Counted from the first letter of the stretch, positions 1 to 64,000 are shown. The stretch is DNA of 64,000 nucleotides from Promethearchaeota archaeon (GCA_048938025.1 JBHLMP010000005.1:44551-108550), one strand, 5' to 3'. Translations and numbers: made by a program. Notes: a model not told the origin generated them from the sequence alone.

Positions 1-871
1 GCGAAGTTGGTTGTACATCGTCAGTTTTTATCTGTGGGACTTCCATTATTGGCTTCTTTTCCTCTTTTTCTAAAAGTGGTGGAGTGGGTTGTATTTCTTC
101 AAATTTTACACCACAATTATTACAAAATTTTGACTCTAAGGGTATTTTCTGTCCACAGTGAGGACAAGTTTTCATTGGTTTCTCTTCTATTTTCTCTGGG
201 ATTGATGGAATCGGTTCTAGCTCTTCTGCTTTTTTTTGATAAACATCAGCTACAAAATAATGAAGTTCTTCATTACGTAAAGTTGAATCTATTTTTCCAT
301 TGGTTATCAAATTATTTAAAATCATTCGAAGATTTTCTCTGATATATTTTCTTTCATTATGTGTTATTACAGAATTTTCTAATCTTACACCCAAAGCAGA
401 AACTGTGAGCGCAGATCCTTTATTTTCTTTTAAATAATTATATACAATATTTTCGATGTTTTTCATAGAGATTTCAGATTTTTGTTCTTGGCTTATAGGT
501 GGTTTTGCACTTACAGCAGCAATAAATGTTACTATAGCACTCAAGACCCAAATTATTGTTTCCATACTATAATATAATCCCCCATAAGAATTAAAAAAAA
601 AGAGAAATGATACAATAAGAATCACACCATTTATAAAATATAACATACGTGCGTTCCAAGGTAAATCTCTTCCTGTATCAAAAATGTTTTTACTAGTATA
701 TGCATAATCTGTAGAATCCCAATAAATCGCAATAAATTGTATGATAATACAGACTATATATAATGTAATTACTGTGTTGATAATTGGGATATAATACAAC
801 AAATATTGTAAAAAAATTAAAATAAATAGTAGAAGAATGCCATAAAAAGCAAATTTAATTGATTCCTTAAT
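1..871 (-). CDS. Membrane protein (about 4 TM) with a cytoplasmic winged-helix-like segment and double zinc ribbon; 3' end runs off the window; probable ATT/ATA start
   Basis: Manual translation gives IKESIKFAFYGILLLFILIFLQYLL...NYLKENKGSALTVSAL...KTCPHCGQKIPLESKFCNNCGVKF..., open to position 1. It is absent from the ORF track because there is no stop in the window. In-frame TGA at 880-878; first canonical start is TTG at 802. Confidence 0.75.
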   Translation of the reverse strand, partial: MKESIKFAFYGILLLFILIFLQYLLYYIPIINTVITLYIVCIIIQFIAIYWDSTDYAYTSKNIFDTGRDLPWNARMLYFINGVILIVSFLFFFNSYGGLYYSMETIIWVLSAIVTFIAAVSAKPPISQEQKSEISMKNIENIVYNYLKENKGSALTVSALGVRLENSVITHNERKYIRENLRMILNNLITNGKIDSTLRNEELHYFVADVYQKKAEELEPIPSIPEKIEEKPMKTCPHCGQKIPLESKFCNNCGVKFEEIQPTPPLLEKEEKKPIMEVPQIKTDDVQPTS

Positions 872-1036
872 TATAAGTCAACTTTTATTATTTTGATTGT
901 AGTCTATTTATATAATTACATTTTATATATCGAACGTTTTAGTATATAAATTTTTATTAGGAGTAGTAAGTCATTGAGAAAAATATGTAAAAAAAAAATG
1001 ACTTTTATTTAAATCAATAGATCGTGATTGATTACT

Positions 1037-1501
1037 TTATTTGTCTGTAATTATATCGAATTCTATTAGATTTTCTAGTATTTTTTCTAAATAATTCTCG
1101 AAATCATCTATTTCTTCGTCGCTAAATTTGTTGTAGAATAATTTTCCCATTTCACGAGAAACATCTACATATTTATCTTGTAATAATCTATTCTTTTCTG
1201 TTAAAGCAATTAGAATTTCTCGCCTATCTTTTTTTGATGGAACTCGTTTAATAAATCCTGCCATTTCAAGATTATCCAGCATCGATGTTAAGGTAGATTT
1301 ACTATATTGCGTTTTCTCTACAAGTTCATGAATAGGTATATTATCCTTCTGCCAAAGAACAAACATAATTCTACCTTGAGCAGGATTAAATTCATCAAGT
1401 TTATGATCCTTTAGAATCCTAGCAAATATTCTCTGAGATAATTGATGAATTTTAGATATCAGAAAGCCGCCTTGTCGTTGTTGTTTCATTGTTTCCTTCA
1501 T
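1037..1501 (-). CDS. MarR family transcriptional regulator
   Basis: KSTLTSMLDNLEMAGFIKRVPSKKDRREILIALTEK is a MarR wing with DxR. Overlaps the upstream gene by 4 nt (ATGA). Confidence 0.9.
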   Translation of the reverse strand: MKETMKQQRQGGFLISKIHQLSQRIFARILKDHKLDEFNPAQGRIMFVLWQKDNIPIHELVEKTQYSKSTLTSMLDNLEMAGFIKRVPSKKDRREILIALTEKNRLLQDKYVDVSREMGKLFYNKFSDEEIDDFENYLEKILENLIEFDIITDK

Positions 1502-1959
1502 AATTCAAAATTAACTAGATTTAATTTGTAATAAAATCTGGCATGTTTTGGATTTAATATGAGTAATGTGTAATCTGGATCATCCACTCCCTCTTTATAA
1601 TATCTTGTCCACCAATCAAGCCATATGGTTCTTTTAAGTTCTTTATCATTAACGATTTCCACTAATCCTCTGAACATAACCCCTTTAAAATCTTCTGGAT
1701 CACAATAATAAACGTTAATTTTGGGGTTATTTTTTATATGAGCAACCTTGGACGACGATGTATTAGTTCCAATATAGATTGCAAATTTGTTTTCTTGCTC
1801 TTGAAAAAAAGTAGAAAATTCTGGAAATTGTTCCTTATTTCTAAGATTAAACATTGCCCTTGTTATAGGAAAACCATCAGAATCGATTGTTGTAAGATAT
1901 GCCGCTTTAGATGTTTCCATCAACTCTAAACTCTGTTTTTTTACTTCTTCAATATCCAT
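1498..1959 (-). CDS. Pyridoxamine 5'-phosphate oxidase-like / general stress protein 26 FMN-binding split barrel
   Basis: AYLTTIDSDGFPITRAM, TNTSSSKVAHIKNNPK, GVDDPDY. Confidence 0.85.
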   Translation of the reverse strand: MDIEEVKKQSLELMETSKAAYLTTIDSDGFPITRAMFNLRNKEQFPEFSTFFQEQENKFAIYIGTNTSSSKVAHIKNNPKINVYYCDPEDFKGVMFRGLVEIVNDKELKRTIWLDWWTRYYKEGVDDPDYTLLILNPKHARFYYKLNLVNFEL

Positions 1960-1986
1960 TTAAATTGCCTCCCAATTAAATAATTT

Positions 1987-2325
1987 TCATAGATTTTTTC
2001 GAATTTCTTCTAGATTTTGCTTGGCTGAAGGGCTTTTTTCAAAACACTTTTTTAAATTATCGCAGACGTACTCCTCGCAATAAGCACAATTTTCATAACC
2101 TTTCTCCCTACAGCAATTTCTTATATCGCATTCATTACACCAACTAAAAATTCTTCCTTCACTATTACAACCGTCACAATAGATATCCTCTGGTTTAAAA
2201 GACATCGTCTCACCAGACCATTCTTTAGCAATTCTTTTTATTTCTTCTTTATCTCCTTTTTGAGTAGCTATGTATGCGGGACATTCAGCACAATTAAGTC
2301 CGCAATATACTATTATTTTATCCAT
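1987..2325 (-). CDS. DUF3795 Cys-rich (Fe-S/metal) protein
   Basis: YCGLNCAECPAY...CDGC...CNECDIRNCCREKGYENCAYCEEYVC. Confidence 0.85.
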   Translation of the reverse strand: MDKIIVYCGLNCAECPAYIATQKGDKEEIKRIAKEWSGETMSFKPEDIYCDGCNSEGRIFSWCNECDIRNCCREKGYENCAYCEEYVCDNLKKCFEKSPSAKQNLEEIRKNL

Positions 2326-2357
2326 AATTCTATTCCTCTTTTTTTTTCTATTTTTTA

Positions 2358-2924
2358 TTATTTTGTTTTATAACTATTTCCTATATCATAGGCATTTGCG
2401 AGATATTCTCCAACTCTCAAATACGGACCATCAGGCATTAAGAATATAAATAAATCCATTTTTTTAAAATCTGGTTTATTTTCAGTTAGATATTTCTCTT
2501 CTGTGTAAACTTCAACAATTTCCCCTATAAATAATTCTGTTCTTTCAAGTTCTATTGTTCTAACCAATTTACACTCTATATTCAAAGGACAATCTTTTAT
2601 CATCGGTGCCCTTTTAAGATCTCCATAAAATACTTCAAATACTTCGGATTTATCAACTTCAGAACCTGAATGTAAACCAACATAGTCGGTTACCATAACC
2701 ATATCAGCAGAAGGTATATTAATGCTAAAAGCTTCATTTTCCTTAATACCCTTATTAGTATAATGTCTTTTTGACATTGCAACGCCAATCTGAGAAGGTG
2801 GAGAATTCAAAAGGTTAAACCAAACTATCGTGTTAAAATTTGGTTTACCATCAACATGAGCCCCTATTATACATACTGGCAGTGGTAAAAGGGGCAATTC
2901 CATTCCTGTTTTTATCTTATTGAT
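2358..2924 (-). CDS. Flavin reductase (flavoredoxin) family protein; possible ATC start at 2924 (ATG alternative at 2903)
   Basis: PLPVCIIGAHVDGKPNF, APMIKDCPLNIECKL, LFIGEIVEV. The upstream in-frame NKIKTG follows an AGGTG SD. Confidence 0.85.
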   Translation of the reverse strand: MNKIKTGMELPLLPLPVCIIGAHVDGKPNFNTIVWFNLLNSPPSQIGVAMSKRHYTNKGIKENEAFSINIPSADMVMVTDYVGLHSGSEVDKSEVFEVFYGDLKRAPMIKDCPLNIECKLVRTIELERTELFIGEIVEVYTEEKYLTENKPDFKKMDLFIFLMPDGPYLRVGEYLANAYDIGNSYKTK

Positions 2925-3082
2925 TTTTCACACCTTAATCTATTATTAACATTGACTCTTGTCTTTTCAAACAGTTCAGAAACCCTTTTTCTCCTTATTT
3001 CAGTATCATTATCTTTCTGAGTTCTTCCATTATTGAGAAACTCAAAATAAATATTTTCACAAGAATATCTAGTCTTATCCAT
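2912..3082 (-). CDS. Small hypothetical 56-aa ORF at the head of the operon
   Basis: ATG at 3082 gives MDKTRYSCENIIFEFLNNGRTQKDNDTEIRRKRVSELFEKTRVNVNNRLRCEKSIR*. It lies directly downstream of the operator and overlaps the next gene start. Confidence 0.35.
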   Translation of the reverse strand: MDKTRYSCENIYFEFLNNGRTQKDNDTEIRRKRVSELFEKTRVNVNNRLRCEKSIR

Positions 3083-3104
3083 TTTTTTGATCTATTTTAA
3101 TAAT

Positions 3105-3133
3105 GTTCTATATCGAACTGTTCTATATAGAAC
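3105..3133. promoter_or_regulatory. Tandem palindromic operator, probably for the MarR regulator of this operon
   Basis: GTTCTATATCGAAC (3105-3118) and the perfect palindrome GTTCTATATAGAAC (3120-3133), separated by 1 nt. Confidence 0.7.
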
Positions 3134-3208
3134 TATATTATACTTTCATATTTAAATATATCGATCTAAAAGGGAAAAACTCTTATATTCTACTTTGCTT
3201 TTTAGCAT

Positions 3209-4729
3209 TCATTTGAGAAAGTTTTCCCCATCCTTTAAAAGTAAAGTTTTATCAAAATTTTCCGCAAACCACTCTGGATTATCCGTGTGTACTGGAATAA
3301 TAACATCAGGATCAATTGTCTCAATTGCCCATCTAATGTCATTTTGTGATGCATGTCCAGAAGCGTGAAATCCTCTACTGAATTCAGGTTTTAATCGACC
3401 TTCTTCTTTAATAATCTCAAACCCGAATATTTTAAATCCAAAGTGCTCAAGCCATTTACCTAATCTTATAAAATCAAATTCAGATTCTTCCTCAAATGCT
3501 TCACTTGAAGAATAGATATAAGTACCATTTGTTGGTTTTATGTCCAATAAGTTTTTTAAATCATAAAGAGAGAAACATAATATATATCTATTAGGCTCTT
3601 TCGCAACATTTATTGGGTTTATGTAATTAATATCTTCCTTATTTTTAAGATATTTTTCCTCCCAATTCTGAGATTTTACTTTTAATGTATTAAAAATTAA
3701 GACATCTTTTAACCTTTTTATCCCATCAACCATCTCAAGAGCTTTTAGTAAGAAAGCATTCTTTGCGGTTATTACTAATTTTTTTTCTACTTTATTTGCT
3801 ATCTCTCGAAAAGTTTCTAATCGTTCGAAATTCCTAGCAGAAAAATCTGCAACGATGAGATCTTTTGAATTTTCAACAACATCTAGGCAATTATTAAAAA
3901 CTATATTTTCAGATTCATTAATATCTTCTCTCGTTGCTCTTGTTCCTTCAATAATTAAAATTGAAGCATCCTTTGCGCTTTTAATGAAATTCTTGCTTTT
4001 ATCACCCATTTTACCATGTAAGCGAAAATCACCAGTATAAGCAATAGAATTATCCCCACTGACTATGAACCCTGTTGCCCCATAAATAGAATGATCCACC
4101 TCAAAAGCTTTAATTTCGAATGTAGTAGAGAGTTCATCTAAATAATATAGCTCTCCTCTTTCAAAATCTTTTCCTTTTTTAATACAAGTAGATAAGAACT
4201 TTTCCATAGAATCCAAATAATTATAAGTACTGTAAAATGTTCTACATTTTCCTGGTTTACTACCTGATTTTAAAATTCTATCATCATCTGCTGGAACTCT
4301 TTCAAAAAAATAAGTAACTTCATTATTCAGACTAGCTTTTGAGCTATCTAATATACCCTTAAGTAATACTATAGTTGTAGGTGACGCAACAATGGGAATA
4401 TTAGGATCAAGCAAAGAAATATTGCCAAAATGATCCATATGTGCATGGCTGAGTAAAACCGCATCAATTTTTAGTGAAGGATATAATGATACATTAAGAT
4501 CAGAAGGAATGAGATCTTTTCGATAAATATTTAGCTTAGGAATAAGATCCAAATGGACAAGATCATGAATCCCGCGTGTAGGACGTTCTTTGAGAAATTC
4601 TTGAAAATATTCGCCATATTTCTTAAAATTCATACCGAAATCAAGAAATAAACCATTATCTCTTTCCTGCACATAAATCTTTGTCCCTCCAATTGTTTCT
4701 GACCCATCAAATACAGTTATTGATGTCAT
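3209..4729 (-). CDS. MBL-fold metallo-hydrolase, RNase J-like beta-CASP family
   Basis: TIGG, DFG, SHAHMDH, VDHS, YTGDFRLHG, IEGT, HASGH, IPVHT motifs. Confidence 0.85.
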   Translation of the reverse strand: MTSITVFDGSETIGGTKIYVQERDNGLFLDFGMNFKKYGEYFQEFLKERPTRGIHDLVHLDLIPKLNIYRKDLIPSDLNVSLYPSLKIDAVLLSHAHMDHFGNISLLDPNIPIVASPTTIVLLKGILDSSKASLNNEVTYFFERVPADDDRILKSGSKPGKCRTFYSTYNYLDSMEKFLSTCIKKGKDFERGELYYLDELSTTFEIKAFEVDHSIYGATGFIVSGDNSIAYTGDFRLHGKMGDKSKNFIKSAKDASILIIEGTRATREDINESENIVFNNCLDVVENSKDLIVADFSARNFERLETFREIANKVEKKLVITAKNAFLLKALEMVDGIKRLKDVLIFNTLKVKSQNWEEKYLKNKEDINYINPINVAKEPNRYILCFSLYDLKNLLDIKPTNGTYIYSSSEAFEEESEFDFIRLGKWLEHFGFKIFGFEIIKEEGRLKPEFSRGFHASGHASQNDIRWAIETIDPDVIIPVHTDNPEWFAENFDKTLLLKDGENFLK

Positions 4730-4830
4730 TTTTATAAAATCTTATAATCTTTAATTAAAAAATAAAATTAAAGAAATAAAAATTAAACCCTAAATTATTA
4801 TTAATTTACAAATCTTATGGATGGGTAATT

Positions 4831-5634
4831 TTACTCTAAACCTTTAATTTCTTTCGGAGTTCGTGGTGGAGAGCGAACAAACTTAACGGCAGGATATCCT
4901 ATTATGAAAGCCCCGATTCTTTTTCCATCAATATTAGCTAACTTTTTAATTTCAGAATTAGAATTCATTGCAATTTGAGACCAACCATTCCAGCACGTAC
5001 CTAGGCCAAGTGCTTGAGCAGCTAATCTTCCATATGTAATAATAATTCCTATATTATTTGCCTCTACTTCATGATCATTGGGAGAATCTATGAAAATTAC
5101 ATGGGGAGCATCAAAAAATATAGGACTGCGAAATGCTTTTCCAAGAATTCGAAGAATTCGTGCGTCTCTTTCCTTTGTTAAAGGATGATTAGATAATTCT
5201 TCTTGAATAGCATCAGAAAGCTTTTTTATTAGTTCACTATCTGATATAATCGAAAAGTTCTCTGTTCTTCTATTATCTCCAGTAGGAGCATTTTCCATTG
5301 CTTGAAAAACTTTCTTCAGTATTTCAAGTGGAACCTTTTTCTTTTTATAAAGCCGAACTGATCTATTCGCTCTAAGAAATTTATAAATAGTATCGTATGA
5401 AGCTATTGTTTCAGGTTTAGCAACACCTTCATATTCAAATGCTTCTCCCATACCTTCGTGCTGAACAGCATCCTCAGGACATCTAGCAATGCAATGAGCG
5501 CATAAATTACATAAGTTATAAGGATCACTAAAGATAACTTTTTCTTGCTCCTTATCCCATCTAAACATATAGCATGTAGTTAAGCAGATTCTACAATTAC
5601 TACATTTCTCATAATCTATTCCTAATATTGACAT
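4831..5634 (-). CDS. Nitroreductase family protein with N-terminal 4Fe-4S ferredoxin domain
   Basis: CxxCxxC and CxxCxxCxxxCP motifs; RSVRLY, APTG, GLGTCW. Confidence 0.9.
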   Translation of the reverse strand: MSILGIDYEKCSNCRICLTTCYMFRWDKEQEKVIFSDPYNLCNLCAHCIARCPEDAVQHEGMGEAFEYEGVAKPETIASYDTIYKFLRANRSVRLYKKKKVPLEILKKVFQAMENAPTGDNRRTENFSIISDSELIKKLSDAIQEELSNHPLTKERDARILRILGKAFRSPIFFDAPHVIFIDSPNDHEVEANNIGIIITYGRLAAQALGLGTCWNGWSQIAMNSNSEIKKLANIDGKRIGAFIIGYPAVKFVRSPPRTPKEIKGLE

Positions 5635-5778
5635 AATTATTGAATTTTAATTTTAAAATATAAAAATGAAAATCATACTTTAAATTAGTATTTTTACATC
5701 AAATAAATATTTTAATGAACCTGCTTATGACATGTGTTGTTGGTAATTATATTAGTCTAAAATTCTGAAAATTTCCTT

Positions 5779-5819
5779 TTTGATATATTCCTATTTGATA
5801 TATTCTTATTTGATATACT
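5779..5819. repeat. 15-bp tandem repeat (about 2.7 copies) in a divergent promoter region
   Basis: TTTGATATATTCCTA TTTGATATATTCTTA TTTGATATACT. Confidence 0.75.
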
Positions 5820-5923
5820 AAAATAAGCCTTATTGAATATTTATTAATTTTTTTAGCTAATTTTAATAAGATTAATAAATTAGCAAGAATAGTTAAATAC
5901 TTAATAGAGGAAAAGGTGTTTCC

Positions 5924-7195
5924 ATGGAAAAAGAACAAGTTTTTTTGAAACTATTTGGAAGGAACCTCATAAGCTTCAAAATGCTCGACGATGGCGAGAT
6001 TATTGGTACGGGCATTTTAAATCCTCTCATTAAAAAATTGCGTTTGCTTGTAATGCTTATTTTACAAGCAGGATTTTACAAGAACTATAATCTTGGAAGA
6101 TGGAAAGGAAAAATAGTTCCAAATACCTTTGCACCTCCTGTTGGAAGTCGTCCGCAATTTCGTGCACTTAGAGGGCTTATAAAATCTCATTTATTACCAT
6201 GGCGCGTTCCGATTGCAATGACATTCGCAGTAACTTATAGATGCCAGTGTAAGTGCGTTCATTGTAGTGCAGGAAAGAATTTAAGAAAAGATATACCAGA
6301 ACTCACGACAGAAGAAGCAAAAAAACTCATTGATGATAGTCAAAAACTTGGTATAGCAATTTTGGCCTTCACGGGAGGAGAGCCTTTGTTAAGGGAGGAC
6401 ATTTTCGAACTTATTTCATATGTAGACAAGCGAAAGACTATGCCTATCATGTTTACAAATGGACAATTTCTCACAGATGAAAATGTGGAAAAATTGGTAG
6501 ATGCAGGGCTTTATTCAATATTTGTAAGTATTGATAGCCCCCTTCCTGAAGAACATGATAGTGTGAGAGGTGTGCCAGGAATTTTTGAAGCTGCTATAAA
6601 GGGACTAAAGAAATTGAAAGAAAGAGGAGTGTTTGTAGGTCTCTCTTCTTATGCTATTCGTTCTAATACAGAACAAGGAATGTACAAAAAACTGCATGAA
6701 CTTGGTCAGAAACTTGGTGTTCATAATATAATCCTTTTTGATGGTGTCCCCACAGGAAATATGTTGCATAATACAGACGAGTTGCTGACTTGGAAGCTGC
6801 GTGATGAAATTTTTGAATTTTCCGCTAATATATTCAGAAATAAGATAGTACCTCCCTTGTCATCTCAATCATGGCAAAACTCTATAGAGGCAAATCTCGC
6901 AGGTATTGGGTGTTTAGCAGCAAATATCCAGTACTATGCCTCCGCTTATGGAGATATAGCACCATGTGATTTTACCCCAATATCATTTGGAAACATCCGT
7001 AAAGAGTCCCTAAAAAAGATCTGGATCAGAATGACGAAACATCCTGCCTATAATCATCGAAGCACATTTTGCAGGATGCAGCATCATAAATTCCGTCATT
7101 TTTATATCGATCCGATTCCTGATGATGCAACACTTCCATACTCGATAGCAAAACTTCCAAATGTAGACTATCGAAAAGTTGAAATTTCTAAGTAG
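5924..7195 (+). CDS. Radical SAM protein with SPASM/twitch-like domain
   Basis: CQCKCVHC, FTGGEP, VSID, GCLAA...GDIAPCDF...GNIR. Confidence 0.9.
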   Translation: MEKEQVFLKLFGRNLISFKMLDDGEIIGTGILNPLIKKLRLLVMLILQAGFYKNYNLGRWKGKIVPNTFAPPVGSRPQFRALRGLIKSHLLPWRVPIAMTFAVTYRCQCKCVHCSAGKNLRKDIPELTTEEAKKLIDDSQKLGIAILAFTGGEPLLREDIFELISYVDKRKTMPIMFTNGQFLTDENVEKLVDAGLYSIFVSIDSPLPEEHDSVRGVPGIFEAAIKGLKKLKERGVFVGLSSYAIRSNTEQGMYKKLHELGQKLGVHNIILFDGVPTGNMLHNTDELLTWKLRDEIFEFSANIFRNKIVPPLSSQSWQNSIEANLAGIGCLAANIQYYASAYGDIAPCDFTPISFGNIRKESLKKIWIRMTKHPAYNHRSTFCRMQHHKFRHFYIDPIPDDATLPYSIAKLPNVDYRKVEISK

Positions 7196-7219
7196 AACTT
7201 TCAAAACCTATAACACTTT

Positions 7220-7864
7220 TCAACTTTCCTGGTGTTCTTCTAATACCCATTTAACAGCTCTTTTTATTACTATTTGCAATATTTCTTCTTCTAATGATTT
7301 TGATTTATGTCCTAATGCACAGAAGAAAATTCTTCCTTTTCCATAAGTTTTAGTCCACATTATAGGGTTAGATTTAGGATCAACCTCATCATGATAATCA
7401 GCTTCAGCTAAAATATGAATATTTTCACCCATTGATAAATCATGCTGATATTGCTCTTCTTTAATTATAAAATCTTCTAAACCTTGAGTTATTGGATGAC
7501 TTTTATCAACGATTTTAACATGATAATCTTTAACTTTTTTATGACCAATAAATCGCCCCCCAAGCATTTCATAATATTTCGGATGAGCTTTAAAAGAAGC
7601 AGATGCTCCATGGATTCCTACGAATCCTTTTCCACTCGCAACAAAATCTAATACATTTTTCTCTTGTACGTCAGTAATTTCATCAAACTGAGTAAAAAAA
7701 ATAGTTGTATCATATTCAAAAAAGTCTCTATCACTAAATATTTTGGTATCTTCATATTTATCAACAATATAATCGCTTAAGATATTTCTAAAAGAAGCAT
7801 TAATCTTATCTCTAAATAAATATCTACCTCTTTGTAACAGCAAAATTCTCTTTATGATTTTCAT
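7220..7864 (-). CDS. ThuA domain (class I glutamine amidotransferase-like) protein
   Basis: GKGFVGIHGA, LGGRFIGH, HPITQGL, YGKGRIFFCALGH. Confidence 0.85.
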   Translation of the reverse strand: MKIIKRILLLQRGRYLFRDKINASFRNILSDYIVDKYEDTKIFSDRDFFEYDTTIFFTQFDEITDVQEKNVLDFVASGKGFVGIHGASASFKAHPKYYEMLGGRFIGHKKVKDYHVKIVDKSHPITQGLEDFIIKEEQYQHDLSMGENIHILAEADYHDEVDPKSNPIMWTKTYGKGRIFFCALGHKSKSLEEEILQIVIKRAVKWVLEEHQES

Positions 7865-7949
7865 AAATCATCATAAGAAAAAATGAAAAGTTCTTTATTA
7901 AGGGTTCTCTCTTATTACTGGGAAATTAGCAACTTTAATTTTGATTAAT

Positions 7950-8873
7950 ATGTCTGTTAAAAAAGGTGATGATTCTCTTTATCATATCGATTTAGAACAA
8001 CCAAGAGCAGGTTTTAGGAATTTCATAAGTACATGGGTTTATAAAGATAAAAATTTATGTTTCATAGTGGATCCAGGCCCAACATCAACAATAAATTTTT
8101 TAAAGGAGAAGTTAGAATCTATTGGGATTAATAATAAGAATCTGAATTACATTCTTTTAACTCATGTTCACATTGACCATGCAGGAGGAACGGGAAAACT
8201 CCTCTCATTTTTCCCAAGAACTCAGATTATATGCCATCCACGAGGTATGAGACATCTTATTAACCCCAAGAATTTATGGAATGCTAGTAAGAAAGTGCTA
8301 GGTGAAGTAGCAGATATGTATGGTGAAATTATACCAGTACCAGAAAATAAAATAAAATTTCAGGAAGAAATCGGGAGACAAGAAATTAAAGCAATAGAAA
8401 CAATAGGACATGCATCACATCATCTTTCTTATATGTTCAAAAAATATCTCTTTATAGGAGATGCGGCGGGCGTTCATTTTCCAATAAAAAATAATTTCTA
8501 CATTAGACCAGCAACTCCACCCATCTTTAATTATGATAGTGCTATAACCTCAATTGACAAACTTCTTTCATTAAATTTAAAAGATTTTAAGATTTGTTAT
8601 GCTCATTACGGAATTAGAAATAATGCGGAGAAAATGCTTAAAATAGCGAAAGAACAATTAACAATATGGAAGCAAGTTATAGAGAGTACATTAAGTGAAT
8701 GCAGACAATTGGATTTTGAAGATCATGTAATTAAAGAATTAATGAAAAAAGATGTTTATTTTAGTAATGTAATCCTATTTGATGAAGAAATTAAGAATAG
8801 AGAAAAAAAATTTATATCAAATAGTATAAAAGGATTCAAGGAATATATTCAAAAATCTCTTAAAGAGGAATAA
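7950..8873 (+). CDS. MBL-fold metallo-hydrolase (glyoxalase II-like)
   Basis: THVHIDHAGG, GHASHH, GDAAG, YAHYG. Confidence 0.9.
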   Translation: MSVKKGDDSLYHIDLEQPRAGFRNFISTWVYKDKNLCFIVDPGPTSTINFLKEKLESIGINNKNLNYILLTHVHIDHAGGTGKLLSFFPRTQIICHPRGMRHLINPKNLWNASKKVLGEVADMYGEIIPVPENKIKFQEEIGRQEIKAIETIGHASHHLSYMFKKYLFIGDAAGVHFPIKNNFYIRPATPPIFNYDSAITSIDKLLSLNLKDFKICYAHYGIRNNAEKMLKIAKEQLTIWKQVIESTLSECRQLDFEDHVIKELMKKDVYFSNVILFDEEIKNREKKFISNSIKGFKEYIQKSLKEE

Positions 8874-8943
8874 TTTTATTTTTTATGGTTTTTCACAAAA
8901 ATATAAGATTTAAATATTAAAAAATTAAAAAGAAATAACTATT

Positions 8944-9693
8944 TTATACATATTGAACTTCTGTTCTTAAGTTTACTAATTTATCAGGAAAGTTTGTGAA
9001 GATTCCATCAACTGTATATCCCTTATAACTCAAATTAATGTATTTCTTCATGAAATATTTAAAAAGCACAGCCCAAAGATAAAATTTAAAACCTGCTTTT
9101 TTAACTTGTTTAAAAACCTCAAGATTAAATCGATGGTGACTTAAATTTACAATCTGAACATTTAATCCTTTCAGCTGTTTTAATACAGCATAATTGTTTT
9201 CCATTATTTGTTTTTCAGAATAGAAAGAGTTTACTAGAGTTACATCTTTGCTTTTCTCCCGTAAGGGTCTAAAAAAGGCATCAATTGAGCCTCTATCAGT
9301 TGCGGGCTTAGTAATCTCAATTCTTTCAAGTAGACCATATTCTTCTGCTAATTCTATTATTTTTATCCCTGTTTCAACCTCTTTTATGTCAAAGGAATAA
9401 ATTATTCTATTTTTAAATTCTTCAAACATTTCACGAAGGGTAGGAATCTCATCACCATTCTCCAGCTTAACTTGTTTAATCTCTTTAAGGGTTAAATCTT
9501 TAATCGAAATTTTATTGTTATTGATTATTAGAAATGGTAAGAATTGAAGGATTATTTCTCCATCTTTTGATAAATGAGCTTCTGTTTTAATACCATCAAC
9601 TCCCATTTCAACAGCTTTTCTGAACGATGTTAATGTATTTTCAACTTCTCTTAATCCTGCACCCCTATGACCCCAAATTATTATATTTCTCAT
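8944..9693 (-). CDS. Glycerophosphodiester phosphodiesterase family protein
   Basis: GHRGAG...ENTLTSF, IPTLRE, DGIFTNFPD. ATG at 9693 follows an AGTGA SD. The usual E-x-D and second His positions look altered (KTEA, LQF). Confidence 0.8.
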   Translation of the reverse strand: MRNIIIWGHRGAGLREVENTLTSFRKAVEMGVDGIKTEAHLSKDGEIILQFLPFLIINNNKISIKDLTLKEIKQVKLENGDEIPTLREMFEEFKNRIIYSFDIKEVETGIKIIELAEEYGLLERIEITKPATDRGSIDAFFRPLREKSKDVTLVNSFYSEKQIMENNYAVLKQLKGLNVQIVNLSHHRFNLEVFKQVKKAGFKFYLWAVLFKYFMKKYINLSYKGYTVDGIFTNFPDKLVNLRTEVQYV

Positions 9694-9845
9694 TTGTATC
9701 ACTTAGATTATTAGCTAATTAAATTGATATTAAGGAGGTATTTAAATAAATCGTTAAGATCTCAAAAAAGAACATTTCAAATGGGTTATACTTAATTTGG
9801 TTTTAAAGATAAAAATTTATAATCAATAAAAAATGTGATTTGGGA

Positions 9846-10664
9846 TCATGTAGAATTTATGATTTTTAGGAATTCCTCACGAAGATTTCCGTCTTCATCA
9901 AAAAACTTATATTTTCGTTTTCCAGCAGTCATAAATTTATACATAGCCTTACTAAATTTAAGAAATCTAATATGTTTATTGGTTCCTTTAATATTTCTCA
10001 TTCGAGGAACAAGGAACTTAACAACAGTTTCAGGGAGCTCCGCCAAAATATTAAATATTTTTATTGCTTCAGGTGGAATATCTTGAACTAAAAGATCTGT
10101 AATAACCATACTGGGATTAATTGTATGAATACCAATCATAGTTCCCTCTACTTCCTTGCTTAAGGTTTTCGTTAATTGAGGAATTGCTGCCTTTGTAGAT
10201 CCATAAGCCAAAGCCATAAGAGTTACTCTCCCTTGTGAACCATATCCTTCTACATTGAATATTTTACCATGATTTTGAGGAAGCATTAGCTTAAGCGCTG
10301 CTTTACATCCATAAATAGTTCCTAATAAGTTAGTATCGACTATTTCTCTTAAAGCTTCGGGATCAAAATCTACCAAATATGCATTGATATAAGCATTAGT
10401 TCCCGCATTATTGACCCAAATATCAATTGTTTTAAAAAATTCTTGAGAAAATTCTGCTAATTTTTTAACCTCTTGGTAATTTGTTACATCACATGAAATA
10501 CCGTTGATCCTATTATTAGGAAATAACTCCTTTAATTTTTGTATTGCATTTCTGACTCTTTCCTCATTGCGGGAAGAAATGATTACATTATCACCCAGTT
10601 TTAAAAACTCTTTTGCTAAAGCAAATCCTATACCTTTCGTGCTTCCTGTTATAACAATATTCAA
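9846..10664 (-). CDS. SDR oxidoreductase (NOL/NYC1-like subfamily)
   Basis: TGSTKGIG, IDIWVNNAG, YGSTK; TTG start after GGAG. Confidence 0.9.
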   Translation of the reverse strand: MNIVITGSTKGIGFALAKEFLKLGDNVIISSRNEERVRNAIQKLKELFPNNRINGISCDVTNYQEVKKLAEFSQEFFKTIDIWVNNAGTNAYINAYLVDFDPEALREIVDTNLLGTIYGCKAALKLMLPQNHGKIFNVEGYGSQGRVTLMALAYGSTKAAIPQLTKTLSKEVEGTMIGIHTINPSMVITDLLVQDIPPEAIKIFNILAELPETVVKFLVPRMRNIKGTNKHIRFLKFSKAMYKFMTAGKRKYKFFDEDGNLREEFLKIINST

Positions 10665-10791
10665 CTTAATTCTCCTGCTTTTATAATATAATATAATTTT
10701 ATTGAAACATCATAATTAACAATTAGCCTTATAAATTCTAATATAATCTTTATAACTATGTATTTTTAATTAAAAAAAGTGATATGATTAA

Positions 10792-11673
10792 ATGACTGCT
10801 AATAGAACACCAGGAAAAGTTAATAAGGATACAACATTAATCGACGCTGAGATGATGGGAATTCCAGGAATAATGTCTATATATTTTATAGAAGCAGGAA
10901 AAACATGTTTAATTGATTCAGGAACTCATATTGAAGCACGTAAAACTCTCAGAAAGTTAAAGGAATTGAATATTTTCCCCCCTGATATAATTATTATTAC
11001 CCATTCCCATTGGGATCATGTTCAAGCGATACCTTTTCTAAGCCAGAGAGCTAAGAAGTTAGGAAAAAAAATTGAAATATATGCATCTGAAGCAGCAATT
11101 CCCAACTTAAGGGATCAATCCTTTAACAACGTTTTTGAAACTGGTCCTTTCAATAATATCGAAGAAGATATTATAACTCTTAAAGAAGGTGATACTGTCG
11201 ATTTAGATGGTTTAATATTGAAAATTTTTGAGACACCAGGTCATATGAATGATGATATTTCCATTCTTGATGAAAAAAATAAAAATTTGTTCGTAGGAGA
11301 CATACTTGGGATGAAAGTTGCAGATAATGTATTCATCCCTCCATTTATGCCCCCTAAATGCAATCCTGAGGTTTATTTTAAAGCAATCGATAAACTCAAA
11401 AAAATTGATTATGAGACCATAAGTTTACATCATTTTGGATACATTTATGAAGAGGAGGCTAGAAGTATTCTTGACGAATCTCTAGCAAATAATGAGCTTT
11501 ATTGGAAAGCATATGAGGAGAATACAGATCATATGGATGATATTCCTTATTTAATTGAAAATGTTATTGAAAAATTAATTCCTAAATCTGCAATTGAAGG
11601 ATATCCTGAAATGTTAGTTACAGGAGTTACATATTGGCTTAGCCAAGGCTTTAAAATCTATAAAGGTTTATAA
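10792..11673 (+). CDS. MBL-fold metallo-hydrolase
   Basis: THSHWDH, TPGH, VGD, HHFG. Confidence 0.9.
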   Translation: MTANRTPGKVNKDTTLIDAEMMGIPGIMSIYFIEAGKTCLIDSGTHIEARKTLRKLKELNIFPPDIIIITHSHWDHVQAIPFLSQRAKKLGKKIEIYASEAAIPNLRDQSFNNVFETGPFNNIEEDIITLKEGDTVDLDGLILKIFETPGHMNDDISILDEKNKNLFVGDILGMKVADNVFIPPFMPPKCNPEVYFKAIDKLKKIDYETISLHHFGYIYEEEARSILDESLANNELYWKAYEENTDHMDDIPYLIENVIEKLIPKSAIEGYPEMLVTGVTYWLSQGFKIYKGL

Positions 11674-11723
11674 AAAAATTTATTTTCTAATTTTTCTGAT
11701 TTTCTCATCAATTTTAGATATAG

Positions 11724-12200
11724 TCACCAACAGCTAGGATCAAAATATTCCTTGTATTTTCTTGCCCAGCTACAAAGGGTATATTTTGAGTAATCCTCGG
11801 TAATTTCCTCTCCTGGTTGAATGTCTCTTTGAGCTATGGCACAAAATCCATTCTTATCTTCAGAAGCACCAGAATTCGCATTTGTGGAATGATTTACAAA
11901 TTTTGAATTATCCAAGCAAAAAATTAGCGCATCAAGCTCTCTCTCATAATAGGAATAAGTGAGCAAAATTTTCATAAAATTATCTATTAAAGGTGATTTT
12001 AGGGAATTATCAAGATTGAGAAATTGATCTTTTGTTATAATTAACACATCTTGTGGACGGGCATGCCACCATTTCGTACCCTTTGGAATAAATCTCTTGG
12101 CATACAATCCCGTTCCATGAATCTTGCTTGGTCGTACTTCAGTATATTCTTCAATTGGATTAATTGTAGTGAAATTGTTAATCAAATCGGTATTTATCAT
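11724..12200 (-). CDS. SET domain protein (putative protein-lysine methyltransferase)
   Basis: SKIHGTGLYAKRFIPKG, FVNHSTNAN, RDIQPGEEITEDY. Confidence 0.9.
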   Translation of the reverse strand: MINTDLINNFTTINPIEEYTEVRPSKIHGTGLYAKRFIPKGTKWWHARPQDVLIITKDQFLNLDNSLKSPLIDNFMKILLTYSYYERELDALIFCLDNSKFVNHSTNANSGASEDKNGFCAIAQRDIQPGEEITEDYSKYTLCSWARKYKEYFDPSCW

Positions 12201-12335
12201 TAATTACATTCAAATTTAAATAATTATTTATATTTTGAGTTAATACCTAATTTTTTCTAATTTAAATTTGTGTTTTTTTTTTTTTGAAAAGGGAGGAAAA
12301 ATCTAATTGAATAAAAGATGAAATTTAACATTCCA

Positions 12336-13079
12336 TTATATTACTAATTCTAAATCATCTGAAGCAGCAATTGTATTTTGAAATACTATTTTTGCCTTTT
12401 CCTCGGCACTTTTTCTGTCTTGGATTTTAATGTAAGAACTCGCATCAAAATGAGTTAAAATTAATTTCTTTACATTTGATTTTATAGCAACCTCAGCAGC
12501 TTCTTCAGGTTTAAGGTGTGGCCATCCCCACTCTTCCTGTCCTAACTTATATGAACATTCTGTTATAAATATATCTGCATATTTAGCAAGTTCATATAAA
12601 TTGGGACATATCCCTGTATCAGTACAGTATGTAATAATTTTATTTTCAACCTTTATTCTATATCCCAAACATAGATCTGCATGAACTAAAAGTTTACATG
12701 TTATTGGGAACCCGATATTATGCTCGCCTTCCATTAAATCATGAATTTGTATAGCTAATGGTAAATCTGCCAATAGGGAGGTATATGGATGTTTAATTAT
12801 ATTTTTTATTCCATTTTTCGTGCCTTTATATCCATATATGATTATCTCTTGATTAAAATGGAATTTTGCGAATGAGTGAAACCCTATTATATGATCAAGA
12901 TGAAGATGACTTAGTAATATGATTATTGGTTTTTCTTTATCAATATATTGATCAATTTTATAAATTCCATCACCCGCATCTAAAATAATATAATAATTTT
13001 CAGTTTCAATGAGAGTAGAAATCGTATTCCCTGAATCCGTCGCATACCACCCATTTGTACCTAAAAATACAATACGCAT
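12336..13079 (-). CDS. RNase Z/BN-like MBL-fold hydrolase
   Basis: FLGTNG, LDAGDG, SHLHLDH, YCTDT, HLKPEEA, LTHF. Confidence 0.85.
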   Translation of the reverse strand: MRIVFLGTNGWYATDSGNTISTLIETENYYIILDAGDGIYKIDQYIDKEKPIIILLSHLHLDHIIGFHSFAKFHFNQEIIIYGYKGTKNGIKNIIKHPYTSLLADLPLAIQIHDLMEGEHNIGFPITCKLLVHADLCLGYRIKVENKIITYCTDTGICPNLYELAKYADIFITECSYKLGQEEWGWPHLKPEEAAEVAIKSNVKKLILTHFDASSYIKIQDRKSAEEKAKIVFQNTIAASDDLELVI

Positions 13080-13236
13080 ATTTTTTCTCAACCTCTTATC
13101 ATAGAATTAACTTTAATATGAAAAATTTGTTTATAATAAAATATTAATTTCTAATGAAATTATGTTATAGTCTAAAATGAATTAAAACCAAATTAATTTT
13201 TTAAGAAAATCTGTAAAAAGATTTGATTATTAAGAG

Positions 13237-14172
13237 TTAGTTATCTTTAAAAAACACACTTAAATTTCGCGGGAATACTTCGAGATATTCTACTAAGTCA
13301 TAATCTTTCAATTTTTTGACTGTATCTTCTGGAAGTTGTCCAATATTTTTTCTATCTAATAATAGTTTCGTTTCTCTTTCCGAAAATTCAGGACCTTGTT
13401 CAATCCAATTAAAAACTTTTTTATTTGCAGGGCAAACTCTTTGACAGTGAAGACATCCAACAAGACAGTTATGCCAAGAAGAATCCAACCATTCTGGGAA
13501 GGGTATATCTCCTCCATGCTCATTATGATAAGTGATACACCGTTCACCATGTAATAAAAAACGATCAGATGCTATTGCTCCAGTAGGGCAATTTTGTCTA
13601 CAAGCTGAGCAATTTTCACAAAGATCCATCATTTGTAAATCATGCCACTTATCTTTCTTTATAGGAAAATCAGAGAAGAATCCTGCCAGACGATAAAAAC
13701 TACCCATCTTTGGTATGTAACTAATGTTATTTTTCCCAAATTTCGCTAATCCACTACGTACTGCTAAAGTTTTGAAAGGTATCCGTGCGTATACTACCTT
13801 ATATCCTTCTGGTTTTAAAATATTTGTTAGGGTCTCCTCAACCTCATCAATTACTTTTTGACCATACAAATACGTAGGGGGTATAAGTAAAGAGAGACTG
13901 TCATTCTGCCAATGGAAAATTGCTTTAAAACTAGGCTGTGGAACCGCAACAATAAAGATTGATTTCATTTCAGTTAAATCTAATTCCGATTCGTAATCAA
14001 AATAGGAAAAACACTCTTCGTAAAAATCGGGGTCAAAAAGTCCTTGTTCATGATGCTTTTCAATATCATTCCATAAATCGAATAAATGGCTAGCAGAAAT
14101 AATTTTTGCTTTATATCTTTTTAACTCAAATTCTGAATATATTTTTTTTTCAAGTTTATCTCTATCAATCAT
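13237..14172 (-). CDS. Epoxyqueuosine reductase (QueG)-like 4Fe-4S dicluster protein
   Basis: AVRSGLAKFGKNN, CENCSACRQNCPTGAI, ERCITY, GCLHCQRVCP. Confidence 0.8.
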   Translation of the reverse strand: MIDRDKLEKKIYSEFELKRYKAKIISASHLFDLWNDIEKHHEQGLFDPDFYEECFSYFDYESELDLTEMKSIFIVAVPQPSFKAIFHWQNDSLSLLIPPTYLYGQKVIDEVEETLTNILKPEGYKVVYARIPFKTLAVRSGLAKFGKNNISYIPKMGSFYRLAGFFSDFPIKKDKWHDLQMMDLCENCSACRQNCPTGAIASDRFLLHGERCITYHNEHGGDIPFPEWLDSSWHNCLVGCLHCQRVCPANKKVFNWIEQGPEFSERETKLLLDRKNIGQLPEDTVKKLKDYDLVEYLEVFPRNLSVFFKDN

Positions 14173-14426
14173 TTCTTAACATCTTAGTGAATGTATCTTA
14201 ATTAAGGTAATTAACTATTAAAAAATCTTTTCTTTTGTTTTATTTAATAAATTAATAAAATCCATAATCATCTTTATATATCCTATGTTAAATGAAGAAT
14301 TTAGAAAGAAATACATAGATACAATTCCTTCTAATACTATATTACCATTTAAAATGTAATTTTAAAATTGAAATTCCTAATTATCTAAATTTATTAAAGA
14401 AAGAATTTTTTTGATTAATTTCAAAA

Positions 14427-15596
14427 TTAATCATCGTGTTTTAGCGCAATTGCAGAATCTGGTGCGACTTCTTTTTGGAGCATTTTAAATGCGTTGTTCG
14501 AAGTTGAGAAGGTTTTTGCATTATAATTTTTAACCAAATCAATGAGTTCTTCATCAAAGATTCGCACATATACCTCAATGTGGGGATAGCGTAAGTTAAG
14601 CTTAGATGTTAGATAAAGTAATTCATCGAATTCGGACTCACGTTTCCAACAAATAAATACTTGAGTAACTTCTTCTAAATTCACATGAGCACGTAAATCA
14701 CTTAAAAAACACGCAAACTCGTTTATGATATGTAATTGTTCATTAATTACAAACCCGATCCCATCATGCACATCATCAAAAAGAAAAACTTCACGTCCTG
14801 GCTGTTGAGAAACATGATAAGCAATTCGATGAGTTAAGCTGTCACGTCCAATTACAATGACATTTCCCGTTTTAGCTTCAGTCCATCTTAGAATGCCCTC
14901 CATCGCCCATTTTGATGTGGAAAATGGGAATGCATTTAATGGGGGTTGTCTAAGATATTCCTGTACATGATCTTCAAATGCACGAACATAGATTTGACAT
15001 TTTGGATTCACCTTACGGATCTTTTCTGTACAGATTATTGCAACTCTAACGTCATCACTAATAATAAAAACTTCTTTAGCCCATTTTATATTTGCAAAAT
15101 TAAGGTTAGTTGTCTCGGTTGCATCACCAACAACTATTGGATAACCTGCGTTGATTAAATCTTCTACTAATTCTTCATTATCCTCAATAAGACAGAATTG
15201 TTCGTTATTTTCAACACAATATTCTATAATCCTTTCAGAAAGATGATGATGCCCGATAATTACTGTATGATTCCTTTTATGGCTAGCGAGAATTCTACTC
15301 GTAATAATAGGATTAAATTTTTCTAATAATTCTCCTATGATAAACCCAAAGACAATTACTTCTAATAAAATAGGCCACAATAAAGAATAAAGATTAGTAA
15401 AATCTCTAGCAGGCTCTGGACGTCGTACAGTCCATGAAAACAAAAATATTTCCCATAAATTGTAATCGGGTTCTATAATAAGAAAAGTAAGAAAACCACC
15501 AAACCAAAATAAAAAGAGAAATAGAAATGCTAATTTGTATTGCTTAAGTTTAAGATGAATTTCAATAAAAAAATTCAGGATATTCATACCATACAA
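14427..15596 (-). CDS. 2TM membrane protein with two RCK/TrkA_N domains (K+ channel-like, no GYG filter)
   Basis: NHTVIIGHHHLS, VGDATETTNL, second Rossmann-like NVIVIGRDSL. Confidence 0.7.
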   Translation of the reverse strand: MYGMNILNFFIEIHLKLKQYKLAFLFLFLFWFGGFLTFLIIEPDYNLWEIFLFSWTVRRPEPARDFTNLYSLLWPILLEVIVFGFIIGELLEKFNPIITSRILASHKRNHTVIIGHHHLSERIIEYCVENNEQFCLIEDNEELVEDLINAGYPIVVGDATETTNLNFANIKWAKEVFIISDDVRVAIICTEKIRKVNPKCQIYVRAFEDHVQEYLRQPPLNAFPFSTSKWAMEGILRWTEAKTGNVIVIGRDSLTHRIAYHVSQQPGREVFLFDDVHDGIGFVINEQLHIINEFACFLSDLRAHVNLEEVTQVFICWKRESEFDELLYLTSKLNLRYPHIEVYVRIFDEELIDLVKNYNAKTFSTSNNAFKMLQKEVAPDSAIALKHDD

Positions 15597-15759
15597 TAAA
15601 ACACTCCAATATAAAAAAAATTTGATCTAATGAGGATAATTCTAACGTTTCTTTTAAAAAAATTTTTAATGTATAGTTGTCAATTTTTAAATTAATCAAA
15701 AAATTCAATTTAATTTTATAGAATTCTATAGGTAAAATTTTAATTATTAGGGTAAGTCA

Positions 15760-16995
15760 ATGGCAATTGTAATGATTTGGGATCCCTTAGAGCGTCTCCT
15801 TTGGGGAATTGGTATCGCATTTGCACTAATGTGTGGAGTATATTTTATATATAAAGGGAGAAAGAGAGAAATTTTTAATGAAAGAATTATTATGTTTGGA
15901 CTAGCAAGTCTACCCTTCAGTTTCGCATTTGGTTTACTTTTTACTTTTCTTCAGGTTTTTCAAGTTCAAGGGACTTTTGTTAATAATATTTTTTACGGCG
16001 ATTATGATAATTATATATCACTTTATGAGCATCTTGGTAGAGCAAGTTATATTTCAATCGGAATTGGGGGTATATTCTTCATATTAGCCTTTGATATAGT
16101 AGTAAAACGTACGAAATATCTTCTTACAATAGCATTCATAATATTAACAGGAATAGAAATTTCTTCTCCGACCATATCAATGGCGAAAATTGTGTTTAAT
16201 TTACCTATATTACTTGGATTATTAATATTAGTCCCACTTGTATTATATCTTTATACAAGATGGTCTCATCTAGAGTTTAAGGCCGTTTCTTCATTTCTAT
16301 TGTTCGGTTTCTTATTATTCATAATGTCATTAAATCTCGCAAAAAGTGTCCATAAGGAGTTAAATGCATACCCATTAATTTTGGGTCCACTTTTTTTAAT
16401 TTTAGGTTGTTGTATCACCATACTTCCAACAATTATTAACCCTAAAGTAGTTTCTCGAGCTTTAATTTATTGGGTAGGATATGCAATTATAACTTTTCCC
16501 TTATTCATAGTTATAATATATGTTGATATTGTCAAAGGCTTAAATCCTATCTTTGTCGTTGAATTTTTTATAGCATTTGTATATATATACACATTGTTTT
16601 TTCTCGTTATAAGGGATATACGATCTGAAATAATAATTTCAGTAAAGCATGAAGAAGATAAAGAAATACAATCCGATATTTTAGGAATATTCACCAGACC
16701 ACTAGAAGTTACTGAAGAAGATGTAATATTTCATAGGGAACAAAAAATTTGCTTGGTATGTAAGGGAAAAACATTAAGAACGATATATCTTTGTCCAGAG
16801 TGTGATGCGCTCTATTGTAATAAATGTTCAACTGCACTAAGTAATTTAGAAAATGCGTGCTGGGCATGTAATACCCCATTTGACCCATTAAAACCCGTGA
16901 AACCATACAAGGGAGTAGAAGAAGCACTAATGAAAAAAGGATCGAAAAAATCCCCGAAAAAGCATAAGATTCGTGATATTCCTCCTATGACATAA
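15760..16995 (+). CDS. Multi-pass membrane protein with C-terminal Cys8 zinc finger (RING/C1-like)
   Basis: About 9 hydrophobic segments followed by CLVC...CPEC...YCNKC...CWAC. Confidence 0.75.
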   Translation: MAIVMIWDPLERLLWGIGIAFALMCGVYFIYKGRKREIFNERIIMFGLASLPFSFAFGLLFTFLQVFQVQGTFVNNIFYGDYDNYISLYEHLGRASYISIGIGGIFFILAFDIVVKRTKYLLTIAFIILTGIEISSPTISMAKIVFNLPILLGLLILVPLVLYLYTRWSHLEFKAVSSFLLFGFLLFIMSLNLAKSVHKELNAYPLILGPLFLILGCCITILPTIINPKVVSRALIYWVGYAIITFPLFIVIIYVDIVKGLNPIFVVEFFIAFVYIYTLFFLVIRDIRSEIIISVKHEEDKEIQSDILGIFTRPLEVTEEDVIFHREQKICLVCKGKTLRTIYLCPECDALYCNKCSTALSNLENACWACNTPFDPLKPVKPYKGVEEALMKKGSKKSPKKHKIRDIPPMT

Positions 16996-17065
16996 ATCGG
17001 ATTTTTCGAAATTTTTATCCAATAATATTTATATTTTAGTACAAACTAAGTACAATAGGAACATG

Positions 17066-17079
17066 CGACAATATTGTCG
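17066..17079. promoter_or_regulatory. Perfect 14-bp palindrome upstream of the 17103 gene
   Basis: CGACAATATTGTCG. Confidence 0.45.
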
Positions 17080-17102
17080 AATGCGAAGAAAGAATATATA
17101 TT

Positions 17103-17534
17103 ATGTATAGTAATATAGATGATCCTGAATCCGATTATGAGACTATAATCGATAAATTATCAAAGCAAATCACAAAATTATACAATCAAATTCAATATTA
17201 TCAAGTACTTGTTACTCAACAAGAGAATCAAATAACAAAATTACTAAATGAGAACAATCAATTAAAAGCCCAAATTCAAAATATATCACTCCAACCAACA
17301 GCACCATCTTACCCAAGCCAGCAATCTTACACCCCTTCAGTGCCTAAACAACAAACAACCTCTACTTCTCCTTCCGGTATAGTTACTAGCACGCTGAAAA
17401 GGGTATGTCCTAACTGTGGTGCGTCGGGGTTTGCTATTAGAGAAGAGGATGATAAATCTAAGATTATTAGCTATATCCCAAGACGCATCTATGCAAAAAA
17501 GAGAGTATGTACTAAGTGTAGGTTTGAATTTTAA
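17103..17534 (+). CDS. Coiled-coil, Pro/Ser/Thr linker and C-terminal zinc ribbon protein
   Basis: Heptad LSKQITKLYNQI...LKAQI; CPNCG...CTKC. Confidence 0.75.
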   Translation: MYSNIDDPESDYETIIDKLSKQITKLYNQIQYYQVLVTQQENQITKLLNENNQLKAQIQNISLQPTAPSYPSQQSYTPSVPKQQTTSTSPSGIVTSTLKRVCPNCGASGFAIREEDDKSKIISYIPRRIYAKKRVCTKCRFEF

Positions 17535-17557
17535 TTCAGATTCATAATTGACTCATT

Positions 17558-18355
17558 TTAATTATCTTTAAGAAATTTAATTATTTCATCGATAAACTTT
17601 CTAGGTTCTTCCATAAATATCATATGTGCAACATTCTCAAAATAAATGAGTTTTGCACCAATTATTTTTTCTGCAAGTAATTCAGCATTTCCAGGGGGGA
17701 GAAGAATATCTTCCTTACCATGTAATATTAATGTGGGCACTTTAATGTTTTTCAATCGCCTATAGGAATTAAATCCAGTACTTATTTGCCGCATAAAAAC
17801 TTCTGGTTCTGTTGGAATTGTGAGGATATCCTCTATTTTCTTCTTTATATATTCAGAATTATTCTTTATGAAATCTTCTGAGAACATATGTGACATCCCT
17901 TCTTCAATCACTTTTCTTGTATGCTCTCGTCGAGACAATTTCATTAAAAAACGCATCGTTTTAGGATTTATTAGAGGTGCTTTTGATCCACCAAAACCTG
18001 AAGAACAAAGAATAAGCTTTTCAACTCGTTCAGGATAATTAAGAACTAACTCTTGAGCGATAAATCCGCCCATAGAATGACCAAAAATATGTGCTTTATT
18101 GATATCTAAAGCATCCATTAATCCATCTGTATCATCAGCCATCATTTTACAGGTAAATTCACCCTCCGTTCTGTCACTCCGCCCAACGTCTCTATTATCA
18201 AATATAATTATTTTAAAACTCTTTGAAAGTTCTTCTATAAGCGGAGGATCCACCCAGTAAATATTTTCAGACAAACCTAGAATCATTAAAAGTGGAAAAC
18301 CGTTACCATGGATTTCGTAATATAAATTAAAACCATTAACTTTAGCTTTTGGCAT
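17558..18355 (-). CDS. Alpha/beta hydrolase
   Basis: GHSMGG, HGKEDILLP, AH catalytic triad. Confidence 0.9.
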   Translation of the reverse strand: MPKAKVNGFNLYYEIHGNGFPLLMILGLSENIYWVDPPLIEELSKSFKIIIFDNRDVGRSDRTEGEFTCKMMADDTDGLMDALDINKAHIFGHSMGGFIAQELVLNYPERVEKLILCSSGFGGSKAPLINPKTMRFLMKLSRREHTRKVIEEGMSHMFSEDFIKNNSEYIKKKIEDILTIPTEPEVFMRQISTGFNSYRRLKNIKVPTLILHGKEDILLPPGNAELLAEKIIGAKLIYFENVAHMIFMEEPRKFIDEIIKFLKDN

Positions 18356-18524
18356 ATCATATCAATTTTAATCCTTAACTCTATTTTAAATAAATTAATG
18401 TAATATATAATTCTTATTCATAGAATTTTTTTACTAATGGATTTAAAATTTCTCTTGTGGCATTAACATCAAGGAGTTAATTAAATCGTCTTGAATCAAT
18501 AGAAAAAAGATAAAAAGCATGTCT

Positions 18525-19448
18525 TTAAGGATTAAATTCTTGGGTTCTAACTCCAAGTTCTTCTAATAATGGTATTAGGAACTCCTTATAAAACTCTCTT
18601 ATAGGTAGCACGTTCCCTAAATATAAATGCAAAAACTCTTGAATTTCATAATTAATTTTATTTATGTCAATAAAGGAATATTCAGGTTCAATCTCAATCT
18701 TATTCAAATTTAGAGGTTTTAATTGTTTCATTACCAAATAATGCATAAATTGAATAAATGTTCTTTCCACTAAATTCTCCTCTTCCTCATTTAGTTCATA
18801 AACTTCATGAGCTATTTTATTCCTTAATTCTCCTACTTTTTTAATTAATAATTCCAGACTTTTAGGTAAATTTAATTCCTCTATTTTCTGTACCACTGTT
18901 TTATTATTATAATCATTAACTTGGGAGTCTAAATAGTCTAATAAAATTGAATAAAAGTGTATTAAGAATTTGAATGAGTCAATAGATTTATCCCCTTTCC
19001 ATGTACTATAGGAACTTCCCCATTGGGCAAAATTCACTTCATCTAAAGCATTTTTAATATCTTTTTTAATATTATCAACTTTTTCTATAAAATAATCTGA
19101 AAAATCCATATAGGGTTTCTCACGGCGGTCAAACTTATATTTATATGATTTCCCAAATTCCTTAAATGACCCCCATTTTTTTATTCGAGATGGTTCTTCT
19201 ACTATTTCTTTTCTACCAATTTCTGCTGCAAATTTTATCAGATATCCACATTGAGGACAATATGTTACAAATGAACCCTGGATAGAAGTAAATGGCTTAA
19301 CTTCAAGTTGATGTGAGCCCTTTGGAAATTCAACAACCTCTCCTTTGGATTCTATATGATCAAAACTCGTTTTTTCAAAATGAAATGATTCTGGAATAAA
19401 CTTAGAATTACATACAGGACATTTGACTTTTTCTTTTTTTAGTGTCAT
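18525..19448 (-). CDS. Zinc-ribbon protein with a putative HEPN-like domain
   Basis: CPVC...CPQC; helical C-terminal half with LRNKIAHE (Rx4H). Confidence 0.55.
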   Translation of the reverse strand: MTLKKEKVKCPVCNSKFIPESFHFEKTSFDHIESKGEVVEFPKGSHQLEVKPFTSIQGSFVTYCPQCGYLIKFAAEIGRKEIVEEPSRIKKWGSFKEFGKSYKYKFDRREKPYMDFSDYFIEKVDNIKKDIKNALDEVNFAQWGSSYSTWKGDKSIDSFKFLIHFYSILLDYLDSQVNDYNNKTVVQKIEELNLPKSLELLIKKVGELRNKIAHEVYELNEEEENLVERTFIQFMHYLVMKQLKPLNLNKIEIEPEYSFIDINKINYEIQEFLHLYLGNVLPIREFYKEFLIPLLEELGVRTQEFNP

Positions 19449-19609
19449 ATTATTTCACTATTTTTTTTTTAACCTAAAACTAAGTTACCAAATAATAAAG
19501 CCTTATATTTTAGGTTTACTAAAAACAATTCAAGTAATATGTATTTTTATTTTAGGAAATTATTAGAATAAAGCTTCCTTAATAGTTTAAAATTAAAAGG
19601 AAAATTAAG

Positions 19610-20419
19610 ATGCCAATAATTGGAATTGATTATAATAGATGTACAAATTGTGGATTATGTGTAAGGGTATGTCCAAGAAGATATAGTGAAGATAAAGAAC
19701 AAGAGAAAATTATCTTTAATGATGCTTTTGGATCTTGTTCGTTATGTGGTCACTGCATTGCAGTATGCCCTCAAGAAGCAATCCTACATGAAAATTTAGG
19801 AGATGAACCTTATACATTTGATGGAATAGCAAATTTACCAAATTATATACCATATGAAAAAATGTATAATTTTCTACGTGCAAATCGTTCGATTCGACTT
19901 TATAAACACAAAAAAGTACCTGAAGATACATTACAAAAAGTAATTAGAGCAATGGAATGTGCACCTACTGCTGCAAATCTAAGAGGGGAGAAATTTGTAA
20001 TTTTGTCTGACCCAGAACAATTAAAAGCTTTATCTGATGCAGTTATAGAAGAACTTCTAAAAAATCCATCAACAAGGTCACATTTTGCGGAATCATTTGA
20101 AATTAGAAAGAAAATTTATAACTATCCTATTTATTATGATGCACCACATATAATAATCGTATATTCTACAGGCAAAACTACTTTTGAACATTTTAATATA
20201 GGAAATATAATTACTTATGGACGATTAGCTGCTCAAACACTAGGTTTAGGTACATGTTGGATTGGTTGGATGCAAATAGCTTTAGAAATTAATCCTAAAT
20301 TAACAAAATTAGCAGGCATCAGGGGTAGAAGCTGGGGTGTTATGACAATCGGTTATCCTAATATCGAATACTTATACTGTCCTCCTCGTTCTCATAAAAA
20401 CGTAAAAGGATTAATTTAA
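19610..20419 (+). CDS. Nitroreductase with N-terminal 4Fe-4S domain (paralog of 4831..5634)
   Basis: CTNCGLCVRVCP, CSLCGHCIAVCP, RSIRLY, GLGTCW. Confidence 0.9.
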   Translation: MPIIGIDYNRCTNCGLCVRVCPRRYSEDKEQEKIIFNDAFGSCSLCGHCIAVCPQEAILHENLGDEPYTFDGIANLPNYIPYEKMYNFLRANRSIRLYKHKKVPEDTLQKVIRAMECAPTAANLRGEKFVILSDPEQLKALSDAVIEELLKNPSTRSHFAESFEIRKKIYNYPIYYDAPHIIIVYSTGKTTFEHFNIGNIITYGRLAAQTLGLGTCWIGWMQIALEINPKLTKLAGIRGRSWGVMTIGYPNIEYLYCPPRSHKNVKGLI

Positions 20420-20535
20420 CCAGCCAATATGATATAAACATATACAATTTATTGAATATAAACTATAATAATAAGATATATTTTATTTTAACTATTAAAT
20501 AAATCTCATAATTACAAATTAAATATGATATTCAG

Positions 20536-21183
20536 ATGCCAAGCGGCGTATTATCTCACCAAGCACCTGGATTGATATTAAAGGTAAAATATCCGAATAA
20601 ATTTGATGGAACAGCTTTATGCATTAGTACAATAGTTCCTGATGTCAATATAATTTTTGACCCGTTTTTATCTTTCACATTTAGAAATATTACTCATAGT
20701 TTATTGGGGCTAATATTAATTACCTTACCTTTAACACTTATTTTAACCATGCTATTTTGTACATATATTGGACCATTTTACGCTAATCTTGCGAAGAGAA
20801 ATGGAATTTTTGCTAAACCTTTAAAATATTTTGGTATAGATCAATGGGATAACTTAAAGAAAAAAAAATATAATAGAAAATTTTTTATTGTTGCGTCATA
20901 TTCTGCATTGATTGGAGGATTAACACATCTTTTACTCGATCTTCCCGCACATGAAAACATAGAGATCTTTTTTCCGATAATTATGCAATCTCCCGATATA
21001 TTACTTTACTCTATAAAAGATTTTGGTACCATTAATATCGGACGTCACCAAATAGATGCTGATTTAACAGTATATCAACTTATATGGTTTATTGAAACTT
21101 TAATAACGGCTGTTATCGCTGTTTATCTTCTTAGATATATTAAAAAGCATAATTTAATTAGTAAATGGTATAAAGAAATTTGA
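20536..21183 (+). CDS. DUF4184-like membrane-bound metal-dependent hydrolase
   Basis: MPSGVLSH, IVPD, THS, THLLLDLPAH. Confidence 0.75.
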   Translation: MPSGVLSHQAPGLILKVKYPNKFDGTALCISTIVPDVNIIFDPFLSFTFRNITHSLLGLILITLPLTLILTMLFCTYIGPFYANLAKRNGIFAKPLKYFGIDQWDNLKKKKYNRKFFIVASYSALIGGLTHLLLDLPAHENIEIFFPIIMQSPDILLYSIKDFGTINIGRHQIDADLTVYQLIWFIETLITAVIAVYLLRYIKKHNLISKWYKEI

Positions 21184-21292
21184 CTTTTTTTTCTTTCCAA
21201 TTTATCCAACAAAAAATATTATATGTTTATTCATAATCTTTTTACATAAAAATCTATTTACGTCTGACGAAAAAAATAATTGGTAATATAGA

Positions 21293-21517
21293 ATGAAAAA
21301 GAAGAATATAGGATTTATTTTGTTAGGGGTAGCAGGTATGGAAATTGTATTTACGCTTATATCTCTCACCGTAGCGCCTCATGTATTTGAACAGATGGAA
21401 TGGCCAACAAAGCGAATAAAATTTATTACCATTTCTTATTTAATAATTGGTATAGTAATTACTATTGTTCTTGTTTGTATAGGATTGATATTGATAATAA
21501 AATTCCGCGAAGAATAA
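21293..21517 (+). CDS. Small 2TM hypothetical protein
   Basis: Two hydrophobic helices with a basic N-terminus. Confidence 0.6.
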   Translation: MKKKNIGFILLGVAGMEIVFTLISLTVAPHVFEQMEWPTKRIKFITISYLIIGIVITIVLVCIGLILIIKFREE

Positions 21518-21573
21518 TTTTAACCTAATCCTATTGTTCTAATAAAAAAAATAAAAATAGGAGGAAAAAAATA

Positions 21574-21957
21574 TTGAAAGATTTAACAGTTATTTTAAAA
21601 AATCAACCGGGTATGTTAGCTGATATGGGGGAGACCCTAGGAAAAAATGGCATCAATATGGAAGGGATATGTGGATTTCCCCTAAAAAATGAAGGTATTA
21701 TTCATCTTTTAGTAGAAGATGAAACCACAACTCAATGGGTACTCGAAGACGCTGGTTTTGAAGTACGCGCTGTGCGTGAAGTACTCGTTATGGATATTGG
21801 TAATATTGCAGGAAAACCGGGCACAGGAGGGAAAATGGCGCGTAAAATAGGTAATGTAGGAGTTAATATTGACCTAATCTATCTTGCCGAGAATAACAGA
21901 ATAGTTCTCGGAGTTGACGACTTAGATAAAGCACGCGCTGCTTTGGGGATAGAATGA
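21574..21957 (+). CDS. Tandem ACT domain protein
   Basis: LKNQPGMLA...GINM; GKPGTGG...GVNIDLIY; GGAGG SD with TTG start. Confidence 0.85.
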   Translation: MKDLTVILKNQPGMLADMGETLGKNGINMEGICGFPLKNEGIIHLLVEDETTTQWVLEDAGFEVRAVREVLVMDIGNIAGKPGTGGKMARKIGNVGVNIDLIYLAENNRIVLGVDDLDKARAALGIE

Positions 21958-22118
21958 AAAAGAACCTGTTTAAATAAGAATATATACTCATTTTTATAAT
22001 AATCAAATTTTTTTACCTCTTTTTTGTAAAGATTTAATAATTTGTTTAGCATAATTAAATACTTGTACATTTATGTGCAAAATATAAAATATTTACAAAA
22101 GTAAAAGGGTGATAACAA

Positions 22119-22415
22119 ATGGGAAAATATTTGCTTCTTTGGGAAATAGATTCAACACGATTACCAGTTAGTCGTAAAGAACGAGCAGTAGGATGGAGTG
22201 CTTTACTGAAATTTGTAAAAGAAGATATAAAAAGTGGAAGAACTCTTCATTGGGGTTCCTTTGTAGGCGAACTGAGAGGATTTAGCATTATAGAAGGGGA
22301 CGAAGTAGAGATTAACATTCAATTGCAACAATACTCTCCATTTGTACATTTTGAAACTCACGCTATTATTGGAGTTGAAGAGGTGGAGAAAGTTATCGAA
22401 GCAATGCAAAAATAA
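22119..22415 (+). CDS. DUF3303-like / GYD-like small protein
   Basis: KYLLLW, HWGSFVGELRGFSIIEG, YSPFVHFE; GGTGA SD. Confidence 0.55.
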   Translation: MGKYLLLWEIDSTRLPVSRKERAVGWSALLKFVKEDIKSGRTLHWGSFVGELRGFSIIEGDEVEINIQLQQYSPFVHFETHAIIGVEEVEKVIEAMQK

Positions 22416-22575
22416 ATAAAATTGTTCTCTAATTAACAGTAATTTATAATAAAATCTAAATAAGCTTCTTTTTATTTTTAACTAATCAATTATTTTTAAT
22501 AATTAGATTTTATAGATCTACCAAATAATAGATCTTTTTAATTTTTAACTATTTGAGATATTTTGTGATGCAACA

Positions 22576-23019
22576 ATGAGTTGGAGGGATATAAGACCAA
22601 TTGTTATATGCTTATTTTACCATAATGAAAGGATTCTTGTTTTCGAAGGATATGATAAAGGAAAGGATCAAACCTTTTATAGACCAATAGGTGGAGCAAT
22701 AGAATTTGGTGAATATTGGGAACAAGCATTGAAAAGAGAAATTAGAGAAGAAATCCAAGCAGAAATTAAAGATATAAAGTTCTTAACCATGTTTGAAAAT
22801 ATTTTTATGTATGAGGGAAAGATGGGTCATGAAATTGTATTGGTTTTTGATGCGACTTTGATTGATAATACTTTATATGGAAAAACTCTCATAGTGCAAG
22901 AGGATGATGAGAATCAAACTAAATTTAACGCTTACTGGAAAAGTTTAGAAGAAATCAAACAAGAAAGTCGACCTTTATATCCTGATGGACTTTATAGTTT
23001 TATTGAAAAATATTATTAA
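22576..23019 (+). CDS. NUDIX hydrolase
   Basis: Nudix box GGAIEFGEYWEQALKREIREE. Confidence 0.9.
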   Translation: MSWRDIRPIVICLFYHNERILVFEGYDKGKDQTFYRPIGGAIEFGEYWEQALKREIREEIQAEIKDIKFLTMFENIFMYEGKMGHEIVLVFDATLIDNTLYGKTLIVQEDDENQTKFNAYWKSLEEIKQESRPLYPDGLYSFIEKYY

Positions 23020-23038
23020 AAAAAAATTATGATAAAAA

Positions 23039-23578
23039 TCATACTTGAATAAAGATGCTTGCAAATCTCTTTCCAACCTTTACTAATCCCATCTTAATGA
23101 ATTGTGCTTTTGAGATTTCTCCGTCTTTACATCTTTGCCAAGCATTCTTTAAAATCTTCCAATCGGAACCTAGATTTTCTTTCATATAAGTTTCAATATT
23201 ATCGATTTTTTCCATCATAGGTTCAATCAACGAAGCAACTTCAGACACTTTCAATTTAATCTCTTTAGTGTCGTCTTTTATTTCAGATAGTTTATATTCC
23301 ATCTTTTCTAATTTGTAACAGAGTCTCTTGTATCGCTTATATTTAGGATCACTCTCTTTTAAATTTTTCATCATCTTCTTCAATGAACCTTTCATTTTCC
23401 TCAAATTATTAGAAAAATTTTTATTCACTTGTAAGAAGAATTTTCCTGATTTTTCAGAAAATCCTTTAAAACCCTTTTTCAAGTCAATAAAAAATTGGCT
23501 GAATGGATTTCTTTTCTTTTTCTTTCGTATTATAACTGTATCCTCTTGAGCTGGATCATCATTTTTAGACTTTTCCAT
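23039..23578 (-). CDS. Basic coiled-coil hypothetical protein
   Basis: ATG at 23578 follows GGAGTGA. Coiled coil followed by LGSDW...W...KDGEISK. Confidence 0.65.
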   Translation of the reverse strand: MEKSKNDDPAQEDTVIIRKKKKRNPFSQFFIDLKKGFKGFSEKSGKFFLQVNKNFSNNLRKMKGSLKKMMKNLKESDPKYKRYKRLCYKLEKMEYKLSEIKDDTKEIKLKVSEVASLIEPMMEKIDNIETYMKENLGSDWKILKNAWQRCKDGEISKAQFIKMGLVKVGKRFASIFIQV

Positions 23579-23884
23579 ATTTGTTTTCACTCCTAGGAAT
23601 TCTATTCTAACTATCAGAAGATTAAATAAGAATTTAAAATTATTCATAAATAATTCTTATCCTTATTTATCGTGGGGTGTTATTATAGAAAATAATAAAA
23701 ACTTAACATTTAGAGCCAAATCCTTATTGTCAATTTTGATCTTTATAATATTCAAAAAGTGAGGATTAATAATTTGTTTGTAGATACTCCTTAGTATTTT
23801 TTTAAGTAATTACTCTGCAAGAATAACCTTTTTTTATTAAGATAGTTTAATTTAATTTTCTTAAATTTAAAATAAAATTATCAA

Positions 23885-24685
23885 ATGGTAATAGATATGA
23901 AGATTATAGATCTTGAGGATAAATATTTACAAGAATATTTTATGTGTCTTGAGGAATGGTCAGATGAGATACGAGAAGCAGGAAATCATAAACAGGAATG
24001 GTTTAATAAGATGAAGGATAAAGGGCTTGGAGTTAAGCTTGCTGTTGATGATGAAGGAGTCGCTGGTGGAATGATTCAATATATCCCAATAGAATATTCT
24101 AATGCTGAAGGGGTTGATCTCTATTTCATAAATTGTATCTGGGTTCATGGATATAAAGAAGGGAGAGGCGATTTTCAAAAAATGGGTTATGGAAAGGCTC
24201 TACTTCAAGCCGCTGAAGAAGATGTTAAGAAAAGAGGTGCTAAAGGAATAGTTGCATGGGGTCTTTCCCTTCCTTTTTGGATGAAAGCTTCATGGTTTAA
24301 AAAGAATGGTTATTCAAGAATAGATAAAGATAGCATAGCTTCATTGTTATGGAAACCATTTACCGATGGTGCGATTCCCCCTAAGTGGATAAAAGAAAAA
24401 AAGCGACCTCAACCAATATTGGGTAAAGTTTTAGTAACTTCTTTTCTTAATGGATGGTGTCCCGCTCAAAATCTAATAAGAGAGAGAGCTAAAAAGGCTG
24501 CAAGTGAATTAGGAGATAAAGTTATTTATCAAGAAATTGATACATTTGAACGAGAAAAGCTGTTAGAATGGGGGATTTTAGATGCTTTATATATTGATGA
24601 CCAACAAATAAGAACTGGTCCTCCACCCTCTTATGAAAAAATAAAAAAAAAAATTATTAAAAAACTTAAAAAGTTAGATAAGTAA
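23885..24685 (+). CDS. GNAT acetyltransferase with C-terminal thioredoxin-like (YoaP-like) domain
   Basis: CIWV...QKMGYGKALL, GWCP, GPPPSYE. Confidence 0.85.
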   Translation: MVIDMKIIDLEDKYLQEYFMCLEEWSDEIREAGNHKQEWFNKMKDKGLGVKLAVDDEGVAGGMIQYIPIEYSNAEGVDLYFINCIWVHGYKEGRGDFQKMGYGKALLQAAEEDVKKRGAKGIVAWGLSLPFWMKASWFKKNGYSRIDKDSIASLLWKPFTDGAIPPKWIKEKKRPQPILGKVLVTSFLNGWCPAQNLIRERAKKAASELGDKVIYQEIDTFEREKLLEWGILDALYIDDQQIRTGPPPSYEKIKKKIIKKLKKLDK

Positions 24686-24712
24686 AAGTTATGGTCCCGG
24701 AGTTCTGTAATT

Positions 24713-24870
24713 TTATTCATATGTGCGATATGTTTTCAGAGCAAGTACAAAGATATATTGTCCATTAGCTATAATGACAAACCGTTCAGCCAAACCCATT
24801 ATCTCACTTCCAGTTACAAAAAAGCAAAGAATGAAACCACAACCGTAGAAGCAAACATTACTAAAGCTAT
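24713..24870 (-). pseudogene. Probable C-terminal remnant of a membrane protein (DUF998-like)
   Basis: FFVTGSEIMGLAERFVIIANGQYIFVLALK; no credible 5' part. Confidence 0.3.
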
Positions 24871-25035
24871 AATTAATAAAAACATCCCAATTTAACACCA
24901 TTGATATTAGGTTTAAAATTAAATATAAAGAGATTGCTTTCTAGGGACTTATTCAGAGTAAGAAATTAAGTAGATATCTTGAAATGTTATTAATTAAGAT
25001 TAAACATTTATAATTTTAAATGTTTAACCAATATT

Positions 25036-26103
25036 ATGAATCGAGTTCATATTTCTAGATTTCTTTTTTCAATTTTAGTTGGAAGTTTAATTTTTTCTTC
25101 AATTGTTAGAACTGATCTATCTTATACAAGATCTCAACCTATTCAAAATACTTTTATTCCTGGATCTTGTACTATTTTTACTGTAAATATTAGCGATACA
25201 ATATATTTTGGAAATAATGAGGATTATCGCTTGCCTAAGACATATATGTGGTTGGTTCCTTCTCAAGAGATTACACCATTATTCGAAACTATTACTACAT
25301 ATGGTTTTGTAGCTTTTGGGTTCAGATATAATGATGATCCGGCAGATGGCTATGCCCAAGGAGGCATGAATGATCAAGGTTTGTGTGTAGATGGTAATGG
25401 ACTTCCCGCAATACCTATGAATCCTCACCCCGAGCGAGAAGTTCCTTATACAAATGTATTAGAACAAACCCTTTTTGAATGTGCAAATGTTAGTGAAGTA
25501 ATCCATTGGTACCAAACTCATTATCTGGGTAGTGTTTGGAGTTGTCAGATCCATTATGCGGATGCTTCAGGAGATGCTGTTGTCATAAGCGTGGGTTTAG
25601 ATGGAGAATTTGCATTTACTCGCAAAAATTCATCTCATTATCTAGTATCAACTAATTTTAACTTAGCAAATCCAGCCAATGGATATTACCCCTGTAGCCG
25701 ATATAGTACCGCTACAAGTATGCTTGCAAGTATAACGGATGAGGCAGATCTTACTCTTGGTGCTTGCAGAGATGTCTTAGATGCTGTACATCAAGAAGGG
25801 GAATATGGCACAAAGTATAGTAATATTTTTGATCCCGTCAATTTAGAATTCCATCTGTTCTATAACCATAATTTCGATAAAATTGTATCATTAGATCTTC
25901 TATCTGAACTTGGAAACGTTCATCGTGGAGGATTAGGTGTACAAGAGATACCAGATTGGATATATTTCAAAGAAGTTCGGATATCTTCTCTATTTTCAGA
26001 AAGTATTATTCCAGGGTATCCCATTATTATTCTTATCTCATCTATCGCTTTAATAGTATCGATATTTATAATTTTTAACTTAAAACGATATAAGGTAAAT
26101 TAA
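25036..26103 (+). CDS. Secreted Ntn-hydrolase (choloylglycine hydrolase/C45-like) with Loki-CTERM-type sorting tail
   Basis: Signal peptide; SCTIF...GNNEDY; GGMNDQGL; STNF; C-terminal IPGYP, TM helix, then KRYK. Confidence 0.8.
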   Translation: MNRVHISRFLFSILVGSLIFSSIVRTDLSYTRSQPIQNTFIPGSCTIFTVNISDTIYFGNNEDYRLPKTYMWLVPSQEITPLFETITTYGFVAFGFRYNDDPADGYAQGGMNDQGLCVDGNGLPAIPMNPHPEREVPYTNVLEQTLFECANVSEVIHWYQTHYLGSVWSCQIHYADASGDAVVISVGLDGEFAFTRKNSSHYLVSTNFNLANPANGYYPCSRYSTATSMLASITDEADLTLGACRDVLDAVHQEGEYGTKYSNIFDPVNLEFHLFYNHNFDKIVSLDLLSELGNVHRGGLGVQEIPDWIYFKEVRISSLFSESIIPGYPIIILISSIALIVSIFIIFNLKRYKVN

Positions 26104-26137
26104 ATTTTGTAATTTAATAACTATTTTCTTTGCAATT

Positions 26138-26917
26138 ATGCCAGAACTTCCAGAAGTGGAAACATTTAAACGATATTTAGATGAAACATCTTTAAAGCAA
26201 GTAATTAAAGAAGTTAAAATAATTGACGTTAGAGTTTTGAATATCGATGATTCTTATCTAATAAAATCAGTAAAAGATAAACAATTCGAATCATCCACGC
26301 GACATGGTAAATATCTTCTTGTTCATCTCAAGCCAAAATATCTTGTATTTCATTTTGGCATGACTGGAGAATTAGAATATTATAATAAAAAAGAGGTGGA
26401 CCCTAACTACAGTAAAGTCATATTTCAATTCAAGAATGATTATAATTTAGCTTATATCTCTCGTAGAATGTTTGGAAAATTAGATATCGTTGATTCAATT
26501 CAGGAATTTACCACCAAGAAAAAATTAGGACCAGATGCTTTCAAAATGAGCCTTGAAGAATTTAAAGAGGCAACTAAGAGAAGAACTGCTATTCTTAAAA
26601 ATGCTTTATTAAATCAGAGCTTTGTTGCTGGTATTGGTAATATTTATTCTGATGAAATTTTATTCAGAACAAAATTACATCCAAAAACTAAAATTGATGC
26701 CTTAAATGAAAGTAAAATAAAAGAATTGTATGATAATATTAAGGGAGTTTTGAAGTTTGGAATAGAAAAACAAGGTGATTTAAGTAGCTATCCAACAAGT
26801 TTTTTAATACCGCACCGCAAGAAAGAGGAACAATGTCCAATCTGTAATGCTGAAATCGAACGTTTTGAACTTTCTGGAAGGCATGGATTCTATTGTCCAA
26901 GTTGCCAAAAATTATAA
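26138..26917 (+). CDS. mutM: Formamidopyrimidine-DNA glycosylase (Fpg/Nei)
   Basis: MPELPEVE, RHGKYL, HFGMTG, GIGNIYSDE, CPIC...CPSCQ. Confidence 0.92.
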   Translation: MPELPEVETFKRYLDETSLKQVIKEVKIIDVRVLNIDDSYLIKSVKDKQFESSTRHGKYLLVHLKPKYLVFHFGMTGELEYYNKKEVDPNYSKVIFQFKNDYNLAYISRRMFGKLDIVDSIQEFTTKKKLGPDAFKMSLEEFKEATKRRTAILKNALLNQSFVAGIGNIYSDEILFRTKLHPKTKIDALNESKIKELYDNIKGVLKFGIEKQGDLSSYPTSFLIPHRKKEEQCPICNAEIERFELSGRHGFYCPSCQKL

Positions 26918-26925
26918 AGGAAAAT

Positions 26926-27054
26926 TTAGTGTTGGGTTTTACTTGTAAATCTAAAATTATTCACTTTTATTGGTGCTACTATACTTGGAACACCATAAAC
27001 GTCCACAATAGGTTGTCTAAATTCTTTTCCAACTTCGCTAACTAGCTTATAGAC
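26926..27054 (-). pseudogene. Probable C-terminal remnant of a TldD/PmbA-family gene
   Basis: VYKLVSEVGKEFRQPIVDVYGVPSIVAPIKVNNFRFTSKTQH* with no start, directly after the GTPase stop. Confidence 0.5.
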
Positions 27055-27055
27055 T

Positions 27056-27625
27056 TTATAATTCTGTAGATATCGATTTATGTTTATAATATAAATTTTC
27101 AATTAGTGAATTAAAAGCCTCATGGACTCCTTGCCCTGTTTTAGCGGAAGTTATGTAATACCCAAGAAAATTTCGTTTTTTTACAATCTCTTGAATCCCA
27201 GAGTGATCTAAACTATCCTCTTTGATCAAATCGACTTTATTAGCAAAAATCACTATAGGAATTTCACCACAGAATTGTATAGTATCTTCATGCCACTTTT
27301 TAATATTTTTGAAGCTCCGTTTACCCAAATCATTTTCTTCGAGACTATATACAATAATGGCGGCATTACTTGCTCTATAAAAAGAAGGACGTAAAAAATG
27401 AAAATCGTCTTGCCCAGCTATATCCCAAAATAATAATCTAATCTTATCTCCACTAATTTCTGCATCAAACTCAGAAAGTTGCGCACCAACAGTTTTAAGA
27501 TAATCCTTTTGAAAAGTTCCTTGAGTAAATTTCAGAATCAAGGTAGTTTTTCCTACGAAACCATCCCCTATAACCACAATCTTAAATTTCCGAAATTTTT
27601 CTGAATCTTTCTTTGAATCGCTAAT
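27056..27625 (-). CDS. Rab-like small GTPase (probable ATT start at 27625)
   Basis: FKIVVIGDGFVGKTT, TVG, WDIAGQ, LRPSFYRAS, NKVD, TSAKTG; no CAAX tail. Confidence 0.9.
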   Translation of the reverse strand: MSDSKKDSEKFRKFKIVVIGDGFVGKTTLILKFTQGTFQKDYLKTVGAQLSEFDAEISGDKIRLLFWDIAGQDDFHFLRPSFYRASNAAIIVYSLEENDLGKRSFKNIKKWHEDTIQFCGEIPIVIFANKVDLIKEDSLDHSGIQEIVKKRNFLGYYITSAKTGQGVHEAFNSLIENLYYKHKSISTEL

Positions 27626-27711
27626 TGGTATTCACATCACACCATTTTTCTTTTTAATAGAAGATTAGATTTTTCTAAATATAAAATTTTAGTCTTAATA
27701 ACCAATATAAT

Positions 27712-27744
27712 TCTAAAAGAAAAAAAAGAATCCTATAAAGGATT
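27712..27744 (-). terminator. Putative terminator (short hairpin plus oligo-T) of the 27765..27986 gene
   Basis: AATCCT-ATAA-AGGATT hairpin (27729-27744) followed on the minus strand by T tracts. Confidence 0.4.
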
Positions 27745-27764
27745 TTAATATTTAATCTTTAATT

Positions 27765-27986
27765 TTATGATAAACCATCTAGTATTGCACATATTACAAC
27801 TATTATTCCATAAAGTACTTCTGGGGCCCCAATCAAAAGACCAATTACCGCAAGAACAATACCTACAATTAATAAATCTCCTGAAAGTGAAAAATCACTG
27901 AGATAGCATACAGATAAAATTATAAAACCAATTATATTTATTATTCCTCCAGTTGCTCTTGCTTGCCATGGATAATTCCAACCCAT
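27765..27986 (-). CDS. Small membrane protein (2-3 TM)
   Basis: Hydrophobic 73 aa with a GGTGA SD. Confidence 0.65.
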   Translation of the reverse strand: MGWNYPWQARATGGIINIIGFIILSVCYLSDFSLSGDLLIVGIVLAVIGLLIGAPEVLYGIIVVICAILDGLS

Positions 27987-28049
27987 TATTCACAATCACC
28001 TTTTTTTTACTTTTTTTTATTTTTTTTTCTTTAATTGAAATATCAATTT

Positions 28050-28095
28050 ACTTCGTTTTATAGTTAAATTGTGGCAACTTTTTACGAAGTTCGAA
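28050..28095. promoter_or_regulatory. Conserved promoter module copy 1 (ACTTC..TTTATAGTT-N19-CGAAGTTCGAA)
   Basis: Matches 32387-32431 in motif and spacing. Confidence 0.5.
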
Positions 28096-28164
28096 TCTTA
28101 TAAATAGAAGAAAAACCTAACTATAATTATAGAATCAAAAAAATAAGTAAAAAGCAAAGAAATC

Positions 28165-30648
28165 ATGAGCATAATAAATTATCCTCCTGAAGAGATATAT
28201 AACCCTCCTAAATTCGAAAATAAAAATTTTGAACTTATAATTCTTTGGATGCTATTTAATAACGAAGAATGTACATGGGCTAGTTTTACTAAAGAACCTC
28301 TTGGATTTAGTACTTCTACTTTATCCAAATATTTTAACATCCTAAAAAGTAAAGGATATGTCGATAATTATTCTCGAGGATATTATAAGATTACAGATGA
28401 TGGCAAAAAGAGATTTCACGAGATATCTAGAGAAAGTAAAAAGAAGAGAAAATTAAATTATCCTCCCAAAGTAATTAGAAGGAAAAGAAATTATGATGAT
28501 TGGATTCTTTGGATGGTATACAATAATACTTATTGTAAATGGTCGAATTTTCTTGAACCTCCTCTCTCCATTAATCAATCGTCATTATCAAAAAAAATGA
28601 ATTTCTTATTAGAAAACGGTCTTGTAATTAAAGAAAATAAAGAGTACAGAATTACTCACTCAGGTAAAGTAGAATATTCTAGAATGTTACAAAATTATGA
28701 TTTAGACAGGCAGTCAATTTTAAATGAAGAAAGCAAAAGAATTGAAGAGATTACTAAAAAAACATTAGAATTTTTTGAAGATTATAATATAATAGATGAA
28801 GATATTCAATTTCGGTTTCTCACAAACGTCATAAAATTAGATTATGATCGAGTTAAATCTATGCTAACAGACCAATTGGATTTTAAAAAGATTTTATTAT
28901 TTCTTTCGATAAATCATCCAAATCAATATCCTGATCATATTGCACCTGAAGATTTTTCGAAGAAATATAGGATAGATATCAAGAAACTGGGGTATTACAT
29001 TGATGAAATTGTAGAGAATAAGATATATCCAATTAAATTCTTCAAATTAAAAGTATCACCAGATATCTATTATTACTTTCAAGAAAATGAAACTTTAGAA
29101 TTAATGCTACGAGCAATTACTGAAAAATATATTACTAAATTTACATATTTAACCAGGTTATTTTCAAGACCCTTCGATATAAATAGTATTCAAAATCATA
29201 TTCTAGCAGATATATGTGATATATTATTTAACAAAGCCCTAAAGGAATCTCTGAAAAAATTTCTCCCTAATTATATCAATTATTTAGCTTATAAAATTGA
29301 AGCAAAAGTTGAATTAAAGGAAACATATGATAAGTTAGACGCTATTATTTGGCAAAATATGATAGATATATTTCAATTAAGAAATCCTGAGGACTTGGAA
29401 TATCAATTTATTGGTCAGAATGAAATTAATTATCAATTAGATACTGTAATATTAGAAATACTAAAACCATATTATAAATCTAAATTAGATTCAACAAGTA
29501 AGGTAATACAACACTTAATCGATAAGAAAGAATATAATAAAGCCTTAGAAACGGTAAATCCTGCTATAGAGTCAAATCAAGATTATACAATCTTAATCAT
29601 TCAAAAAGCAATCATACTGTGCTATTTAAATCGTTTTAAAGATGTAAGGGATTTTTTAAATGAAGAGTTAGAATCATCAGAGAGTAAGGAAATGGATCAA
29701 ACTAACATTTTAATTTTCTTTCTTTCTGTTTTTTCAAGTATGACTATTGGAGATTTTGAAAGCGCATTAATTAATACAAATAGAATTTTTAAAAATTTTC
29801 CAAACCATCCTCTTTCTTATGCTACAAAAGGATTAACTCTTGGATATAATCGTATTTATAAATTTGATAATGAAAAAACGCAAGAAGATTCCGGTTTAAA
29901 TGATCTTGATAATGCAATTAATTTAGATTCTATCAAGTTGAATAAAGCACTATATTATCAATTAAAAAGCCGTATTTTTCTCGAGATGAAAAAATTTGAA
30001 GATTCGATTGAAGTGATTGATAAAGCTATTACGCTAACTCCTAAGAGAATTGACTTATATAACTCTAAAAGTGCTATTCTATTGTATTACAACCAGTATG
30101 ACGATTTATTACAATTTCTTGATAAGATGCTTGAAACCTTTCCTAAAATGGAAAAGGACATTAAAATGAAAAAAGCATCTGTTTATAGGCAATTAGGAAA
30201 TATAGATGCAGGATTTAAAATTATCGATGAATTGCTTGAAAAAAATCCTGAGGATTATAATATTCTTAATTATAAAGCTTATTGGTATCAGTATGCAAAC
30301 AAAAAAGAAGAAGCAGTAAAAATTATTGAGCAAGTAATTGAGAATGAGCCTAATAATGGGGCATATTATGATTCATATGGTGAAATTCTCATGAATTTTG
30401 AAGAATATGAAAAAGCGGTGGAGCAATTTCAAAAAGCAATCAAAATGAGTAGTTTTGGATGGTTCATCTATCAGACTTATATTAAACTAGGCATTTGTTA
30501 TAAAGAACTCGAAAACTATAAATTAGCCCTTAAAAATCTAAAGAGGGGCAAAGAATATACTAATAAATGTTTTTGTGATTATGAGACGAAGCGGAAATGG
30601 TTAACAATTGCAGATCTTTTTATTACAGAAACCGAATATTACTTATAA
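28165..30648 (+). CDS. Tandem winged-helix plus TPR repeat protein (Lokiarchaeia-type regulator)
   Basis: Two homologous N-terminal units NYPP...ILWM..NN..C.W..F...PL....S.LSK....L...G.V; C-terminal TPRs such as YDSYGEILMNFEEYEKAVEQFQKAI. Confidence 0.8.
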   Translation: MSIINYPPEEIYNPPKFENKNFELIILWMLFNNEECTWASFTKEPLGFSTSTLSKYFNILKSKGYVDNYSRGYYKITDDGKKRFHEISRESKKKRKLNYPPKVIRRKRNYDDWILWMVYNNTYCKWSNFLEPPLSINQSSLSKKMNFLLENGLVIKENKEYRITHSGKVEYSRMLQNYDLDRQSILNEESKRIEEITKKTLEFFEDYNIIDEDIQFRFLTNVIKLDYDRVKSMLTDQLDFKKILLFLSINHPNQYPDHIAPEDFSKKYRIDIKKLGYYIDEIVENKIYPIKFFKLKVSPDIYYYFQENETLELMLRAITEKYITKFTYLTRLFSRPFDINSIQNHILADICDILFNKALKESLKKFLPNYINYLAYKIEAKVELKETYDKLDAIIWQNMIDIFQLRNPEDLEYQFIGQNEINYQLDTVILEILKPYYKSKLDSTSKVIQHLIDKKEYNKALETVNPAIESNQDYTILIIQKAIILCYLNRFKDVRDFLNEELESSESKEMDQTNILIFFLSVFSSMTIGDFESALINTNRIFKNFPNHPLSYATKGLTLGYNRIYKFDNEKTQEDSGLNDLDNAINLDSIKLNKALYYQLKSRIFLEMKKFEDSIEVIDKAITLTPKRIDLYNSKSAILLYYNQYDDLLQFLDKMLETFPKMEKDIKMKKASVYRQLGNIDAGFKIIDELLEKNPEDYNILNYKAYWYQYANKKEEAVKIIEQVIENEPNNGAYYDSYGEILMNFEEYEKAVEQFQKAIKMSSFGWFIYQTYIKLGICYKELENYKLALKNLKRGKEYTNKCFCDYETKRKWLTIADLFITETEYYL

Positions 30649-30673
30649 ATCTCTTTTTATTCAAACCAATTTG

Positions 30674-31360
30674 TTAAATTAAAAATCCTTTAAATATTGC
30701 TAAACTTCCTACATCAATTGCGATTAATGCCATAACTTCAATTACTGTTTCAATTGGGCGGAAAAACCCTGCAGTTACGTTGATAAAAAGAGCTATAACG
30801 ACTATAATTACTCCTATAGAAAACCATTGTATTCTCTTTTTCGTTTTTTTCTCTATTTTTCTGGTCATCATAATATATTTGTACACAACATAAAGGCTCA
30901 TTACTATCCTGAGAACATTAACGAAAATAAACCAACCACGAGGAGTTGTAGTATTGACAATATCCTGTTCATAACTATCCATATCTAATTTTGGAACCCA
31001 GATAAAATATCCCAAACTCATTACTAAAAATAGCACCATCATTGTTCCAAAGTATTGAAGACTCATTGCAACTTTCGCAAATTTTTCCAATATAAAAACT
31101 GTCATCATTAAAGAGACAATGGCAAAATTGAAAAAAATATGGGCAGTTACCATAAGAGGAATAATAATATCTGAGTTATTTGTAATCAAATGGTAAATTG
31201 TATAGGTTAAAAACCCTAAAGAAGAGGAAATAAAGAACAACATAAACCACCTATTTAACCAATTAGCGGGATTTAAAGTTAAGACCCGAAATCCTACAAC
31301 CAATGCCATTATTGTTGTTATTACAGCAGTAATCGCTTTAATTAAATTAACAATATCCAT
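30674..31360 (-). CDS. Standalone 7TM receptor-like protein (HisKA_7TM-like) without output domain
   Basis: Seven hydrophobic helices; N(W)LNRWF after TM1; basic KKTKKRI loop before TM6. Confidence 0.65.
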   Translation of the reverse strand: MDIVNLIKAITAVITTIMALVVGFRVLTLNPANWLNRWFMLFFISSSLGFLTYTIYHLITNNSDIIIPLMVTAHIFFNFAIVSLMMTVFILEKFAKVAMSLQYFGTMMVLFLVMSLGYFIWVPKLDMDSYEQDIVNTTTPRGWFIFVNVLRIVMSLYVVYKYIMMTRKIEKKTKKRIQWFSIGVIIVVIALFINVTAGFFRPIETVIEVMALIAIDVGSLAIFKGFLI

Positions 31361-31411
31361 ATAATTTCACCCATCATAATCATTTAAAAAGTTTTTATAT
31401 TAGGATAGGAA

Positions 31412-32365
31412 CTAGTTTGGATTATAATTGTCTACAATTTCAACAGTGTATTCTTGTTCAGATAAAGAGCGAGACCCTATAAAAGTCCAATCAACTTTAC
31501 CAATTAGCCATTTACCCTCCAAGTTTCTTCCTATGTTAATTTTCACTACAATTCCATATTTATGCATCTTATTTTCAATACCAATACAAAAATTTCCTAA
31601 AGAATACGCAATTAATTTATTAACATTATCAACGGTGAAAACTGATACCGGTTGTGGACAGTGCGAATGATGCCCAATCAAACCATCAAATTCATGTAAT
31701 AAAATTCTACCATGATTAATAGTTTTTATACGCGGATATAATTCCATTTCATAACCCCAATGGGGGAATAATAAATTAAATGAATCCGTTTTAAGAAATT
31801 GTACTGAATCTTCAAATTTTGTTAAATAATTGCAAGGTTTGTTTGACCATTGAGTACTTCCAATAACTCTTAACTCATTCGTTATATCTTGAAAAGGGGT
31901 TTCTTTATTACCAAAAACGTTAAAACCTCGTTCTTTTAATTGATCTATCGAATTTGAAAACCATAGTTGACCATAATCACCGCTATGATTATTTGCTGTT
32001 GATAAATATGTGTTTTTTGATTGGAATAAAGTTTCAAGAGCGTCCATTATTTGAGGTTTATGTCTTTTTTTCGCAAATTTTTTTTCTGAAGTTAGAGTTG
32101 CCTCAAAATTACCAATAAGAAAGTCTGATCCTCTTACGAAATTTTTAACACTCTTATCAATTATTAAATCTTTTGAACTCATGTCCATAATGTCCCCTAT
32201 AAAAGAAATGGTGTATTTTGGGGTAATATTGTTTAATAAATAGCTTTTGGATATGTAGTTAATATTACCCTCATTCTTTATAGCAGGACCAACAATAAAA
32301 CGTTTAATCCAAGACATGTTCTCCTTTAATGGATAAGGAGAGAAATTAATTTTATCTGCGAGCAT
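31412..32365 (-). CDS. CapA family (PGA_cap) metallophosphoesterase
   Basis: GDIM, GNFEA, TANNHSGDYG, HWGYE, GHHSH, YSLGNF. Confidence 0.9.
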   Translation of the reverse strand: MLADKINFSPYPLKENMSWIKRFIVGPAIKNEGNINYISKSYLLNNITPKYTISFIGDIMDMSSKDLIIDKSVKNFVRGSDFLIGNFEATLTSEKKFAKKRHKPQIMDALETLFQSKNTYLSTANNHSGDYGQLWFSNSIDQLKERGFNVFGNKETPFQDITNELRVIGSTQWSNKPCNYLTKFEDSVQFLKTDSFNLLFPHWGYEMELYPRIKTINHGRILLHEFDGLIGHHSHCPQPVSVFTVDNVNKLIAYSLGNFCIGIENKMHKYGIVVKINIGRNLEGKWLIGKVDWTFIGSRSLSEQEYTVEIVDNYNPN

Positions 32366-32386
32366 TATAAATTTTTATACGAAAGA

Positions 32387-32431
32387 ACTTCATTTATAGT
32401 TTCCATCACGAGATTTTCAGCGAAGTTCGAA
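32387..32431. promoter_or_regulatory. Conserved promoter module copy 2
   Basis: ACTTCATTTATAGTT-N19-CGAAGTTCGAA. Confidence 0.5.
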
Positions 32432-32533
32432 GAAGATAAAAGGTCTTGGAATATTAAAAGATACACAAATTTTTTATGAGAATTACAAATATTTTAAATG
32501 AAATTTCAAAATAAAGAAAAAAAAATTTGAAAA

Positions 32534-32992
32534 ATGGCAGTTTTAGAGGTTGGGATTAATCTAGGCCCAAAAAATTTAGTTGAAATCAAGTATTATTCAT
32601 CTGTAGATAAGGTCCTAGATCCTAAAATACGTGCTAAATTTTTAACTGGACTAGAAGATTACATTTCTGAGGTATATGATGATAAAATAAATGTAATATC
32701 CTTTGCAAACTTCCAAATTGTCTGTTATTATAAAATGATTGAAGTTCCAAGTAAAGAACAAGATCCTGCTCAACCATTATTATCATTTGCCATTATTGAA
32801 AAAGGTACAAATACAACTTTTGTAAAACAACATTTAAAGAAAATTATCTCATCTTTTCGAAAACAATTTGATCTTCATGAGATTTTTTCAAAAAAACCTA
32901 TTACTTTTAAACGTTTTGAGCCCGAAATTGATGAAATTTTAGGAGATTTGAAATTGAAAATAGAAGACCGTATTGGATCACTCTTCCGATAA
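32534..32992 (+). CDS. Longin/roadblock-like domain protein
   Basis: Beta-beta-alpha-beta-beta-beta-alpha pattern; FLTGLEDYISEV; LKKIISSFRKQF; upstream of a GTPase. Confidence 0.65.
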   Translation: MAVLEVGINLGPKNLVEIKYYSSVDKVLDPKIRAKFLTGLEDYISEVYDDKINVISFANFQIVCYYKMIEVPSKEQDPAQPLLSFAIIEKGTNTTFVKQHLKKIISSFRKQFDLHEIFSKKPITFKRFEPEIDEILGDLKLKIEDRIGSLFR

Positions 32993-33176
32993 TGGTCCCT
33001 TAAAGTCTTAAAGGAGTATTATTACAGAAAAAAATTAAATATTATCTAATAAAATTGAAATTATTAGAAAGTTTTCTAAAACTTATAAGTAAATATTAAA
33101 TATATTTTCTGCATAAACTTACATCTAGAAAAAAAAGTTTGCGATTTGGAAACCACAAATTCTAAAGGAGTATTCA

Positions 33177-33806
33177 ATGGTTCGATTTACGGAAGATAAT
33201 AGGGCGCATATAAAAATCCTCTATTGGGGAATGGCTAGTTCAGGAAAAACAACAATCGTAGATACGCTTTATAGATTAACAAAAGAAGATGAAAAAGATA
33301 TTAAACCTGTTGGAAATTTAACTAAAATTTCTACGGCTAGCGGTGCTACTTTATATTTTGATCGTGGAACCTTTCAATCAACCAACCAAGAAAGTAGAAA
33401 AAATCTAACTTTCCATGTGTACACCGTGGCAGGTCAAAGAAAATTCTCTCCCTTAAGAAAAAAGATATACACAGGTACAGATGGTGTTATTTTTACTGTT
33501 GATTCCCAAACACACTTATTCGAAGATAATATAGAATCCCTAAAGGAATTAAAAAATATGGCGCGAGGAGATTTATTAACAAAAATACCCCTCATAGTCA
33601 TTTTAAATAAGCAAGATTTGAAAAATGTAATTGATATAGAAGATTTTAAACATGTCTTAAAAGATGAAAATCTATGGCATGAACCAGATCATGAATTATA
33701 CCATCAAAATCCCATCATTTATAAAACCTGTGCTTTATATGAGAAAAGGAAAAATATATATCGTAGCTTTTATGAATGTGTAAGACGGACACTAAACGGT
33801 AATTGA
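33177..33806 (+). CDS. MglA/Arf-like small GTPase
   Basis: KILYWGMASSGKTT, TLYFD, YTVAGQ (MglA-type G3), DGVIFTVDS, NKQD. Confidence 0.85.
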   Translation: MVRFTEDNRAHIKILYWGMASSGKTTIVDTLYRLTKEDEKDIKPVGNLTKISTASGATLYFDRGTFQSTNQESRKNLTFHVYTVAGQRKFSPLRKKIYTGTDGVIFTVDSQTHLFEDNIESLKELKNMARGDLLTKIPLIVILNKQDLKNVIDIEDFKHVLKDENLWHEPDHELYHQNPIIYKTCALYEKRKNIYRSFYECVRRTLNGN

Positions 33807-33916
33807 TATCTTCCATTCCTTATAGTTTCAAGTCCCCACTCCACCTAAAAGCCTAGGATTAACGGGTCAACTACATGCCAAATGTTATTTCAATGAAAAT
33901 TTTTCTTATTTAAAAG

Positions 33917-35185
33917 TTGATGATGATACAAAAAGGATATTCTAAAATAATTGGAAATGATTTGGTCTTACGAGTAGCTATTGATGATCCAGATGAATTA
34001 CAAAGGCTTCTCTCATTTAATCTAACTGTGCATCAAGAAGAATCCTTAAAAAAATATATAAATCGCTTATATTTGGAACATCCTGAGAGAGATAAAATCT
34101 ATTGGATTTATATAGAAAAAAAGGATTCCAATAAAATAGTTTCTTCTATTACACTAATGCCATTAGAATGGAATTTTAATGGAATACCAATTCCTATATG
34201 TGAAATGGGGCTTGTAGGTACTCTACCTAAATATAGAAATAGGGGGCTTATGGGAATTATGAATAATTTATATGAAGAAATCATGAGACAAGAAGGATAC
34301 CTCCTTTCTGTAATTAGAGGGATTCCCTATTATTATCGAAGATTTGGATATGAATTTGCTTTAAATCTAGATGAACACATAGTATTAAATAAAAATCAAG
34401 TCCCTTCAAGAAAGCTTGAAATGATATCTTTTCAAAAAGCTACAAAACAAGATTTAGCTTTCATTAAATCGATTTATAATAAAGAACAAGAAGAATTTTT
34501 TATATCAAACAGATTTAATTCAGATAATTTTATGTATAAATTCATGAATGATGATTTTGATAATAATTTTTTAAGTACATTTCTTATAAAGATAAAAGGA
34601 AAGCCAATTTCTTATTTTTCTATTGGTCTATCTTATGATAATGTTGCTTTTTCACTTATAGTTCCGGAAGTCAATGAAGAAATTATGATTAAGATTTTAC
34701 AATACGTTGAAATCCTTAATGAGAAAAAGGATCAAATTGTCTTTCACGTAAATTCTGACACTAAATTTGCCCAATATATTTGCTCAATAGGTGGAAAGAG
34801 AGATTTAGGTTATGGCTGGCAAATCAGAATCCCAAATATCAAAGATTTTTTGCATGCTATTAGTCCGGTATTAGAACAAAGAATAGAAAGATCTTCATAT
34901 AAAGGATTATCTCAAGATATTGTAATTAGTGATTATAGAGAGATTTTTACTTTAAGATTCAAAAATGGGAAAGTTGAAGATTTTGAGGCAAAAAAGGGAT
35001 ATCCTTTTCCAGGAAGTTGCGATGTTCAAATACCTAGCTCAACTCTAATAAAATTACTTCTTTCAGATAAAACTTTTGAAGAAATTAAATATATTCTCAA
35101 AGATTCAATTTTGAAACCAGAGTCAGAAAAATTGATCAAAATTCTATTTCCAAAAAAAGCATCTATTCCTGATACATATTACTAA
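33917..35185 (+). CDS. GNAT acetyltransferase, Eis-like with SCP2-like C-terminus
   Basis: VGTLPKYRNRGLM, GIPYYYRRFGYE. Confidence 0.85.
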   Translation: MMMIQKGYSKIIGNDLVLRVAIDDPDELQRLLSFNLTVHQEESLKKYINRLYLEHPERDKIYWIYIEKKDSNKIVSSITLMPLEWNFNGIPIPICEMGLVGTLPKYRNRGLMGIMNNLYEEIMRQEGYLLSVIRGIPYYYRRFGYEFALNLDEHIVLNKNQVPSRKLEMISFQKATKQDLAFIKSIYNKEQEEFFISNRFNSDNFMYKFMNDDFDNNFLSTFLIKIKGKPISYFSIGLSYDNVAFSLIVPEVNEEIMIKILQYVEILNEKKDQIVFHVNSDTKFAQYICSIGGKRDLGYGWQIRIPNIKDFLHAISPVLEQRIERSSYKGLSQDIVISDYREIFTLRFKNGKVEDFEAKKGYPFPGSCDVQIPSSTLIKLLLSDKTFEEIKYILKDSILKPESEKLIKILFPKKASIPDTYY

Positions 35186-35309
35186 AATATTCTGCTGCCT
35201 TTCTCTCGACTTCCACTCCTTTTTCACTTAATCTAAACGCTGCAGAGATAATTACCAGCTTTCTTATAATATCGGAATGTTCGGTAGCTAAATAATGAAC
35301 AATTTCGTA
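35186..35309 (-). pseudogene. Internal remnant of an alpha/beta hydrolase gene
   Basis: YEIVHYLATEHSDIIRKLVIISAAFRLSEKGVEVERKAAEYF resembles the post-nucleophile helix and strand; no start. Confidence 0.45.
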
Positions 35310-35359
35310 TTTTATTATTAGGATAATTAATAGGAATCATTATTTAAATTCTACTTTAA

Positions 35360-35695
35360 TTACTTTTCGCTTAAGCTACCTAATACCTGCTCCATTTTTT
35401 TTCGATATAGTTCAAATGCTTCTCGACCTTTTACACTAAGTTTCAGCATTGTTTGAGGTTTTTTTCCTTTGAATTTCTTTTCAATATCTACATATCCAGC
35501 AGATTCGAGCTTACTTAAATGAGAAGATAGATTTCCATCAGTAAGACCCGTTTGATTTCTTAAGAAAACAAAATCAGCACTCTCAACTACATATAAATAT
35601 GACATTATCATTAACCTTGCCGGTTCATGAATAATTTTATCAATATCACTGAGAGGTCGGACGAATTCTTTTGATTCTGTTTTCTTTTTTACGAT
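35360..35695 (-). CDS. Winged-helix (HTH_34/ArsR-like) regulator; probable ATC start at 35695
   Basis: IDKIIHEPARLMIMSYL...ADFVFL...GLTDGNLSSHLSKLESAGYV..KKF.GKKPQT. Confidence 0.9.
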   Translation of the reverse strand: MVKKKTESKEFVRPLSDIDKIIHEPARLMIMSYLYVVESADFVFLRNQTGLTDGNLSSHLSKLESAGYVDIEKKFKGKKPQTMLKLSVKGREAFELYRKKMEQVLGSLSEK

Positions 35696-35698
35696 TTC

Positions 35699-36346
35699 TT
35701 ATGGCACCTCGTTTTTAGATAATGGATACTTTTTTAGAAAATGAATAAAAAAATATAATCCGATTACTATAATTATCCCTCCTATGAACCCAAAAATAAT
35801 AATAAAATCTAAAGGATTACCTACAATTGGATTTAGTAAATCGGTAAGAAAAAATCCTAATCCCCCTGAAAAAGCATAATAATATAATCTTGTAAAATCT
35901 AAGTAATAAGCTATGACACAAAACGGAATAGTAAATATTCCAAAACCTAACAATATTGTTATAAGGAAAGGTTGAATTTGGCTATAATCTATTATACCTA
36001 TAAGGCGCAACAGAAATAAAATCAAATTTACAATAAATACACCTAGTAAAAAAATTTTTAACTTTAATTGTTTTGACTTGCGTTTTGGTCCAAATTTAAC
36101 GTATCCAACGCGAGGAGTTGTTATATATTTTTTACCTAAAATAAATATTAGTAAAGTTATGATGTTCCATACTAAAGAGGAAATAAGGACAGCTAAGAAA
36201 CCAAGCGATTCAAAAACAAAATTAAATAATGGCCCCATTCCAACATTTAAAATTAGCATTCCAGTGAATAAATCCCATAAACCATCATTGAATACAGATC
36301 TATATGCTTTTTTCTCAATTTCCTTTAAATCAACTTTTTCGGTCAT
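35699..36346 (-). CDS. Membrane protein (about 6 TM) cotranscribed with the wHTH regulator
   Basis: DGLWDL, KKYITTPRVGYVKF, FLKKYP; GGTGA SD. Confidence 0.8.
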   Translation of the reverse strand: MTEKVDLKEIEKKAYRSVFNDGLWDLFTGMLILNVGMGPLFNFVFESLGFLAVLISSLVWNIITLLIFILGKKYITTPRVGYVKFGPKRKSKQLKLKIFLLGVFIVNLILFLLRLIGIIDYSQIQPFLITILLGFGIFTIPFCVIAYYLDFTRLYYYAFSGGLGFFLTDLLNPIVGNPLDFIIIFGFIGGIIIVIGLYFFIHFLKKYPLSKNEVP

Positions 36347-36485
36347 TTTTTTCACCTTAAATTCTTAAGATATGATTCTTAAAAATATCCTTTTCATATA
36401 TTTCTCCTCCCTTGATTTATTTTTTTTTATTTCTTAATTGATAAATAGAAAAAAAAATGAAAAATAAATAAAATCTTAGAAATAT

Positions 36486-38165
36486 TTACTCCATTTTATT
36501 CAGTTTTTTCATACCATAATATAGAAGTGGTATACTCACTCCAATATTATAAAGAAATATTGGAACCTGGATTATTAATCTCAATGATTCAACGCTTCCG
36601 GGATTAAGAAACATCAGCATTCCTATAGGTATAAACATTAAAGGTTGTAAGAGCAACATAGAGATCATGACATTACTTTTCATGCTAGAGTCTTTTTCTC
36701 CAAATGCAGGAGAAATGCATTGGAAACCCATAGCTTGACACATTGATATTTGCGCAAAGATTAAAAATTCCACAAAGAAAAGCACAGTATTAAAATGATC
36801 AATATTAGAGAAAATATTAAGCATTATAGTGACAAAAATTGCCAAGAAAATATTGAAGATAAACATCATAAGCAGATAAGAGTATACAATTGCTTTAATA
36901 CCTCTAGGAGATCGCTTATAAACCCAAATTAAATCCTTAGAATCAACAAAAGCAAGATGTCCAATAATTATACTGCTTATACCCCCTCCTATTGCTATTA
37001 ATATAGTGGTGCTATAGACTATTCCAAATGCATCATCATCCATTACTGATATAAAATAACTCATAAATCCTATAAGCCCTACTACGTAAGCAACTCTAGC
37101 TATATTCGCTTTTTTTCTAAAAAACCTCTTTAGTTGCATTACAATTAAGCCACCCCATTTACGTCCAGAAACTTTTCTTACAAATTTATAAAAGGGATTT
37201 TCAACTGCGATGATTGTAACATTATTTTTTTCAATACCTCCTTCTAAAGTATAAAACGATTCAGCTTTTTTGTAAGAAACATATAAAGTAATAATTGGGA
37301 TACTAACAGCTAATAGAATGCTTATCCATATGTTTAAAATAAATGTACTAAGAAAAGTCGGATCTATTGAATAAACTATGATATTTGAATACCAAAGAGA
37401 AGGGTAAAGTGCTAACCAATTTTTTAATTCAGGGTGTTCCAGCAAGAAATTAAAGAAAAACACTACCGCATACATTATCACTACTAAGAGAATTGTAAAT
37501 ATCCATACCAAAGCCTTTCCTAAGTCTCTTGCTCTTTCATTTTTAAAGATTTTATGTTCAATCCAACCTGAGATGATTGAACCTATCAGATTGGCAAAAT
37601 AAACATGACAGAAAACAGTCCCATATATTATGATATATTGAATTATCGATAAATGAACTATAGGATTTATCACCCCTATTATTATGGGAGCAATGATTAA
37701 GACTGCTGTTGAATACAGTGGAGATTTACCTATAAATTCCCCTATAAAAATATCATTCGCCCTAACTGGTGTTGCCAATAACGTTTCTTTTGATGCAATT
37801 TCGTTTTCCTTATATACATTGTTTAAAGGATATATTACAAATGCTAAGAATACCATCATCATAATAGATTCGATGGCAATAGCAACTACGGGCTTGAATA
37901 CATCGGAGAATTGTTCTGCTAAAGTTGGCATAAATAAATCGAATAAGTAAGGAGCTATAAACACTGCCCATATTAATAAAAGCGAATATAATGCTATAAA
38001 AAACACTTTACGATAATTTCTAAAATAACTGGTTCTAATTCTTATCTCATTCTTCGCGATTGTCATCCATAAACTCTTTTTTCGATGAATTAGCTCTGGT
38101 AACTCTTTCTTTGTTATTTCAGATGCTGGTTTTTCAATTATTTCTTCAGTTGTGAGAATCCTCAT
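36486..38165 (-). CDS. ABC transporter permease (duplicated ABC-2-like)
   Basis: About 12 TM; LLATPV...IFIG; follows the ABC ATPase. Confidence 0.75.
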   Translation of the reverse strand: MRILTTEEIIEKPASEITKKELPELIHRKKSLWMTIAKNEIRIRTSYFRNYRKVFFIALYSLLLIWAVFIAPYLFDLFMPTLAEQFSDVFKPVVAIAIESIMMMVFLAFVIYPLNNVYKENEIASKETLLATPVRANDIFIGEFIGKSPLYSTAVLIIAPIIIGVINPIVHLSIIQYIIIYGTVFCHVYFANLIGSIISGWIEHKIFKNERARDLGKALVWIFTILLVVIMYAVVFFFNFLLEHPELKNWLALYPSLWYSNIIVYSIDPTFLSTFILNIWISILLAVSIPIITLYVSYKKAESFYTLEGGIEKNNVTIIAVENPFYKFVRKVSGRKWGGLIVMQLKRFFRKKANIARVAYVVGLIGFMSYFISVMDDDAFGIVYSTTILIAIGGGISSIIIGHLAFVDSKDLIWVYKRSPRGIKAIVYSYLLMMFIFNIFLAIFVTIMLNIFSNIDHFNTVLFFVEFLIFAQISMCQAMGFQCISPAFGEKDSSMKSNVMISMLLLQPLMFIPIGMLMFLNPGSVESLRLIIQVPIFLYNIGVSIPLLYYGMKKLNKME

Positions 38166-38172
38166 TTATATC

Positions 38173-39000
38173 TTACCTCGATTTATTGCGTTTATTTCTT
38201 TTTTTACTTACGAGTTCATGACTATTTGTAATCTCCTCTCTCCAACCAAGCAAATCCTCGATTCGAGAAGCTCCAGTAATTTTTAAATATGCTTCCTCTA
38301 AATCTTTAGCACCAACAGATTCAATTATTTCTTTCGGAGTTCCCTCAATTTTTATCTCGCCATTAACTATGATACCAATTATATCACATAATTCTTCAGC
38401 AGTATCAAGAAGATGAGTGCATATAAATATTGTTTTATCTGCTTTCTTTGCTAATTGAGAGATTAAATCTTTCACCATTCTAGTCGCTGCAGGATCTAAA
38501 TTCGACGTAGGTTCATCTAAAAATAAAATTTCGGGATCCTGAATCAATGCAGCACATAGACAGACTTTTTGCTTCATTCCTCTTGAATAGCCCTCTAGAA
38601 GATCATTTTCACGACCTGTCAAATTAAATAACTCTATTAATTCATTAATTCTCGCGGATATAACGTCTTTTGGCAAATAATATAATTCTCCAATAAATTC
38701 CAAGAACTCTTTTGCAGTTAGTTTAGAATATAGACCAGGAGATTCGGGTAGAAATCCACATATCATTTTCACTTTCTGACTTTCAGTTACAATATCATAC
38801 CCTCCAACTGAAGCGTTTCCTGAGGTTTTCGATATAATTGCATTAAGCATCCTTACTGTTGTAGTTTTTCCAGCACCATTTGGCCCGAGTAGCCCATAAG
38901 TTTTTCCAAAAGGGATGTTTAAATTTACTTTATTAACAGCAAGAATATTACCAAAATTTTTAGTAAGATTCTGGGTTTTGATTGCTTGTACTTTACTCAA
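38173..39000 (-). CDS. ABC transporter ATP-binding protein
   Basis: GPNGAGKTT, YSRGMKQK, LFLDEPT, CTH. Confidence 0.93.
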   Translation of the reverse strand: MSKVQAIKTQNLTKNFGNILAVNKVNLNIPFGKTYGLLGPNGAGKTTTVRMLNAIISKTSGNASVGGYDIVTESQKVKMICGFLPESPGLYSKLTAKEFLEFIGELYYLPKDVISARINELIELFNLTGRENDLLEGYSRGMKQKVCLCAALIQDPEILFLDEPTSNLDPAATRMVKDLISQLAKKADKTIFICTHLLDTAEELCDIIGIIVNGEIKIEGTPKEIIESVGAKDLEEAYLKITGASRIEDLLGWREEITNSHELVSKKRNKRNKSR

Positions 39001-39047
39001 ATTTTTTTACCTCCATTTTTTTTTTAAATTTTTATTTTAAGTTTTAA

Positions 39048-40163
39048 TTAAATTATTTTCAATTCGTAAATTTTTCTAGTTCCTAACCATAAAAAAAGGA
39101 CGAGAAATGCACCATAGCATATTATTAGGACAAAAAAGTACAATAAAACACTATAAATTGCGATTTCTAAATCTATTACAACATTCTGAATAATAAAAGG
39201 AATAAAAATTCCAATTATACCCATGATTAGAAAGCCAAAAGAACCAGCTAAAATCGGAACCGTGTTTTTTTTTCTTATAAGACTAACCCACTCAGCATTA
39301 CGCTTTCTATAGTATTGCCATAAACCCACAAATAATACTCCACATCCAATAGTAAAAATAGTCCAATATATTATGTCAAAAGTTAAACTTAGTGTACTCT
39401 CTGATATCAATATTACTAAGGGTCTTGAGAAAGAAATAAAATTCAGCACTCCATGAATTAATATTGCATAAAACACATTTCGGGTAAGAATATAAATAAA
39501 ACCTAAGGCAATTCCAATTATAAATACAGTTGATATATGCATTATAGTCCCTGCAAAATTTGCACTCATTAAATCATCAGGTAAATGCGCGAGAGCAAAT
39601 AGAAGACTTGAAGATAATACCGCGGGTGATGGGCTCATACCTCTTTGTTCTAATAAGGGAATTAATAATCTACGATAGATTAATTCCTCGTAGACTGCTG
39701 CTCCAATTGTGAGTGGAAGATAATATATCAAGATATTTAAAGGATTAGCCAAGTGTTCTAGGCTTAATAAAATAGTTGTATATCCACTCTGAGGATTTAA
39801 ATCAAGCAGTCCAAAAACGTAATATAAAATAAAATTTATACTAACGACGATAGTCAATGTTACACATATCAGGAGTATAGTTCTAAACGAATTGAAGAGT
39901 GTGAAAGGAGGGTTTTCTGCATCTTTTGCTTTGAATAGCGGAATAAATACAAAATAGATCATAAATGCTCCTATAAACTGAGAAAGAAACAGAATAAAAA
40001 GATTTAAGATTATATAATCAAAGGGTAAACTGAAATCACTGAATACAATGAATAAAGATATTGTAATAATAAGAAAATTTAATAATGTCCCTCCAAGTGC
40101 GACCACCATCGAAGCTTTAAAGAAATTTAAAAAACTCCCATTTTTTTCTTTAATTTGTATCAT
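39048..40163 (-). CDS. CPBP (CAAX/Abi) intramembrane metalloprotease
   Basis: YEELIYRR, FALAH, IHGVLN; likely ATG at 40163. Confidence 0.85.
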   Translation of the reverse strand: MIQIKEKNGSFLNFFKASMVVALGGTLLNFLIITISLFIVFSDFSLPFDYIILNLFILFLSQFIGAFMIYFVFIPLFKAKDAENPPFTLFNSFRTILLICVTLTIVVSINFILYYVFGLLDLNPQSGYTTILLSLEHLANPLNILIYYLPLTIGAAVYEELIYRRLLIPLLEQRGMSPSPAVLSSSLLFALAHLPDDLMSANFAGTIMHISTVFIIGIALGFIYILTRNVFYAILIHGVLNFISFSRPLVILISESTLSLTFDIIYWTIFTIGCGVLFVGLWQYYRKRNAEWVSLIRKKNTVPILAGSFGFLIMGIIGIFIPFIIQNVVIDLEIAIYSVLLYFFVLIICYGAFLVLFLWLGTRKIYELKII

Positions 40164-40484
40164 TTTTTTAAACCTAAATTGAACTAATTGATATGTTTTA
40201 AATTTAATTAACTGAATTGAACTAAGAGTATAAAATATGAATTTGATTTTTCTTCTCTTATCCAGTAGGACTTTCTTAAGTCCTATTAAAATTATATTAA
40301 AGAAAGTATTTAAAGCTTTGTATCGCAAAGTGCTTTATGGATCCAAATCGCGAAAAGGTATCTCTAAATATTAATTATGTTAAAATTGTAAACTATTTTA
40401 AATATAATTACGAATCTAATGAATTAAAAAGAATGTGTGGAGTCCTTTCTTGAACAATAATACTTCAATATTCGGAAAAAAATA

Positions 40485-40772
40485 ATTTTTGCAAAAATAC
40501 CTGTTCTATTAGAAAAAGTGAAGAAAGAGGATTTAGATAAACAAATATTAAGAACAGCAATCTTAGCTGAATTAGATGCTATTAATCTCTATGAACAAAT
40601 GGCGAACCTTACAGATAATAAAAACTTGAAAATGGTACTTCTAGACGTAGCTAAAGAAGAAAAAGAACATGTAGGGGAATTTCAATATCTTTTATTAAAG
40701 CATGATCCTCAACAACAAGAAGAATTAGAAGAGGGCAAAGAGGAAGTCTAAGAATTAATAGGAGAAAAATAA
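40485..40772 (+). CDS. Ferritin-like / rubrerythrin-like (encapsulin-cargo Flp type) protein; ATT start and internal TAA at 40749-40751 (possible pseudogene)
   Basis: FAKIPVLLEKVKKEDLDKQILRTAILAELDAINLYEQ...EEKEHVGEF...EEGKEEV*ELIGEK*. Confidence 0.75.
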
Positions 40773-40999
40773 AAAAATCAATAAAAATCAAACTTTCTTT
40801 ATTTTTTATTTATAAACTGAAAGGAAGAGTTTCCTTATTTAATTATATTAATAATAATTGTTAATAATTTATAACCTATAGATAAATAAATAAAAGGGTA
40901 TATTTGTTATTTAAGATAAATTTATGAGAAATCTTTAAATTAATGAATAATGGCAAGCTTGTATTTTAAAATGTATAAAGGAGTGTTAAGTAAAAAAAA

Positions 41000-42193
41000 A
41001 TGACAAATTATAATTATAACTATTTAATTATTGGTGGAGGAATGACTGCTGATGCAGCAGCTCATAGCATCCGAGAAGCTGATCCCAAGGGAACTATTGG
41101 TTTGATTAGTAGTGAAAATGATCCTCCTTATGCACGTCCTCCCCTTTCTAAATCCCTTTGGAAGGGAGAAGATAGTCTCGATGATATTGATTTAGAGACT
41201 AAAGAGAGTAATATTGAAATGCATCTTAATCGAACCGTTACAAAAATCAATAGATCTAATAAAACTGTTATTGACAATCAAAAGAATTTATATAAGTATG
41301 AAAAATTGCTAATCGCAACTGGTGGTATTCCCAAAAAACTTCCTAATATTGAAGAACCAGGTATAATATATTATCGTACTCTCTCAGATTATAAAAAATT
41401 AAAACAATTGGTTGATAAAAATAAGACATTCGGAGTCTTGGGTGGTGGATTTATTGGATCGGAAATAGCAGCGGCTATAAAAATTTACAAACCTAAGGTA
41501 GAAGTTACTATGTTGTTTCTCGAGAGTGGAATTGGTGGACTAATCTTTCCTAAGAAATTAAGTAATTATTTAAATGACTATTATCAAAAAAAAGGCATTA
41601 AAGTATTAGCGGGTGAGATGGTAACCAGTATCAAGAAAGAAGGTAAAGGTTATATGGTTGAAACTAAAAGTGGTAAAAAACTCAAGTTTGATGTTGTAAT
41701 TGCAGGACTAGGCATTAAACCCAATATAGAATTAGCAAAAGAAGCAGATCTAAAAGTTGAGGATGGAATTGTAGTAAACAAATACCTCCAAACAACCGAT
41801 TCTGATATTTATGCTGCTGGAGATGTAGCATTTTACCATAATCCTTCACTTGATAAATATATTCGTGTTGAGCATGAAGATAATGCGCTCATGATGGGAG
41901 AGATTGCCGGACAAAATATGACGGGAAAAGAAATATCCTTTGATCATTTATCATTGTTCTACTCTGATTTATTTGAACTCGGTTATGAGGCTGTGGGTAT
42001 TTTAAGCTCAAAGTTAGAAACTGTAGAAGATTTTGACGAATCATTAGAAGAAGGCGTCGTATATTATTTAAAGGAAGGTCGTGTTCAGGGGGTCCTTTTG
42101 TGGAATGTTTGGGAAAAAGTTGATGAAGCTAGAGAATTAATCGCTGAACCTGGAGCTTTCTCCCGAGAGGATTTGAAAGGTAGAATCCAGTAA
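41000..42193 (+). CDS. FAD/NAD(P)H-dependent oxidoreductase (ferredoxin reductase/AIF/MDHAR-like)
   Basis: IIGGG, PYARPPLSK, ATG, GGGFIGSE, IYAAGD, RVEH, FYSDL. Confidence 0.9.
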   Translation: MTNYNYNYLIIGGGMTADAAAHSIREADPKGTIGLISSENDPPYARPPLSKSLWKGEDSLDDIDLETKESNIEMHLNRTVTKINRSNKTVIDNQKNLYKYEKLLIATGGIPKKLPNIEEPGIIYYRTLSDYKKLKQLVDKNKTFGVLGGGFIGSEIAAAIKIYKPKVEVTMLFLESGIGGLIFPKKLSNYLNDYYQKKGIKVLAGEMVTSIKKEGKGYMVETKSGKKLKFDVVIAGLGIKPNIELAKEADLKVEDGIVVNKYLQTTDSDIYAAGDVAFYHNPSLDKYIRVEHEDNALMMGEIAGQNMTGKEISFDHLSLFYSDLFELGYEAVGILSSKLETVEDFDESLEEGVVYYLKEGRVQGVLLWNVWEKVDEARELIAEPGAFSREDLKGRIQ

Positions 42194-42280
42194 TTATTTT
42201 TTATATTCAATAAACAAATTTTATATTTAAATTAGAAGAAATCTAATTAAGTAGCTAAAAGAAATATTACGTTTTATTAA

Positions 42281-43522
42281 TTAATAATCCTCATCTTTAA
42301 TTTTAGAAGGCATATCTTTAACTTGACAAGCCAATTCCTTTGCTAATTCTTCACCTTTTTCAAGCTCTTCTACTGTAGGATGGCCTTTAAATGTAAGTGG
42401 TTCTAGAATATCCCAATGCATATTTTCTGCTAAATTATCAAAATCCTTCTTAGCTCCCCCACTCCATCCATATGATCCAAAGTAGAGCACTTTTTTATAC
42501 CATATGTGTTTTTTTTGTAATAATTCCATAAAATATTTCATTGGTGGAAACATGCTATATTCGTAAGTGGGGGCTCCGATTATTAGACCTGCGGATTTAA
42601 AAGCATCAGCTAGAATAAAAGATACATCTTCATTTGGAACCCGATGAACACTGACCGGTACTCCTTCAGAGGATATCCCTTTTAAAACAGCATTTAACAT
42701 GACTTCTGTATTTCCATACATACTTCCCCAAACTACACATATTTCAGGTTCAGCAAAATTTTTATTATAATTAGCATAACGGCGATATTTTTTAATAACT
42801 ACTTCTGGTTTACTTCTCCAAATTAATCCATGAGATGGAGCAATCGTTTTAATCTCTAAAGGAGAAAGCGAATCAATAGCTTTAATAACATTTGGAGAGA
42901 ACATTGCTATGATATTTGCATAATATCTTAACATTTCTTCTTCCCAATAGGGTTTGTTTACATCTGGAGTCTCATCATCAAAAATACTTCCTTTATGAAC
43001 TCCAAATGCCCCAAAAGCATCACCAGAAAATAATATTTTTGAATTTGGTTCATAGGTTACCATTGTTTCTGGCCAATGAACGTGTGGAATCTCAGTAAAA
43101 ATAAGCTTCTTATTTTGACCTAAGTCTATTTCATCTCCCGTTTTTACTATTTGAATATTTTCTTTTATCCCATAGAACCCATCAATCAAGGCTGCTCCTT
43201 TCTTAGTAGTTACTATTCGAGATTTAGGTGCTAAAGAACGTAAAATATATGTAAAACCAGTGTGATCTGGTTCAAGATGATTGAGTACAATATAATCAAT
43301 ATCTTGTAAAGATACCGAAAGTGATTTGAGATTCTCTAATAATGTCATAGCAGCACCTCCCCATTCTCTAACAAGTTCAATGATAGCAATTTTATCTCCT
43401 ATAACAACATAAGCATTTAGAGCTACTCCAGTAGGTATAGGCCAAATACCTTCAAATAAATCTTCTGTGTGAACGTTTGCACCTACCCAATATATATTTT
43501 CAGCTAATTTTGTTGCTTGCAT
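42281..43522 (-). CDS. fprA: Flavodiiron protein (A-type flavoprotein)
   Basis: NHLEPDH, HWPETM, SGDAFG, PSHG, GSMYGNT, GSYGWSGGA. Confidence 0.92.
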   Translation of the reverse strand: MQATKLAENIYWVGANVHTEDLFEGIWPIPTGVALNAYVVIGDKIAIIELVREWGGAAMTLLENLKSLSVSLQDIDYIVLNHLEPDHTGFTYILRSLAPKSRIVTTKKGAALIDGFYGIKENIQIVKTGDEIDLGQNKKLIFTEIPHVHWPETMVTYEPNSKILFSGDAFGAFGVHKGSIFDDETPDVNKPYWEEEMLRYYANIIAMFSPNVIKAIDSLSPLEIKTIAPSHGLIWRSKPEVVIKKYRRYANYNKNFAEPEICVVWGSMYGNTEVMLNAVLKGISSEGVPVSVHRVPNEDVSFILADAFKSAGLIIGAPTYEYSMFPPMKYFMELLQKKHIWYKKVLYFGSYGWSGGAKKDFDNLAENMHWDILEPLTFKGHPTVEELEKGEELAKELACQVKDMPSKIKDEDY

Positions 43523-43583
43523 AAATTAATCACTTAATTTTTTTTCATTTTTATAATATATAAAGATTTCATGAAATCATTAT

Positions 43584-44405
43584 TTAAATATATTCAAATT
43601 CCATCCCAATAATTTCTTCTGTTTTTTTCCAGAGTTTTTTCTGAATCTCTTTATCATAAGTAATATCTTTCGAGGGCTCTGAGCGATTATTTACAAAATA
43701 CTTGCCAGATATATTTTCCAATTCTGGTGCTATGGCAGCAAACATTAAGGTCTTAGCACCATCTAATAGCGGTGCTCCATAAGATCTAGAAGCAGATCTC
43801 AATAATTTTGTCCTTATTACTCCTGGATGAAGACAATTTACAGCAATATCTGTATTTTTCAATTTTTCAGCGAGGAGATATGTAAACAATACTAGAGCTG
43901 TTTTTGATTTTGCATATGCTTTCACACCAGTGTATCCCTTTTCAAAATTTAAATTTTTGAAATCAAAATGATTAGATTGAACTCGTGAAACTACATTAAC
44001 TATTCTACTTGATTTAGTGTTTCTCAATAAATCAATTAAAAGATTCGTAAGAAGAAAGGGCGCGACATAATTTATCGCGAAAGTTTCTTCTAATCCATCT
44101 TGCGTTATACTTCGCTCTGATCTATATACTCCAGCATTATTAATTAACACATCCAATCTATTAAAACGATTGTAAATATCAGAAACCATTTCTTTTATTT
44201 GAGTGAAAGAACCTAGATCGGCATAAACAAAACTTAAATTTTGATTATTGGTTTGTTTTTCAATACCTTTCATTGTTAATTGAGCTTTTTCCAGATTTCT
44301 TCCATGCACTATTACCTGATAACCAGATTTAGCAAGTTCAATTGCAGTTTGGTATCCTATCCCATCAGTAGATCCAGTAATTAGAATTATTTTACCTTCT
44401 TTCAT
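43584..44405 (-). CDS. SDR oxidoreductase (retinol dehydrogenase-like)
   Basis: TGSTDGIG, LINNAG, YAKSK, HPGVIRT. Confidence 0.9.
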   Translation of the reverse strand: MKEGKIILITGSTDGIGYQTAIELAKSGYQVIVHGRNLEKAQLTMKGIEKQTNNQNLSFVYADLGSFTQIKEMVSDIYNRFNRLDVLINNAGVYRSERSITQDGLEETFAINYVAPFLLTNLLIDLLRNTKSSRIVNVVSRVQSNHFDFKNLNFEKGYTGVKAYAKSKTALVLFTYLLAEKLKNTDIAVNCLHPGVIRTKLLRSASRSYGAPLLDGAKTLMFAAIAPELENISGKYFVNNRSEPSKDITYDKEIQKKLWKKTEEIIGMEFEYI

Positions 44406-44532
44406 AACTGACCAACGATTTATTTTACATTCTTAAAATAGCTAAATGAGTTTTAGAATCTATCTATAATATTTTATTGAATTTCTTCTAATATTTGTTA
44501 TAAAGTAAAAATTAAGTTCGAAAATACTTTTT

Positions 44533-45387
44533 TTAGAGTTTTCTTATTTCTTTAATGATATCAGAACCTTCTTTCATTTTGGTCTCTAAAATATTAATGA
44601 CTTCTAATAAATCTCTTTCTTTACTCGTATCAATTTTACATATAATCAATTGCTGAGCAGTATCTACAGCTTGTAAAATATTTCCAAGATTATGGGAGTA
44701 TTTATCCTTTAGATCTTTCTTATGTTCATAAGAGATATTATATTCTAAATGAATTAAAAAGATAATAATTAACACTGAAGAGATTATCCCCGGCAACCAA
44801 TACCACATTATTAGATGCATATCGCTTGAATTATAGATCTCTATCGATTCCCCGTGAAGAGCAATAAACACTGTCAACGGAATGTACATGCTTAAAAAAA
44901 ATCCGGTAATGTAATACCATCTAATGCTTTTTCCGAGTTTATCTTTTAAGGGCTTAAACCTTAGAAAAAGAACAAGATAGATGCTGATTATTGATAAAAT
45001 TAATACTGAGCTTGCAAATAATGAACCTATGTTCTTTCCTATGAATATAAAAAGAATTAGTGGAAGAATGACAATTAAAATTGTGAGAATTACTATTATT
45101 TTATTTTGTATCTCAATGAAATAGGAAAAAACTCCAGCCAAAATATATAATCCGGCTAATGCAGCAAAGATTGAATTAAAAAATACATAATTTTCTAAAA
45201 AGTTCCCCTCCTCTAAAACAGCACCTATAATGGTTAATACCCCAGCAATTACCCAACTAAACCACCCAATAATGAGATAAATAAATTCCTTTTTCTTATT
45301 ATCATAAAAAAAGTCAAAAGAAACTATTACTGCTATTATTCTTATAATTGTTAATATAATTAAACTGTTAAATGCCATTACATTCAT
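44533..45387 (-). CDS. 7TM sensor with H-box-like helix but no HATPase domain
   Basis: Seven TM segments, then DKYSHNLGNILQ and a second helix; ends at aa 284. Confidence 0.7.
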   Translation of the reverse strand: MNVMAFNSLIILTIIRIIAVIVSFDFFYDNKKKEFIYLIIGWFSWVIAGVLTIIGAVLEEGNFLENYVFFNSIFAALAGLYILAGVFSYFIEIQNKIIVILTILIVILPLILFIFIGKNIGSLFASSVLILSIISIYLVLFLRFKPLKDKLGKSIRWYYITGFFLSMYIPLTVFIALHGESIEIYNSSDMHLIMWYWLPGIISSVLIIIFLIHLEYNISYEHKKDLKDKYSHNLGNILQAVDTAQQLIICKIDTSKERDLLEVINILETKMKEGSDIIKEIRKL

Positions 45388-45400
45388 AATATATAGCCTC

Positions 45401-46294
45401 TTAATTATTTACTAATCCACTTATTATATAACTTATCCATAGACCTGGTTTTTTTGGAATATCAAAATCTATCCATGCTGATTTCATATAAGATATATCT
45501 GCTTGCCAAAATCCGTCAGATCGTTGTTTCTTCTTTAATATTTGGATCGCATCTTTACAGCGCTCATCCTCAATCAAACCATTTGCTTTAAGTAATGATA
45601 AGATTTCTATGATATTCGACCTATAAGTATAAGGGTAAAAATTTAAGATAATAGAACTCTCTATTGGTTTATCTGAAGATAATTTCTTATATACTCTATG
45701 CTTAAGGATATATTCCAATCCTTGATTTAACTTGTTACCGAATTTTTCCGAGGCTCCAAATTTTTTCTTATATTCAGTAAGAGTATTCATAGATTTGACC
45801 ACACCATAATAACAAGGAATTTTTTTCATACAACCTCCAAATCTCGTGTAAAGATCTGCCCCCGGCCATGTACATTCTTTACCTCTCTCAATGGATTGGT
45901 ACTTTAATATCCAATCTATCCCAGCATCAATTTTTTCTTTATCATCATAATCCATCTTTAAAAGGATTGTTGTAATCAAGGCATTGTGGCAAGCAAGTAA
46001 ATTGTCTTTAGTTCCTTCTAAAGAGAAGCCTTCTTTAATATAAGACTTATCTATCAGGAGTTTAAGCCAACTTTGAACTTTTTCTAAGGTTTTCGTAAAC
46101 GGAATTTCTGAGAGCTCCAGTAAACGCCATTCATAGGCTCGGATACCGACAAAAGTATCAGGACTCCGTTTGGGAGTTTCTAAAAGTTTACTTATTAGCT
46201 CTGATTGTTCAAGCATTTTCTGTGCTTCTTTCATAGGTACATTCTCACCTTTTTCATAAGCTTTCTTCAATGATAAAGCTGAATCCTCAATCAT
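45401..46294 (-). CDS. Prenyltransferase/squalene oxidase repeat-like alpha-barrel hypothetical protein
   Basis: AGIDWILKYQ; AIQILKKKQRSDGFW (QW-like). Confidence 0.6.
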   Translation of the reverse strand: MIEDSALSLKKAYEKGENVPMKEAQKMLEQSELISKLLETPKRSPDTFVGIRAYEWRLLELSEIPFTKTLEKVQSWLKLLIDKSYIKEGFSLEGTKDNLLACHNALITTILLKMDYDDKEKIDAGIDWILKYQSIERGKECTWPGADLYTRFGGCMKKIPCYYGVVKSMNTLTEYKKKFGASEKFGNKLNQGLEYILKHRVYKKLSSDKPIESSIILNFYPYTYRSNIIEILSLLKANGLIEDERCKDAIQILKKKQRSDGFWQADISYMKSAWIDFDIPKKPGLWISYIISGLVNN

Positions 46295-46475
46295 AAGTAT
46301 AAATTTAATAAGCTTTTAGTTAAATCTAACATAAGAATAGTAAAAATATTTCTTAAACTTATATTAATTACATAAGTTTGTCCAGTATAAACCTATTGAT
46401 AAAAATATTTTCATTCTATACTTGATGATATGCCTTTAAAAATGATGTCCTTAAAGGGATAGAGGGATATAAAAT

Positions 46476-47873
46476 ATGGTTAAAGAAAAATTGCCCTTGA
46501 AATCGAAGCTCGCTTATGGGGGTCTTGGAGCAGGTATCAATTTACCATCCCAGATTGCTTTTTCAGCCATAACCTTTTTCTATAACACTATATTAGGATT
46601 AGATGCCACACTTATTGGAATTGCATGGCTCATTTTTTCATTCTGGAATGCCTTTAATGACCCATTATTTGGTTTTATCGAAGACCACACAAAATCAGAA
46701 AAGTATGGTAGAAGAATCCCATATATCCGATTTGGAGCGCCCTTGTATGGGTTAGCTTTTATTATTTGTTGGATTCCCTTCGCGGACTTAGATAGCCAAA
46801 TAGCAATATTCTTCAACTTTATTGTTGTTTTATTCATTTTTGATACATTATTCACAATTTTAGGGCTTATTAATTTCACTTTGCCTGCTGAAATGGCAAT
46901 AACCTCAAAAGAAAGAACTAATTTGTTAATATATAGCACGGTTATTAGTTCCACTTCATATTTAATTTCCTTTCTATTACCTATTTTCCTATTAACCGGA
47001 AGTGAGGCACCAAATGACCCATTAATCTTTCTAATTGCGATGATTGTAGTAGGGATCATTGCTACTGCAATTATATTCACAAGTAGTTATTATCTAAAAG
47101 AAAATAAATATACTCAATTGGAAGAGACTCTTCCTGTTATACAGGGAATAAAAGAAACTTTTAAGAATAAACCCTTTATGGTTTTTGAGGTTGCGAACTT
47201 TTCCTTTACCATCGCCCAAACAATACTTACAACTGCAATATATTATTATGCTGATTATATGCTAAGATTACCTGGTTTTCTGAATTCGGTTCCATTAATT
47301 CTGGTGTTCCTTATGATATTTGCATTTTTAACAATATTTAATAAATTGGTGGGAAAAATAGGAGTGAAAAGAACCTTTATTTTCTCGATATTATTGACTG
47401 GACTGGGCTTTCTTTTAACCTTTATTTTCGGCTGGACATTTCATTTAGCTATAATTGGATTCATAATCATTGGTATCGGATTCTCAGGGTATCTGCTAAC
47501 AAATCAAGTTGTCGTAGCCGATATCGTAGATTATGATGAAATAAGAACAGGAAAGCGGAGGGAAACAACTTACTCTGGAATAAACGCATTAATTACTAAA
47601 CCAGCCATTTCTATTGCAAATTGGCTCTTTTTAGTGATAATTGACTTTTTTGAATTTGATCCAGACCAAAATGCTCAAGAGTTTCCTGCTCAATTTGGAA
47701 TCATGATGGGTTTTGCGCTTATTCCTTCGATTTTTTTGATACTAGGCGCACTTGTCATGTTTTATTACTCATTGGATGGAGCTCATTGGCTAGCTCAAAA
47801 AGAGGAAATTATTAAAATTCATGAAGAAAAGGAACGGGCATATCTAGAGTATTTGGAAAAGAAAAAGAGGTAA
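46476..47873 (+). CDS. MFS transporter, glycoside-pentoside-hexuronide (MelB) family
   Basis: NAFNDPLFG.IED, YGRRIPY, ADIVDYDEIRTGKRRE. Confidence 0.92.
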   Translation: MVKEKLPLKSKLAYGGLGAGINLPSQIAFSAITFFYNTILGLDATLIGIAWLIFSFWNAFNDPLFGFIEDHTKSEKYGRRIPYIRFGAPLYGLAFIICWIPFADLDSQIAIFFNFIVVLFIFDTLFTILGLINFTLPAEMAITSKERTNLLIYSTVISSTSYLISFLLPIFLLTGSEAPNDPLIFLIAMIVVGIIATAIIFTSSYYLKENKYTQLEETLPVIQGIKETFKNKPFMVFEVANFSFTIAQTILTTAIYYYADYMLRLPGFLNSVPLILVFLMIFAFLTIFNKLVGKIGVKRTFIFSILLTGLGFLLTFIFGWTFHLAIIGFIIIGIGFSGYLLTNQVVVADIVDYDEIRTGKRRETTYSGINALITKPAISIANWLFLVIIDFFEFDPDQNAQEFPAQFGIMMGFALIPSIFLILGALVMFYYSLDGAHWLAQKEEIIKIHEEKERAYLEYLEKKKR

Positions 47874-48055
47874 ATATTTCGTGTTTCTTTAATTTATCTA
47901 ATAAATGGTGTTGCGTTGACGATAATTCAAATTTTTAGCTTGTTTTAAAGTATTATAGGAATATTTAATTAACTTTTTTTTAATAGGAGTAATATATTAA
48001 AAACAGTTTATTCTTTAATTATTTGTTAGTATAAAATAGGTTCCCCTTTAAAGAT

Positions 48056-48874
48056 ATGAAAGAGAATGAAAATAAGACGAAAAAAATGCCTGTCCTTTTC
48101 ATCGGACACGGTTCACCAATGAATATCATCTCTGACAATGAATTTACTCGCAGTTTACAAACTCTGGGAAAAACTCTACCTAAACCAAAAGCAATACTTG
48201 TAATATCTGCTCATTGGCTAACATCTGGAACTAAAATATTATGCAATGAACAACCAAGAACTATATACGACTTTTATGGCTTCCCCGAAGAACTTTATAA
48301 ACTTAAATATTCAAGCCCAGGATCTCCTGAATTTGCAGAAAAAATTTGCCAAAAACTTACTGCCTATAATGTTAAATGTGATTATGATTGGGGTTATGAT
48401 CATGCTTCTTGGTCAATTTTACAGCATATATATCCAAAAGCGAATATCCCTATGATAGAATTAAGCTTAGATTATGGGTTTAATGACTGGCAAATCAAAC
48501 CAATTGAATATCATTATCAAATAGCTCAGAATTTAGCGTTTCTGCGGAGAGAAGGTGTTTTAATTATTGGGAGTGGAAACATTGTTCATAACCTAAGAAT
48601 CATAGATTATAATGTAAATGCCCCCATAATGGAGTGGGCTAAAAAGCTTGATGCGATAGTTAAAGAAAAAATTATTAACAAGAATTATGATGATTTAATC
48701 CACATTGAAAAGTTAGGAGCCAATTCAAGGATAGGAATTCCCACATGGGATCATTATCTTCCTATGATTTATACATTGGCGCTTCAAGATGAGGAGGATT
48801 CCGTGACATTTATTCATGAGGGTTTTCAACACGGATCAGTATCAATGAGATGTTTCCAAATAGGATTTCAATGA
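48056..48874 (+). CDS. ygiD: 4,5-DOPA dioxygenase-like extradiol dioxygenase (LigB fold)
   Basis: FIGHGSPMN, SAHW, YDFYGFP, DH, GSGNIVHNL, DHYLP. Confidence 0.9.
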   Translation: MKENENKTKKMPVLFIGHGSPMNIISDNEFTRSLQTLGKTLPKPKAILVISAHWLTSGTKILCNEQPRTIYDFYGFPEELYKLKYSSPGSPEFAEKICQKLTAYNVKCDYDWGYDHASWSILQHIYPKANIPMIELSLDYGFNDWQIKPIEYHYQIAQNLAFLRREGVLIIGSGNIVHNLRIIDYNVNAPIMEWAKKLDAIVKEKIINKNYDDLIHIEKLGANSRIGIPTWDHYLPMIYTLALQDEEDSVTFIHEGFQHGSVSMRCFQIGFQ

Positions 48875-49000
48875 TTATATAATATAAGCTTCCATCATAA
48901 AATAGGAAAAAATTTTATTTTATTTTGTTAAGTTTTTTCTAAATTCTTTGCATTTTGGAAGGTCTTCATCCGTTATTCTTTTAGTTTTCTCAAAACAAAT

Positions 49001-49675
49001 TCATGCAACCATGACAAGAGCGCCTAGGACATGACAAAGGATACCCCACCAAATTGTACCAGTCCATTTAGCTAAAGAAGCTAAATATATTCCAAAAAAT
49101 GCTGCTCCAATAACTAAAACTAAAATATTGGAATTTGGGGACAATGATCCCGATGCAAAGTGAAACAGTGCATACCAGATTGTGGAATAGATAATTCTCA
49201 AAAAGTTATTATTTGGATATAATTCCATGTATACTCCTCTCCATAATATCTCTTCAAAAGTGCCATTTCCAAACGCGGTTATCACCAGACCTATAACTAC
49301 CAATATGTTTACTTTAGCGTATAATGTTCCTGAAAATATCCTATAAATAAGCGCCATTAGCATTGGGAATAAGATGAATGGAAGCATTTTTATTTTCAAT
49401 CTCCGAGGGGAGCTCAATTCTTTAATCTTTTTAATACCAATAAGCCATGCTGAAAATATAAACCCACAAAGCATCCAATATACGAACAATCCCAAATACC
49501 AGCCAAGCTCACTTCCAAAAATTCCACCAAATAATTGATAAATGACAAATATCACTAACATCAAAATCGGAGGTCCAATAATTCCTGCTATTACCTTAAT
49601 TTTTTGTTTTGATTGCTGATTTACGTTTTTCTGGCCTATGTTTTCTTTCAAAATTTCAAAATCCAACTTATTCAT
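49001..49675 (-). CDS. CPBP intramembrane metalloprotease
   Basis: FEEILWRG, YALFH, ILCH. Confidence 0.85.
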   Translation of the reverse strand: MNKLDFEILKENIGQKNVNQQSKQKIKVIAGIIGPPILMLVIFVIYQLFGGIFGSELGWYLGLFVYWMLCGFIFSAWLIGIKKIKELSSPRRLKIKMLPFILFPMLMALIYRIFSGTLYAKVNILVVIGLVITAFGNGTFEEILWRGVYMELYPNNNFLRIIYSTIWYALFHFASGSLSPNSNILVLVIGAAFFGIYLASLAKWTGTIWWGILCHVLGALVMVA

Positions 49676-49845
49676 TTTGTATCACAAGATTAGATTGGAA
49701 ATCATCTTGATATAAATCGATGTTTACCCTGATTCGTACAGAATGAATGAGAAATAGATGATGAAGACCATAGTCTTTACATTAAAGAGGGTAAGAAATA
49801 ATGATAAGATGATAAATTTTTCAACTAAAAGGGAGAAAAAGAATC

Positions 49846-49976
49846 AAAAATCTTTTATTGAATTAAGTTCTTGTCTTCTTTAACAAAATAGCCTATAAAT
49901 GTGAGAAAAATAGTTCTTTTAATAATTAGTGGAATATACGCAATAATAATAGGAATAGGGATTATAGGACTTTGGA
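49846..49976 (+). repeat. About 130-bp diverged direct repeat, copy 1 (promoter plus 5' end of the 49901 gene)
   Basis: Aligns with 52210-52340. Confidence 0.8.
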
Positions 49977-50269
49977 CCATGTTACTTTTAACAAAACAAG
50001 TACCAGAATTAAATACAGAACCCGTATCAATAGCATTTCATATAACTGCTGAAATTATAATGGGAATTCTCTCTCTATTAAGTGGCATTTTACTTCTTAT
50101 TGATCTCTCTTGGGCTCCCTATTTCTTTATTCTGGCAATGGGATTAGTAATTTACGCCGTAATCAATTCAGCAGGTTACTATGGACAAAAAAAACAGTGG
50201 ACATTCGTGATTATGTTTGGAATAATTCTTGTTGCTTCAGTTAGCCTTGTGATATTAAATTTATTCTAA
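49901..50269 (+). CDS. 4TM hypothetical membrane protein
   Basis: GLW...VPEL, FHITAE, YAVINSAGYY. Confidence 0.75.
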   Translation: MRKIVLLIISGIYAIIIGIGIIGLWTMLLLTKQVPELNTEPVSIAFHITAEIIMGILSLLSGILLLIDLSWAPYFFILAMGLVIYAVINSAGYYGQKKQWTFVIMFGIILVASVSLVILNLF

Positions 50270-50297
50270 TATTTTTTTTATTATTATGGTGCTCTAT

Positions 50298-50609
50298 CTA
50301 AACTTTTTTAGGAAATGTCCTCAATTTTAGAATAGTTTCATCTCCCTTAGCCCAGTTCTTCAGATTAGCCAATCTTTCACCATGATCACCATGTTCAGGA
50401 TGATCGAATGCTTTTTGAAGCTCCGTACAAGGTAGATCTGGGCAAAAACCACAATGAAGATAACCTTTATCATAACAGCATTTTGCTACCCTGCATTCTC
50501 CATAGAACATCTCTCCTTTACATTTTTGGCATCCCAAGCAGTTAGTTTTCTCTTTCCATTCGCATATCCCACAATATGCTCCACACATGCCTATTAATTC
50601 TTTATCCAT
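50298..50609 (-). CDS. DUF3795 Cys-rich protein
   Basis: GMCGAYCGIC...CLGC...CRVAKCC...HCGFCPDLPC. Confidence 0.85.
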   Translation of the reverse strand: MDKELIGMCGAYCGICEWKEKTNCLGCQKCKGEMFYGECRVAKCCYDKGYLHCGFCPDLPCTELQKAFDHPEHGDHGERLANLKNWAKGDETILKLRTFPKKV

Positions 50610-50682
50610 TAGTCAAAAACACTTCTTTCAGTTATTAGCCTTTTTAACAAATTTCGATTTTGTTATGAAAAATTAAATAAGA

Positions 50683-51243
50683 TTAAGTTGGGTTTTTGTT
50701 TTTTTCGAATAAGCTTGGTAAAAAATTGACAAATTCACTCATCTCTTCTTTACTATGCTTGCGTAGCGCTTCGATAAATTGTTTTGGAACTCTGGCAGGT
50801 AATCGAAATGTTGTGCGTAATCTTGTTCCATTTTCAATTGATTCATATTCGTGTAAAGCCCAACTTGTTGGATTGTCATTGTGATTAAGAATACTCATTA
50901 CTAATGCATGGTCATATTCAATTGGTATAGGTGAAGTACTCGGATCTTCCCATCGGATTCTTAAAGTGGTGGGGAGCCCCCCAATATTTTCATTAATCCT
51001 TTGTATCGCCCCTATATGACCTTTTTTAGGGGAAACTTCCCATTGAAAAGATTGATGGTCTTTCGGATGCCATAATTTATAGCGCTTGTTTGTATCTATA
51101 TTATCCCACCACCAATCTATCATTTCTGGTGTAACTCCATTCAATATGTGATCGACTACTAAATCCATCGTTTGACCTTTTGACATTTTATGTATTTGTT
51201 CCATAATCTTATCTGATTCGTTACTCGGTGGTTCTTTTGACAT
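50683..51243 (-). CDS. PhlG/DAPG-hydrolase-like (Bet v1 fold) protein
   Basis: GVTPEMIDWWW...RYKLWHPKDH...HSKEEM...FLP. Confidence 0.75.
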   Translation of the reverse strand: MSKEPPSNESDKIMEQIHKMSKGQTMDLVVDHILNGVTPEMIDWWWDNIDTNKRYKLWHPKDHQSFQWEVSPKKGHIGAIQRINENIGGLPTTLRIRWEDPSTSPIPIEYDHALVMSILNHNDNPTSWALHEYESIENGTRLRTTFRLPARVPKQFIEALRKHSKEEMSEFVNFLPSLFEKNKNPT

Positions 51244-51425
51244 ATTTTCAATTACTAATTCAATAAAAATAAATTAATAATAATAACTAATGATTTGTTG
51301 TTTTTATTTGATACTTTATTAATTACTTCAGAAATTTAAACAATACTTCGATTGACTAATTATAAGTTAAACATAAAAATGCTTTAATTCATTAAAAAGA
51401 GCTAAATTTATCCACACTTTTCTGC

Positions 51426-51782
51426 TTATAATTTAATTGATTTTTTATGAGCCCACTCCATAAGAGGTATCATAGCATCTTTTACTTCTATGCCATCTTG
51501 TGTCAATGTATATTCGACTCTTGGTGGAATTTCTGCGAAAGTTTCTCTTTTTATAAGCTCTGCTTTTTCTAATTCTTTTAATCTCATTGATAAGGTTCTT
51601 GGACTTATTCCTTCTAAACTTTTCATAAGCTCATTAAATCTAATTCTTTTATTATTACTAATTGTACCTATAATTACCAATGCCCATTTTTTACTTAAAA
51701 CTTCAATAACTCCTTCAATCGGGCAAAAACATATCCCATTTTCCTCTGTATTGTTACATTTAGAATTAGTATTCTTATTGAT
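51426..51782 (-). CDS. HxlR family regulator with N-terminal CFCP; probable ATC start at 51782
   Basis: CFCPIEGVIEVLSKKWALVII...RFNEL...ISPRTLSMRLKELE...PPRVEYTLT. Confidence 0.9.
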   Translation of the reverse strand: MNKNTNSKCNNTEENGICFCPIEGVIEVLSKKWALVIIGTISNNKRIRFNELMKSLEGISPRTLSMRLKELEKAELIKRETFAEIPPRVEYTLTQDGIEVKDAMIPLMEWAHKKSIKL

Positions 51783-51800
51783 AGTAAATCACCTTATTTT

Positions 51801-51858
51801 TACTTACTATGCTGCTATACACTTACTAATTTAAATACTTTACTATTTATACTTAATA
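51801..51858. promoter_or_regulatory. Repeated TACTT(T)ACTA boxes in the divergent HxlR/peptide promoter
   Basis: TACTTACTA, CACTTACTA, TACTTTACTA, TACTTAATA. Confidence 0.45.
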
Positions 51859-51932
51859 TATAATATATAGCAATTAATTAAAAATTTATTTATTGGAATT
51901 AAAATAAAAAAAATTTTGGAGGAAATAAAAAA

Positions 51933-52064
51933 ATGACTGATCAACTTAGGCCAGTAAAAGATTTGGAACCTATAAAGGAAGATAAAGCTTGTGTTTGCAA
52001 TTGTATAAACTCAAATGATAGCGATTGTGAAGAAGAAACAACATCAAAAGAAGATTGTTGTTAG
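51933..52064 (+). CDS. 43-aa acidic Cys-rich peptide (metallothionein-like)
   Basis: GGAGG SD; MTDQLRPVKDLEPIKEDKACVCNCINSNDSDCEEETTSKEDCC; tandem stops TAG TAA. Confidence 0.7.
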   Translation: MTDQLRPVKDLEPIKEDKACVCNCINSNDSDCEEETTSKEDCC

Positions 52065-52209
52065 TAAAAGTGAATAGAATTTGCATAGATGCAACCTTCA
52101 ATCTAGTGGACCTTTATTCCTGTCTAAAAGATATTCGTAAGAGACTTTGATAGAAATATTATTTCTGAATGGATTTTTAAATCCAGAATTCCTTTCTCTG
52201 AGCTAAATA

Positions 52210-52378
52210 AAAAATCTTTTATTTAATTAAGTGCTTTTCTTCTTTAATAAAATTAGGCAAAAAGGTAAGAAGTATGGTACTTTTAATAATTAGTGGAATT
52301 TCTGCAATAATAATAGGAATAGGAATTATAGGACTTTGGAAAAAGTTGCTTCTTTATAGTTATTTTGCAAAGGAATAA
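52210..52378 (+). pseudogene. Truncated duplicate of the 49901 gene and its promoter (repeat copy 2, 52210-52340)
   Basis: MVLLIISGISAIIIGIGIIGLWKKLLLYSYFAKE* versus IVLLIISGIYAIIIGIGIIGLWTMLLL. Confidence 0.7.
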
Positions 52379-52402
52379 AAAAAATAGAATCTAGTTAATT
52401 TA

Positions 52403-53821
52403 TTAGATTCCTAAATAATTAAGAGCTCTCTGCTTTACTTCTTCCATTTTTTTAATTTTTATATTAATTTCGTCTTTCTCTGTTATCATATTCAAGGTTA
52501 ATGTGAGTTTTCCACTTACTCCCACTGCTCCTATAATTAAAGGTATTGAACGGCCGGCAGAGGGTGCAAAATACATTTTATCTATAATTAAATCTCCAAA
52601 ATTTTCTTGATAATTCAATCGACCCAAGTTTGTAGTTGTCATGCCCGGAAGCGCACTCTTAAACTTATTAGAGATTTTAACCGCAACGTTCTTCTTGTTT
52701 TTGGTGAGATTCTCTAGCTTTTTAAGTCGTGGATCTTTATTAGTTTTCAGCTCATGATATTGTCCTAAGGTAATAAATCCCTCAATTAAAGAGGGTTCGA
52801 GGTTTTCCAAATTTGCTGCTGCGGTAAATACCTTGCGGCTATTGATCTTTTTTACTGCAACTTTATGGAACATTTGGGCATTTTCCCAGAAGCCTTTTTT
52901 ATGATTGTATTTAAATTTCATAATTATACTTCCCACAAACAAGCCAAAAGAACCCTCATTACCTGTATTGATTCTTGTTCTCAAATCATAGGGAATTGCT
53001 ATTTTTTTCTGATTATTCTTAAATTGTCCAAAAACTTCTTGATAGGCAATATAAAATGCAGTTGTTAAGGCAGAATTGATGGTAATTTCATGCTCTTTAC
53101 ATAATTGATTAAATTCCTTAGTCTTTTCTCTTGTTAATTCTAAAAGCACCACATCATATATATAATGCTCCCAAAATGTATCACGTAATTTCTTAAATTC
53201 CTCTCCTTCGATATAAAAAGAATCCTTCTTCCACCTTGAATTAATTGAGTTAAATATTTTTGATTTCAACTTATTCTTAATTCTTCCTTTGGACTTAGTA
53301 TCAGATAAAGCGCTCAAGGATAATTGAGGGGGCGCAATTGTTTTTATTTCCATATTTGGATTTGCGATAAATGTTAAAATGTCTCGGAGCAAGTTCGCAA
53401 GGGCAGTTCCATCGCAGATTGTATGAAGGCAAAATACGATTATATCAGAAATATCATTTGATTGTAATAAGATGAATCTAATCAGTGGGCCTGTAAAAAT
53501 GTCGAAGGGTATTTTATGTTCATTTTGAATTACTTTAATAAAATGATAATCAGAAATTCGCTTTACTACTTTCAGAGGGATCTCTGGCACATTATCTTCA
53601 TAAAACCAAGCAATATGGTCGTTATCAAAAACTACTCTAGCAGATAATAATGGATGCATGACTTGGGCTTTGGATAGCGCATTTTTGAGTTGAGTTTCAG
53701 AGATCGTTCCTATGATTCGCACAATTACTGACACATTAGCATTAGGTGTACGTAAAAACTTTAGTTCGTTATTTAATACTTTACGAAGTTTCCCATTTTC
53801 TTGATCTGGTCTAATACTCAT
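52403..53821 (-). CDS. Condensation-domain / PapA5-like CoA-dependent acyltransferase
   Basis: HPLL, LHTICDGT (HxxxDG), DLR, TTNLG. Confidence 0.85.
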   Translation of the reverse strand: MSIRPDQENGKLRKVLNNELKFLRTPNANVSVIVRIIGTISETQLKNALSKAQVMHPLLSARVVFDNDHIAWFYEDNVPEIPLKVVKRISDYHFIKVIQNEHKIPFDIFTGPLIRFILLQSNDISDIIVFCLHTICDGTALANLLRDILTFIANPNMEIKTIAPPQLSLSALSDTKSKGRIKNKLKSKIFNSINSRWKKDSFYIEGEEFKKLRDTFWEHYIYDVVLLELTREKTKEFNQLCKEHEITINSALTTAFYIAYQEVFGQFKNNQKKIAIPYDLRTRINTGNEGSFGLFVGSIIMKFKYNHKKGFWENAQMFHKVAVKKINSRKVFTAAANLENLEPSLIEGFITLGQYHELKTNKDPRLKKLENLTKNKKNVAVKISNKFKSALPGMTTTNLGRLNYQENFGDLIIDKMYFAPSAGRSIPLIIGAVGVSGKLTLTLNMITEKDEINIKIKKMEEVKQRALNYLGI

Positions 53822-53861
53822 TTCTTTTCACCTTTTTAAATTAGATTTTAATTAAATTTAA

Positions 53862-53901
53862 AAGTAAGTAAGACTTACTTATAGGTAAGTAACACTTACT
53901 T
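53862..53901. promoter_or_regulatory. Tandem TetR operator
   Basis: AAGTAAGT-AAG-ACTTACTT (53862-53880) and AGGTAAGT-AAC-ACTTACTT (53883-53901). Confidence 0.8.
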
Positions 53902-53959
53902 ATAAATGTTATTCATCATTTTAAAACCAAAAGAACGTTAAAAATAGAGTGTTTTTATC

Positions 53960-54559
53960 ATGGGAAAGAAACAACACAAAAAACGTAAAACTCGCGAGGA
54001 AAATATAAACCTCATTAAAGAAACTACGTTAAAAATGATTGAAGAAATAGGATATCCAAATACTTCTACTAATGAAATAGCGAAACGTTCAGGGGTGAAC
54101 ATTGGATTACTATATAGATATTTTCCTGATGGTAAACCGAGTATTCTTAGAGAAATTGGGATGTCTTTTGTTGAAAAAATGAATATAATTCCTGATATTA
54201 TCATAAAAGATCCTCTTCAGTTCCTAAATGGATTATTGATGAAATTGATAGAAACTCATAGGGAAAGAGGAACCATATTAAAAGCAATGACAATCGCATT
54301 TCTATCAAACGATAAAATACTGGAAGATGCAGTATCTCTACTAACTATTGATAGAGATTATGTGAATTTTTACAAGAAAATTTTTCTTCAATTAGGGTAT
54401 TCAGATCAAAACGATTTGGAAGAGAAATGTTTAATAATTCTTCATGTTATTGACTCTATGATCCATCGACAAGTAATTGTGAGAGAAATTGTTCAATCGG
54501 ATGAATTACTTGCCAAGCATTTAGCAACTTTAATTTTAAAATATTTAGATTTAGATTGA
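53960..54559 (+). CDS. TetR/AcrR family regulator
   Basis: GYPNTSTNEIAKRSGVNIGLLYRYFPDGK. Confidence 0.92.
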   Translation: MGKKQHKKRKTREENINLIKETTLKMIEEIGYPNTSTNEIAKRSGVNIGLLYRYFPDGKPSILREIGMSFVEKMNIIPDIIIKDPLQFLNGLLMKLIETHRERGTILKAMTIAFLSNDKILEDAVSLLTIDRDYVNFYKKIFLQLGYSDQNDLEEKCLIILHVIDSMIHRQVIVREIVQSDELLAKHLATLILKYLDLD

Positions 54560-54618
54560 GTTTTATTGGTTTAGGTTATTTCTTTATTTGGTAGAGTAGC
54601 CAAGTGAAAGCAGCATGG

Positions 54619-54636
54619 AGGTGGTAATTACCACCT
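54619..54636. repeat. Perfect 18-bp palindrome between convergent genes
   Basis: AGGTGGTAATTACCACCT. Confidence 0.7.
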
Positions 54637-54729
54637 AATCTAAAGATCTACAAATTTCATTTATCATTTAGCTATCCTTAGATCATTGTTTTTGCCCAAA
54701 ATTAATAAGTAAAATAGTAAGAAACAGAT

Positions 54730-55164
54730 TCAAATCCCTGTTAAATAAAGAATAATGAATTGGATTAATTCGATAATACCTTTACCTTTATCACTTAATT
54801 CGTACAAAACTTTGGGGGGTCGATCATCTTGGACAGTTCTTGTTATTAAATTAAGACCCTCAAGTTGTTTAAGACGATCTGATAATGAACGTGAAGAGAT
54901 ACCTTCCATATGACGCATCATTTCATTAAAATTCATTCTTGAATGGATCTCTAATTCATATAAAATTCGCACATTCCATTTTTTTCTAATAAATTCAAAA
55001 GTTTTTAAAAAGAATTTCATTTCTTCAATATTTCGTGCTTCGTCATGTTCGATATTCTGAAAATGTGAATCCATTAGCTCCTTAACTAATTTTCTTGAAT
55101 CTTTAAGTAACTGATCTAAAGGTCTTAATTTTTCATCTATGAGTTTATCCAAGATCTTTTTCAC
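54730..55164 (-). CDS. HxlR family regulator
   Basis: KKWNVRILYEL, FNEM, ISSRSLSDRLKQLE, RPPKVLYELSDKG. Confidence 0.9.
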   Translation of the reverse strand: MKKILDKLIDEKLRPLDQLLKDSRKLVKELMDSHFQNIEHDEARNIEEMKFFLKTFEFIRKKWNVRILYELEIHSRMNFNEMMRHMEGISSRSLSDRLKQLEGLNLITRTVQDDRPPKVLYELSDKGKGIIELIQFIILYLTGI

Positions 55165-55178
55165 AAATTTAATTTTAA

Positions 55179-55198
55179 TACTTTAAAACTGTAAAGTA
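55179..55198. promoter_or_regulatory. Inverted repeat, putative HxlR operator
   Basis: TACTTTA-N6-TAAAGTA just upstream of the HxlR start. Confidence 0.55.
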
Positions 55199-55321
55199 AG
55201 TGATTTTCTATTTACTGACTTCTTTATATATTAGTTTCCTTATATTTTTTATTGTAAAAATAAAAACTAAAAGTATTTGCGAGTAAATAAAGAAGAAGAT
55301 TAAATATGTTAAATTTCTAAG

Positions 55322-56410
55322 GTGGTTAAAATAGATAAATTAATAATTGTTGGATCGAAAAACATAAAAGATAAAGTTAAATATTGCTTAGAAACGATTG
55401 ATTTTAAACCGAGTTCTAATGAATTCGTTTTAAAACCAAATATTGTATATAAACATAAGTCAGGATCGGGTCATATTACTGATATTAGAATAGTTGAGTC
55501 TTTGATAGAAATTTTAAATGAAAATTACAATGCAAAGAAGATCATTATTGCCGAGGGTCCAACTCTCCTTCTAGAAAACCCTATGGAATTATTTGAATAT
55601 GTGGGATATACTAAATTAGTAAAAAAATTTCATAATGTTTCTTTAGTGGATATTTATCAAACAAGCTATAAGAAAAATAATAATCATTTTATGGTGCCTG
55701 AAATTTTAGAAGGGCGTTCGTTAATAAATCTTCCAGTATTAAAAGGTCATGCGCAAGTGGGCCTAACTTGTGCGATTAAGAATCTGAAAGGATTATTGCA
55801 AAGATCAGATAAGAAAAAATTTCATCAAGAGGGATTACATGAACATTTATCTACTCTAGTGAATTTAAAACCAGAAATTACTTTAGTAGATGCAATTACT
55901 TGTCAAGAATGCGAAGGTGATTTTTTGTCAAAAAAATACAAATTTAATTTATTAATATGCAGTAAAAACCCTCTTATAATTGATGATTTTTGTTCAAAAC
56001 TAGTAGGTTTTAATATTGATGAAATTCCTTACCTAAAAATGCTTATAGAAAAAGAATCACTTAATTATAAAATAATTGGAGATTATGAGTTATTAGCAAC
56101 TTGGAATGCACCTAAATATGAATTAAGTTATGGTAAAATTGATATTTATCATAATGATTGTTGCAGTTATTGTGTTGGAGCGTTGCTTCATTATTTAACT
56201 CCAAAAAGGTACAAAAAACATAAAAAGTTAGGTTTAATTTTACACATAATAAGTTTGAGCTTGAAAAAAGAGAGGATTTCTTTTATTATGGGAAAAAATA
56301 TGAATATAAATGAAGATATTGAAGGAAAAGTTTTTCTCTTTGGAAACTGTGCTAAAAACCTTTATCCTGGAGAATTTATTGCTGGTTGTCCACCTAACTT
56401 TAAGGATTAG
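55322..56410 (+). CDS. DUF362 domain Fe-S protein
   Basis: LKPN, IAEG, INLPVLKGH...TCAIKNLKG, CCSYC, GNC...GCPP. Confidence 0.85.
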   Translation: MVKIDKLIIVGSKNIKDKVKYCLETIDFKPSSNEFVLKPNIVYKHKSGSGHITDIRIVESLIEILNENYNAKKIIIAEGPTLLLENPMELFEYVGYTKLVKKFHNVSLVDIYQTSYKKNNNHFMVPEILEGRSLINLPVLKGHAQVGLTCAIKNLKGLLQRSDKKKFHQEGLHEHLSTLVNLKPEITLVDAITCQECEGDFLSKKYKFNLLICSKNPLIIDDFCSKLVGFNIDEIPYLKMLIEKESLNYKIIGDYELLATWNAPKYELSYGKIDIYHNDCCSYCVGALLHYLTPKRYKKHKKLGLILHIISLSLKKERISFIMGKNMNINEDIEGKVFLFGNCAKNLYPGEFIAGCPPNFKD

Positions 56411-56509
56411 ATTTCCTAAAAAACTCATTATTTGAAAAAATTATTTTTTAATGATACTAACAAAAAATTAGAATAATAAGAAATATGAATAGAGATAGAG
56501 GGATTAAAA

Positions 56510-57286
56510 ATAGAGCAGAAAAAAGGTTTTAACTTACTGAAGGATAAAGTTCCCGAATTTAGGAGTCCTTTAAAAGCAGTAATTATTATTATTATCGGGC
56601 TGTTTATTTTTCTAGATATTATGATCTTTTTCTGGTGGTTTGATAGACTGGTAGGGTACGGATTTTTCATCAGTCAGTCAATTAATGCACTTATTGCTTC
56701 GGTTTTTATATACTGTTTTACAACAATGGCAGATAAATACAAAAAGAAATACGGAGAATTAGCATACCGATATTTCTTCTTCCATATTGTTATATTAATG
56801 CTTATAACTGGAAATGCCGGCATTTTCCATGTTCTTATAATAGAGGGACCTTCTCTGCTTCCTCTATGGCTTGCTATAGTACTTGGAGTTCTTTTTATTT
56901 TTATGCGCTTTTTATTCGAATGGCATCTTCGCAATTCTGGTTTTAATGAGGTTGGACATGGTCTTGGAATATACATGCTATTTCCAGAAGAAGGAACTCA
57001 AATTAATTCCGAGATCTACTCATTTATTCGACATCCTATGTATGCTGGAGATCTATGCCTTGCTTTTGGTTTTGCTTTTTTAAAAAACAATCTCTTCGCT
57101 TTTCTAATTGCCTTGATTGCTTTCATCCCATTTATAGTAGCAATGAAGTGTGAAGATAAGGAGTTAATAAAGCGATTTGGAGAAAAACATAAGCAGTATA
57201 TTAAAGAGACTGGTGCTATCATCCCGCATTTGAAAAAAATAGGAAAATTTCTAATATTTCTCTTTTCTAAGAAAAAAATCCAATAG
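56510..57286 (+). CDS. Isoprenylcysteine carboxyl methyltransferase/PEMT-like membrane protein; probable ATA start at 56510
   Basis: IYSFIRHPMYAG, EDKELIKRFGE..KQY. The frame stays open 37 codons upstream of ATG 56621 and includes an extra TM helix. Confidence 0.8.
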   Translation: MEQKKGFNLLKDKVPEFRSPLKAVIIIIIGLFIFLDIMIFFWWFDRLVGYGFFISQSINALIASVFIYCFTTMADKYKKKYGELAYRYFFFHIVILMLITGNAGIFHVLIIEGPSLLPLWLAIVLGVLFIFMRFLFEWHLRNSGFNEVGHGLGIYMLFPEEGTQINSEIYSFIRHPMYAGDLCLAFGFAFLKNNLFAFLIALIAFIPFIVAMKCEDKELIKRFGEKHKQYIKETGAIIPHLKKIGKFLIFLFSKKKIQ

Positions 57287-57310
57287 TATCAACTATAGTT
57301 ATTATTATAA

Positions 57311-58570
57311 CTAGAACGCCCATTCTCCATTTCGCATTATTGGTTCTGCGGTTTTATCTTCTAAGATTCCATCTACATTCATTTCTCCCGAACCAATCAT
57401 AAAATCAAGATGGATAAGGCTATTATTACCTCCAGCAGCCATGAATTCTTCATCAGTTAATGCTTTACCATTTTTCAATGAATCTCTATAAGCTTGACCT
57501 AATGCGATATGATTTGAAGCATTCTCATCGATTAACATACTGTAAAAGAGCAAACCAGATTGGGAGATAGGTGAACTATGTGGTACTAAGGCGATCTCTC
57601 CTAATTGGCGCGCCCCTTCATCTGTTTCAAGCGTTTTAAGTATGAATTCCTCTCCCTTTTCTGCTTGAGCTTCAACTATTCGACCTTTAGAGAACTTTAA
57701 AAAACACTTTTCGATTGTGCACCCCCCATAATATACTGGTCTAGTAGTAGTAACAACCCCCTCAACGTTATCTTTATGTGGCATTGTAAAGACTTCTTCG
57801 GTAGGTATATTAGCTGCAAAAGTTATCCCATTCTGGGCAGTAGACCTTCCACCTTCCCAATAATGGTCTTTAGGCAAACCAATCATTAAATCCGTCCCAG
57901 GAGCAGTCAATTTTAACGCAGTATACTGTTTTTGATTTAAATAATCAGAACGCTTTAATAGGTCATTAAGATGTTTTTCCCAAGCAGTAATCGGATCTTC
58001 TTGATTTATGCGACAAATCTCAAAGATTATATCCCAAAGTTTATCCGTTCGACTATTTTGAGGACTTTCCGGGAACAATTTATCAGCCCAATCATCATTC
58101 GGGACTGAAGCTACTAACCAGTTAAATGCATTACTCGTAACTAGATCATAAACAAGTTTCATTTGTTTATAATATGATGTTTGAAACTGAGAAATTAATT
58201 CAGGTTCCACTTCGCTCAATAAATCAGGATTCGGACTTGTAAAGTGAAGATTCGCATCTCCTGCTTTAGAAATATCATATCTTGCATCTATTCTCCATTT
58301 CGGGTATTCTTCAATTGAATTTTTAGGAGCATTCTGAAATCGGATTAAACGCAATTGCTTATCACCCCATACCACATCAACCAAGCGAGCGCCCAATTGA
58401 TAAGCCTTCTTAGCAAGTAGTCTTACCAAAGGAGCTGATTCAAGCGGAACCCCATCAGCATCTAATGTAGGACCTCCAATCAGAAGTCGCTGCCCAGGTT
58501 GGAGGTTTAACCCAATTTTTAATAAAACTTCAGCATATTTTTCTAATTTCTGTTCGAATTCAGACGACAT
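57311..58570 (-). CDS. M29 aminopeptidase (AmpS/AmpT/PepS type)
   Basis: NIPTEEVFT, LGEIALVP, DENASNHIALGQAY, SLIHLDFMIG. Confidence 0.92.
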   Translation of the reverse strand: MSSEFEQKLEKYAEVLLKIGLNLQPGQRLLIGGPTLDADGVPLESAPLVRLLAKKAYQLGARLVDVVWGDKQLRLIRFQNAPKNSIEEYPKWRIDARYDISKAGDANLHFTSPNPDLLSEVEPELISQFQTSYYKQMKLVYDLVTSNAFNWLVASVPNDDWADKLFPESPQNSRTDKLWDIIFEICRINQEDPITAWEKHLNDLLKRSDYLNQKQYTALKLTAPGTDLMIGLPKDHYWEGGRSTAQNGITFAANIPTEEVFTMPHKDNVEGVVTTTRPVYYGGCTIEKCFLKFSKGRIVEAQAEKGEEFILKTLETDEGARQLGEIALVPHSSPISQSGLLFYSMLIDENASNHIALGQAYRDSLKNGKALTDEEFMAAGGNNSLIHLDFMIGSGEMNVDGILEDKTAEPIMRNGEWAF

Positions 58571-58724
58571 GAGCTTTCAAATCTCCTTTTTAGTTTTATT
58601 AAGGTTAAGTAAATATACCTAAAAAGGATTTAGAAATATTTTTTTAATATTAAGTATTTTCTCATAAATTCTAATTAATAGCCACATCAAATCAAAAAGA
58701 ACTAAACAAAGGAGAAGACATCAA

Positions 58725-59885
58725 ATGGATGAAGAGAAAAAACCACAAAGAATATATTTCGTTGATAACTTAAGGATTTTGCTCACTATTCTGGTAATAA
58801 TGCACCATACCATGATTACCTATGGAGCTTTGGGTGGTTGGTATTATATCGACCCCAATATTGATGAGTCCACATCAATATTACTTACCGTTTTTGCTGC
58901 GCTTAACCAAGGCTTCTTTATGGGCTTTTTCTTCTTATTAAGCAGCTACTTTACACCAGGGAGTTATAATCGTAAAGGACCTCGTACCTTCTTAAAAGAT
59001 CGATTTATTCGTCTAGGGATACCGATATTGATTTATATAGCTATTGTCAATCCTCTAATGATTTATCTTCTTGCTGATATGTCAGAATCCTTTTTTGAGT
59101 TTTATTTTAGTTATTTTCGATCGTGGGAAGGAATAGAAAACTTCATTAATGGAAGTGGCCCATTATGGTTTACAGTGACACTACTGATATTTGTTCTTTT
59201 TTATTGTTTATGGAGACAAATGTTTAAGGAGAAACAGAATCCTGAGAAGGAGGGTATGCAAACTACTCCAAAAAATTCACAAATTATTTTAATCATCATA
59301 ATTATGAACTTTCTTACATTTATAGTACGATTATCGTATCCCTTGAATGGAGGTGATGTAATTCTGAACATTCAAGTCGCTAATATTGTTCAATATTCGA
59401 TAATGTTGATTTTAGGGACTATCGCATATAAGCGCGATTGGTTCAATACGATTCCTGACTCTCAAGGAAAATTATGGTTATCCATTGCCGCTTTATCTGT
59501 TGTTTACTTAATTACATTAGGTTATGTGTCGGGGGCGTTTGAAGGAGAATATGACAATGTACTAGGCGGTCTTACCTGGGAATCGTTTGTTTATACCAAT
59601 TGGGAATCCATTTACTGCATTGCAATGAGTATTGGATTAATATTTCTTTTTCGTACCAAGTTTAATACTCAAGGAAAAATTATTAAAACCATATCAGGAA
59701 ATACGTATACGATGTATCTCATCCATGCTGTAGTTCTCGTCAGTGTTTCAGTACTATTCGAGGGAATAAATGTCCCTCCATTATTAAAGTTCGTAATTGT
59801 TCTACCTATAGTTATTTTAATCTGTTTTTTAATCAGCCATTTTATTTTAAGGCGAATTCCAGGAACCAAGAGAATACTCGGTTGA
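58725..59885 (+). CDS. Acyltransferase family 3 (OpgC/MdoC-like) membrane protein
   Basis: DNLR..LVIMHH, FMGFFFLLSSYF, RFIRLGIP, GPLWF, YLIH. Confidence 0.88.
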   Translation: MDEEKKPQRIYFVDNLRILLTILVIMHHTMITYGALGGWYYIDPNIDESTSILLTVFAALNQGFFMGFFFLLSSYFTPGSYNRKGPRTFLKDRFIRLGIPILIYIAIVNPLMIYLLADMSESFFEFYFSYFRSWEGIENFINGSGPLWFTVTLLIFVLFYCLWRQMFKEKQNPEKEGMQTTPKNSQIILIIIIMNFLTFIVRLSYPLNGGDVILNIQVANIVQYSIMLILGTIAYKRDWFNTIPDSQGKLWLSIAALSVVYLITLGYVSGAFEGEYDNVLGGLTWESFVYTNWESIYCIAMSIGLIFLFRTKFNTQGKIIKTISGNTYTMYLIHAVVLVSVSVLFEGINVPPLLKFVIVLPIVILICFLISHFILRRIPGTKRILG

Positions 59886-59941
59886 ATTAGTCATTCTTAT
59901 ATTAAAAAATAAAAAAATGAAATGGTAAGAATTTTAATAAG

Positions 59942-60406
59942 TCATTGCCCAACTCTTATACTAATTACTTCTCCAGTAGCACACAATTTTTTTCTTGAAT
60001 ATACAGAACATGAAACCGTTATTTTTTTCTCGGTTGCTTCCTTAACTCTTGCTCTTAACGTTATGGGTCTTCTTGTAGGAGTTGGCATTATATATTTTAC
60101 GGTTAATGTGCCAGTAACAATCCTAGGAAAAGGTTCTTGACCAAGCTCTCTTCCCTCATTTTTATATATAGATGCAATAGCAGTATTGCCACAATGACAC
60201 TCTACTATTGAAGCAATAATTCCTGCACCTACAGTACCAGGGAATACCATATGATACTCTTTTGGTTGCCACTCACAAACTGCTTCATCCCCCTCCCAAT
60301 AACTTTTAATATGTAATCCATGTTCATTATTCCTCCCACATCCCCAACAATGAGTTGCTATTTCAGGCCATTGATCCTGAAAAAAAATTTTTTCTGGTTC
60401 TTCCAT
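59942..60406 (-). CDS. PaaI-like hotdog thioesterase
   Basis: CWGCG.NNEHGL, VTGTLTVKY..PTP. Confidence 0.85.
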   Translation of the reverse strand: MEEPEKIFFQDQWPEIATHCWGCGRNNEHGLHIKSYWEGDEAVCEWQPKEYHMVFPGTVGAGIIASIVECHCGNTAIASIYKNEGRELGQEPFPRIVTGTLTVKYIMPTPTRRPITLRARVKEATEKKITVSCSVYSRKKLCATGEVISIRVGQ

Positions 60407-60607
60407 CTTTTATCTTCTTTTTAATTGGATTTGGAAATTCAATTTACGAATATATAACGCAATAATCAATATAAATCATAATTAATAATATTGACAAAAA
60501 TGCCAAAATTTAAATATCAATAGAATACGATTATCATTTACACCGAAATCTAATTTAATTAAATTATAAACCAATTCAAACTAAATAAAATAAGAGAGGT
60601 TATTAAT

Positions 60608-60913
60608 ATGGTATATGTTATTTTAAAATCCTATTACCCAACTAATAAAGCGGAAGAAATATTGAAAATTTTTATGGAACTGGTAAAAAAATACCCTCCA
60701 GATGACTCTATAGCAGAAACCCTTATCCGAGGCGCAGGAACAGCAACTAAAAAAGGATATAAAGGTCTGAGCATTTGGAAGGTGAAAGAAGGACAATTTG
60801 ATAAATTGGCAAAACGTATCATGGGTGCTATGTCAATGTTCAATAACGTTGAAGAATTTGGATGGAAAGTTGAAGTCTGGAGTACATTCGAGGAATCCGC
60901 AGCAACACGCTAA
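60608..60913 (+). CDS. Small hypothetical protein (DUF3303/dimeric alpha-beta barrel-like)
   Basis: GAGG SD; KYPPD...GYKGLSIWKV...VEVWST. Confidence 0.6.
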   Translation: MVYVILKSYYPTNKAEEILKIFMELVKKYPPDDSIAETLIRGAGTATKKGYKGLSIWKVKEGQFDKLAKRIMGAMSMFNNVEEFGWKVEVWSTFEESAATR

Positions 60914-61065
60914 AGAATGATTCAGTATCAATTATTAATAAATTAAATCATTCCACTTTTTTTATAATTTCATGAAAATTTCACAAAAAGTGAGTAAAGG
61001 TTTTTTTAGTAAGTCAATTAAACTATTAGATAAAATAGGTGGAGTATCTCCCATCAAAGAAAGTT

Positions 61066-62562
61066 TTATGAATTTATCACTATAAATCGTTTTTTATCTT
61101 TCTTGCAGATAACCTGTATAAGATGCCGCCCTGAAGTTATTGCACCTGGTACACCACCTCCTTGGAATACCCACTGTCCCGCCATGTAGAAGCTTTCCAA
61201 TCCGGGAAGTGTTCTTTTCATCAGCTTGCTCATGTCTGTGGCATCAGCCTTCCATCCCATATAGGAACCCTGCCAATTATTGGTATAACGCTCGTATGTC
61301 ACCGGAGTGGCAACGTCTACAACTTCTATCTTTTCCCTGATATTTGGAAAACGCTTTTCCAATATATTAATTACATCATCTGCGAGAGCCTGTTTCTCCA
61401 CTTTATACTTCTCTATGTCCCTGGAGAGCTCCTTCCAATAATCATAATTGACAGAATTGAAAGCGACCACTATTACAGATTTGCCTGAAGGAGCCATGGT
61501 GGGATCGAAGCAAAAATGCCTGATGGATATCCATTTACGCATTTGGTCTCCAACCTTAAGTGGTTCATCAACTTCAAGTACAAGTGAATGAGGTTCTTTA
61601 GAAAAATCACATGCTACTCCCAGTGAAATCTGGATGTATGGTCGATAGATATCCCACTCCTCGTAATACTGATGTATTTTATCGTCGATATAATTTCCAT
61701 CCAACATATCAAAGATTGTGGTACGCCCATCGGCAGCGGAAATAACAAGATCAGCGTGGTACTCATTTCCATTTGAAAGGCGGATACCAACCGCTCGGTC
61801 TGCCTTTACAAGGATCTTTTCGACGGGTGAGTTATATAGTATTTTCCCACCTAGATCGAGGTATCGCTTTTCAATAGCTCGTGCAAACTCCAAAGAACCG
61901 CCAATAGGCCATCCATTATTCTTAATGTGAGAATAAGCTAGAGGCATAAGAACTAATGTCATAGGATAATCCGGTATATCCTCTAAAATAAGGGGGAATG
62001 CGCTGCGTAGTAAGGGATCTTTGAAACGAGCAGCAAAATTCTGCATTGATATCTTACCGTATTTACGCATGGTCATCATTGCACGCATGCTTTTAAGCAT
62101 CTTTAACATGTCAAGTAGTCCCATATTTTCCATTGGTTTATCCACTGGTACTTTGAAGCGTGATAAAAGTCGTGCTTTTTTACATAGTTCTTCTATTATA
62201 CGAGAATCAGCTTGTGATAATTCTTTCATATGCTGTTCCAACCGGTCAAGGTTAGAGTAAACCTTCCAGATTTTCCCACTGGTTCCTTCTATCCGTAGAA
62301 TTTCTTCGTGGTCGACTATCTGTCGACCCTGTACTGCCCCTAATTCTTCATAAAAACGATGAAAAATACCGGAACTGGAACCTGAAAGGTAGTGAATACA
62401 ACCATCAAATACATATCCTTTACGCTTCCAGCTTGTGCACAATCCACCTGGAATGTCGTGCATTTCGAAAATCTGTGTTTTATATCCATTCATTTGGGCA
62501 TAGCAACCCGTCGAAAGGCCAGCTAGACCAGCACCGATGATGATAATTGATTTTTCTTTCAT
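61066..62562 (-). CDS. Phytoene dehydrogenase-related FAD-dependent oxidoreductase
   Basis: IIGAGLAGL, PGGLCTSW.RKGY.FDG, ATPVTYERYT, GQW..GGG.P. Confidence 0.88.
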   Translation of the reverse strand: MKEKSIIIIGAGLAGLSTGCYAQMNGYKTQIFEMHDIPGGLCTSWKRKGYVFDGCIHYLSGSSSGIFHRFYEELGAVQGRQIVDHEEILRIEGTSGKIWKVYSNLDRLEQHMKELSQADSRIIEELCKKARLLSRFKVPVDKPMENMGLLDMLKMLKSMRAMMTMRKYGKISMQNFAARFKDPLLRSAFPLILEDIPDYPMTLVLMPLAYSHIKNNGWPIGGSLEFARAIEKRYLDLGGKILYNSPVEKILVKADRAVGIRLSNGNEYHADLVISAADGRTTIFDMLDGNYIDDKIHQYYEEWDIYRPYIQISLGVACDFSKEPHSLVLEVDEPLKVGDQMRKWISIRHFCFDPTMAPSGKSVIVVAFNSVNYDYWKELSRDIEKYKVEKQALADDVINILEKRFPNIREKIEVVDVATPVTYERYTNNWQGSYMGWKADATDMSKLMKRTLPGLESFYMAGQWVFQGGGVPGAITSGRHLIQVICKKDKKRFIVINS

Positions 62563-62756
62563 TCTATTCTTTCCTCATTACACTATGAATGATTATGCAA
62601 AACCAAGAAAACTCTTCGATTTCACACAATTATAATTATATGCATTTAAATCTAAATAAATGTTTCGTTCCCTGTTATCAAATCCAAAATAAGCTACAAA
62701 GGTTTATTCAAAACCCTAGTGCCTACACCTACTTTCCGAGCTATTTAAATTAAAAC

Positions 62757-62787
62757 TTCATTGAAATCAGACTCTGAATTTACCTTT
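62757..62787 (+). repeat. 31-bp direct repeat, copy 1
   Basis: TTCATTGAAATCAGACTCTGAATTTACCTTT, identical to 63793-63823. Confidence 0.85.
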
Positions 62788-62953
62788 CCATTCCAACTTC
62801 ATATGAAATTTCAAAGTTCAAATTTCAAAGAAAATTTGTTTTTAGTTTCTGTTTTTTAGTGAGTGGCAAATTTTAAAAGAAACAAAAAATACATATTCCC
62901 AAATTCAATGTTAAAATTTTATATGCCTTTAAATTCATTTTCAGGGATAAAGA

Positions 62954-63754
62954 ATGCCAAAAATAAAGATTAATGATATTAAATTGTATTATGAGATTTA
63001 TGGGAAGGGTCCTCCATTAGTAATGATAATGGGTATAGGAGGAAATACCGATTACTGGCCCCCTCGTTTTATTGAGAAACTTTCAGAAATATTTAAAGTT
63101 ATTATTTTTGATAATCGCGGATCTGGTCAATCAGATAAACCCGATATTCAGTATTCTATGAAAATGTTCGCCGATGACACTGTCAGTTTGATGAACGCTT
63201 TAAATATTGAGTATGCTCATATCCTCGGACTTTCAATGGGAGGTACTATAGCACAAGAAGTAGTGTTAAACTATCCCGAAAAAGTTAATAAGCTCGTACT
63301 CTGTTCTACTAATTGTGGATTCTCTAAATCATCCTTACCATCACCAGAGGCTTTAAAGATTATGATGCAACCAAGAGAAGAATCAACTCCGCAAGAAATT
63401 TCGAGGAAATCTATGTCAGCTAGATTAACTGAAAAATTTATTAAAGAAAATCCAGAAATTATTAAAGAATACATTCAAAGAGAATCTAGAAATCCTACTC
63501 CTCCCAAAATGTATAAGAGACACATTGATGCTATTATGAAATTTAACACTTATAAACGACTAAAAAACATTAATACACCCACTTTAATAATGCAGGGTAA
63601 ACATGACCTTCTATCTCCAGTACAAAATGCCGAATTATTGGCTAATAACATAAAAGGAGCAAAACTATCTATATTTGAAGATCTTGCTCATGACATTTTT
63701 TCACAAGACTCGGAAATAGTAATAAAGACTCTAATTGAATTTTTAAAAAGTTAA
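62954..63754 (+). CDS. Alpha/beta hydrolase (paralog of 17558..18355)
   Basis: FDNRGSGQS, GLSMGG, GKHD, AH. Confidence 0.92.
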   Translation: MPKIKINDIKLYYEIYGKGPPLVMIMGIGGNTDYWPPRFIEKLSEIFKVIIFDNRGSGQSDKPDIQYSMKMFADDTVSLMNALNIEYAHILGLSMGGTIAQEVVLNYPEKVNKLVLCSTNCGFSKSSLPSPEALKIMMQPREESTPQEISRKSMSARLTEKFIKENPEIIKEYIQRESRNPTPPKMYKRHIDAIMKFNTYKRLKNINTPTLIMQGKHDLLSPVQNAELLANNIKGAKLSIFEDLAHDIFSQDSEIVIKTLIEFLKS

Positions 63755-63792
63755 CTGCTTTCAAATTACTCTGAAGTTTTTTCGAAGAAATT

Positions 63793-63823
63793 TTCATTGA
63801 AATCAGACTCTGAATTTACCTTT
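63793..63823 (+). repeat. 31-bp direct repeat, copy 2
   Basis: TTCATTGAAATCAGACTCTGAATTTACCTTT. Confidence 0.85.
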
Positions 63824-64000
63824 TCGTAAAATTATCCTTTTTGATAAAAAAAAGAAAAAAGAAGAAAAAAAGGGGAAAGAACATCAAGAAAGAAGAAGCG
63901 TTAACTATAGTTGGATTTGTAGAAAGAAAATTTAGCGGGAGAATTGGAATTTAATTTTCTACTCTTACATACAGGATTACTGAGTAAATCGATCTTTTTT

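Follow-up and report, generated by a model that had tools for sequence, protein, structure and literature searches.

Shine-Dalgarno-led AUU, AUC and AUA codons as probable translation starts in a Promethearchaeota lineage

Genes of an uncultured Promethearchaeota archaeon very probably use AUU, AUC or AUA codons (together AUH) as genuine translation starts, positioned by a Shine-Dalgarno (SD) motif, in what appears to be a genus-wide habit of this Promethearchaeota/Lokiarchaeial lineage reaching about 2-6% of genes. The preliminary description of the window, by which we mean the whole stretch of 64,000 nucleotides that was analysed, had proposed such starts for about one gene in ten. That proportion holds within the window, with 7 AUH cases among 69 non-overlapping ORFs of at least 60 codons, but three rough estimates place the genome-wide share nearer 2-6%, or very roughly one in twenty. 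The idea of a lineage habit has found support in orthologue comparisons, purifying selection, genome-wide SD statistics and AUH starts in essential genes.

A direct check of the window sequence located all seven AUH codons with the upstream motifs and spacers originally quoted for them, in the following genes:

2..871, minus strand: membrane protein gene with a C-terminal zinc-ribbon-like CxxC...CxxC, read from ATT at 869..871 behind the SD-like AGTTGA-cttata-ATT (motif 878..883, 6-nt spacer)
2358..2924, minus strand: flavin reductase-like gene (PF01613), read from ATC at 2922..2924 behind the SD AGGTGT-gaaaa-ATC (motif 2930..2935, 5 nt to the ATC and 26 nt to the alternative ATG at 2903)
27056..27625, minus strand: small Ras/Roc-like GTPase gene (PF00071), read from ATT at 27623..27625 behind the SD-like ATGTGA-atacca-ATT (motif 27632..27637, GTGA 6 nt ahead of the ATT)
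35360..35695, minus strand: winged-helix regulator gene (PF13601 HTH_34), read from ATC at 35693..35695 behind the SD GAGGTG-ccataagaa-ATC (motif 35705..35710, 9-nt spacer)
40482..40751, plus strand: EncFtn-like/rubrerythrin-like small gene (PF22277), with a candidate ATT start at 40485..40487, an equally possible ATA at 40482-40484 and an alternative GTG at 40518
51426..51782, minus strand: HxlR-family regulator gene (PF01638), read from ATC at 51780..51782 behind the SD AGGTGA-tttact-ATC (motif 51789..51794, 6-nt spacer)
56510..57286, plus strand: PEMT/ICMT-like membrane methyltransferase gene (PF04191), read from ATA at 56510..56512 behind the SD-like GAGGGA-ttaaaa-ATA (motif 56498..56503, 6-nt spacer)

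Each of the seven codons has an in-frame stop 1-8 codons upstream and lies 7 to 37 codons before the first ATG, GTG or TTG. The SD matches are weak at 871 and at 27625, where the motif is only a 4-mer match to the SD consensus, and no SD was found upstream of ATT 40485. The canonical starts at 31360 and 53821, offered earlier for comparison of geometry, are both real, although the spacer of the latter is AAAGAA, 6 nt and not 5. Tabulation of the homologous codon in orthologues, as had been suggested, returned an AUH or a canonical start (ATG, GTG or TTG) at every one of the seven sites. The original claim that all seven genes start at AUH stands firmly for five of them (871, 27625, 35695, 51782 and 56510), where no canonical start is predicted to give an intact protein, whereas 2924 and 40485 have a canonical alternative close by, 7 and 11 codons downstream, and remain less certain candidates.

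The membrane protein gene at site 871 leaves the window by its left edge and has an open frame of 370 codons in the contig; a Pfam search of 2..871 gave zero matches. Its first canonical codon, a TTG, is codon 26, within the first hydrophobic helix, and ATT occupies the homologous codon in all four homologues with a readable N-terminus: G000, G012 (79% identity), G006 (33%, the ATT directly after a TAA) and G013 (31%), the last two with GGTGA ahead of it at the same 6-nt spacing. In the small GTPase gene the Ras profile begins at residue 17 and the first canonical codon, a GTG, is codon 19, within strand beta1; the closest orthologue (G015, 76%) shares the ATT, the remaining 18 loci compared have ATG in its place, and some of them, such as L013, match codon for codon (ATG-agc-gat-tca against ATT-agc-gat-tca). 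The PF01638 profile of the HxlR-family regulator begins at residue 30, with the first canonical TTG at codon 37, and the site is ATT in G002 (68%) and GGTGA-tttact-ATG, of identical geometry, in G020. The methyltransferase gene has its first ATG at codon 45, within a membrane helix; G014 (87%) and G011 (80%, directly after a TAA) have ATA at the same codon and conserve AGAGGGATT upstream of it, G002 has ACG, and G008 (33%) has ATG within about two codons.

In the winged-helix regulator gene the first ATG is codon 30, and among 11 close orthologues the start site is ATC in three (G000, G008 and G005, the last two keeping the SD), ATG in six and TTG in two. Its ATC begins 3 nt past the TAA of the upstream gene, an arrangement that would suit translational coupling, in which AUH starts are restricted to ribosomes that restart after upstream termination, under laxer rules. 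According to the ORF coordinates, however, the other six sites either head a divergent unit or are separated by about 100-620 nt from the closest upstream ORF on their strand, and because an upstream stop abuts site 35695 only, reinitiation does not serve as the general cause and we consider it highly improbable.

For the flavin reductase-like gene ATC 2924 is a probable start, not a certain one, and the ATG at 2903 is compatible too, because the PF01613 domain begins only at residue 14. G012 likewise has ATC at this site, G005, G016 and G003 have ATA behind (G)GTGA without an upstream canonical codon, and nine other orthologues have GTG or ATG at the site or 1-3 codons upstream. As for site 40485, the PF22277 profile implies that the domain starts at about residue 12, counted along the open frame, ahead of the GTG, which is codon 20; the ATG of the G018 orthologue (97%) aligns with ATA 40482, its counterpart of GTG 40518 being gta, and the ATG of the G029 orthologue (60%) aligns with ATT 40485.

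Public gene calls use the downstream codons, and it could be argued that the first downstream ATG, GTG or TTG is the real start, the proteins being shorter and the conserved upstream part an untranslated leader. Such a start would do little harm at some sites: in the flavin reductase-like gene the ATG stands where relatives have a conserved Trp, and the Pfam domain would stay intact, a GTG is available at 40485, and the ATG of the winged-helix gene costs just 2-3 positions of the HTH_34 profile. Nevertheless, the extensions evolve like coding sequence in AUH-bearing species. Seven pairwise comparisons with AUH-bearing close orthologues at five sites, pooled over the stretch from the AUH to the first canonical codon, gave Sd 41.5 and Nd 54.5, with a pN/pS of 0.33 that resembles the rest of each gene and a synonymous share of 0.43 against 0.20 expected (p 1e-7); this purifying selection indirectly suggests that the extensions are translated. 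A search among RNA sequencing runs turned up none that contained this DNA. Moreover, at 27625, 35695, 40485 and 51782 the Pfam domain starts before the first canonical codon, while ten other window ORFs with an open upstream frame and a domain near the N-terminus fit canonical starts. Downstream starts would remove 7 positions of the HxlR profile and a membrane helix of the PEMT-like protein and, in the translation genes described below, the zinc knuckle of aIF1 and at least 50 residues of eL21 and eS26. The SD also sits at start-like spacing relative to the AUH and not to the canonical codon, and altogether an untranslated leader seems improbable to us.

Initiation at AUH itself is likewise favoured by the genome-wide statistics. 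An SD 5-mer at spacer 5-7 precedes 59 of 2050 AUH codons (those in frame that precede the first canonical start by 5 codons or more) against 49 of 10742 other codons, an odds ratio of 6.5 (p 3e-20), genes being defined by a crude longest-ORF rule that picked at least one shadow ORF. No AUH excess of SD was seen genome-wide at a spacer of 12-13, and the spacer histogram of AUH peaks at 6-7, the same as that of ATG. CTG and ACG are enriched for SD too (11 of 86 together, odds ratio 11), and AAG and AGG are not (6 of 450, odds ratio 1.0). The SD motif was derived from enriched k-mers; a search of the genome for a 16S rRNA gene found it absent, and for this reason the anti-SD is assumed. In a homology census limited to G000 genes whose partner region lies within a canonical ORF, 41 of 1089 genes have homology that extends past the first canonical start by 8 aa or more in the upstream direction. 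Of the 24 cases in which the exact homologous codon falls within the open frame, 12 have an AUH there (15.6% expected, p 9e-5), and 7 of these 12 are preceded by an SD, compared with 304 of 3255 canonical first starts (9%). The AOR gene was at least one false positive of this census.

The habit is also predicted to reach core genes of translation, namely those of eL21, eS26, eL34, L7Ae and aIF1. In the eS26, eL34, L7Ae, E2-like and ThiF-like genes every canonical codon lies well downstream of the point where the Pfam profile begins, and the eL21 start is AUH in 15 of 17 genus members, ATA, ATC and ATT interchanging among them. The gene of aIF1 (identified by PF01253, 65 bits) has no canonical codon before the zinc knuckle; its start is ATT in all 16 readable genus members and ATT (75) or ATC (3) in all 78 readable related species (80 loci). 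The first canonical codon wanders between 15 and 106 codons from one species to another, which is difficult to reconcile with an untranslated leader. In genus g5 the aIF1 start is ATA, and in other sampled genera TTG or ATG. The SD-AUH enrichment was strong in two genomes with ATT-started aIF1, borderline in one with ATA and absent in one with TTG, a loose correlation among comparison genomes that were sampled unequally; a coding-potential estimator gave uninformative intervals in four control genomes.

Decay or error could also put AUH codons where starts are expected, either as lost starts in dying genes or as assembly and sequencing mistakes in a metagenome bin. The genome is indeed a MAG with 5% estimated contamination, and in an AT-rich genome a single change turns ATG into ATA, ATT or ATC. 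Yet identical AUH codons recur in independently assembled species, and in Logan contigs from four runs of four studies none of the differences listed falls at 27623-27625, 35693-35695 or 40485-40487. The AUH genes are intact, under purifying selection and in some cases essential, and pseudogenes with lost starts are contradicted by the intact frames, the gene-like pN/pS, the conservation of AUH across species and the essential genes concerned; we give decay and error together hardly any weight.

With genuine AUH starts as the preferred reading, initiation would proceed by pairing of the mRNA SD with the 3' end of 16S rRNA, leaving AUU, AUC or AUA in the P site, where the ordinary initiator Met-tRNA (anticodon CAU) would be accepted despite the third-position mismatch. 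The relaxation of the third position proposed at the outset fits the AUH codons and falls short of the whole pattern: because CTG and ACG are enriched too, the relaxation exceeds the third position, and CUG and ACG seem to be used as starts as well, AAG and AGG not. The initiator tRNA, whose inspection was another early suggestion, is ordinary, with a CAU anticodon, A1:U72, two introns and an anticodon stem that holds three G-C pairs. Other routes to the same pattern would be an AUH-reading initiator-like tRNA giving an Ile start, a modified anticodon of the initiator tRNA, or mRNA editing to AUG. The first amino acid is not fixed by the sequence, and the tRNA set was incompletely read, as many intron-bearing tRNAs were missed by ARAGORN and Rfam. 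Still, the only tRNA of initiator type that was detected carries a normal CAU anticodon arm, the enrichment of CTG and ACG is more in line with a broad tolerance of near-cognate codons than with a dedicated AUH reader, and bacterial AUU starts employ the normal initiator; we see little chance that such a device accounts for the AUH starts.

In bacteria, SD-led starts of the AUU/AUA/AUC type are found in infC and pcnB of E. coli, and infC, encoding IF3, is autoregulated through its own AUU start codon. A study on Staphylococcus aureus adds infC (AUA), cvfC1 (AUU), ccpN (AUA) and citZ (AUA), with an extended SD, and describes bacterial AUH starts as confined to a handful of genes and yielding about 10-30% of AUG output (PMC13009471). 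The archaeal starts resemble the bacterial ones in their normal SD spacing, their conservation among relatives, the over-representation of SD and their neglect by gene finders, but instead of a few genes they would comprise about 2-6% of them, including those of ribosomal proteins, in an archaeon with eukaryote-type aIF1, aIF1A and aIF2. As with infC, the gene of a factor that rejects non-AUG codons itself starts at AUU or AUC, strictly conserved in the related species, although aIF1/SUI1 is not homologous to IF3.

By beginning at AUU itself, aIF1, the start-codon proofreading factor, might thus be subject to a negative feedback like that of infC. That aIF1 holds the permissive setting is a tentative proposal, to which we give somewhat less than even chances, based on analogy and on five genomes only. 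For aIF1 the evidence of a role in fidelity comes from other archaea only (PMC6237735). The joint scheme, in which a clade-wide relaxed stringency (AUH, CUG and ACG as main-ORF starts, ribosomal proteins included) is held in place by aIF1 AUU feedback, is a shade more doubtful still.

Eukaryotes also initiate at near-cognate codons, with a stringency controlled by eIF1. Their hierarchy is matched here, since AUH, CUG and ACG are apparently used along with GUG and UUG, with AAG and AGG apparently unused, and the fidelity factor, aIF1, is the homologue of eIF1. Eukaryotes, however, scan for the start, whereas in this lineage SD pairing would position it and the frequency in main ORFs is far higher. 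The only published report of this Asgard habit that we found is a single-gene remark on an Asgard MAG protein that, as deposited, lacks part of its N-terminus, an ATT being present upstream at a distance that would suit a ribosome-binding site; it concerns one gene, called rare and given without a census, whereas the starts described here are frequent, genus-wide and present in core translation genes.

NCBI table 11 includes ATT, ATC and ATA as starts. The proteins that probably begin at such codons are truncated in the public gene calls. The expected truncation was confirmed for three genes by exact look-up of NCBI calls, which on the same contig give 83 aa from ATG instead of 111 aa from ATC for the 35695 gene, and 221 aa from ATG instead of 258 aa from ATA for the 56510 gene. 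Gene finders restricted to ATG, GTG and TTG would thus cut or miss a few per cent of the proteins in these much-studied genomes; absent N-termini have already misled work on Asgard proteins, and domain surveys of eukaryotic signature proteins, among them small GTPases and E1/E2-like enzymes, suffer as well. Archaea and eukaryotes both set start-codon stringency through eIF1/aIF1, and a natural lineage that combines frequent near-cognate starts with an AUU-started aIF1 would offer a direct handle on how this stringency is tuned. The finding is also relevant to the question of how start selection guided by SD and that of the eukaryote type existed side by side when eukaryotes were about to arise. 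If the feedback scheme is true, the bacterial infC circuit would have been copied convergently, with initiation machinery of eukaryotic type, by archaea of the group closest to eukaryotes.

Seven genes of the window had been proposed in the preliminary description, from the sequence alone, to start at an isoleucine codon (ATT, ATC or ATA, collectively AUH) placed behind a Shine-Dalgarno (SD) motif, and all seven codons, together with the upstream motifs and spacers quoted for them, were found in the sequence. At each site the AUH codon follows the preceding in-frame stop by 1-8 codons, and the first canonical start (ATG, GTG or TTG) lies 7-37 codons downstream. The window (contig C52 of genome G000, 44551-108550) is AT-rich (~30% G+C) and comes from a metagenome bin of 3.5 Mb in 88 contigs. 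Longest-ORF tiling, with a minimum length of 60 codons and no overlaps, places 69 ORFs in it, so that for the window the seven sites bear out the estimate of about one gene in ten. Both canonical genes cited for comparison are real, with the correction that the spacer at 53821 is 6 nt and not 5.

Candidate AUH starts in the window (position, strand, codon, product, Pfam evidence)
871, minus, ATT: membrane protein; no Pfam match
2924, minus, ATC: flavin reductase-like protein; domain begins at residue 14, which the ATG at codon 9 would also fit
27625, minus, ATT: Ras/Roc-like small GTPase; profile from residue 17, first canonical GTG at codon 19, within strand beta1
35695, minus, ATC: winged-helix regulator; profile match begins at residue 28, ahead of the first ATG (codon 30)
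40485, plus, ATT: EncFtn-like protein; implied domain start at about residue 12, GTG at codon 20
51782, minus, ATC: HxlR regulator; profile match begins at residue 30, ahead of the first TTG (codon 37)
56510, plus, ATA: PEMT-like membrane methyltransferase; domain far downstream and therefore uninformative on the start

This domain-start test is a discriminating one, since ten further ORFs of the window whose frames are likewise open upstream have N-terminal Pfam domains that fit their canonical starts. The comparison with orthologues suggested in the preliminary description, carried out in 30 relatives per gene (18 of the same genus and 12 of the same order), showed homologous codons that are either AUH or canonical, and in one case ACG. 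For the membrane protein at 871, ATT occupies the homologous codon in all four homologues with a readable N-terminus (the window's own genome, G000; G012, 79%; G006, 33%; G013, 31%), directly after a TAA in G006 and with GGTGA exactly 6 nt upstream in G006 and G013. At 27625, ATT is also found in the closest orthologue (G015, 76%) and ATG in 18 other loci, some of which (e.g., L013) read ATG-agc-gat-tca, codon for codon equivalent to ATT-agc-gat-tca. The close orthologues of the winged-helix gene, 11 in number, carry ATC (3), ATG (6) or TTG (2); the upstream GAGGTG is retained, as in G008 and G005. The HxlR gene has ATC in G000, ATT in G002 and, with identical geometry, GGTGA-tttact-ATG in G020. 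The methyltransferase at 56510 shows ATA in G000, G014 and G011 (directly after TAA in the last), ACG in G002 and a nearby ATG in a 33% homologue.

Two of these genes deserve a comment on their setting. Small Ras/Roc/Arf-like GTPases form a very large family: G000 yields 53 matches, and members of the genus yield 54-81. Three of the 21 clear G000 sequences have no canonical start ahead of the P-loop strand, and one of these three resembles a fragment. Opposite the HxlR gene (51426-51782, minus) runs a 127-codon open frame (51451-51831, plus) that is longer than the gene itself and was chosen over it by our longest-ORF rule, a choice that gene callers could likewise make.

The extensions, that is, the codons between AUH and the first canonical start, were then compared in AUH-bearing close orthologues only, through seven pairwise comparisons for sites 871, 27625, 35695, 51782 and 56510 (L081, which aligned badly, gave only 3 codons). 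Pooled, they show 41.5 synonymous differences over 97 sites and 54.5 non-synonymous differences over 389, a pN/pS of 0.33 similar to that of the remainder of each gene, with synonymous differences making up 0.43 of the total versus 0.20 expected (binomial p 1e-7). Translation from the downstream canonical codons would thus remove conserved and selected sequence at these five sites. As the upstream frame closes within a few codons, the start must fall in that short interval, and AUH is the only codon type common to it.

Downstream initiation is possible at the other two sites. That at 2924 is ambiguous because G000 and G012, which both have the ATC, carry an ATG where other orthologues have a conserved Trp; orthologues in G005, G016 and G003 show ATA behind (G)GTGA without any upstream canonical codon, and nine further ones have GTG or ATG at the site or 1-3 codons upstream. 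The frame ahead of this ATC (2925-2933, minus) reads GTG-TGA-AAA-ATC, and several orthologues have GTG-AAA-AAA-ATA instead; a stop that doubles as part of the SD seems to have separated an ancestral GTG start from the gene. G005 and G003 have one more base in the A run than G001, and their GTG is thereby out of frame. At 40485, the ATG of G018 (97%) aligns to ATA 40482 and that of G029 to ATT 40485, and the downstream GTG reads gta in G018.

Other explanations can be considered in the light of these data. Decay or sequencing error is excluded by the recurrence of the same AUH codons in independent assemblies; Logan contigs of four runs that cover the stretch add a weaker argument, with no difference at three of the start codons among the rows listed. 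No RNA runs containing the stretch were listed. Reinitiation after an upstream gene fits only 35695, where the ATC comes 3 nt after the upstream TAA. This gap is in the same frame (TAA GAA ATC; 35696-35701, minus), so that the winged-helix gene and the upstream one (35699-36355, minus) are probably translationally coupled. Read-through of TGA was considered since five of the seven upstream stops are TGA, and rejected because this TGA belongs to the GGTGA-type SD itself and because the closing stop is a TAA at certain other sites and among orthologues. A special tRNA or mRNA editing is possible, though not required by the data. As anticipated for standard annotation, an exact look-up of NCBI proteins on the 108,550-base contig gave shortened forms of the winged-helix protein (83 aa, versus 111 from the ATC) and the methyltransferase (221 versus 258 aa from the ATA); the flavin reductase is listed there with 179 aa.

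For genome-wide statistics, genes were taken as the longest non-overlapping stop-to-stop ORFs (2788). The k-mers enriched ahead of unambiguous ATG starts are pieces of GGAGGTGAT; a search of the genome for the 16S rRNA gene, from which to read the anti-SD, gave no match. In most cases 5-7 nt separate the A of GGTGA from the ATG, and an SD 5-mer occurs at 178 of 1025 such unambiguous starts. Among first canonical starts it occurs at 304 of 3255 (spacer 4-9), in agreement with two reviews (PMC7531240, PMC12993045), where SDs are described as not prevalent in Lokiarchaea. Against this background, we looked at in-frame codons that precede the first canonical start by 5 codons or more.

SD 5-mers ahead of upstream codons, by codon class and spacer
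AUH, spacer 5-7: 59/2050; odds ratio 6.5 versus other codons, p 3e-20
Other codons (reference class), spacer 5-7: 49/10742
AUH, spacer 6 alone: 29/2050 versus 15/10742 for others; odds ratio 10.3
AUH, spacer 12-13: 14/2050; odds ratio 0.98
CTG and ACG, spacer 4-9: 11/86; odds ratio 11
AAG and AGG, spacer 4-9: 6/450; odds ratio 1.0

The excess amounts to ~50 SD-led AUH starts among the 2788 ORFs, a floor of ~1.8%. A coding-potential mixture over the 10 codons before the first canonical start gave 6.2% of genes (95% interval 4.6-8.6%); in four control samples the same estimator was noisy (G026, 0.1-11.7%; G006, -0.5 to 17.5%; G027, 7-34%), its intervals being so wide that they provide no usable negative control. 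Some 28 kb to the left of the window, a membrane protein gene (G000:C52:16166-16618, plus) with GAGGTG-ttttaa-ACG is a candidate ACG-start gene, a same-genus homologue having ATG.

A census looked for protein homology upstream of the first canonical start, using as partners 400-800 kb pieces of four other genomes. Homology extending at least 8 residues upstream was found in 75 of 1331 G000 genes; requiring the aligned segment of the partner to lie within a canonical ORF gave 41 of 1089. The partner start maps into the open frame in 24 of these 41, and falls on AUH in 12 (ATT 5, ATA 4, ATC 3) versus 15.6% expected, with an SD at 7 of the 12. One candidate, the aldehyde:ferredoxin oxidoreductase at G000:C52:38640, fits its ATG, so that the 41 include at least one false positive.

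SD-led AUH codons versus other codons, and census results, in five genomes
G000 (window's genome, 20-kb chunks): 47/1445 versus 38/7542; census 41/1089 (3.8%)
G006 (same genus): 5/241 versus 4/1637, p 0.003; census 11/233 (4.7%)
G024 (genus g5): 4/349 versus 9/2603, p 0.058; census 6/367 (1.6%)
G026 (genus g2): 4/374 versus 19/2546, p 0.53; census 2/266 (0.8%)
G027 (another family): 3/161 versus 29/2855, p 0.24; census 1/102 (1.0%)

That the AUH habit is strongest in the window's genus is only an indication, because the comparators among these five genomes are few and unequal.

A further case lies outside the window, in the single gene of G000 for the initiation factor aIF1 (SUI1; G000:C24:2575-2904, minus; loci L096/L097). 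It has no canonical codon ahead of the zinc knuckle, the first GTG being codon 44, within the SUI1 fold, and an ATT is found 9 nt after AGGTTGTGA. All 16 readable genomes of the genus have ATT as the homologous codon, usually two codons downstream of a TAA; in other genera of the order this codon is ATA (g5, 2/2), TTG (g2, 2/2, and g9) or ATG (g8, g4 and g3). Among 80 loci in a wider set of public species representatives, whose titles read Promethearchaeota or Promethearchaeia (some bear other Asgard labels), ATT was read in 75 and ATC in 3, two being unreadable; in all 78 readable loci an in-frame stop precedes the codon by 1-3 codons, and 15-106 codons separate it from the first canonical one. 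Other core genes of G000, brought up by the homology census, behave similarly.

Further G000 genes in which the Pfam profile starts well ahead of any canonical codon
G000:C5:48786-49103, plus: eL21, ATC
G000:C14:37182-37469, plus: eS26, ATA
G000:C48:12889-13197, minus: eL34, ATT
G000:C3:6757-7131, plus: L7Ae, ATT
G000:C20:19990-20502, plus: E2-like ubiquitin-conjugating-enzyme homologue, GGTGA-N6-ATC
G000:C33:27743-28480, minus: ThiF/E1-like protein, GGTGA-N6-ATT

Conservation across the genus was examined, among the four ribosomal protein genes, for eL21 only, which starts at AUH in 15 of 17 cases (ATA 7, ATC 4, ATT 4) and at TTG or CTG in one each; of 12 sequences from outside the genus, 7 have ATG (in one case displaced upstream by one codon from the aligned position), 4 have TTG, and the last has ATT close to a TTG. 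An AUH start for the proteasome alpha subunit of G000 was rejected, AGGTGG-N6-ATG being a normal ATG.

As to the mechanism, the initiator tRNA-Met, whose inspection had been advised, has ordinary features: a CAU anticodon, an A1:U72 pair and, in the anticodon stem, GGG:CCC. The gene (G000:C55:10639-10790, plus; locus L324) has two introns, of 25 nt after position 37 and of 31 nt in the T-loop, was detected by neither ARAGORN nor Rfam, and could be recognised once these introns had been removed; the tRNA set given by ARAGORN, with or without introns, is incomplete and unreliable, with only 15 intron-less tRNAs in the whole genome. The simplest reading is that Met-tRNAi would tolerate a near-cognate mismatch on mRNAs positioned by the SD, which fits the SD over-representation at AUH starts. 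A parallel is offered by Staphylococcus aureus, in which initiation at AUA and AUU requires extended SDs and yields ~10-30% of the AUG output (PMC13009471). The aIF1 of other archaea destabilises complexes on non-AUG codons (PMC6237735), and together with the strictly conserved AUU of its own gene this suggests that aIF1 could exert a feedback of the infC type on start-codon stringency.

SD-led AUH initiation is already known from bacteria. In openly available full texts we found no description of frequent AUH initiation in Asgard archaea, and what is new relative to bacteria is its frequency, its presence in core translation genes and a eukaryote-type initiation machinery. The E2-like and ThiF/E1-like genes also appear to start at AUH, and inventories of the Asgard ubiquitin system may contain truncated models.
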